Assembly: GCF_902652985.1 (NCBI RefSeq)
Contig: NC_047025.1
Span: forward strand, 17,298,001-17,362,000
Source: Pecten maximus
Taxonomy: Eukaryota
Reading direction: 5' to 3'
DNA: 64,000 bases
This document shows positions 1 through 64,000 of the stretch, one piece after another. A model generated the notes under the pieces. It was not told the DNA's origin, ran no database searches, and saw only the letters and a list, made by a program, of their open reading frames with translations. The translations under genes and the position numbers were made by a program. Position 1 is the first letter of the stretch. The number at the start of each line of letters is the position of its first letter.

Positions 1-511
1 CAATAGGATATAAAGACTACAATAGGATATAGACGACTACAATAGGATATAGACGACTACAATAGGATATAGACGACTACAATAGGATATAAAGACTACA
101 ATAGGATAAAGACAACTACAATAGGACATAGATGATTACAATAGGATACAAAGACTACAATAGGATATAAAGACTACAATAGGATATAAAGACTACAATA
201 GGATATAGACGACTACAATAGGATATAAAGACTACAATAGTATATAGACGACTACAATAGGATATAGACGACTACAATAGGATATAGACAACTACAATAG
301 GATAGACTCGCCTACAAAAGGATGTTAGACGACTACAATAGAATATAAAGACTACAATAGGATATAGACGTCTACAATAGGTTTTACTCGACTACAATAG
401 GATATACTCGACTACAATAGGATATAGACTACTACAATAGGATATAGACGACTACAATAGGATATAAAGACTACAATAGGATACACTCTACTACAACAGG
501 ATATAGACGAT
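1..511. repeat. 19-20 bp minisatellite (GACTACAATAGGATATA[GAC/AA]), about 26 copies, truncated by window edge
   Basis: Directly visible tandem array. It probably lies in an intron of the secreted Cys-rich gene. Confidence 0.95.
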
Positions 512-877
512 AACTCATGCTGTGGAAATTTATGCTACAACAATTTATAAAAACAATTCATGCTACAACAATTCATAAACAACTTGTGATATAAGATATA
601 TCAGATATACGGTGCTGCGATATCTCTTCTAAAGAATTATTGTATACCCACCTTAGCTTATCGCCTTATCGATCCATGGAATTATTAAAGTATATTATCA
701 ATAAAATTATATGATGTCAATAATAAATCAATTCAATGCTTTGCAGCATAAAAAACCAATGAAGAGATAAGTGTAATACCCCTGTCTTATTTTGCTATGA
801 CTTTTGAAATCCTCTCTAGTAAGTTTTGTTAATATCAATCAAATGTATTACAACACCGTGTAGTACTACTGATTTAC

Positions 878-3800
878 CTTTCTTTACAATCTCGACCTTC
901 GCTGTATCTTTTTTCGCCCGACATCGGTATTTGAAGCAGCCTTCCATCCAGGTTTCCCTGTTCTTAATGCAGTCGCCTTTCCATGGGCAATCTTCCGGGA
1001 ATAAAAAAAAAACACAAGTATATGGTATTGATCAAATATTTATGAGCAATGCGTATATCAAAATGCACAAATCAAATGATCGTAATCCTTTCTTCCCTGT
1101 CTGCTTTTGTGATTCATTTCCTGGCTGCCGATGACTTCCTGGTACAAATGTCCTTACATGGCCCTGGCTGAAGGAGAATTCCTGACACCAGTGTCTTCAC
1201 AAGGCCCTGGCTGCTGGTGGCTTCCTGACACTAGTGTCTTCACATGGCCGTGGCTGCTGGTGGCTTCCTGACACTAGTGTCTTCACAAGGCCCTGGCTGC
1301 TGGTGGCTTCCTGACACTAGTGTCTTCACAAGGCCCTGGCTGCTGGTGGTTTCCTGACACTAGTGTCTTCACAAGGCCCTGGCTGCTGGTGGCTTCCTGA
1401 CACTAGTGTCTTCACAAGGCCCTGGCTGCTGGTGGCTTCCTGACACTAGTGTCTTCACAAGGCCCTGGCTGAAGGAGAATTCCTGACACTAGTGTCTTCA
1501 CAAGGCCCTGGCTGCTGGTGGCTTCCTGACACTAGTGTCTTCACATGGCCGTGGCTGCTGGTGGCTTCCTGACACTAGTGTCTTCACATGACCCTGGCTG
1601 CTGGTGACTTCATGACACCAACACCTGTCTCTTCACATGACCCTTGATACTGGTGACTTCCTGACACTAATGTCCTCATATGGCCCAGGCTTCTAGTGGC
1701 TTCCTGACACTAGTATATTCACATGAACCATTATGCTGGTCCTTACACCAGTTTCTTTACATTGTCTATTGCAAATTCCTCAGCGTTAAGCAAACGACAG
1801 CTTGAATTTTCCCGGTTGATCGGTAGGGAAAATGTGTATTTGTACATGCAATGTTCTAAAGACGTACTCTGAACTGCCTATGTCTTTAATTCTCAAATTT
1901 TCTAGGCAAAAGTATTATGATAATTCACCGAGGTACATAAGCTCACAGGAAATGCTATAAAAACTATATATAAAATATGAAAACAATAAACAAATAAATT
2001 CTTAAAACAACAATGCGAAACCACACGAAGTGAAAAGTGTAAAAATAAAGAATAGAAAATAATAATAAAAGTCTAAAATACCACGTGATATTTTGCCGAG
2101 CATGTTGCACGGTCTCTGCGCTAGCACCAAGACCTGAGACAATGTTACATTCTAGATGAAGTTGACATATGCTGGTTGGTGTGGAAAAGCGAAAGATTGG
2201 TATGAGAGAGTGTTAGATCAACATTATATTACATCATCAAATAAATTGGTTGCAAAATTCGAATTTCCTGGAACTTGTCAACACATTAATCTGCGTCATT
2301 CTCCACGGAGGAATCTCCAGTATCAGCATAACCTCACACGATCCTTCCGCAACAGTGGACAGGTGGACAGGACACCGGTCAGACCGCGAAAACCAACGTC
2401 GTTATTTTAACATGATATTTTGATATCAGTGATAATCATTATAAAACAGGTGCGATTTAATAGTTAATTGCAATTATTTGGTTTTTTAAAGTCATTTTGT
2501 AATGTTCATGGTACATTTTCTTTCGTTAACTAACGGTGGTGCGGTCGATGAGGCAAAACATATGTACCAAACACACATACCCAAACTCCAGATATATACT
2601 GCAATTGTCTAGTAAATTTCTATCATATGATATATATAATATGATATGCGCTTCTCGTCAGAGGCTCGCAAATAAGGGAAAACGAAAACAAGTGTCAAAG
2701 TTTTTATTTGGATGATGGAAACTAATGTCATATGCTATATATATTCTGTTGTTAATCTACTTGTAAACTAAAATTAGTATATATAAAGAATGTAAGCCAC
2801 ATTTTTTACAAAAACAAATTCAGGTATATTTTATCGAAATGGTGGAAACACGATTAAAAAAAAGACACACAAAGACAGAATATGAATTACATAAAGGACA
2901 ACACGTTACCTGTTTATACACAAAGGACAACACGTTACCTGTTATACACAACGGACAGTACGTCACCTGTTTTACACACAAAGGACAACACGTTACCCGT
3001 TTCATACATAAAGGACAACACGTTACCTGTTATACACAAAGGACATCACGTCACTTGTTTTACACACAAAGGACAACACGTTTCCTGTTAACACACAAAG
3101 GACAACACGTTACATGTTGTATACACAAAGGACAACACGTTACCTGTTTTATACACAAAGGACAACACGTTACCTGTTTTATACACAAAGGACAACACGT
3201 TACCTGTTTTATACACAAAGGACAACACGTTACCTGTTTCATACACAAAGGTCAACACGTTATCTATTTTAAACACAAAGGACAACATGTTACCTGTTTT
3301 ATACACAAAGGACAGCACGTTACCTGTTTTATACACAAGTTTGGTTTTCGTCATCCTTTTGTTTATTCTGCACTGAACAGTTTGGCACTCTCCGGCATTC
3401 ACTGTCTGTCCGTCCCTCAGGCACCTATCTCGGAACAGACACTCTGGAAACAAAGGCCAATAACGTCAATGTTGAGATTGAAGTGACTTCTTCACTTAAA
3501 AGGTCACTGATATAATATATACATTACAAAAGCTGAATTCAAAGAAAATAATGAAAAGTGCTTGCACAAAACACAAATATGATCTGTAACAGAGTATATA
3601 TACCGAATAAAGGGAACATCCTAAAACTGTTTTGTCTTTTCTCATGCAACTCCTCATTGATGATCAAACCTCTGACAGTCCAAAGGGGATGGTAAGAAAG
3701 TTAGAAATAATATATACAGATAAAAACCAACAGGCCCACAAGGGGAGATATCTTTACCTTATCGTTCAATCAGTCTACCAAATTTGCCAATTGGATATCT

Positions 3801-4396
3801 CTTAATGTAAACATCTAATAATTTGACCAATCCTGTTAAAATGATATACTGACTAGCTTTTGTTATTCTCCACTTCCTTCCTCGATAACACATGGCCGTG
3901 GTACATCCGTAGGTAACAGTCTCCCCATCAGTGTAATACATTCCGTCGTGTTCACACATAGGCGGACCTGTAGAAAAATGAAAGTGGATGATATAGTGTG
4001 TATGTATTTACCAAATCACTGAAGTTATCGCCTCCTTGGATAACAACTTTGCAAGATTATTGATGGAGATAGTATCCTTACTCTTGCTGCTACATATGTC
4101 TTTAGAACAGAACTTATTGTGAAATCATATAGTTCAACAGGAATACAGATCAGCTAGCCAAGTTGATTCATCGTCATGCATATGTGTTCGCGTTAAATTC
4201 GACATACATGCAAAGGGTCAACATTGTGTAATATTATATATTTCATGATAAAATTCAAACATTCAAAACACGAGTTTGAACCTTGAATCCATAATTACGT
4301 TCGAACAATGAAGAAAATATAAAGCTACTTACTTCGCCCTTCTGTCATACAGACAAGAAGAATGGTGACGAAGGGTAAAAGTGTGTACCACTCCAT
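878..4396 (-). CDS. Secreted protein of tandem Cys-rich VWC/FnI-like modules; 3' part outside the window
   Basis: Exons 4396-4333 (MEWYTLLPFVTILLVCMTEGR, signal peptide-like), 3967-3854 (SPPMCEHDGMYYTDGETVTYGCTTAMCYRGRKWRITKA), 3443-3324 (KCLFRDRCLRDGQTVNAGECQTVQCRINKRMTKTKLVYKT) and 991-878 (DCPWKGDCIKNRETWMEGCFKYRCRAKKDTAKVEIVKK). All have GT-AG boundaries and all introns are phase 1. The modules align on their Cys residues and the G[EQ]T motif. Confidence 0.8.
1130..1750. repeat. 43-bp intronic minisatellite (GGCTGCTGGTGGCTTCCTGACACTAGTGTCTTCACAAGGCCCT), about 14 copies
   Basis: Visible array. Each unit contains the palindrome GACACTAGTGTC. The unit length is not a multiple of 3. Confidence 0.95.
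2890..3339. repeat. 30-bp minisatellite derived from the exon 3/intron junction of the secreted-protein gene
   Basis: On the minus strand the unit is TTGTGTATAAAACAG|GTAACGTGTTGTCCT. The first copy is the real exon end at 3324. Confidence 0.95.
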
Positions 4397-4811
4397 GACT
4401 GCCAAGGTTGAGCTGAAACAAAAACGGTCAATAATAGCAACATATAACACTATGTCCAACTAGCGAATGTAAATCTTACGGAGGGGAAATTTAATTATTT
4501 CTTATTGAAAATCATATATGTACCATATTTCCTAGGAATAATAAAATAGCACCCGCAATCTTCGCAATACCAGCAAAATAAACCTAAATGTATCGATACT
4601 TCTCGAGATATCAACACAATAAAAATGGCATAGATATACCTCGAGATATCAGCAAAATATGATAAAAAATCTTCATATTTTTTTCACGATATCAGCTTGA
4701 TGATAGTATCGATATCAATATTCCTCTAGATAAGATAGAATATACCTGGAAACTAGAATGATAGTTGGTAGAAATGTACAATATCACAGCTACCCTAATA
4801 CTACGTGTTTC

Positions 4812-4866
4812 ATACTTACAGTGAGATTTCTTGACAATTCTCATAATCTGTCTCAGCTTATATACT
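4812..4866 (-). promoter_or_regulatory. Putative TATA box and short 5'UTR exon of the secreted-protein gene
   Basis: Minus-strand TATATAAG at about 4864-4857, donor CT|GTAAGT at about 4819, and acceptor TTTCAG at 4413 just upstream of ATG 4396. Confidence 0.5.
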
Positions 4867-7069
4867 CCGCTCTATCCCATTGTTTAAACTTCGGTTTGAT
4901 TTGTGTACGTCGTCTTCCCTTTCACTGTTCGGTAACATGTGTGCTCTGGATATTGGATTGAATACGTGTTGTCTTTAAACAGATGTATTTGGTTGTCAGC
5001 ACTGACAACTTCATATTTATCAAACGACCTTCCTTGTCTACAAAACTCATTAAGTGTAAGTCGTCGGTAGAAACTGAACTCGGTGACAAACAACTTAAGT
5101 CGATCACGTGTATTTGAGAAAGCGACATTTGTTAAAGTATAATTATGGCAAACAACTCACAACTCCGTGATACAAATATTTATTTTTCAAGTTTTGATAC
5201 TTTAAACCTGTTTTAAACTTACATAAGATATTCGCCTTAATTAAGACATTCTAATTTATTAACTGTATAACGCATTACGATTTGTATATTCTAACTATTA
5301 GTTGAGATTTGGTACGTGTGGTTGATATTTTATTCAATAAAGCATAAAAAAATCCACGTGGATGTATAATTTACGATTTCACTAAGTAAGGCTGAAGAAA
5401 ATAGGCAAGATTTGCAAATCATCACTTGTACTTTGATATAAATTTGGAATTTGACGATATTTGCATATGTAAATACGCTATACACTAAACTGGTCTTCGC
5501 GTGTACAATGTATACATTTATATGATGATACATGACAAAGGCACTAGTCTAAAATACAGATAAACACATGTTTGTTAAGTCGGCAAGGATTTCCAATATT
5601 CCGGTGATTAACGGGAAACTATCTCACCTGGTTATAAAATGTACCTTTCCGAATCACATGCTATGATAGGACACGTTTTATACTAACATGATTACATTAT
5701 GGTATATTTTCATTACAATTGATGATATTAAAATCTATTCTCGAATATAAGATCCCAGAGGAGCCCACTACCGTGTGGACTGGTTCTATGTTAGTTTAAT
5801 ATTCTATGTACATTTGTCCCCCCCCTTCTATCTTAACTATATCAACTTGTTGCATCACACAAGCGTTAGTGACGAAGAACCTACAAATATAATTAGAACA
5901 AATACAGAAACTGTGATAGCAAGCTCCTGTCGACAATTTGGTTTTTAAACAGTCTCCATATTGAACATGCACAATTAGGGGTCAAAGAGCAGACCTCGTC
6001 TGAAATTAGAGGAAGGCAAAATAGACATTCCTTGAGAAATAGCGATAACAAGCTTTTCAAGATTACCGCCTACCAGGTACGTCAAAATTTCAACATTCAA
6101 AATAAGTGACAAAGGGGGAACTTACATTTGTTATAGGGAGATTCTGGTGATACTTTCTTGAGACAAGTAGTAACAGCTCGCAAATTATAGTATCCACGAA
6201 GGCCGCTATTTAACAATGTGTTCCGTTCAGTTTCAAAATATAAAATATGTTTAATTTTGGAGAGGCGACGACGTACTCAAACATTCGATGTGTAAAATTA
6301 ATGATTGCCGCTAGTTGGTCATATTCTTTTTCTTATCAGTCTCAATATTGACCATACATGGATAACAATGTTTCTAGAACAGCATTCCCTTAGAAATAGC
6401 GATATCAAACTTTAACTGTCAAAATCCAACAAGGCACCACGTAAGCTTTCATGTTTTCATCAGACATCCAAATTGCAAGCTCTACTAATGGCCAAGGGAA
6501 ACCTTCAGATGAAATTGCGAAAATGCGTTATATATCTTAAGTACTGGAGTATAGCCTATTTCTAGCACAATATGACATGTTTGTTTGCAAAGCTCTGGCA
6601 TCTATATCGACCATAGACACCAAAAAAGGACAGTTTAATGCTTATATTTACATTCTCCACATATTCGTTTTGTTACTCTTGGCAAATAAAAATTGAGTTA
6701 GCATAAAAATGCCAGTATTCAGCGATTTCGTCAATGGGGTTCGACAAATAGAACAGCCTATTTTTTCAAAATTCATTTGTCACGTGTAGATTGGCAAACA
6801 AAAAAGTGCATTGAAATAATACGAAAAAAACAAAGTCTGTTCAATTCTTTTTATTAATTGTGTAACAATATTGTATAAAATGTGTTTTTGATACTTTTTT
6901 GTTAACATAAAAAACGATTTACGTTAGTTACAAGTAGTTCCGGTGGGTGAATATATTCATGCGCGGCATGGATTGTTGTCACGTTTTGGTTGTCAATTAT
7001 GGTCACATAGACCGCAAATCTTTTTACTAAGTTTATATCGTGGCTTTGCCACCAAAATGTAAATATTTG

Positions 7070-7290
7070 ATGATGTTAGATAATACTTCAAAGCACTCCC
7101 ATAGTCAAATGTCGACGTCAACCGTTCGATGATGTTCAAATAATACATCAAAATACTAACCATAGACAATGTCGACTTCGACGTCAACCGTTCGATGATG
7201 TTCAAGTAATACTTCAAAGCACTCACCATAGTCAAACGGTGACGTCGACGTCAACCATTTGGTGTTGTTAAAAAATAGTTCCAAGCACTG
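7070..7290. repeat. Degenerate ~60-65 bp repeat (3-4 copies) just downstream of the FMO-A stop
   Basis: Recurrent TAATACTTCAAAGCACT...CCATAGTCAAA...GACGTCAACCG. Confidence 0.75.
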
Positions 7291-7329
7291 ATAAGATAAT
7301 CAGATTGATGTAGGACAGTTTTGTATTGT

Positions 7330-10300
7330 TTAAATATCACCATTGATAGTTTCATAAGTATTTAGCCCTGTGATTTTATAGTTTATTGTCTTAAAGTTTA
7401 TAGTGTCTTCAGCGCGTGTTTTAAGAACTGTATCATATAACAATGCAAGAACAGGAGGGATACGCTCGAATCCTGCAAGGTCGGCAAACTCGTTGTAATA
7501 CTGCCATTGAAGGGTGCCCATATGGTGCGCGTGTCGGTCTGGCTTGCCCCTTTCTAACCTACTGCGGAAGTCTTTATCCGTGTCAGCATCCATCTCCTCA
7601 CGAACTGGTAGTTCCACGGTACCGTCTAAAGTCGCAATCACGAACAATACCTGATGATAAATGCTTAAAAATGGACAATCTTTCTTCAGAATGCCAACTA
7701 TCGACAAAGACGGGTATTCCGTGTGAATAAGGTGCTTGTAAAGGGGTACGATACGTTCATTGTCAGTTTTCACGCGACACTCTGGTGACAGGAAAGGGAA
7801 ACTGAACCTATAACCGGTACAGAACACGAGAGCATCGGCTGTTACTTCTTCGTCATTTTCAAATACAACTGTATATTCCGTGACGTGTTTGATTCCTGGT
7901 TTCTGTTCCAGATTATCAGGTAGATATGTCTGTAGTCTTGGTAATCTGTGACTCAGGTAAACCTGGAAACAGATATTAGAATATGACATCCTAATTATAC
8001 CAATCAGCATGTTTATACATGAGTATACAATGTAGTTTAAAGTAAAACAGGGCTCAGCTCCAATAATAAATATCACGCTGATGTCTGAATGTCAATGTGT
8101 CGGAAAGCTTGGCCTTTAGATACTAAAAATTGGCGTTCCATGAGGATCTTTTTATCGACAGTTTACGCTGCAAATTTAATTGAGTTTTACTTAAGCAATG
8201 GATTAGGGAACGTTGAAAAGGCATTCCTTTTCGTTTATTTATCAACACATATGTGCTTGCCCTATGTATTTTTTCTCATCCAATTTCCCATTTGAGGGCC
8301 TGCCATTATATTTACCTGAGGTGTTTTAATGAAGCGGAAGACGAATATTTGGTGTTCTCATCTCAGATTTTCCTAGATTCTTTGTGTGAATGATTCATTT
8401 GTCTTAATTTTGCCATTGCTTCACCTACACGTATTTTGAGCTCAATTTGTGGATTTGTATATATTTCATATGTCACTTGTAGTGTTTCTTACCCTTCAAT
8501 TAGTGACATATCATAACCTCCCCTAAGTAATGTAGACAAGGAAATCTTGTCAATTGGAACAACATCTGTGACATAACTCAGGTACCTGGCGGCAAACGTA
8601 TGTAATGCTGGGTGTATGATACACAAAGGGAACTGTACCTTTTCCACAACAGACGACATATCCAGACTGATGTCCTGGCCAGACGAGGAAGCACCCAGAC
8701 ACACCACACACTTTCCCTCAAATTCGGACGGATAACGGTAGTCATGACTGTGCAATACTTTACCACGGAATAGATCTAGTCCGGTAATAGCTGGTATAAG
8801 TGGTACAGAGAACTGACTAAAAACACGAAAGTTTAAAAACTTTACTTACTAGGTATAGCTACTGACGACTTACACAAGACTTCAATAGATTAAATAGGAA
8901 GTTGGTATATCTTAAATGAATCATTCGACCAAGTTAACGTTACTCTATAAAGGACTAACTTCATTTGATGTTAAGATCAAAAAGGTAACTTGAATTATTA
9001 TGAATTTATGGTTATAAATTCTACAATTTGGCCTCATCGCAATCATCGTCTGCACGGAAGACGCATCCCCAAGAAGCTCAGAGCAAAGTTTCTATCACAA
9101 CACAATAACTCGTACACACTTCATGATTAATCTTTACATTTGATTTTCAATAAAACGATTAAGTTTTTGAAGTAACAGATGTCATCTGGTACCAATGAAT
9201 AGTATTTGATTATAAACAAAAATGTCGTCAGAAATCCAGAAATGTCAGAATGAGAACGAATCCGTGGGATGTATACAGCCAATATACAGAACAAAGTTAA
9301 TTTCAAGACGTCAAGTATACCTCGTATGGACATGGAATGGAGCATAACACACTTACCCATTACAAACCATAACAGCATCAAACGTTTCTGTTGTAGAAGT
9401 CAAATCAGAGTCTATCAGGGTCTTGTATGTCACCTCCCATGTAATCGTGTCGGAGGACTTCTGAGGGTGAACCAATTTCACTTTTGTTGAGAACTGAAAT
9501 TATACGTACTGCTAATTCTATAAATTTGAATATGTTTGCTTCATGAGTTATTCTTTTGGGACTTGTAATAAGCTCTGGGACTTGTAATAAGCTCTGGCCA
9601 ATTTGATCATTTACTGCTGTTTCTAATTATGACCATGACCCTGAGGCAATGTTCATATTCAGAACAGTTAACAAAGACATGTACTGTCCTTATATTTCAC
9701 CTTTAGATTTTATTGACGGTGGCTTGTTTTTAACAATGAAAAATATGATATACCCTAAAAACCTTAATTTAAGGACACAGATTATTCAAAAACAAAAAGA
9801 ATACTGACAAAATAACAAAACCATAATTCAAACTCCAAATCGATAAGACGAGGACAAAATATAAACCAAAACATAGATTTGTATTTAGACCCCTGAAAAA
9901 AAGTACAAGGAGAGTAAGACCAGTTAACCCGGAAGAGTAAGCGTCTTCTGCTTTGTTGAAGACTCCCGCCATACATATCTAGGTCACGACGACACCCGTC
10001 ATACAGATCTAGGTCAAATCCGGGTTAAGCCACAATCTCAAAGGAAAGAAGAGTTTGGAAGACCATAATGAAAAAGCCGTCTCAATCTTACATAAAACGT
10101 AACCAGCAGGAACAATGTACAACTAAACTGTATAACAAGCGTGATTATGTTTATTTCCAAATCGTAATTGTTTCCATTCATAGATAATAACATCCCCTAC
10201 CTTGTGTTTATAAGTCCCTGTTCATTCGATATCCAACGACTTCTATTATCGCAATGATCTTGACGGACGTCGACTTCTGACATAAACTAATGACAGGGGT

Positions 10301-12323
10301 TCCGGGGTAGCAGGTTTATGAAGGCCATTGAGAGGTTGGCGACATCTTTATCTAATTCAGAAACATTTTATTTCCCTGTGCGATATGAATTCAAACGTGT
10401 TCACTGCTCGTCGATAAGCTTTGTGGTTCCATTTCTCCTTTTCCGTGCAAATCTATATTTTGTCCATAGCTTGCCGTCTTTTTGTAACTTTTTTTATTCA
10501 AAATTTGCTTGCTAGCATGTAGTCCTAGTTTCCTCTGGCCCTGACACCATGCCTGGTGTTACACTAAACATTGTGTCATGGCCAGAGGAACTCGGGCTAG
10601 CTAGCATGTACAAATTCTCTGTTTTTAGAGGTATTCTGTTGAGATGAATTGTGTTTTACAATGTAACATATCAATATCAATGTTCCCAATTAAGGGATTA
10701 TATATTTCTAGTGGTTTGTCTGAAAATATTTTCTAAACGTGTTTTTTCAGTTTTAAAATAAATGATTCTATCAACATAACCAAATAAGTCAATAAAGATT
10801 GTAATGCATACTAACCTTTATATACTTCAACAAATCAAAACAATCTGCATAACTTTCGAGGTATTCTAACACATCTTCATGTCGAATAAAAGATGGTAGA
10901 TCAGCCCGGAACGGGAAATCAGGGAACGCCATCAGTTCCTTTGGAAGATTCGTCCTGATGAAAAAAAGTCAAAGTTAAATGCAGAAGGGTGGGGGAGGGG
11001 GATGGTGGTGGAGACTTGGAGGAGGAGGAGGAGGAGGAGGAGGAAGGTGGTGATGTTGGGGGACGTGGAGGAGCGGGAAGGCTGTGGTGGAACTGGGGTC
11101 TTGAAGGAGGGGGGCGTGGAGGGACGTGGATGAAGGGGAAGGTGGGTGGACGTAGGGACGTGGTGGTGGTGGTGGAGGGTGGGGGGGGGGTAGACGTAGG
11201 GACGTGGTGGGGAGGGGGGTAGACGTAGGGACTTGGTGGGGGGTAGACGTAGGGACTTGGTGGGGGGGGTAGACGTAGGGACTCTGTGGGGGTAGACGTA
11301 GGGACGTGGGGGGTTAGACGTAGGGACGTGGTGGGAGGGGGGTAGACGTAGGGACGTGGTGGTGGTGGGGGGGTAGACGTAGGGACGTGGTGGGAGGGGG
11401 TAGACGTAGGGACGTGGTGGGGGGGTTAGACGTAGGGACGTGGTGGTGGGGGGGTAGACGTAGGGACGTGGTGGGAGGGGGTAGACGTAGGGACGTGGTG
11501 GGGGGTTAGACGTAGGGACGTGGTGGTGGGGGGGGGGTAGACGTAGGGACGTGGTGGGAGGGGGTAGACGTAGGGACGTGGTGGGGGGGTTAGACGTAGG
11601 GACGTGGTGGGAGGAGGGGGGGTAGACGTAGGGACGTGGTGGGGAGGTGGTGGGTGGTGGCGCAAATTCAACAGTGCGACATGGCCGAACTCAGCCAACA
11701 AGATAGTTTCATATTCCAACACGCTAAGCTATATGTACCTCCTCTTAGGTAGAGAGGTCGTTTACAGGTAGACCGCTGACGGATGTCACGGATGCCTGAT
11801 ACTAAACATCAACGGCAGTTACACCGCGAAGCTACGAAACACCGTTTAATGGATCTCAACTGGCGAGAGAAGTGCGATATTTTACGTTCCTGTCCTTTTG
11901 AGCTACGATAACTTTCTTGGTGCAATACAGGATCGACATTGCTTCAGAAATACATCGATGTCAGTTTGGCTTGACAAACATTGTTTTTTTTAAATAAATT
12001 TTATTGATATAATGGGAAGACACGGCAGAAGTTTGTCTTCGAAGTAATCCGTTCAAACAAAAGCATCATGGTAAGCACAGGGTCGTTATATCGCTATAAG
12101 TAACAACTATAACTGTACTCACTTCAGGTTTCTGTACATACTGGAGTGTATGGGGAGGCCATGGTCATCCACGCCAGTCTGGTCAGTATAAATCCATGTA
12201 CCACCAAGACGACTATTCTGTTCGAAGCACACGACATGGAACTTTTGTTGTCTAGTGGTGAGATGCCGCAAGAGCACATAGACCTGCCGCCCCGGCTCCT
12301 ATCACGGCCACCCGGATCGTCAT
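7330..12323 (-). CDS. Flavin-containing monooxygenase paralog A (class B flavoprotein monooxygenase, ~428 aa); one extra base in exon 1 as assembled
   Basis: Exons 12323-12123, 10954-10816, 9493-9357, 8816-8639 and 7962-7330. Motifs: VAVIGAGAAG (FAD), GGTW, MYRNLKTNLPKE, FRGKVLHSHDYR (FMO signature), GASSSG (NADPH) and FCTGY. Exon 1 is 201 nt versus 200 nt in paralog B. Confidence 0.92.
10520..10599. mobile_element. 80-bp palindromic mini-MITE with TAG...CTA ends and 9-bp TSD (AcademH-like)
   Basis: Arms TAGTCCTAGTTTCCTCTGGCCCTGACAC / GTGTCATGGCCAGAGGAACTCGGGCTA. Flanking direct repeat GCTAGCATG at 10511-10519 and 10600-10608. Confidence 0.7.
10986..11660. repeat. G-rich minisatellite (GGGGGTAGACGTAGGGACGTGGTGG, variable G-runs) plus (GGA)n in FMO-A intron 1
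   Basis: Visible array with a constant TAGACGTAGGGACGTGG core. Confidence 0.95.
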
Positions 12324-13395
12324 CACTACAGATTCACAGTAGTTCCCTTGATATACCTATACATCACTGATAAATATACCTATACATCACTTATAAAGTC
12401 ACGTGACCAACATAAATACCTGTTTTATATGCCCACGGTCGTTTGCTACACATACTTCACAAATCTAGATAAGGGTAGCGCAATCGACAGTGGGTTCATA
12501 CGGACAATATACTTCTATGTGAAAAACAAATGCATTGACCCTTCAAATATTGACAAGGTTAGTATAGCAGAATATTGGGGTTAAATGGAGCATGAACCTC
12601 TGCTGAGACTAAGAAAAGGACTAGGTAAAGCACAGGTCCTAGCCTCGTCTGTCAATACATCCAAATATATATTGGATGTGTGGGTAAAGAGAGGGATAGA
12701 ATTTAGTATTAGGTTATTTACTAGTGTCACGTTTACCGACGCGTATCTATGACATATTAAAAGAATCGTTCAGAATCGTCTTTTTTACACATGTATATAC
12801 GATACTTATTTTATGATACATTAAATGAATTCATGGAATGAAATGAAATGGGACCATTACATGTCCCCCAAACCACCCCGACACCAGTGTTTGTGACGTC
12901 ATACTACACCTATATACCAATTTTCATCAAACTCGAACAATATCTAAATGTTGACCAATCAGAGAAGATTAAGCGGATCTAAAACAACATGCCCCCAAAA
13001 TTTGTTTGGGAAACATAATGATACACATAACCAAACAAGGGAAAAAATACATAAATCAATAGTTTATTTCCAAAAATTGACACATGCGGTGTACACCAGT
13101 GTTTGTGTTGGAATGTGGAAAGCCTCTGAACCGCAAGGCCATGTTAAAGAGTTTCAAACAGCTTGAGACTCGGACACTAGATAGTCCAGGCCATGGGAAG
13201 ACGTCGTTATCTAATTCGGAAATATTACATTTCTCTGTGCGATATGAAGTCAAATGTATTCCTGGCTCTATGAGGAGGCCGGTCACATTTCATTTGACAA
13301 TACGCTTATCTAACCGCAGAGGAGCGTAACAATATGAAAGTGTTTGATGTAGTGACAGACTTTCATGTGGGTTTATGTTCCTGTAGAAAAAAGAC

Positions 13396-14105
13396 TGTTT
13401 TAGACTCATCATTTTTTTTTATCAAAATAATGAAAGATTGAAGCAGTTTGGTAAGCATGAATCAAACAACCTCTTAACTATGGTCATCCTGGTAAATGAT
13501 ATCTGATTCAAAAGATTTCATGGCCCAAAAAGTCTATCCAAGTATTGCATATCATTTAAAAAACTGTCCGTGCATTAGCGAGATCATCGTAAGGAAACAA
13601 TTCTTCTTGTTCAGCGGTTTGTGGATAAACAATGGACCATATTACCAAGATCAATGCGTAGCCGTGTCAATCTCGTAATTTCCTTTCTGGATTGGAAAAT
13701 ATTAACATGATGAAGTCATTGACCAATCATTTAGATATAAATATTTCTAAACACATGAGGTAAACAAGGATGTGACCATTGTTAGTGGACCTTTACACGT
13801 TTAAGTAAGTTAAACTTATTACACAGTACCAGACGTGTTATTTAAGCATTGATCTTGGTAATATGGTCCATTGTTTATCCACAACCCGCTGAACAAGAAG
13901 AATTGTTTCCTTACAATGATCTCGCTAATGCACGGACAGTTTTTTAATGATATGCAATACTTAGATAGACTTTTTGGGCCATGAAATATTTTGAATCAGA
14001 CATTATTTACCAGGATGACCATAGTTAAGAGGTGGTTTGACTCATGCTTACCAAACTGCTTCCATCTTTCATTATTTTGATCAAAAAAATGACGAGTCTA
14101 AAACA
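13396..14105. mobile_element. Foldback/MITE with ~260-bp inverted arms
   Basis: 13396-13657 is the near-exact reverse complement of 13846-14105, with a spacer of about 190 bp. Confidence 0.85.
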
Positions 14106-15650
14106 TTTATGTTATATTTGACCTACTTTTTAACATTTCTTCGTGGCTTCAATACCAATACATGACAATTCCACACAGGAGAAGGTACAGTGTTTGACCT
14201 ACACTTGGTACCGAGCTTAACAATACCTATCGCCCATGTTCGAGGATCTATGGCAGATGGCTACAATGTAAGAATAAGACAACTCCTTTCGCCGGTGGTC
14301 TCTCGTTTATTTTCCTTTTCACATATTCACCAATTCAGCGGCTCAACAGGGCAGGCTATATTTAGAGGTTAAAATAACTACTATAACGCACTCTATTACA
14401 ATTGTTGCGGTCTCCTTATGTCACTCTGAGGATTGAAGTATTCTATTACATAGATAACATCCCGGTAAGTAATGAAGGGTGATGCATATTTTATTTATTG
14501 GTCTATCCCTTTATTATTGTCCAAACAAAATTCAAAAGTTTGTTTAATGAAATACAACGCTGTTGATATCAATACCAGCCTACTGGGGTACATTTACTAT
14601 CAGGTGACTACTATTTTCAAAGAAATGGTGAAAAGTAAAGCTAAAATGCGCCATGTAACCATTTCAGGGGTTCTGCCTCCCAAAGGAGGTATTGCATAAT
14701 TTGCAATATTACATACATAATAATTAATTCTTGTTACTTGATCAATGTTGCACAAACTCGAATTTGGTTGATATGAAAACACATGTACAATTAAACAGTT
14801 GGAATTACCATTTATAGTACTGGCAACGAAAGTTTTCTGAAATATCTCTAGATGATTATGAAGAAGTATCAATAGCCTAAATAATCATACATTCTGTTTA
14901 TTGTAACAACTTTCCCGAGTATTGCCTTTTCGCACATTTTGTCCTAAAACGTACTGACCAATTAGAATCGAGCAATGGTCCTGTTAATTATTAATCGATG
15001 ACACTCGTCTTTACACAATACCTTGGCATTAGTATGTAAAGCAAACACTAGTATGTAACGCAAACACTAAGTACATAGTTCAAATGAAGTACCGGTATAC
15101 ATACAGAAGAAATAACATATTTTTCGAAAACATCGCCTGAGAATTACAACTGCATGGCACATTAAAATATTACCTGATATACATATGTATAAAGACACGA
15201 GGATAAATTATCTTTCTCTACATTTACGAGCCAATGTATTACCTGCAATTGATTGTTATACGTTTAATATTGTTCTAATCTTTCTCTTAACTTTCTATTG
15301 TAGTCATGTCCTATGAGCATGCACCATTGGGTATATGGATTAGAAGAGTGAAAAAATCTTTTTTCGGAAATTTGCTCGATATTTGTTCCGGTCAGTCCAA
15401 CATTGCAGTAGTTTTTGTCTATCCGATCACTATATTACACAAGTGAAGCCAAGAAAGCATACATTTAAGGATTTCAAAAAGATCCATAAAGTATTTTTTG
15501 AGAAAGACTAATAACAGAGAAATATTGGAGATGAAAGACGGACAGAGTGATTTAAACATAACAGAATATGGGATTGAGCTAAAACTACGAATGGTCCCAA
15601 AATGATGGGCAACGAAGAGGGATAGCCGGATTTATTGATAATAGTAATAA

Positions 15651-18600
15651 TCACGTTGTCGAACTGTCCTCATTAATAGTTACATATGTATTTGGTCCTG
15701 TAAGTTGATAGTTCAACGACTTATAGTGTACAATGTCCTTAACTCGTGTTACATGTACTGTATCGTATAACTCTTCTACAACAGGAGGAATACGCTCGAA
15801 TCCTGCAAGGTCGGCAATCTCGTCATTATAACGCCATTGAAGGGTGCCCATATGGTGCGCGTGTCGTTCTGGCATGCCCCTTTCTAACCTATTCCGGAAG
15901 TCCTTATCCGTGTCAGCATCCATCTCCTCACGTCCTGGTAGTGTCATACTGCCGTCTAAGGTTGCAATCACAAACAGAACCTGATTGTGAAAGTTTGGAA
16001 AAGGACAAATGGTCTTCAGAATTCCAAGTAAAGACAAAGTTGGGTATTCCGTGTGAACAAGGTGCTTGTAAAGGGGTACGATACGTTCATGTTCAGTTTT
16101 CACCTGACACTCTGGTGACAGGAAAGGGAAACTGAACCTATAACCGGTACAGAACATAATAGCGTCCACTGTCACTTCTTCGTCATCTTCAAACACAACT
16201 GTTTGTTCCGTGACGTGTTTTATTCCTGGTTTCTGCACAAGATTATCGGGGAGATATGTCTGTAAATCAGGTTTTCTGTGACACATGTAAACCTGAAACA
16301 GATATACCAATATGTCACCTAGATTGTAAAGTTACATGTCATATTGTTATTAAGATGATCATCTTGATTTTCCATTATAATAATCAGCAGAGTTATCGTT
16401 TTTATAACTTTAATATGTCACGGGGTGTAAATATATCGATTAACTTGTTAAAGGTAAAAAGGACTTCCCCAGTACATATTTTATCATTACCCCTTGTGGT
16501 TCCGTTGTCATAAGCCCGGTTCTCAAATTGAGGCCGTGATATATCTTTGATTTGATCTAGATTGGTTGGCGTCGTCAGTGAAGCAAATTAGTAGAACATT
16601 TTTAACTATTCCCCTTGACGAAATTTTCAAGAAAAGGTGAAGGATTCCTTCGCTCATATTTTGGCCTAGTTTCATTTATTTTGAATTCACATTACGTCTT
16701 TGTTCAAACCTCAGTATTCTCTTGTAAGTTCAATGTCATTCAGTTAGTGATACATATTATAGCATCCCTAGTGTTTTTTAACGAAAACAAGAAAATCTCG
16801 ACACTCGGAAATAATATCCGTTACCCGATTCGGAATGCCAGGTCCTATAGTTGAGATTGATAATGTTACTATCACTAAGAAGTGTTCCATCATCAAATTG
16901 TTATGAGGAGAACGTGGCAGATTATTATGTAATACACTGAGAAAGTACCTGTTTAGCAGCAGACGACACGTCTACACTGATGTCTTGACCAGACGCCGCA
17001 GCACCCAGACACACAACACGCTGTCCCTCAAATTCGGACGGATAACGGTAATCATGACTGTGCAATACTTTACCACGGAAAAGATCTAGTCCGGGAATCG
17101 CTGGTATAAGTGGTACAGAGTAATGGCTGAAAAACAAGAGATATTTGTTATTTTTATGTAACAAAGGCCCTGCAAATCCTTCGATTTGAGAATGTGACTT
17201 AACCTAGGATTTGACCGAGATTTGCCTGTTTGGTGTCATCGATGAAACAGTTTTCTAAAAAGAACCAAATCATATCCACTTCCTGATAATACAATGATTG
17301 TTTACCGTATATCTATGTTATAGTGTTACTGTGATTTATTACATTTTTACAAGTGAAATATTAAAAATAATTTTCTTGATATTTTTCAATAGTTAAAAAT
17401 ATCACTTGTTCTGATTTGTCCAATCAAAGCACTGCTTACAAATGACAATGGGAGAACTTTAAAGCTTCACCGGTAGACTTTGCTATAAAATGTAATACAT
17501 GTAAACAGAATATCCAACAGTATCTTCAGTAATACCAAATATGTTTCACTTATGTGGCTAACATTTTGATATTTTAAAATATATTTTCAAAATAAAGTAT
17601 TAGAATATTGGTCCCATTCTTGAAATGTATTTGGCAGTACTGAAGTCACTGTTAGATACCCCCTACATAAGCTTAAAGTGTAAAGTACAACGCCTAATAT
17701 TTACAGTTGCGTTGCATTGTCACTAAATGAAGCTTGTTATTAAGCTTTGTTATTAATTTTCGATAATTACGCAGATGAATAGACTTGTGCATCAATAATA
17801 GGCGGGCACGTTACGCACGTGTCAAAGTATAACTGCGCAGTGGTAAATCATGATTTTATGTAACACGATCAAAGAAATATTTATCAAAATATTCATTAAT
17901 GATGAATTGTTAATTCACAAAATTAAAAGGTAATGTCTTTTTTTTTTTTTTTTTTTTATATTTATAATGTAATAGTTTAATAAGTATTATAAAACAGGCT
18001 GATGGCATTGTTTTCTTTCTGTACTAATTTGTTTCGTGTCTGTCGTCAATGACACCGCGGCAGTGTCATCTAGTGTTTTCCAATTAATTTGGCTGTTTTA
18101 CTAAACTGACCGCTGTTCCTACCACGTGCATAATGTGATTTTTTCTGTTTTTAAATGTCATTGCGATCAAGTGCAAAAAGAAAGATTTCTTTATTTTTTG
18201 TAACTGTATATTGCTTGTTGCGAGCAATCCTTAAACTGACGTTTGTACTTACCCATTACAAACCATGACAGCATCAAACGTTTCTGTGACAGGCGTTAAA
18301 TCAGAGTCTGTCAGGGTCTTGTATGTCACCTGCCATGTAACATTGCTGTGTGGTTTCTGGGGGTGAACCGAATTAACTGTCGTGGAAAACTGAAATTTGA
18401 TATATGGTATTTTTATCAATTCAGTTAAATATTGTGTTTTGTTTGTAAGTCGACCTCCATTCCTCAAACAAGGCATAATGTACTCGAGTTTCGACCACTA
18501 AATCACTTAGTTAATTTGAATTCTTGAGCCGAGTATGGTGGGGAAATGTTGATCTTTGACTGTTTATTCTAATTAAGAAAACGATCTAGAGGTCATATCA

Positions 18601-21600
18601 AATGAATAATACACACTATTAAATATTAACGTAAAGTTTCATTTCACGTAAAACGTGGTACTCCGCTGACACAAGATTTCACCTGAAAAATTAGCAATAC
18701 CTTATCATACATCATACCTACAGAAATGGTTTTTAAATGAAGCATTAACAAAAACAAAATACAATTTAACAAAAACAATAAAAATTGCAGCTTCACCGAA
18801 AACTCTTAAGTCGATAAAGATTGCTAACTTGCCTTTATATATTTCAACAAATCAAAGCGATCTGCATAACTTTCGAGGTATTCTAACATATCTTCGTGTC
18901 GTACGAAGGATGGCAGATCCTTCCGGAAGGGGAAATCAGGGAAACGCCATCACTTCTTTTGGAAGGTTTGTCCTGATGAACAAAGAATCGGCAATAAATA
19001 ATGATATAGTCAGGCACAGAATCTTTCATGCTTAATGTCAATACCAATATTGATATTCAGGCAGAGAAACGTTCACGACATTCGTCAACATAATGATATA
19101 ACCAGACCGAGAATTGCTCTATCCTTTCGTCAGCATTATTAGTACATGGACAGGCAGAGAATCAATCATGACTTTTGTCAATATAATGATATAGCCAGAC
19201 AGAGAAATGTTCGTACCTTTCATCAACACACTGATATAGTCAGGTGAAGAATCGTACTTTCGCTGATATACTGATATGGCCAGACAGAGAAACGTTCATA
19301 ACTTTCGTTAATTTACCGATACATATAAATACAACCGTGTGATATCCTTGATAATACGTACTTCAACGTTAAATCGAGCTCTTCCTATTAGGAGCCTCTC
19401 CGAACCAAATATAATATTTACAATACATACTAAAGACACTAGACACTTAGTAAACATTCATGACAAGTCGTGATACAAACACTTATTACAGCAAATTTTT
19501 CGAGTTTTTCGTCGTTTATTCTCTTAAATACGTTACTGATATGCAAAAGAAACACAAGTTGTATTTTGGTAGTAATTTTTGATATTTCTGTCAAAAATTC
19601 CGTTAAGTAGCATATCTATCTTGGATAATACAGTTAATTAAGCGCTAGCGAGGTATACCCATTGGAATTTCCGACTTCAATAACAAATATGACTGTTCTG
19701 CAAATCACGACTCTTTCGAATGACATCGCCGTTGCGTTGGAAACGCGTTGCGATGTCGCGGAAGAATTGAGAATTACGCTTCTGCGCAGTATTTAGACTT
19801 TGCCTAGGATTGTGTATCCCTCGTGACGTATTTATTGGTTTCCTTGCAAACCACATGAACCGGTCCTGACGAGGAATAGTAGCCTTCGGTCGGCAAGTTC
19901 AAGGGCGTTCGGTAGTTGTACCAGTTATTGTGATTATATAGACATTTGATGTTGTTGTCACAGTATTTTGGGAGTTTCCAGCCAATAGTTACTGCACTGT
20001 TCTGTTATTACATCATTAGTAAGTCTAGTCATTATTACGCCATCACGAACCAATTTATGTAGATACCAGAAGACCTGGGACGTCTTAACGTGACCACGCA
20101 TATCGATGCTTGTGCATATAAGGGGTAAGAATTGAAGTATCGCGAACACGAGAGCGCATATTGTGGAAGAGTTTAATTAGCAGGGATATCGACGGTGAAA
20201 TAGTTTAAAAGTACAGCATTATAAAACAAGAGTCCCAATGGGCCTGTATCGCTCACCTGCTATTAATACAACTTAGAAGCTGATAAACGCCATTCATATG
20301 GCTGTTCAGCTGAATACCTACTCATTTAACAAATGTGAGAGAAGGCCAAGAGTATTGATTTCAGCAATTTTGTAGCCCTTCATACCAGCTTGATCTTGGT
20401 CCATATCACGGGCCCAGCTCTCTTGCATTTTCACAAAGTTAACATCTATGCGTGACTAACTTATATGATACCTGCAGAACTGGGACGCCTAAAAAGTGGC
20501 CACGTGTATTGGTGCTTGTGCAAAACAGGGTACATAATGACGTTCCGCGAACACAAGACCGCGTATTGTGACAGACTTTAATCAATCGCGAACCGGCGAT
20601 GAATATGTACGAAAGCATGCTATTCAACACGGATAATATTAATTTATTATATACAGGGATAGGCTCGTACGTATGTAACCAAACGACGTCCTCGCTCTAC
20701 TGACTTCATTAAAGATCCAATTTCCCACGAAACTCCATACACTTACAACCATCATCTCTTGTACGAGTTCGCGTTTCAGCCACATAGCGTCAACAATGAG
20801 GCCATTGTTACTATAAATAGATTCCCATGTCCTTGATCTACCGACTTTATCAATTTGCTCATAGTCCTGGAACTTGATGGACTTAATCATCACCGTCATT
20901 TTTTGGGTAAATTTGGCTTTCAGTCTCTTTGGGTCATAACTGAGTCCTACTATCGGCTAGTCTGCTACTATGAATAGGTGTTCGATGTCCTCACTTAACC
21001 AACTTCATTAATTACATTTGATTGTCCTCAAAATTCGTACATTTCTGCATTCAATCGTACTATAAACAAATTCCCATCGTCCTCGCTTGAACAACTTCTT
21101 TAATCGTCTGATATGTATAGTTCTAGCACTCCAAACTCTTACCCACAATTCTATCTTTTGTTATGATATTTAGTAGTGTTTTCCTGAGCGACATTCTGAC
21201 ATTAGACAATGCTTACCATCTTTTATTGCGTATTGGTCAATGTTGAATAGAGAGGAGATTCGTATCGAGATGTCTTGTTGATATTGTAAAATGATGGACA
21301 TTTAAGCGTGGCTGTGTTTCTCGTGGTATCCGTATGTATCTCACGTATCACTGGTCCAAACATTGGTTTGGTTTATTTTGTTTAACGTCCTATTAACAGC
21401 TAACTGGTCCAAGCATAACTGTACTTACTTAAGGTTTCTGTACATACTGGAGTGTATGGGGAGGCCATGGTCATCCACGCCAGTCTGGTCAGTATAAATC
21501 CATGTACCACCAAGACGACTGTTCTGTTCGAAGCACACTGCCTGGAACTGTGGTTGTCTAGTGGTGAGATGCCGCAAAGCACACAGACCAGCTGCCCCGG

Positions 21601-21628
21601 CTCCTATCACGGCCACCCGGATCGTCAT
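15651..21628 (-). CDS. Flavin-containing monooxygenase paralog B (~431 aa); one extra base in exon 2 as assembled; intron 2 is GC-AG
   Basis: Exons 21628-21429, 18972-18833, 18389-18253, 17126-16949 and 16292-15651. Motifs: GAGAAG, VCNGHY, FRGKVLHSHDYR, GAAASG and FCTGY. Exon structure matches paralog A. Exon 2 is 140 nt versus 139 nt in A. Confidence 0.92.
19000..19320. repeat. Degenerate ~50-bp repeat in FMO-B intron 1 next to the exon 2 acceptor
   Basis: Recurrent GATATAG[TC]CAG[GA]CAGAGAA...TTTCGTCAA. Confidence 0.65.
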
Positions 21629-22079
21629 CACTACGGCTCTCAGGGCGTACAATATTTCCTTTGATAACAAAAAGTATTGAGAAATTCCAGTTAGATATAT
21701 CGATCAACTAAACTAAAGTGCTTTCTCCGAATAAAAAACCCATCACATTGTATGACACTATGAAGTGTATGATGCCAATGGGGGTGTTAAACCTTAAATG
21801 GTAACACCATTGCCATCATTGTCCAGCGAAATCTGGCATAACAATGGGTTTGGGAAAATGAGGCAATGGGACCTGGAATAAAGCTGACAGTAAGAGCAAT
21901 GTCAAATGAAAAGCGAACATTATATTGAGGTTTTACACCACTGACAACGATTATTTGGCACGTGAATAAGCATACATAGATTAGTCACGTGATCCTTTAC
22001 ACGTGTTTGATCACAAGTCTAGCTAGCTGTGTGCTCTGGTTATTGCTAGGCTAATACCATAATCGCTAGTCACACACAA

Positions 22080-23020
22080 TGTAGATTATTTTGGGGAAAA
22101 CGGGGGAAATTGGTATAAACCAATGTTAAAATCTAATTAATCATTAATCCTATAACCTTATCAATATGGTGTTTTGGGATATTGGATCATTTTAAAGAAC
22201 GCGAAATAGATTTATGTATTCTGAAGTCGTCTTTTTCTTAATGTATCAGTAGTTTATATATATTTGAGTTAGGTTGGGTATTCTCCTGTGTGTACGTTAA
22301 TTAGGCTATAGCGAACTCCTAAATCACTTATATTATATATGAAGAGTCAGATCTTGTATTTTTATTTTCTGGGTCTGATTTTGGATTGATTGTATGTAAT
22401 CAACCAGCTGTCTTACGTCTCAATGGCATTGGTGATTGGTCTATTTAAGCTACTGGCAACATCTCTATCTTTGCTTGGCGTCCTTGGAACTGCAAATATC
22501 AAAGGTTCCGAACCGCTCCACTGTGAACTCCTCGGATTTTATTCGTGGTTCAGACCATGGACTGGATTACCGACCTTATCGTCAAACTCTGTACTCGGCT
22601 ACGCTCTTTGTACTAATGCAGATGATGACGAACATCTTGGTCAGGACCTGACCGAACGAGCGCCAATTGGTTAATACGACCAGGAAATCGTTACCTTGTC
22701 AATATCGGAAACGTTTTTGAGATGAAGGGTAAGTGTGTAGATTTTTTTCCACTAAACACAAGAAAAGTAGAGTATTGGCCATGTGATGCTGAACTACATA
22801 GGAGTAATTGCAACAGGTAGAATTCGTTTCTCCCCGTTAAAACTCCCAGAGATAATCTTAGCAAGGAATATCCCCGTAGTGTATATACATGTAACTCTTA
22901 CAAGCTCAAAATAGTGGGCATTTCCCTTTATGTCCGCTCGGAGGTCGTTAGTTCAAACCCCAGCGGGGACAGTGTATTTTATCATCACTCTGTGTGTTAC
23001 AGATTTGGTGCCGTTGACTA
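22080..23020 (+). mobile_element. Probable LTR of an LTR retrotransposon followed by a tRNA-His-like primer-binding site
   Basis: ...TGTTACA (23001) is followed by GATT and TGGTGCCGTTGAC (23006-23018), close to the tRNA-His PBS TGGTGCCGTGAC. The left TG boundary at about 22080 is tentative. No intact gag/pol follows. Confidence 0.45.
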
Positions 23021-24720
23021 CTCCAAGTGTTCGCGTTGCTCCAGGATTTGAGCGATTACTGTCTCGGGATGGGGGAAGACACCGTGCCTCATGACATGAC
23101 TGTGATCAATGAACAATTCCGTACAGGACAAGTTATACTTCGTCCCGGGCGACTCCGGGGTACCAGGTGTACATACATACGCCGGTCTATGTTAGTGGGA
23201 CAGATGTAGAGAAAGTATGTTGGACGGTATACTGTGGAGAGTCATGTCTTGAGAAACTTGAAGAGGATGGGTGGGGTATTGTTTAATGTGAAGGGAATAT
23301 ATAATGATACAATGTCTGTATCTGCAAGAGAGGGGATAAACTGTTTCAGATTGCACACTCATCTGTCCAGCGTTTAGAGACTGGAGTGCTGCCATGCGGT
23401 ACTTTTGAAGCTACTCTCTAGAGACATTTCGTGTTTTTCGCTGGACAGATGAGTGTCCGCGGCGACTAAATGAAATCCGACTAATTCCCGATGTTTTGTG
23501 ACGTCTAGTGATAGTTCTATGACTATATATATAGTTAATTATATACCAAATTAAAGGGGGAACATTTGTCTGTCGATTGAGACCATTACCAGCGGCACAT
23601 ATTCGATGGTTTGTCTACAATTACAATTTTCCTGAAATTAGGTGGTTTATCTATGCCGATCGAGTTATTGACATTGATTATATATTGGATGTATTGACAG
23701 ACGAGGCTAGGACCTGTGTGTCATTTGTCAAAATAGCCCGACACCAGCCTTGGACATTCAGACAGCTTTGGCTCCGACACCAGCCCTGGACTGACAGAAC
23801 AGCTGTCAGAATGTCTTAGTATGATATTAGAGGCTTAGAGCCATTGTAAAAACTGTAAGATTAGCATGGCACTTAGGCAGGCCAGTACTAACATGCCCCT
23901 TATCATAAATATGTAACAGTCTGTCCGTATTCAACTGATCGATGTGAAGATTGTAAACAAGATAAAATCTATTATCCGGGGTACAGGCACAATTTGAACT
24001 TTAACTGGGGTTGGGTTTTCAGTTGACTACCATGCAGGTGATAGGTCCACAACTCACGAAAACTTGAAATAATCAATACTGTTTTCATATGCCATAAATA
24101 AAGGTCCGATTTGGGTACTGTCACCTTTGACCTTATTGTTGCCTTTGACCTTGTTGTCACCTTTGACCTTATTATATAGACAAGATCGACTGTTCACAGT
24201 CAACAGTGATCAAAGTGACAAGTACAGTGAGTGGGTCTAGCCAGAAATATATATATATATAGTCAATGTCACTACTTCAAGTCAAATTGGAAAGTGAAGC
24301 TTATAAATATATACGAATGAAAGGCCAGGACAATTATACGTACTGACTACAGTATTACCTACCCATATAAATATTACTCTTCCGGTGTTGTGTAATGGTT
24401 CCAACTACTCGATACGAGTAATATTTGTTAGGAAACAAATACAACAGTTATGTTGTCGATGCTAGAATTCTTTATAATTAATATAGAGAAGAATCTACAT
24501 ATAAAGAAAAAACATAGGTAGAGTTAAAATAATAATTCAGACCGGATTTTCTCCCCGGCAAATTCAACAGGCGAGTCGACACTTTCTCGTGTTAAGTACT
24601 ATTTTCAATGGCGGCCTCCATGTGTCGATGCATGACAATGCGTTTGTTTACATGACGTGTTTAATACTTTCAAGTGCCTACTGCTTATATTGATTTTTAA
24701 TTAAATAGTACTGCATTAAC

Positions 24721-37930: not shown

Positions 37931-39803
37931 TACAGGTGTATTAGTGTCTGTGTATTTAGTGTACAGGTGTAGTAATGTTTGTGTATTTAGTGTACAGGTG
38001 TAGTAGTGTCTGTATTTAGTGTACAGGTGTAGTAATGTTTGTGTATTTAGTGTACAGGTGTAGTAGTGTCTGTATTTAGTGTACAGGTGTAGTAGTGTCT
38101 GTATTTAGTGTACAGGTGTAGTAGTGTCTGTGTATTTAGTATACAGGTGTAGTAATGTCTGTATTTAGTGTTTGTGTATTTAGTGTACAGGTGTATACGT
38201 AGTAGTGTCTGTATTTAGTGTACAGGTGTAGTGGTGTTTGTGTATTGAGTGTACAGGTGTAGTAGTGTCTGTGTATTTAGTGTACAGGTGTAGTAATGTC
38301 TGTATTTAGTGTACAGGTGTAGTAGTGTCTGTATTTAGTGTACAGGTGTAGTAATGTCTGTATTTAGTGTACAGGTGTAGTAGTGTCTGTATTTAGTGTA
38401 TAGGTGTAGTAGTGTCTGTATTTAGTGTACAGGTGTAGTAGTGTCTGTGTATTTAGTGTACAGGTGTAGTAATGTCTGTATTTAGTGTACAGGTGTAGTA
38501 GTGTTTGTGTATTTAGTGTACAGGTGTAGTAGTATCTGTATTTAGTGTACAGGTGTAGTAGTGTCTGTATTTAGTGTACAGGTGTAGTAGTGTTTGTGTA
38601 TTTAGTGTACAGGTGTAGTAGTGCCTGTATTTAGTGTACAGGTGTAGTAGTGTCTGTATTTAGTGTACAGGTGTAGTAGTGTTTGTGTATTTAGTGTACA
38701 GGTGTAGTAATGTCTGTATTTAGTGTACAGGTGTATTAGTGTTTGTGTATTTAGTGTACAGGTGTATTAGTGTTTGTGTATTTAGTGTACAGGTGTAGTA
38801 GTGTCTGTATTTAGTGTACAGGTGTAGTAATGTCTGTATTTAGTGTACAGGTGTAGTAGTGTCTGTGTATTTAGTGTACAGGTGTAGTAGTGTCTGTATT
38901 TAGTGTACAGGTGTAGTAATGTCTGTATTTAGTGTACAGGTGTAGTAGTGTCTGTGTATTTAGTGTACAGGTGTAGTAGTGTCTGTATTTAGTGTACAGG
39001 TGTAGTAATGTCTGTATTTAGTGTACAGGTGTAGTAGTGTCTGTATTTAGTGTACAGGTGTAGTAATGTCTGTATTTAGTGTACAGGTGTAGTAATGTCT
39101 GTGTATTTAGTGTACAGGTGTAGTAGTGTCTGTGTATTTAGTGTACAGGTGTAGTAGTGTCTGTGTATTTAGTGTACAGGTGTAGTAGTGTCTGTATTTA
39201 GTGTACAGGTGTAGTAGTGTCTGTATTTAATGTACAGGTGTAGTAGTGTCTGTATTTAGTGTACAGGTGTAGTAGTGTCTGTGTATTTAGTGTACAGGTG
39301 TAGTAATGTCTGTATTTAGTGTACAGGTGTAGTAGTGTCTGTATTTAGTGTACAGGTGTAGTAATGTCTGTATTTAGTGTACAGGTGTAGTAGTGTCTGT
39401 GTATTTAATGTACATGTGTAGTAGTGTCTGTATTTAGTGTACAGGTGTAGTATTGTTTGTGTATTTAGTGTACAGGTGTAGTAATGTCTGTATTTAGTGT
39501 ACAGGTGTAGTAATGTCTGTATTTAGTGTACAGGTGTAGTAATGTCTGTATTTAATGTACAGGTGTAGTAGTGTTTGTGTATTTAGTGTACAGGTGTAGT
39601 AATGTCTGTATTTAGTGTACAGGTGTAGTAATGTCTGTATTTAGTGTACAGGTGTAGTAATGTCTGTATTTAGTGTACAGGTGTAGTAGTGTGTGTATTT
39701 AGTGTACAGGTGTAGTAGTGTTTGTGTATTTAGTGTACAGGTGTAGTAGTGTCTGTATTTAGTGTACAGGTGTAGTAGTGTTTATGTATTCAGTGTACAG
39801 GTG
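37931..39803. repeat. 29/31-bp satellite (GTATTTAGTGTACAGGTGTAGTAGTGTCT), about 60 copies
   Basis: Visible homogeneous array downstream of the TPX2 stop. Confidence 0.97.
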
Positions 39804-40246
39804 TTGTATATAGTATCGTTTTGATGTAGATATAAAAAGGCATATTTTAATTGCATTTCCCCATTGGTTAATGTTACTTTGAATGAATACATTATTTACA
39901 GAACTAGAATCCTCATACATAGCTACCTTATTGATGACTTCCATCCACTTTTACATTTACCATAGCTGTTATAACAAAAGGTAAACCACTTCATTTTGGT
40001 CACACTGATTTCGTGTTAATCACTAGAATCATTACAAATTTAAATTGTCTCCAAACAACATCCTCCTCACAATAGCAAAGTCAAACATACACAAATGAAT
40101 CCTACAGGTGTTATTTATGAAACTGTGTACACAGTGAAAATAAAGTACTTTATAGCCGATTACTGCCTATCTGGTAGCATGATAATTTGATTTTAACAAT
40201 GCTTGGTCAAACCATAATGGCTTCACCATATATATATGTAACCTTA

Positions 40247-43200
40247 TCACACACGGACACTGCTACGCAGGCGACTGTCTGTGGATAATTTGGGCGACAT
40301 TGGAACTGTTACTGGTCTTTCACTTGGTAAAACTTCCACAGTCTTAAAACGTTTCACAGGTTGAGATTTGGGCACCATTTCTGCTCTTAGTTTTGCAATT
40401 GCGAGTTTTTCTTGTTCCTCCTGTCGTCTTTCCCGTTGACGTTTCAATGCTTCGGCCTCTGCCTCTTGGGCTTTCCTTCGTTGATCATATGCTTCTCGTG
40501 TTTTGGATCTCTTGTCTGTGTTTAATTCAAAGTCATTGACATCTGTCAAGCAGGAAAAAAAAAGATTTTCTTATTTCAATGTTTAAATGAAACAACAAAA
40601 GACACATCTTGGGAATAAGAAACATGTGATATTATGACAAATGAGAAGCTGAACTTTGGCAGTATTACATACAGGAGTATACTTCACAAGGAGAGATGTC
40701 AGCTTGTTATCATATGACCTGAAGTCAGTATTACATATAGGATTATACTTTACAAGGAGAGATGTCAGCTTGTTATCATATGACCTGTAGTCAGTATTGC
40801 ATACAGGAGTATACTTGACAAGGAGAGATGTCAGCTTGTTATCCTATGACCTGTAGTCAGTATTACATACAGGATTATACTTCACAAGGAGAGATGTCAG
40901 CTTGTTATCCTATGACCTGTAGTCAGTATTACATACAGGATTATACTTCATAAGGAGAGATGTCAGCTTGTTATCCTATGACCTGTAGTCAGTATATTAC
41001 TGGTGTGTATCACATCTAATTTCCAATTATATTACCCCATCATATCAGCACTCATTGGTTATAGACAGAACATGATTCTGAAGGACCTGGACATGGTTAT
41101 GAAAATCAAGGTTTGCCTAGGACCTGGACATGGTTATGAAAATCAAGGTTTGCCTATGTATATTTGAATGTACAGTAATCACCTGTTAGGGGTTTGAGCG
41201 ACTTGGCTGGTATAAACGGTTTCTTTATCAGGACATCACTGCTGGTTGCCTTAAATGTAGCTTGTTCCCTCTGTTGTCGTAACTCCTCCTCAATCTGTAA
41301 TATATTATAATATAAACTCAGTAACCAAGTCTAATGAATGTATTCCAATACTCCATTCAACATTATCAGGAAATTCATTTTTTATTTTATCCTAAACAAG
41401 AATTTTCAGAAGACAACATACTTAGAGCAACAAGATTGAGTGGGTTGAAATACAGAATTAGTTGTTTAAAAGTAGGTCAAAGGTCAGTCAAGGTCAGCAG
41501 GTGTGCAAATATTGTACCAAGAGAATGGTCTTGTCACAAGGAACACACATGTCAACCGAAGCTGAGTCCTCATTAGTATTGACACAACTCTGTTTTATAA
41601 AAAAAATTCTAACCAAGCAAACCTCAGTAACAGATACAATATACTATGACCAACTACAGTCCATGGTGAGGCAATATTTAAGCAGTGAACACAGGAACAA
41701 AGTGATCTGACACTGAACACAAGGACTAAGTGAAAAAACAATAAACAAAAAGACAAAGTAAGTGATATAACAATGAACACAAGAACAAAGTGATAAACAA
41801 TGGGAAAAAATCTAACAATGGAAACAAGGACAAAGTGATTTAACAATGGACACAAGGACAAAGTGATTTAACAATGGACACAAGGACAAAGTGATACATC
41901 AATGGACACAAGGACAAAGTGATCTAACAATAGACACAAGGACAAAGTGATACATCAATGAACACAAGGACAAAGTGATATATCAATGGACACAAGGACA
42001 AAGTGATCTAACAATGGACACAAGGACAAAGTGATGTAACAATGAACACAAGGACAAAGTGATCTAACAATGAACACAAGGACAAAGTGATATAACAATG
42101 GACACAAGGACAAAGTGATATAACAATGGACACAAGGACAAAGTGATCTAACAATGGACACAAGGACAAAGTGATATATCAATGAACACAAGGACAAAGT
42201 GATATATCAATGGACACAAGGACAAAGTGATCTAACAATGAACACAACGACAAAGTGATATATCAATGGACACAAGGACAAAGTGATATATCAATGAACA
42301 CAAGGACAAAGTGATCTAACAATGAACACAAGGACAAAGTGATATATCAATGAACACAAGGACAAAGTGATATATCAATGAACACAAGGACAAAGTGATC
42401 TAACAATGAACACAAGGACAAAGTGATCTAACAATGGACACAAGGACAAAGTGATCTAACAATGGACACAAGGAAAAAGTGATCTAGCAATGGACACAAG
42501 GACAAAGTGATCTAACAATGGACACAAGGACAAAGTGATCTAACAATGGACACAAGGACAAAGTGATCTAACAATGAACACAAGGACAAAGTGATTTAAC
42601 AATGGACACAAGGACAAAGTGATATAACAATGGACACAAGGACAAAGTGATATATCAATGAATACAAGGACAAAGTGATCTAACAATGAACACAAGGACA
42701 AAGTGATCTAACAATAGACACAAGGACAAAGTGATATATCAATGAACACAGGGACAAAGTGATATATCAATGAACACAAGGACAAAGTGATCTAACAATG
42801 AACACAAGGACAAAGTGATATATCAATGGACACAAGGACAAAGTGATATATCAATGGACACAAGGACAAAGTGATATATCAATGGACACAAGGACAGTGA
42901 TATATCAATGAACACAAGGACAAAGTGATATATCAATGGACACGAGGACAAAGTGATATATCAATGGACACAAGGACAAAGTGATATATCAATGAACACA
43001 AGGACAAAGTGATATATCAATGGACACGAGGACAAAGTGATATATCAATGAACACAAGGACAAAGTGATATATCAATGAACACAAGGACAAAGTGATATA
43101 TCAATGGACACAAGGACAAAGTGATATATCAATGGACACAAGGACAAAGTGATATATCAATGGACACAAGGACAAAGTGATATATCAATGAACACAAGGA

Positions 43201-46200
43201 CAAAGTGATATATCAATGGACACAAGGGAAAGTGTCTAAAAACGAACATACTGCCATATTTTTAAGTTGGTGAAATAAACGCAAATAAATGAACATCAGA
43301 CCAAGAGACGTACATATACCTTACGACTCCATTCCTCTGCCCGCTTGGCTCCTCTACTGTCATTGTCAAAGTGGAAGGGTTGTGGCATAGTGGGCAGTTT
43401 TGTTTGTTTTTGGGGAAGTGTATCAAATGTCTGGCTGGGACATCCTTGAGCCTGAAATTCTCGTGCCTGAATTGAAAAAAATGCTATATTTATATTGGAA
43501 AAAAAAATTTTAAAAATAGTTTGGATAATACAAGAGTATAATGATGACATGAGTGATGTATTATGAAGATCAGGGGCTCGATACAAGCCTAAACATATGT
43601 TGGTGTGCTTCATTTCCACATTTCATACAAGTTGCAAAAGAAAACAGATGAACAATGCATTTTACTCTTTTCTCTTCCTCCAGTATTTCCTTGATTTTTT
43701 CTTCCTTCTTTACTTTAACACATTGATCCCTTTCCTCAAACGTAAAAGGCTCTGGAACTGTGCTCTTGTGACCTAGTTTTGGCTGGAACGGTACTCCTGC
43801 ATGAGGAATTGGGTTAGCCTTGACCTTCTGAGGTTCATTCTACAACAGAGCAAATTCTCACAATTACTGATCATATATTTAACTGATTCTTACATATTTA
43901 GATCAGAACCACAAACAAACTAAACAGAAGTTTTTATGTCCTTACTGCTCAACTATTATTTTCTTCAAAGCATACAACTCTCATTTTCTGCTATCATTGA
44001 AAGTTAATAAAAAAAGTAATGAATACAAACATTTCACATATAGTATGTAATTTTAGCACCAAAATTGTTGCCAAATCACGATCCAAGACCTAACAATTGA
44101 TGTTTCACAAAGTGTATAACAATTACAAGGGACAATTCAACAAACTGAAGAAATTGAAAATCAGTCAAATAACAAAACATTTTTGCTTTGACACGCACAT
44201 ACTTTTTTTTGCTTAAATTACATCAATTAAATTGAGATTTTATATAAAGATGGTACCTGAGACTCCTCCAACTCTGAAGTTATTCGTACTCGATTCTTCA
44301 AGGCAAATGCTGGTGATTTAGGAATCGTTCGGGCCAACACTTTAGCTGGTTTAATTCCCTGTAATTAATTGAACATGATGATTAGGGACTCCTTAATTGA
44401 TAGCAGTAAATGATAACATATATTTTATTTAATAATAGATGTAATCATTGAAGAAAGATATTAAAGGTAGCTTTTGTAGGTGTTGCATGTTGTGAAACTA
44501 TTAAAGAGTTGTCTCCCTTCTGATCAGGAAACTTGTTAAACAGCACATACATATTAGCTGTGCAAACATACCTTACAGAGAAAGTAAGAAAAATGTATCA
44601 TGATCGGTTTGTTTAAATAATTGATAAAACAGGATGGTGGAAAAAATAATTTACCTCAGAGTACCCAGGGTCAAATTGATATTTTGAGCACTTTAACTTT
44701 AACTCGAGGCCATGAACTGGTGTCCTTAAACTTATTCCTTGTGATTTGTGGCTGACCAAGTACTTGTCAGCAGTCTGATTTTAGAGACATAGCCATTTTA
44801 CCAAAACACGCCACAAACAATAGACTTGTGTAAGTGGTCTGTTGGGAAATAGGGCATTTTAATTATGTATCATATTACAATATTGCTTTGATAAATTAAA
44901 AGTAAAATGGTGTTATACTTTATGAAGCTGACAAGTTAATGAAGCCATTGCATGTTCTCACCACTGGGCCTTCTAGTATCTTTTTAGGTGCTGGTTTGGC
45001 GTGAAACTCATATTTCTCTTCTTCAGTAGAACTGTCTTGTGCACGCCTTTCGGCAGCAGTTAGGTGGAACTCCTCTGGATGTGTTAAAGGTTTTGATGGG
45101 ACTTTCCTCACACCTGTGTTTGGGTTCGTTAAGATCCTCTCATTCACAGGATGTGCTTTAAATTGATTCCTGATAATCAGAATCAATCAAATAATATAAT
45201 AATCTAAAGCACTTAACAAGATAATGTTTTTGTTAATGGAAGATAATTGGCCAATAGGTATTGATTTAGTTATATAAAGTCAACTTTGAAAATAACAAAC
45301 TTGGGAACACAAAGCAATATTTGAGACACGATTTGCACAATTATGTTTATTCAATATGTATTTCATTACTGACATAATGAATTGTGAATTAATAAAATTG
45401 CTATAAACAAAGTGGTTCCCTGCTACCGTACTTGTAGTAATGTGATTATCACTGTAAAATACAAATTACTCTTAGCTAGTCCAGAATTTTTTTCGTTTTG
45501 TTTTGTTAATTTGTTTGTTCTTATATCAAATATTTGATTCTGGAATAACAAACTTTAGAAATAGCGTTGTGTTTTTGGTAACCCATGTACTATCTTTGAC
45601 AACTACAGTCAAACTTTGATGTTTCGAAGTTCAGGGGACTAACAGAAAAACTTCGAAACAGCGGGACTTCGAATTATTCATGGTTGACAATAGATCGATG
45701 TTTTCTTGATAATGACCATATATGTTAACGTTACATGTCCTCAGTGTCTTCCTGTCGATTGTCAGGCTCACATCGAAAAGTTTAGTTAATTTATACCTCA
45801 AACACAACAAAATAAAAATACCTTTCATTAATTATACCTAAGCATTTTATTAATTAAACAAACTATGTATCGGTTATAAAACACTTATATCGCGTTTAAC
45901 AGATAAAGCATAAGAAGTACAATACACACTGACGTAAGTCGTTAGGCTTTTCTGCTAAAGACACGTGCGTTTACGTTATGTGCATATAAAATACGGAATG
46001 CTGATAGCTTGGAGAATGCATGATTGAATGACAAATAATCGATTTACTTGGATATTTATATATAAGTTTGAAACGTGACACTTTAAATGTGTTTAAAATT
46101 GGTCTGCTTGTTTTACAGTTCCGTAAAATTTACTCACCGACCGCTGGTTTCAATGGCGGCAGAGATTATCAGAGACGACTACCGAAATGTTTTACCGGAT

Positions 46201-49200
46201 CGATTAAATGTCATGGCTTCTAAATACACCTTTTATCTATCTGGTCTGATTATTAATTAACCCCATGATCGGGAGTGACAACACACGCTATCGTTATCCC
46301 TATTGTCAGTCAGGGCATTTGGGGGAGAGGTGTGAAATCTTGCCGCGGGGTCACGACAACACCTGTCCAGTGGTCAGTACAGGTATATTTTTGTTCGAAT
46401 CATGAAATGTCAATTACCTATAATATCATAGCTAACGGGCCATGAAAAAAGTTTGATACATCGAAAACTTCGATTTGTAAAAATTCGAATCATGCATAGG
46501 TTTGTTAGTAGCATTATATAGTAAGGAAATTCGGGACCAAGCAAAAAGTTTGATACAGCGAAAAATTTGAATCAACGAAGTTCGAATCATCGAGGTTTGA
46601 CTGTACATAGAACATAATTACTACGTTTGTTTGAAGGGGTCTAAATATCCCCACAATAGCAATGGTCATGATGACTGGTGTCTGGACGATACAAACAGCA
46701 TCTAGTTCTCATACAGCATCTAAGTTCTCAATAAACCATGAAGGCTGGTGATAGATATATATTACCTTTCAAGATGTTCCAGGAAATGTACTTTTTATGT
46801 CATCTGGTAAACCTCCAAAATATCATAACTGAAATAACTCTTATCAATTCTTTTAATGAAGAATTAGCACAGGCATAATTCAATGTCGGGGCTGTTCAAC
46901 CTACTTTTTCATTTCCTGAACTTCCACCTCCTCCCTTCTCCTGTTGGGAAATTATGTGGTATGATCGGGTCCTTCCTCGTGTCTCAAACTGTGGAGTTTT
47001 TGGCATTGTTAGTTTGTTCGGGGATTTTGATCTTCCTCTTTTTTCTTCACCTATTAGGAAAACAGAACACAACTATCATACATTTGGCAATACTTTCTAA
47101 TAAGCTGATTCATCTTTTTTTTTTATTTTTCATCGCTAAAAAACAAAACATTTTAAGAGTAAGTTGAGTGTCCATGAAAATGGTTAAAACTAAGATTTAG
47201 AGATTCAGCCAAAGATTTCTCGGGCGATGAAACAGTTAATGGGCCAGGATTTCCCTTAAAATCATAAACTTCTACTGTAGAAAAGTGTTTTCTGTTCACT
47301 ACTTGTCTTCTTCTAAATCTTGTGTATCATTTTCAACCTGTAAATTGGGTGGTGTGCATTGTTGGTTGTTGCCTGGCAACTGTAAGCCAAAATTTCACAA
47401 GTGAATATAAGTAATCTAGGATGATTTTACTTTAGTTATGTCTGACTATCCAATCAGTTATGTGTATAGAATTCAATACCTTTCCTGTGGTAATAAGTCC
47501 ATGATTTACCTGTATTCTCTATATGGATATAGACTCATTTGAGTTTTGCCGCGTCCCTTGACAGCAAGTTAAAATTATGATTAATTTTTGTGATAACAAA
47601 GCCATCTATAATTCAGCTAATGTAAACACGTTACCTGTATGTATCATACAATGGATGACAGCGAGATTATAGGGTTCATTAAACATGCTTCATTATGCTA
47701 TTAATTATCTTTGTCTGTTGCTGGTACATGTAGCTTACTAGTATGTACTATACATGCACTTACACTACTTTAGCAAATCCCCTGGCATCTGTACAGAATA
47801 GAATTATCAATATATTGGTAATATATGCTAAACGTCAAATTAAAACCACACATTTAGGAGAAATTGCCAAATTTTAATCCACCAAAATTTAACTTTTAGT
47901 TAAAATTTAAAATTTAGTTTTTATGGCCAAATTGCCAAATATCACGACCATGAGCACCCTCATTGGTTAGTTTTATTCATGGTCGTCAACATTGCCATTG
48001 ATTAGTAGATATACCTCTATCTGTACTGCCAATACGACCCCTGGATCTGAATCGCTCTGGTGTCTGCCTGTGGAAAGCCTTCACCTTTTCTGCCATACTC
48101 TGGAAGGTGTCAGCCTTCGACAGGTCCTCAATACTGCCAATCTTACGCTTCTTACAGTCTGTCAGTTTGAATGGTTTAGGGATGGTTGCACTCTTCTGAT
48201 TCATTGTTTGATGAGGCTAAAAACAAATTTCAACAATTCATTGATTAATACCGTGACAAATTATAAAATATAAATTAATCTTTCAGCACAAAACCTAGGC
48301 ATGAATCATAAAATCTTTAAAAATATTTCTAATTGAAATAAGGGATCAAGTAACAAGTTGGAGAAATATCCTTCCAGTACATCTGAAGAAATGGTGACAA
48401 CAAACTTCAACTGTCAAAATCCAAAATGGCCACATGTTGGTCCTAATGTTTTCTGAACAGTCTCATAATTCAATATGTACAGCTACTACAGACCATGAAT
48501 AATCTATATGAAAAATGTGAAAGATCCATGAAGAACTTTCTGATAAAAAGCAATAAAAAAACTCCAAATGTCAAACGTCAAATCTCAAAATGGCGTATGT
48601 CAATAATTTATTTTCAAATTTGGCATAAAAGTGGTCTTGCAAATGAAATTTGAGAAAGATCCATGAAGAGCTTTCCGAGGAATATAGCAATCGTAACTGT
48701 TAAAATTCAAAATAGCCAACAAGTGGCCTCATTGTTTTCCAATCAGTCACATAATGGAATATGCACAAGTGAGATCAAAGGGAACCTACAAATAAAAAAA
48801 AAAAGTGGAAAAAGATCTTTCTTTACTTCTCAAGACAGAGATAACAATGATTGTTGACGGACAGACGGATGGACGACACACCAGAGACAAATACCAATTT
48901 CAACAGCCCACCATGAAATGATGGTGGGTTTAAATCAGCAAAAACTAGAACTGTCGTCCAGGGACCAACTCATGCCCCTCTATGAGGTACTCATACCCCA
49001 CAAATGAGGTCATTTGTTGAATAATGAAATTTACTGTAGTCTTCTAACACAGGGTCAGGGTCAATTTAGCTTTCCGAAACAGGGAGGTAAATTATACATG
49101 TTATAGATTACGCACATCTACAATGTATAAAGGATTATTGCTGGTAAGTTTAGTTGAAATCCCATTACACTTATATGACATAGACTAATGTTAATTTGCA

Positions 49201-52200
49201 GTCCTTAAAACCCCTATAAACCAATTTTCAAAGAAATTAAACAATATCTTTATTTTGACCAATCAGAAGCTTCCATGTGGTTACTATGGCAGCCAATCCC
49301 ATACAGTTGAATTCGCAGTCCCCTAATACCCCTATATACAAATTTTCATCAAAATTGAATAATATTTGAAATTATCTTTATAATAATTACTATAATAGCA
49401 GCTGCTGAAATGCCCAATGACATAAATACCCAACAATTAATAACAAGTACTAACAGATGTCTTAGTTGTAGTGCTAGATCGAAGAGTTTCCACAAAGTCC
49501 CTGTCTTTGCTCTCACTGCGGGTCTCCATTGGGTGTGCAGATTTAATGCGACTGTCAGTCTGAAACTGGAATCCCTGAGGCTTAGTTGGTAATTTGGTGG
49601 CAACAACAGGTTGATTGGCTGAGCCTGTCATGGCTTTCTTGTACGACTCCTGGGCTAGCTTGCGTTTTTTAGCCAACTCATTTCTCATTAAAGCAATGGT
49701 TTCTAGTTCTCTCTCCTCTGCCTTCTTGTACTGCTCTCCATTTACTTTTGTTACAGGTTTCCTCCTTTAAATAAAGGACAATATACAACAATAAGAAATG
49801 CTACATGAATTACCTATAAATCACCATTAGAACATGGGGAATCGTTCATGGCTATTGTACCTGCACAATAACCTGTTTAACCACAAGTTATTCATAAAAG
49901 TCAGAGTGATTGGGAGTGACCCAGAGGGAGTACAACATTAGAAATACTGATTATTAATATTAGAACATCATATTTCGATAGTTATACGACCTGAACTTAC
50001 TTCATGAATGTTGGTGTGTTGGGAAATGTTAGCTTTGGCATCTTGGAAGCTGGAGCCGTATGGTCTTCCTTTGTATCAGAGCTATTTGAGTTCAACCTCT
50101 GGCGTGTTTGTCTGTCTGAGGAGTTGGCACGTCCAACAGATTGCCCACGTGAATGATTTCTTTTTAAGTTATTACTAGAATCAAAAGATGAACCTGATAT
50201 GTTGTTTAATGTTTGACTGGTAGACCTCTTCATGGAATTGGTTCTCTTCAAGGTATTGTTCGACTTTCCATCCAGTGAATTTGAAAGATTAGTGTTGTCT
50301 GCAGATCGCCTTAAAGAGCTTGATCGTTTCAGTGATGTTGACCTACCCCTCAGCTCTGGATTTTGAACAGACTTTGTTTCCTCCGCCCTGAAACATAAAC
50401 CTAATTGTGAAGCTATCACAAGTTGTAGTAAATCAACCACAAACTTACTGATAAAAACTAAACAATATACCAATCTACCAACAAGTAATTAAGGGTACTA
50501 GTTGAATCTGTTTCAAGTTTAATAAATATTGGTAGGGAATTCAAATCACTGATACTGTATTGGCCTACCCATTTGTTAGTTGTAATAGTCAGTGTTATTT
50601 ACACACCGATACTGTATTGGCCTACCCATTTGTTAGTTGTAATAGTCAGTGTTATCTACACTGATACTCTATTTGCCTACCCATTTGTTAGTTGTAATAG
50701 TCAGTGTTATTTACACTGATACTGTATTGGCCTACCCATTTGTTAGTTGTAATAGTCAGTGTTATTTACACACCGATACTGTATTGGCCTACCCATTTGT
50801 TAGTTGTAATAGTCAGTGTTATTTACACTGATACTGTATTGGCCTACCCATTTGTTAGTTGTAATAGTCAGTGTTATTTACACTGATACTGTATTTGCCT
50901 ACCCATTTGTTAGTTGTAATAGTCAGTGTTATTTACACTGATACTGTATTGGCCTACCCATTTGTTAGTTGTAATAGTCAGTGCTATTTACACTGATACT
51001 GTATTTGCCTACCCATTTGTTAGTTGTAATAGTCAGTGTTATTTACACTGATACTGTATTGGCCTACCCATTTGTTAGTTGTAATAGTCAGTGTTATTTA
51101 CACACCGATACTGTATTGGCCTACCCATTTGTTAGTTGTAATAGTCAGTGTTATTTACACTCTGATACTCTATTTGCCTACCCATTTGTTGGTTGTAATA
51201 GTCAGTGTTATTTACACTCTGATACTCTATTTGCCTACCCATTTGTTAGTTGTAATAGTCAGTGTTATTTACACTGATACTGTATTTGCCTACCCATTTG
51301 TTAGTTGTAATAGTCAGTGTTATTTACACTGATACTGTATTGGCCTACCCATTTGTTAGTTGTAATAGTCAGTGTTATTTACACTCTGATACTCTATTTG
51401 CCTACCCATTTGTTGGTTGTTTCCTGATTCTAGCTGGTTGAGATTTGGTGTTGTTCTTTGAAGTCTGTGATGGTTCCTTCTTGCCCTTTGTCCTCCATTG
51501 AGCCAGATCAGTACATATGTTTTTGGTAACTACTGGTTCAGATGTGGCAGTAGTATTCTCTGATTTATGAAATAAAGTTTCAGTTGGACTGAATATCTGG
51601 TATTTAACAACTTAATACTATTAAATATAGTTTTTGATAAAATTTTAATTGCACTAATTTAATACATGTTTTCTATGCCAAAGATATTTATAACTTCACT
51701 ATATATACAAATTCACAGGTCAAGCCATAGTACTTCAAGAGTATACATACTTCTCCAGGCTGGTGCATGTTTTGATACTACCTTCAACACACTAGCAAGT
51801 AAAATTCTATTTTCTCATAAGAAAATATGTAAAAATAAAGATAAATCAGATTGACAAGATTATACATCTAATTTAACAGATTGAAATACTTACCATCAAT
51901 TAAATTGCGGTTGTATAAAACTTAGCAGAATCACATCGAATTACCCAAATAAAATTATCAATATAATAAAATTGCTTTTAGTATTAACTTCAACAAGAAT
52001 ATGTACAAAAATGTACTTGAAATTTGTGATTTACCATACAATCGTGTACTTGACAAAATTATAAGCATAATGACTAATAATAGGCAGGGACTGTGATCAA
52101 GGTAACCCTCAGAATGATATTCAAACTTTTTATATCGGAATTCCACCTGGGAACAGAGAGACCTCCATGTCTCCGCTATAGACAGTACAGTAAGAAAGTA

Positions 52201-55200
52201 TTCAGAACATTATGTCTTGTGTATCACAGTAGGTTATTTTAGTTATGTTACCTGAAAATGTCTGTTGTACATAAATCCTGCACTCCTACACAAAGAGTTT
52301 GGTGTTGATACTATGGTGTAGATATGAACCACATTTGTTGAGGGGATCTCAAGATATGACATGGTTTCAGAAGAAGAAAGGACACATTGTGTCCAAAGCA
52401 GAAAGGGTAAAATGTGACCTTTGACCTTTTAACCTTGACCACCAGAATGTAGTTAAGTGTAGAATTTAATAATATGATGTAAATCTATTCAGACCTTCTC
52501 AAGATATGTCAGTGATTCAGAACAGGACTGATACAGTCAACACTATATGCCTCACCATAAATGGTAGTGCTCAATAAAGCCAATAGCATGTTGATATCCC
52601 ACTTATCACCACACCAAGGACCCAATTATGAACATGGTTGTTTATATATATTAGTATTATTTACCTTGTTTTTCAGTGTTGTTTTTGTTAAGTTCTGGAC
52701 TGGAAGCTACTTTACTTCTGGCTGGTGTTCGTCTAGGTGTTCTAGCAGGTGTACTTTGTTTTGCTGGTGTCTTCTTAGTATCTGTTAAAATTTGTAATAT
52801 AATAAAGATTTGATATTTTACTAAGAATGAATATTAAGATGGACATCATACTCTCTCCCTCCATATCCATTTTAATTAAATCTTTGTGTCAATATATATA
52901 CATTACACGTGACTTTTGATCTATGTAATTGTATTTCTTAATTTCAGGAGAAGTCGCATGTTTAAACTAATGGATTTCATTGTAATAGAGTGTATGCTTG
53001 TATGCATTTTTGATTGAATTTTGTCACAATTTAGTTTCGAGATAAAATGACATAAAGAATACACAGAGCTTGAGTCTCTCGGGTAATACAGAATGAAATT
53101 ATGTAAATAAAAATCTATCCACTTTTCTTTAAATTTCCGAATTAAAAAGCTTTTATCTGATTTTTCTCTCTCTCAAAATATATATTTATGTCTACATATA
53201 TACATACACTTACATTGCTATGTCTCAAGATGAAGCTAAATGTCTGTAATTACTTTAATATTTACATAATCAATCACGTATTGAATTAAGATTTGAATCA
53301 TCTTATGAGTGGTTAAGTGGCATGCTATTAGTCTCCAACTCATTAAACACATTTTGATATAATTATAAAGGCTATCAAGTTTCAAACAAATCAATAGAAA
53401 TCGAGATTTCTGGACAAGTTTCAAGTGCTAGAAATAAACAAGGACAATAACTTTGCAATAGTCAAATCAAAATACCTTTCAGGAGAACACAACTACATAT
53501 CATTATAATAATGCATACCAAGTTTCTGGATATAACCATGTAATGCATATTACATGATCAATATATCAATTCATTGGACTTGAACACCTAAAGCCACAAT
53601 TATATAGTAAAGTTCCTACACTGTAGAGTTCCAGATACTTCATTTCATTTGATATTGGCTATTAGCAGTAGTATAAAGTAGTTTTACCTGATGCCTCAGG
53701 CAGTCCCTTATCATTGACAGGTGTTGAAGCAAATGATCGGGTCAATCTTCTGGTTTCAGCAGGTGAGGAAGCAGCTTTTTCAGTGTCCTCATCATCAGCA
53801 TCCTCCATCACATCAACACCATTACAGACATTATAGTCTTCATCTTCGTCTAAATATTCTTCCTCTATACCACCAATAGAGGGAGCATCTATAAAGGAAA
53901 GTTAACAAAACAAAATAAATCTCTTAATATGTTCACTTTCAAAGTTATGCTAATTTCAAAGTCCCACAGAAAACATAAAAAAAAAAAAACTATTTGAGCA
54001 AAATGCACGATCATTTTTTTAAACAAAGTTGATATTGTGATTTTCTGTCTGAAAACAAAAACTGTTTAAACAAAAGTTGTTTATAATAAGCAAATCAAGG
54101 TGTAGTTTTTCATAAGGTATATACCAAATTTTGAAATTTTGATGTTTATATATAGGGTGCACTCATCATCGATCAATTGTAAAATCTCACAAAATTGAGT
54201 CTTGACATTCTGAGGGAGTTCCCACCCTGTATAAATCTAGTATACTAGGGTACATACCCTGCTACCAAGAACAGCTGACAAAAGCCACACAAAAAATAAC
54301 ATTTCCGTAGTTTGAGGGCAGTGAATTATATGGAAATTATTTTCTCTTAGGTGTTAAAGAGTTTTCTCATAGTTGACACAGTATGCTTGCTTTTGCACAT
54401 GTGCAAATCAGGTAGATTGGAGTACATGGTCATTCAGCAAGGTAGGGTAGACCAGCGAATACACACAATTATTTTTATATAAAAAAATGACATATACTTG
54501 TAACTAAAAGTAGGCTAGCGAAGTATTATACAAATCCGTCTGATTTTTAAGGTTAAGTGGTTGTTAGCTGATGATTATTGTAGTCATGGGAGGAAGTTTG
54601 TTTTGTGTAGTGATGTGAAATAGAGTGAGAGGTGGTATATATGTGTATGATTATGAGGAATATGGACCAGTGGTCTAGGGGAAGGAGTCATGTTGTAACA
54701 TCATGCAGTCAACTTAATCAAAATTTTGGCCTGAAAAGAAATTCTTTGAAAGCAGTTGAAAACAAATAGGCTTATTTCTATAAAGTTGATTCTCAAGAAA
54801 GCACCAATTCAGATGTTGGATCATGATCATGTCACCAACACTAGTATTGTGTGGGGGTCTAAACTGATCAGGCATGTGTATACTGGTCTAAATAACCAGA
54901 GTTCATGTGCCTGCTACTTTCTCTGATGTTGAACTGACACAGGGCTTGATAATGGGGTCACTTCTTTGCCAATGACATGTTTTAATATGTAAATTCTGCC
55001 AAGTTGTACAATTACGCAGATGACAATACTGTAAGCAGCTCCAATACAGATCCTCTAGCTCTTAAGGCAAATTTGGAGTCTAACTGTAACAATTTAATCA
55101 AATGAATTAAGGATAACCACATGGAAGCCAATCTAGAAAATATTTCAGTCAATCTGCATTGAAAAAAATACTAGGGAAGCTATAAACTCTTTTTCAATAG

Positions 55201-58200
55201 ATAATGTTACTATTTAGCCTGACTATATATGTTGTGAAGCTTCTTGCAATTGGTGTCCATTTTGATTCAATGCTAAATTTTGACTTTCACATTTTGTATG
55301 TAGTAAGGCATCAAGACAATAAGCAGTTCTTAAATGCATTGTGATCTTTTATTATATCAAATTTTAATTATTGTCCTCTTGTATGGCATTTCACCAGTAT
55401 GAAAAATGCAAGGAAAATTGAGTGCATACAAGAACGAGCATTAATGTCTTGATTTATGATCTATGATTTTTATTTTCCAGGACCATGTCTTCTTATAACC
55501 ATCTTTTAACATTATCTGGTAGCAACCTTCGACATGTTAAAAGGTTGTGAAGTTTTTAGAATTGTTAAAAACATGTCTCCAGAACAAATGAATGTTATTG
55601 TGACTTTGAGACTGTCTTCTTCAGGCAGGAAAGGAAAGCAGATGTGATGAGGACAAACACTAAAGTATGGTCACAGTACTAGTTCTTTTGCTTTTGAGGC
55701 CTCTCGGGTCTGGAATAAACAATGGAAATTACAGAACTTCTGGGAATTCAAGAGGCTGATCTACAACTGGGATGGCCTAATGTGCTCAAACTGCAGCTCT
55801 ATCCATTTGTCATGTCGTCTATAATGTTGTAATGCTTGTCTTCTGTCTGTTATGCTTACTTTTACGTTTTCATTCGTAGTGCTGTAGCATCTATGTCCTA
55901 TATGTGCATGTACTACTTGCTGTTTTGTGCTTAATGTATTTCATTTTGTAACTGCTTTGACGTGTTAAATGTGTTATGCACTGCTAGCTTTATATGCATT
56001 TAATGTGCTTTGTCCCCCACCTTTAGTTTTGTTCTATTTAAGCACTACCATTCACATGCACCATTATATTTCTGATTTGACCATCAATTTATCTATCTTG
56101 ATTATGATTTAAAATTTTATACTTCTGCCTAGCTGATGATTAATTTTAAACGACACTATATTCGTGTATATTCTGACAAATTTTACTTTTTGCTACACTT
56201 GCCTAGTGCTTTAATTATCATATTAACCATGTGCTTGTGTAACAGGAGAGAGATGGGCCCAGTTTGTAGTGTACAAACCGCACCTGCCTCACTACCTTAT
56301 ATTGTTGGGTTTGCTCGTCAGTGCTGGTGAAGGAGACTCGTCCTCAAGTAATTATAACAGTTAACAAAATTTATTTACATTAGAATAACAAGTGGACTAT
56401 ACAATAACATGATGAGCCAAACGTTTACAACATACATAACACCCTACCCTAGGCCTGACATTCCTAAATTAACTACAACCTCTACATCCTATGAACTATC
56501 TCAACCCTGATCCCGTCTAATGCACCCCGCTACCACTAACAAGACCTACTTCTAAGTGTGGCTCAATCAGGAACTCAATCCTTCCAAAATGCCTGTCGTA
56601 AATTGTTTTGTTTTGTTGCAGGATTAAAGTCTAGATTTAGGTTATAACCTTAGGTTAGTACCATTAGTCTGGGTCGACTGTTAGATGTTGTCAGTCGGTG
56701 ATCCCCTCCTCCTTTCTCAACATGGGCTTGAGACTGGCTGGGGAAACCACAGTGACAATGCACAAACGACCGACCAATCAAACACAGTTTGTTCTGTACA
56801 TTAATGACCTACCAGAAGCCATCGATGCCACCGCCCTATTGTTTGCCGACGATACAAAATTGTATAAAGACACCAGGGTACAGGGTGATCTTCAGCGGGA
56901 TCTGGACAATTTACAAAATTGGTCGGATACATGGCTGCTAAAATTCCACCCTAACAAATGCAAAACTATGTATTTGGGAAAGAAGTCTAATAGTTCCAAA
57001 AAATTTCATTTAAATCAGGATGTAGATGGTATGAGAACAACAATTACGTTATCAGAAGAAATAGAAGAGAAAGACCTTGGAATAATTGTCGATAACAAAT
57101 TAAACTTTAGAAATCATTTACAAGCAGCCGTAAACAAAGCGAATCGAATACTTGGAGCCATCAGGAGAGCATACACCTACTTGGATAATAAATCGTTCTG
57201 CTTACTGTATAAAGCTTTAGTTCGACCCCATTTAGAGTATGGAGCATGCATGCCATATGGAAACCATATAAAAAACAGGACATTGATCTGCTTGAAAGCA
57301 TTCAACGGCGAGCTACGAAACTTCTACCAGGAATGAAGGATTTTCCGTACGAAGAACGACTGCATTGCCTTAAACTCCCGTTGTTACTATATAGACGAAA
57401 AAGAGGCGCCATGATTGAAGTTTTTAAAATTTTGAGAGGAGGCTATGAGACAACAGCATCACACAGACTTCTGCCAATTAAGAAAGAGAGAAGGACCCGG
57501 GGACATTCACTCAGCCTTGATAAAACACGAAGCAGGTTGGACATGAGGAAGTATTCGTTCACTCAAAGAATTGTAGACAGTTGGAACTCTTTACCAGAAA
57601 ATGTAGTTGAAGCACCAAATAAATTTGTCAGTTTCGAAAACCGTTTAAGACAAATTTTGGAGTAACGTCACAACATAAACACTCTTATATATATGTATAT
57701 ATATATATTAGATATTGTATAAACTATGATCTGAATAGAGAAGCAATTATCATGCCTGCGTTCAGAATAAACTAAGTTAGTATACTCATGACATAGGGAC
57801 TTGCATTGAATGCATATAACTGGTACATGTGGCCAAACACACAACAGGCACTCTTACCTAACTAGCACAGGAACTGGATATCACACATAACTGACTTTTG
57901 CCAAACACATTAACATAGAACACAAAATGTACAATAATTACAAACATCGGCCCACTACAATAACGTTAGTGTTCATTCTTATCTGATAATATTCTTACCC
58001 TATATGCTCTCTGTGATAGAGAAACTATCCCATTTTTCATGATTTTATATACTGTTGTTAGCCATGTATACAATTACATTTCTTTGTCGCGATAATATCT
58101 CTCATGATGAGCTAATGTTATTTTTATCATATAAGCTATATCTATTCGACGTCAAATAAAGGATAGTGTATAGACCTGGTATAACTTTTGTAAAGTATTG

Positions 58201-58493
58201 GTGCTGCGATATATTTATGTTGATGTTTGTATATATGTTTAAATGTGTGTTTGTTGAAGAAATAAAGCTCTTTCGAGTTGGTGTTACTCTGTTGTATATA
58301 TTCGAAATAAAAATTAAGTTACTTATATCTTGTAAACTCTACTGCACCGCAGTACATGAGTAGGGGGGGTTTGTACCGCGCACTTACCAAACCAGTCATC
58401 TGGATTATCTGGATCTTCGAGTGGATTCGTGGAAAAATCTACATATTGTGGTGCAACATATTCCCAATCATAATCTCCTTCCACGCTCCCCAT
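40247..58493 (-). CDS. TPX2: Targeting protein for Xklp2 (microtubule nucleation / Aurora-A activator), ~886 aa; one extra base in exon 8 as assembled
   Basis: Exons 58493-58388, 53888-53688, 52781-52665, 51559-51406, 50387-50001, 49764-49455, 48216-48015, 47050-46905, 45169-44962, 44358-44257, 43839-43666, 43466-43320, 41294-41183 and 40542-40247. The N-terminus WEYVAPQYVDF...DDWF resembles the Aurora-A-binding segment. Also present: FKAHP, FHAKP, TIPKSPAF, FQA and the C-terminal FELNTDKR...VTVPMSP. Confidence 0.93.
40660..40995. repeat. 66-bp repeat x5 in the last TPX2 intron
   Basis: GTCAGTATTACATACAGGATTATACTTCACAAGGAGAGATGTCAGCTTGTTATCCTATGACCTGTA. Confidence 0.92.
41750..43227. repeat. 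28-bp minisatellite (CACAAGGACAAAGTGATATATCAATGGA), about 50 copies, TPX2 intron
   Basis: Visible array. Confidence 0.97.
45606..46603. mobile_element. ~1-kb non-autonomous Tc1/mariner (pogo/Tigger-like) element
   Basis: TIRs CAGTCAAACTTTGATGTTTCGAAGTT / reverse complement CAGTCAAACCTCGATGATTCGAACTT, flanked by TA on both sides. No transposase ORF. Confidence 0.8.
48350..48935 (+). mobile_element. Helentron-associated (HINE/DINE-1-like) non-autonomous element
   Basis: Internal subrepeats (GAAAGATCCATGAAGA..TTTC, CTGTCAAAAT), a (GACG/GACA)n microsatellite and a 3' hairpin CCACCAT-N-ATGGTGG. Similar fragments occur at 5900-6530. Confidence 0.5.
50548..51417. repeat. 55-57 bp minisatellite derived from the TPX2 exon 4 donor junction, about 15 copies
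   Basis: On the minus strand each unit contains AACAAATGG|GTAGGC, identical to the real exon end at 51406. Confidence 0.95.
54975..55790 (+). mobile_element. Highly degenerate CR1/L2-group LINE RT fragment
   Basis: Broken motifs LYNYADDNT (about 55005-55030), YCPLVWHF and QERAL, with many stops and indels. Confidence 0.6.
56785..57780 (+). mobile_element. 5'-truncated CR1-clade LINE (RT C-terminus plus 3'UTR), antisense within TPX2 intron 1
   Basis: FVLYINDLP, LLFADDTKLY, LQRDLDNLQNWS, KFHPNKCK, EKDLG, VRPHLEY, QRRATK, TRGH and WNSLP. Frameshift near 57244-57255 (GCATGCATGC). Confidence 0.9.
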
Positions 58494-58574
58494 GATATAA
58501 GATTTCAATTACATATAATCGAGAAAAAAAATGAAAAATAACAGTGATGTTTAGGTCCGAATTTGATCTTGCCG

Positions 58575-58642
58575 CACTTCAAAAATTGACCAATCACAAT
58601 CATTTTAAAGGGGAACAAAACTGGAAGGATTTTGATTGGCTG
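58575..58642 (-). promoter_or_regulatory. TPX2 promoter: CHR element plus two CCAAT boxes (G2/M-type)
   Basis: TTTGAA on the minus strand at 58583-58578, CCAAT at 58590-58594 and ATTGG at 58635-58639, 85-145 bp upstream of the ATG. Confidence 0.55.
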
Positions 58643-59519
58643 ATTTATTGAATTTTGTTTAAGCTTGAAATGTGTTTTCTATTTAAATGTTATAGATTTA
58701 ATATATTTTCTTATATCATTAAGAAAATAAGTCTTGCTATTGGAAAATTGACCTATTTCATTGTAAATTGAGTAATAATAAGCATAATATTTATTTTAAC
58801 ACTTCCGGTTTATCATCAACGTCTTGTTAACGTTTGCAGTCAAACGTAATGTAATAAACATTTAAATGACACTGAATCATTGTATATCCAACGTAAAAAG
58901 CAAAACGGGCAAGCAGAAGTCGGAGGTCTAAAGTCGTTCCCTATATTCCACTTTTTATCGGTTTGTAATAATATTTAACGTAAGAAGTGCATATTTCCTA
59001 TCAACATTCAAATGGTTATAGATATAAAAGATCATACCATCTGACATCGAAAAATGTTCACGAAAGAATCAGAAATATCTTCCATCATACACTGTACTGT
59101 CAATATTTCAACTTCCAAAGAATACCTACTTCATCGTGTTAAAGATTTTGTCAGTATGTAGTGTATTACATCTCCATACTATGTTAGGCGGTACGGAGTT
59201 ACAAGGTAATTACACTACTCTGGTTTGTAGAGATGTAATTGATAAGTGTATGGGAATTACGGCCTTTGGGGCCCCACTTATTTTGACTAATCAGCTGCTC
59301 GTTGTAGAATATTCCGGAACAATATCTGAATCAGCTGCTGTTTAAGCGGAAACAACATTTTACACTTTTAAATAATAGTTAACTTGCCGGTTAACTCGTA
59401 CCTATTCAAACCATACCCAAAGCAACCTGTAGTCTGTACACAAATTTTCTCTCTTCATTTATATTTAATAATTACACCTAGGTACTATGGGGTACCATTT
59501 TAGTATTTATCTACAAAAT

Positions 59520-61680
59520 GAGATATCATTAATTTAAATAAATGATATCAATAAATGAATTAATGAAAGCCATAATTCGAATTAATGAAATCAATGAATA
59601 TTTAATGATATCATAATCAAAAAATATTTTATGATATCTATAATTCAAATTGATGATATCTATAATTTGAATTATTGATACCATTAAAAACCTCTTATTT
59701 ATTGATATCATTAATTCATTTATTGATATCATTACGGTAAACCTCCGGTCAGTTCGAACAAAATTAAATAAATATTGACGAACCTGTTCGAATTATTCGA
59801 AATTATGCTTCAGAAAATAAGCACGAATGCGAACTATCCAAGTCGTTATCGACGGAAATCTTGACAGAGTAAAATCATTAGACTAAAACACATCCATTGT
59901 AAATACGTAACAACAGCGGCCTGAACAATGGCATATTTATAAGTAAGTAAAATGATAGTATTTTATTTAATTCAATGTTAATTGGTCGTTAAACGTTCTT
60001 CATTTCGCGATAATTATGATGGTTCGGGCTCGGGCAATGCGTAGCTATAGGCCCCAAAACAGTACAGTACACGTTTCATTTGTGACACAGAAGTTAAACA
60101 TTTGTAAGGTATAATCTTCGCCTGGTAATATTTTTTATCTGAATCGGAAACTATCGCTATATTATTGTAATAAAGGGTCTCTTTTATACATCAAAAGCAG
60201 TCTACATAACCTGTTACGTTTACGAAAGCACTACAGTACTGTAAAAATAGGTGATACATCAACATGTCTGCTTTTAAATATGCCCAGTCGTATTATCTAC
60301 CAAACATATTTGATACCAGCAAAATTATCCATCACTAATTGGGACACTTGTGGATTGTTGTGACTAGATATTTTCAACTTTACCGCAAGCGACACCTCGC
60401 GTAGCCTGCAGGTTTTCAGGTAATACCTTGATTGGCAATACTTAAGAGATGTCTAGTCACAATTAAGTAATCATAATGCTAAGTTAACACTAGTTATATT
60501 TGAAAATACATTCTAATTATCATGCATACAATCTAATAACCTGAACGTGTTTGCTGGTCAAATTTAAGTCTTGGCATTTTTTCTGGGCCGGTCGTCGGTG
60601 TCGTCACGAGCTTTCAATGGAGTTTGCCGGAAAAAAATCTTACTTTACGTTCTTTATTTGACAAGTTCAAACTATCAGAAATAGTGTCATTTATAAACAA
60701 CAAGAGTTTGAACTATTACTAGCTAAAAAAATATTGTTTTTCTAGAAAAAAATGTGTGTTCGAACTGTCCGCGTGTTTGAACTAATTGGAGGTTTACTGT
60801 AATTCATTTATTGATATCATTAATTCATTTCTTGATATCATTAATTCATTTATTGATATTAATAATTCGAAAAAATGATAAATGAAATCAATAAATAGAA
60901 ATATTTATTTGATATCAATAATTTGAATTAATGATATCCTAAATTCCCCATTATTTTTTGGGGAAAATGACTACTTCTATGTCCAGAATAGTGGTTCTCG
61001 TTCTCTGGAATGTCATGTGGCATTTTTTTTTTAAATATTGTATTATTTATAGGTAAAAAAAATATTATTTATTTTATCTTGTTAAATGATAATTGATCTT
61101 AAAGAGGGTAAATGATGGATATTAAGTGCAGCGCTACATTCGGAACGGCAGGAAGATACGCATTGTACCAGCTGAAATGGAGGCGATGGTCTCTACTGCA
61201 CTTGGTGCAATTGAGAGAGAACTTTGGAAATTTGATTACAGTCCACAGCATCGTTGTCAAAACAACATTGCCCCTGAATAATCTTTTGTCTGATATCATG
61301 CAGCAATTGCTGTCTATCGTCCATCTTGGTTTTAAGTGTAATCCTGCACAAAATGGGAGAATAATTATTTACTGTGGCTCCAAATAAAGGATATTGAGTA
61401 TCAGTAATCTCCAATTGATGATATCAATAATTCTATATATTTAATGATATCAATGAATGGATTTATTGATATCAATAATTTGAAATAGTGATATCACTAA
61501 TTATAAATGAATTAATGATATCACTAATTTGAATTAGTGATATCACTTATTCAATTTATTGACATTAATATTGATATCATTATTTCCCTGAATAAGTGAT
61601 ATCATTAATTTGAATTATTGATATCATTCATTTGAATTCGTGATATCATGAATTCATTTTAGTGATATCATTAATTCACT
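59520..61680. repeat. Interrupted array of ~19-21 bp GATATC-core repeats (TGATATCATTAATTCATTTAT)
   Basis: Blocks at 59520-59734, 60800-60945 and 61415-61680. Confidence 0.8.
59735..60799. mobile_element. ~1.06-kb pogo/Tigger-like MITE inserted in the GATATC array
   Basis: TIRs CGGTAAACCTCCGGTCAGTTCGAACA / reverse complement CAGTAAACCTCCAATTAGTTCAAACA, with a TA TSD splitting a GATATCAT(TA)ATTC unit. Confidence 0.8.
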
Positions 61681-61908
61681 TGAACTTGATACTTTGGGCA
61701 TGGGTTCACCTATGTGGAGCAATGTGTCGTGTGTCAAACTCATGTCATTCTGGAACTACAAATTGTGAAATACAAAGTTGTGCAGCAAAGTTGAGACTAC
61801 TTGGTAACTAGAGCTGTTGGGACTTTTGATCACTAACATACCTTGGGTATCCCTGTACTTATTGTATTTCAGTGGCATTGCCTTTCTTCCTTTTTTTTCT
61901 CAGATAAA

Positions 61909-63313
61909 ATGACATTGGACAAGATTGACGTGAAAAATGGACAGAAAGTGCTGTTTTTATGGTCAGGAAGCCAGCCACCCGAAAGCTTCAAAAATGTCAT
62001 TGAATCGCTTAACAAACTTGTAGGTGATTCTGGCAAAATACAACCAGAGCATATTGAAAGACTGGCAATGTGTAAGTTGATCAAAGGCATCATTTTGATG
62101 CTGTTTTTCTTTCCCACAAAAAATTCATTGACTTTCACAATTCTCATCACAACTACAAAATGTAATCTGAAATTTTTCATATCCTGTTTCAGCATCTCAT
62201 CCCGACTCCACATTTGATGTTGTGGTGTCAGGATTACTACAGCCATCTAGTGCTCTGCATAACACTGACTGTCTTGGAGAGATCTGTCGCATCCTTAAAC
62301 CAAAAGGGACATTCTTTATTTTTGAACCGACTGTATCATCAGAAATAACAGATTCTAAAGTTAGAACAACAGAAAAACTATCATCTGCCTTAAAACTGTC
62401 CGGATTTGTTAATATATCTGAGGTAACAACTTAAACAATGTTCTTGTTCCATCTAGTGTCATTTCATATTTATTGTTGACCAAATACGTAAGGTGTAGCA
62501 GTTATATGTGAAAAGGGTATTTGATAAGCAGTGGTCACTGCCATATTGAATTTGCAGATTTACTTCACCAGTAGGACTGTGATAATAAATCTAATTTGAA
62601 AATAGCATTTACACAGGGCTTTCAGTGTGTCATTGGCTTTTAGCAATTTCAGAAATCAAATCACTATTTCTCAGAGATCTGAAGGATCATAACATACACT
62701 GAATTAATACCAAGAGTCAGTCTATTTTGGGGAGTAAAATACATACTCCCAAGGGTTTACTGGATGCCCTGTCTGTACAATGTAGGCCAATCTGGTATTT
62801 CATGTTATTAAACTATAAATGTGTACAGATAAGAATTTGGAGTTTGGCAAAATGAGTTTGACACATCTTTTAAAAAATGCTATACATAATATGGCAAATG
62901 CAGTATATGTGTTCAGTAGACATTGTCTGCAAGTGTAAAAATATCTAGACATTGACTGCAAGAGTAAAAATATTTTCTTTCAATTACAGTAATTGGTACT
63001 GATGAGCATGTTTAAAACAGCTTAGGAACCAATATTGTTTTACCTTCTAGATCCCAATTCAAATATTGTTAAAACGTCAAATTGAATTGATGCTTGTGTT
63101 TCAATATATTATTACAACTAACCCAAACTTTATAATTCTGAATGTGTTGTCTTTTCCAGCCTGTTACTTCAGATTTGACAAATGAAGACAAACAGGGGTT
63201 GCAGTCAAGCTTACAGTTATCAGATGTTGCCATCTCACACTGTGTGTGTTTCAAGCCTGGATATGAAGTTGGTTCCTCCTCTCAGCTTAAAATTTCTTTT
63301 GGAAAAAAGAAAG
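61909..63313 (+). CDS. CIAPIN1: Anamorsin (Fe-S cluster assembly protein Dre2 homolog), 5' partial
   Basis: Exons 61909-62071, 62193-62422 and 63160-63313. Motifs: GQKVLFLW, STFDVVVSG, LGEICRILKPKG, SALKLSGFV and KPGYEVGSSSQLK. The gene continues past the window. Confidence 0.9.
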
Positions 63314-63379
63314 GTAATACATTGCACAACGAAATGTGTTTCAATTCATTTAAACCAAATATTTAGACAAACAACAAGG

Positions 63380-63640
63380 GGAGCTTTGATCTCGGGTAAA
63401 GATCTGAGGTGCTTTGACTTGACATTCACTACCCATACCGGTTTGTGTTTCTTGGGAAACAGGACAGTCAGTGCTGTCGTGGTTGTGTCCTTGGGCAAGA
63501 CACTTTACCCTAATTTAGCTGGATAGCATGCAACGACCTCCCAAATATTGATCAATGTGGTAGTCACCAACTACTTTAAGGAAAATCCACATCAAAAAGA
63601 CCCTGGCTGGTCATGGGGTGAAAAACATAGCAAACAAACT
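63380..63640 (+). mobile_element. CORE-like SINE
   Basis: GTGTCCTTGGGCAAGACACTTTACCCT (CORE-like), with a 3' GACCCTGGCTG and (AAAC)n tail shared with the SINE at 31372-31585. Confidence 0.55.
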
Positions 63641-63902
63641 TAGACAAAGGAATGTTTACAAGGAAGATTGGCAGTATATGAACACTTGTGTTCTTTCAAA
63701 ATTGTGTTATATCCATTACAAGATGAAATAATTATTTAATTGAGAGAAAATAGTATTTTCTATGCTCTGCTATGGTTCAGTTACAAATATGACAAGAGGT
63801 TTTTCATTAAAATGTGACAGATACTTTGTTATATATTATAAAGGTTACATGTAAGGTGAGGAAATAAGCACAGGAGTAGAATTTGATGAGTATCTAATAG
63901 TT

Positions 63903-64000
63903 AGTTTGTTTGCTGGGTTAATCGCCCCAAGAACAGCCAGGTCATTTTTAGGCAGGGTCTCCTTGTAGTAGTTGGTGACTACCTCGCTGAATAACTGTAA
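63903..64000 (-). mobile_element. 3' end of a related SINE
   Basis: TTTGTTTG tail and AACAGCCAGGTCATTT, the reverse complement of the AAATGACC(C)TGGCTG motif. Confidence 0.45.

What the first reader, a model, noticed from the sequence alone, without database searches (positions are those of the whole stretch)
2890..51417. Recurrent rule: intronic minisatellites seeded from exon/5' splice-site junctions (4 cases in 3 genes)
Seen: arrays at 2890-3339 (secreted gene), 26998-28082 and 29045-31099 (PSMG2) and 50548-51417 (TPX2) are unrelated to each other in sequence. Yet each begins at or near a donor site, and its unit resembles that junction. The arrays extend into the intron and leave the exon intact. 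Inference: either expansion is biased to donors (for example transcription/splicing-coupled R-loop slippage), or only junction duplications that leave the first donor usable are tolerated. Either way the spliceosome must choose the first of up to ~60 look-alike donors.
Basis: partly seen in the sequence, partly recalled or inferred. Interest (0 to 1): 0.7.

Follow-up and report, generated by a model that had tools for sequence, protein, structure and literature searches.

The report
Scallop splice-junction minisatellites, donor-biased
In this scallop, short DNA pieces spanning the end of an exon have been copied many times into the next intron at about one in 22 sampled splice donors (one in 60 acceptors), yet the transcripts examined use the original signal; this is a known kind of repeat that likely comes from a very repeat-prone genome more than from splicing itself, and one of the four reported cases is instead a dispersed, likely mobile repeat.

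Summary
Three of four arrays are real junction duplications ('mirage' minisatellites, known from amphioxus and human F7). Arrays 2888-3338 and 50547-51420 begin 15 nt inside the exon; 28997-31098 is a diverged, locus-specific junction copy. RNA contigs or source proteins show the first donor is used. The 69-bp array 26996-28082 is not junction-seeded: it belongs to a dispersed family with a shared flank; only ~100 nt of decayed copies before it are junction-derived. The rule is not donor-only: array 1-510 ends on an acceptor. In about 800 exons elsewhere in the genome, 36/799 donors and 13/797 acceptors lie in an array's terminal unit (OR 2.8). Intronic decoy sites show the same skew (2.2% vs 1.0%), so most of the donor bias is compositional. 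Real donors still exceed decoys 2.1-fold (CI 1.4-3.2), unexplained. This scan reported mirages in this genome before (four notes); the donor/acceptor/decoy count is the new part.

The parts
1..510 (-). 20-bp array (continues ~1.1 kb left of the window) ending exactly at the acceptor of the next exon of the secreted gene: acceptor-side mirage
875..991 (-). exon of the secreted cysteine-rich gene (P0004) that receives the splice from donor 3323; its 3' end is approximate
2888..3338 (-). array 1: 30 bp x15, 15 exon nt + 15 intron nt per unit; locus-specific; 12 of 14 extra copies keep GT; unit in frame and stop-free for the first copies
3324..3443 (-). exon of the secreted gene; first donor (GT at 3323) used
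   Evidence: (X16 loose end = 964-991; X11 piece ends at 3324)
26775..26893 (+). PSMG2 (PAC2) exon ending ...VQLQG, donor GTGAGC at 26894
26894..26995 (+). decayed junction duplicates (best copy 30/39 nt identical to exon end + donor)
   Evidence: p=0.0005 vs 2000 random windows
26996..28082 (+). array 2: 69 bp x15.8, member of a dispersed repeat family, not junction-seeded; 1 of 15 copies has GT
28083..28300 (+). 3' flank shared with other loci of the 69-bp family (likely the body of a mobile element)
   Evidence: matches in 5 of 9 other loci
28754..28960 (+). PSMG2 exon ending ...KSLMEE, donor GTAAGA at 28961
28997..31098 (+). array 3: 34 bp x63, diverged copy of exon end + donor, ~58 strong donor-like sites, locus-specific
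50547..51420 (-). array 4: 55 bp x15.7, first unit holds 15 exon nt + donor; 15/15 copies keep an equally strong donor; locus-specific
51406..51559 (-). TPX2 exon; first donor (GT at 51405) spliced to the exon starting at 50387
   Evidence: 4 of 4 runs; PF06886 in last exon
41816..43234 (-). counter-example: 28-bp array starting ~85 nt after a TPX2 donor with no likeness to it
   Evidence: p=0.72

Best explanation
Three of the four arrays are tandem copies of their own exon-intron junction that lie in the intron and are spliced out from the first donor, and they likely arise as ordinary local 25-75 bp duplications in a genome that breeds minisatellites almost everywhere. Inferred steps: (1) duplication and slippage favour G-rich words (AGGT, GGTG, GTAG) and avoid T-runs, which makes donor-like sequence on either strand about twice as likely as acceptor-like sequence to seed an array; (2) selection removes arrays inside coding exons but tolerates those extending into the intron, because the exon-proximal site wins (5'-to-3' priority or exon definition, as shown for human F7); (3) a further ~2-fold excess at real junctions probably reflects the exon-edge setting (chromatin, methylation, protection from deletion) and need not be donor-specific. 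The copies have no demonstrated function. The fourth array is a dispersed 69-bp repeat, likely mobile, that landed behind a small decayed junction duplication.
For: Array density: 70 arrays in 200 kb (45% of bases) next to the window and 277 in 1.12 Mb of gene loci. First-donor use: 4/4 RNA-type contig sets for TPX2; X16 loose end and X11 piece end for the secreted gene; source proteins P0001, P0002 and P0004. Donors 36/799 vs acceptors 13/797; decoy donors 84/3821 vs decoy acceptors 46/4686; ratio of odds ratios 1.25, CI 0.6-2.6. Decoy rates equal on sense and antisense strands, 2.1% and 2.3%. Unit GC 39.5% vs intron 34.7%, and word bias. No tandem repeat wholly inside 399 Pfam-hit exons (71.7 kb). 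GT columns no more conserved than other columns, 0.956 vs 0.956, and copies equal to or weaker than the real donor. Dispersed family.
Against: Real donors still exceed motif- and GC-matched decoys about 2-fold (OR 2.1, CI 1.4-3.2; GC-matched 1.95). For acceptors the excess is uncertain: 1.7, CI 0.8-3.2, or 2.6 against antisense decoys only. A donor-specific component is therefore not excluded, and step 3 is untested. Contigs drop rare isoforms, so exclusive first-donor use is not shown. PSMG2 junctions rest on source proteins, not on reads laid here. The sample is conserved enzyme families, and exon calls are computational.
Confidence: 0.65

Rival explanations
1. Splicing- or transcription-coupled mutation: U1/spliceosome-linked pausing, R-loops or nicks at real 5' splice sites raise the local duplication rate.
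For: Real donors 2.1x over decoy donors, p=5e-4. Array edges pile up within 60 nt of donors, then fall to or below background. Two separate exon sets agree: 20/387 and 16/394.
Against: Acceptors show a similar pile-up within 60 nt (6.3/10 kb vs ~2.6) and 2.6x over antisense decoys. Antisense decoy donors are as enriched as sense ones. The four arrays share no GC skew (-0.27, -0.29, +0.74, -0.03 on +) and units have no excess hairpin potential. Held-out set: 0 of 18 donors.
Confidence: 0.2
2. Pure tolerance filter: duplications are uniform; donor copies are harmless while acceptor copies are purged because an upstream AG gets used.
For: Acceptors are only 1.2x over random intron positions against 4.9x for donors. 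No arrays inside exons.
Against: Tolerance alone cannot lift donors above the neutral rate. Acceptor mirages keep AG in 66/76 copies and are not rarer than decoy acceptors. A frame (multiple-of-3) signal in acceptor units did not replicate: 6/8, then 2/5.
Confidence: 0.08
3. Selected function: extra donors are kept as U1 landing pads that aid exon definition or protect introns from premature cleavage.
For: 369 of 389 copies in 22 donor arrays keep GT.
Against: That retention equals other columns. Copies are on average weaker than the real donor (p=0.002). Older arrays drift away from the junction (array 3, decayed copies at 26894-26995).
Confidence: 0.07

Closest known systems
Amphioxus 'mirage' minisatellites (Adh3, globins BflGb6/BflGb9, TnC, PGBD5); PMC3087553 passages, PMC3902484 one passage; the original Adh3 paper PMC117041 not held, seen only as cited
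   Same: [quoted passage not shown]
   Different: A bivalve, not a cephalochordate; here counted on ~800 exons with decoy controls (4.5% of donors, 1.6% of acceptors); length instability not tested here
Human F7 intron 7 37-bp VNTR; PMC1557585, abstract and Discussion read
   Same: First unit spans the exon-intron junction; 5-9 identical donors; only the most upstream is used (oriented scanning)
   Different: Here up to ~58 copies; function of the copies as donors not tested
Internal tandem repeats at exon-intron boundaries of human duplicated genes; PMC2812944 passages
   Same: ~30-bp minisatellites at boundaries
   Different: There they create alternative splicing and new introns; none seen here
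Bivalve mobile elements carrying internal tandem repeats (Helentron-borne arrays of Crassostrea gigas PMC7492417; DTC84 MITE PMC3879986); search listing and abstract start only
   Same: Array 2: short arrays of one unit at many loci with a shared flank
   Different: Only one shared flank found, 5' ends variable; termini, target site and class not determined

Membership tests
mirage minisatellite | repeat unit spans an exon-intron boundary of its own gene | tested here: met
   arrays 1 and 4 directly; array 3 as a diverged copy (p=0.005)
mirage minisatellite | unit is locus-specific | tested here: met
   arrays 1, 3, 4: only own locus, or one 69-76% look-alike locus; the tool warns that no match does not prove rarity
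mirage minisatellite | copies keep splice signals yet normal mRNA is made from the authentic site | tested here: met
   rare isoforms not visible in contigs
mirage minisatellite | length instability between alleles or somatic cells | not tested
   no reads laid across the arrays
mirage minisatellite (array 2, 26996-28082) | unit derived locally from the junction | tested here: not met
   same 69-bp unit at 80-92% identity at about 38 other places among 40 candidates scored of 173; shared 3' flank
F7-type oriented scanning | downstream copies are functional donors that are activated when the first is mutated | not testable with these tools
   needs minigenes
Helentron/MITE with internal repeats (array 2) | dispersed copies with conserved flanking modules | tested here: inconclusive
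   3' flank shared in 5 of 9 loci, no shared 5' flank
Helentron/MITE with internal repeats (array 2) | diagnostic termini, subterminal inverted repeats, target-site pattern | not tested
   not examined

The most novel reading that the evidence does not exclude
Real splice junctions are mutational hotspots of short tandem duplication in this animal: transcription or splicing machinery doubles the birth rate of minisatellites at 5' splice sites, leaving about one intron in 22, likely thousands genome-wide, with a battery of live decoy donors. That would be a splicing-to-DNA mutational feedback and a genome-scale natural test of first-donor priority and of intron gain by duplication.
Probability: 0.2. 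Interest if true: 0.72.

Novelty: new member of a known kind. Interest (0 to 1): 0.38.

Why it matters
The structure itself is known and harmless to the genes examined. What is useful is the scale and the control. About 4.5% of sampled donors and 1.6% of acceptors carry such arrays, so this genome likely holds thousands of natural F7-like constructs. With long RNA reads they could measure how strictly the spliceosome prefers the first of 2-60 near-identical donors; in-frame, stop-free units like array 1 are free of the nonsense-decay bias. The unexplained 2-fold excess at real donors over matched decoys is a small, testable lead on whether gene activity shapes where minisatellites are born. 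I found no genome-wide donor/acceptor count in the held library; most subscription papers are not held.

Tried and rejected
(1) Array 2 as junction-seeded: rejected. Family units from 9 other loci also resemble the PSMG2 junction weakly (p 0.02-0.23, local unit 0.005), so chance is likely; homology-guided landing is not excluded. (2) Acceptor units being multiples of 3 (6/8, or 10/13 with near cases): post hoc, most carry in-frame stops, and it did not replicate (2/5 spanning, 4/11 near). (3) Junction likeness of other window arrays (1120, 11179, 32112, 40660, 41816, and 1-510 against its donor): none, p 0.33-1.0; five of the ten donor windows there were centred 1-3 nt off. (4) Hairpin potential of units: no excess, z -0.08 vs -0.03. 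(5) Microhomology origin: no excess of 3-10 nt overhangs in 110 clean arrays; excess at 0-3 nt, but TRF rounds copy number, so this is weak. (6) GC content alone predicts only ~1.2x for donor windows. (7) Near-donor arrays (1-60 nt) resemble the junction in 5/17, near-acceptor ones in 5/14, and far arrays resemble their own flank in 43/304, so decayed edges are general. (8) PF00501 hits were single long exons and were not used. Runs X6 and X8 gave no cover of the secreted gene, which shows nothing. Pfam gave the secreted protein only sub-threshold Fn1-like hits.

Full report
Setting. The window is G000:C11:17298001-17362000 of a 918-Mb genome. Proteins matching its exons at 98-100% are named by their source as Pecten maximus. 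It holds a secreted cysteine-rich gene (P0004, 276 aa, only sub-threshold Fn1-like Pfam hits), PSMG2 (PF09754) and TPX2 (PF06886 in the last exon). Two FMO-like genes and a CIAPIN1-like gene are named from recalled motifs, not from a call.

The four arrays. TRF finds all four. Array 1 (2888-3338) and array 4 (50547-51420) begin 15 nt inside the exon, so unit 1 is the junction; 12 of 14 and 15 of 15 further copies keep GT. Array 3 (28997-31098) starts 36 nt after the donor; its unit aligns across exon end and donor (p=0.005 against 316 other units on both strands) and offers 58 further GT sites scoring above 4, most as strong as the real one. These three are locus-specific in genome searches, with the tool's caveat on sensitivity. 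Array 2 (26996-28082) scored p=0.006 against its junction, but the same 69-bp unit occurs at 80-92% identity at about 38 other places among the 40 candidates scored of 173 (my count from the listed rows, 40 rows not listed). Five of nine other loci read share its 3' flank, and none shares a 5' flank. It is a dispersed, probably mobile repeat, and only 1 of its 15 copies has GT. The ~100 nt between donor and array do hold a true decayed junction copy (30/39 nt, p=0.0005). Six other array/donor pairs in the window show no likeness.

Which donor is used. For TPX2, contigs of 4 of 4 runs (four studies, RNA guessed by the tool) stop at 51405 with a loose end equal to 50358-50387: first donor to next acceptor. 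For the secreted gene, 2 of 4 runs cover the exon; both pieces end at 3324, and X16 (on record as RNA) shows a loose end equal to 964-991; P0004 reads ...LVYKT-DCPW across it. For PSMG2, P0001 and the Ylistrum protein P0002 join at the first donors of both exons; no reads were laid there. Contigs cannot show rare isoforms. Array 1's unit is in frame and stop-free for the first copies, so nonsense decay would not hide downstream use there.

Not donor-only. The 20-bp array at 1-510 continues left of the window and ends exactly on the acceptor of the next exon; that exon in turn carries a 39-bp x6.5 donor array.

Genome sample. The genome is very rich in minisatellites: 70 arrays (period >=10, >=3 copies, >=100 nt) in the next 200 kb, 45% of bases; 277 in 1.12 Mb of gene loci. 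I took exon-level Pfam hits for kinesin, CCT, myosin, kinase, DEAD, ALDH and AAA. I dropped hits on unplaced contigs, hits over 420 nt, 13 low-ranking DEAD rows that looked like repeated elements, cores under 20 codons and all PF00501 hits. This left 399 exons, with 387 donors and 384 acceptors scoring above 3. 20/387 donors lie in an array's first unit and 8/384 acceptors in a last unit (p=0.03); one of the 8 was called one unit early, and its period is about 34 by eye, not 177. A second set of 394 ab initio sense exons in the same loci (25 antisense calls at that threshold) gave 16 and 5. A held-out set gave 0/18 and 0/19. Pooled: 36/799 vs 13/797, OR 2.8, CI 1.5-5.9. The window's 2 strictly spanning arrays at about 37 donors (my count) fit this rate.

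Controls. Random intron positions lie in a terminal unit 0.95-1.3% of the time, so donors are 4.9x and acceptors 1.2x. Intronic decoys with splice-like motifs behave differently: donor-like 84/3821 (2.1% sense, 2.3% antisense), acceptor-like 46/4686. Units are richer in GC (39.5 vs 34.7%) and in GGGT, AGGT, GTAG and GGTG, and poorer in TTTT and ATTT. Against decoys, real donors are 2.1x (CI 1.4-3.2; GC-matched 1.95) and acceptors 1.7x (CI 0.8-3.2; 2.6x against antisense only). The donor/acceptor asymmetry left over is 1.25 (CI 0.6-2.6). Array edges cluster within 60 nt of both junction types. No repeat lies wholly inside the 399 exons, though HMM detection favours intact exons. GT is kept in 369/389 copies of 22 donor arrays (20 sampled plus arrays 1 and 4), no better than other columns, and copies are equal or weaker than the real donor. 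An unknown share of background arrays are dispersed elements like array 2; that would make the junction excess an underestimate.

Mechanism. Shown: junction-spanning units, first-site use in the main transcript, the rates above. Inferred: ordinary local duplication with a preference for G-rich words, purging inside exons, tolerance in introns through exon-proximal priority, and an unexplained 2-fold exon-edge excess. A splicing-coupled mutational bias remains possible (0.2).

Prior knowledge. These are 'mirages', described in amphioxus at both boundaries with normal splicing (PMC3087553 passages; PMC3902484 passage), and equivalent to human F7 IVS7, where the most upstream donor is chosen (PMC1557585 abstract and Discussion). 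PMC2812944 (passages) covers human boundary repeats; PMC10078293 (passages) was not relevant. No supplements were read. Earlier notes of this scan report four such cases in this genome and about one in 25 sites; these are unchecked AI notes. My sample agrees on frequency but shows more than chance at donors.

Verdict. Real and general, but known; one case misassigned; donor bias mostly compositional; new member of a known kind, interest 0.38.

Noticed in passing
window 37931-39808: 29-bp x63 array that starts at a strong acceptor-like site on + (score 11.8) and runs downstream of it, between the PSMG2 and TPX2 stop codons; no exon is known there.
   Followed up: partly
L383:8557-8809 and 8918-10000 (just left of the window): One exon of the secreted gene is flanked by an acceptor mirage (20 bp) and a donor mirage (39 bp x6.5); the gene has three mirages in all.
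   Followed up: yes
window 26996-28300: Dispersed 69-bp repeat element with a shared ~200-nt 3' flank and ragged 5' ends; at least ~38 other places, 173 candidates; class undetermined.
   Followed up: partly
window 7227-7489 joined to 4820-4945: An X11 contig splices (CT..AC) a stretch overlapping the 3' end of the FMO-like gene to the secreted gene's exons: a distant first exon or read-through.
   Followed up: no
window 11179-11651: G-rich intronic array (GC skew +0.59 in that kb) in the first intron of the FMO-like gene; reads as proline-rich on the minus strand; no donor likeness.
   Followed up: partly
window 7400-12360 and 15770-21660: Two tandem FMO-like paralogs (name from recalled motifs) with the same exon layout; only one has the intron-1 array.
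   Followed up: no
G000:C11:17362001-17562000 (L031-L050): 45% of 200 kb is tandem arrays, one of 9.2 kb (period 129 row); shared families in the sample mostly have 140-170 bp units.
   Followed up: partly
G000:C12:28894309-28894635 (-) and C18:1784131/1738369: One kinase exon has both a donor and an acceptor mirage; kinesin loci on C18 carry several acceptor mirages.
   Followed up: no
window 56780-57650: Decayed reverse-transcriptase-like stretch (recalled motif) in TPX2 intron 1; described only.
   Followed up: no
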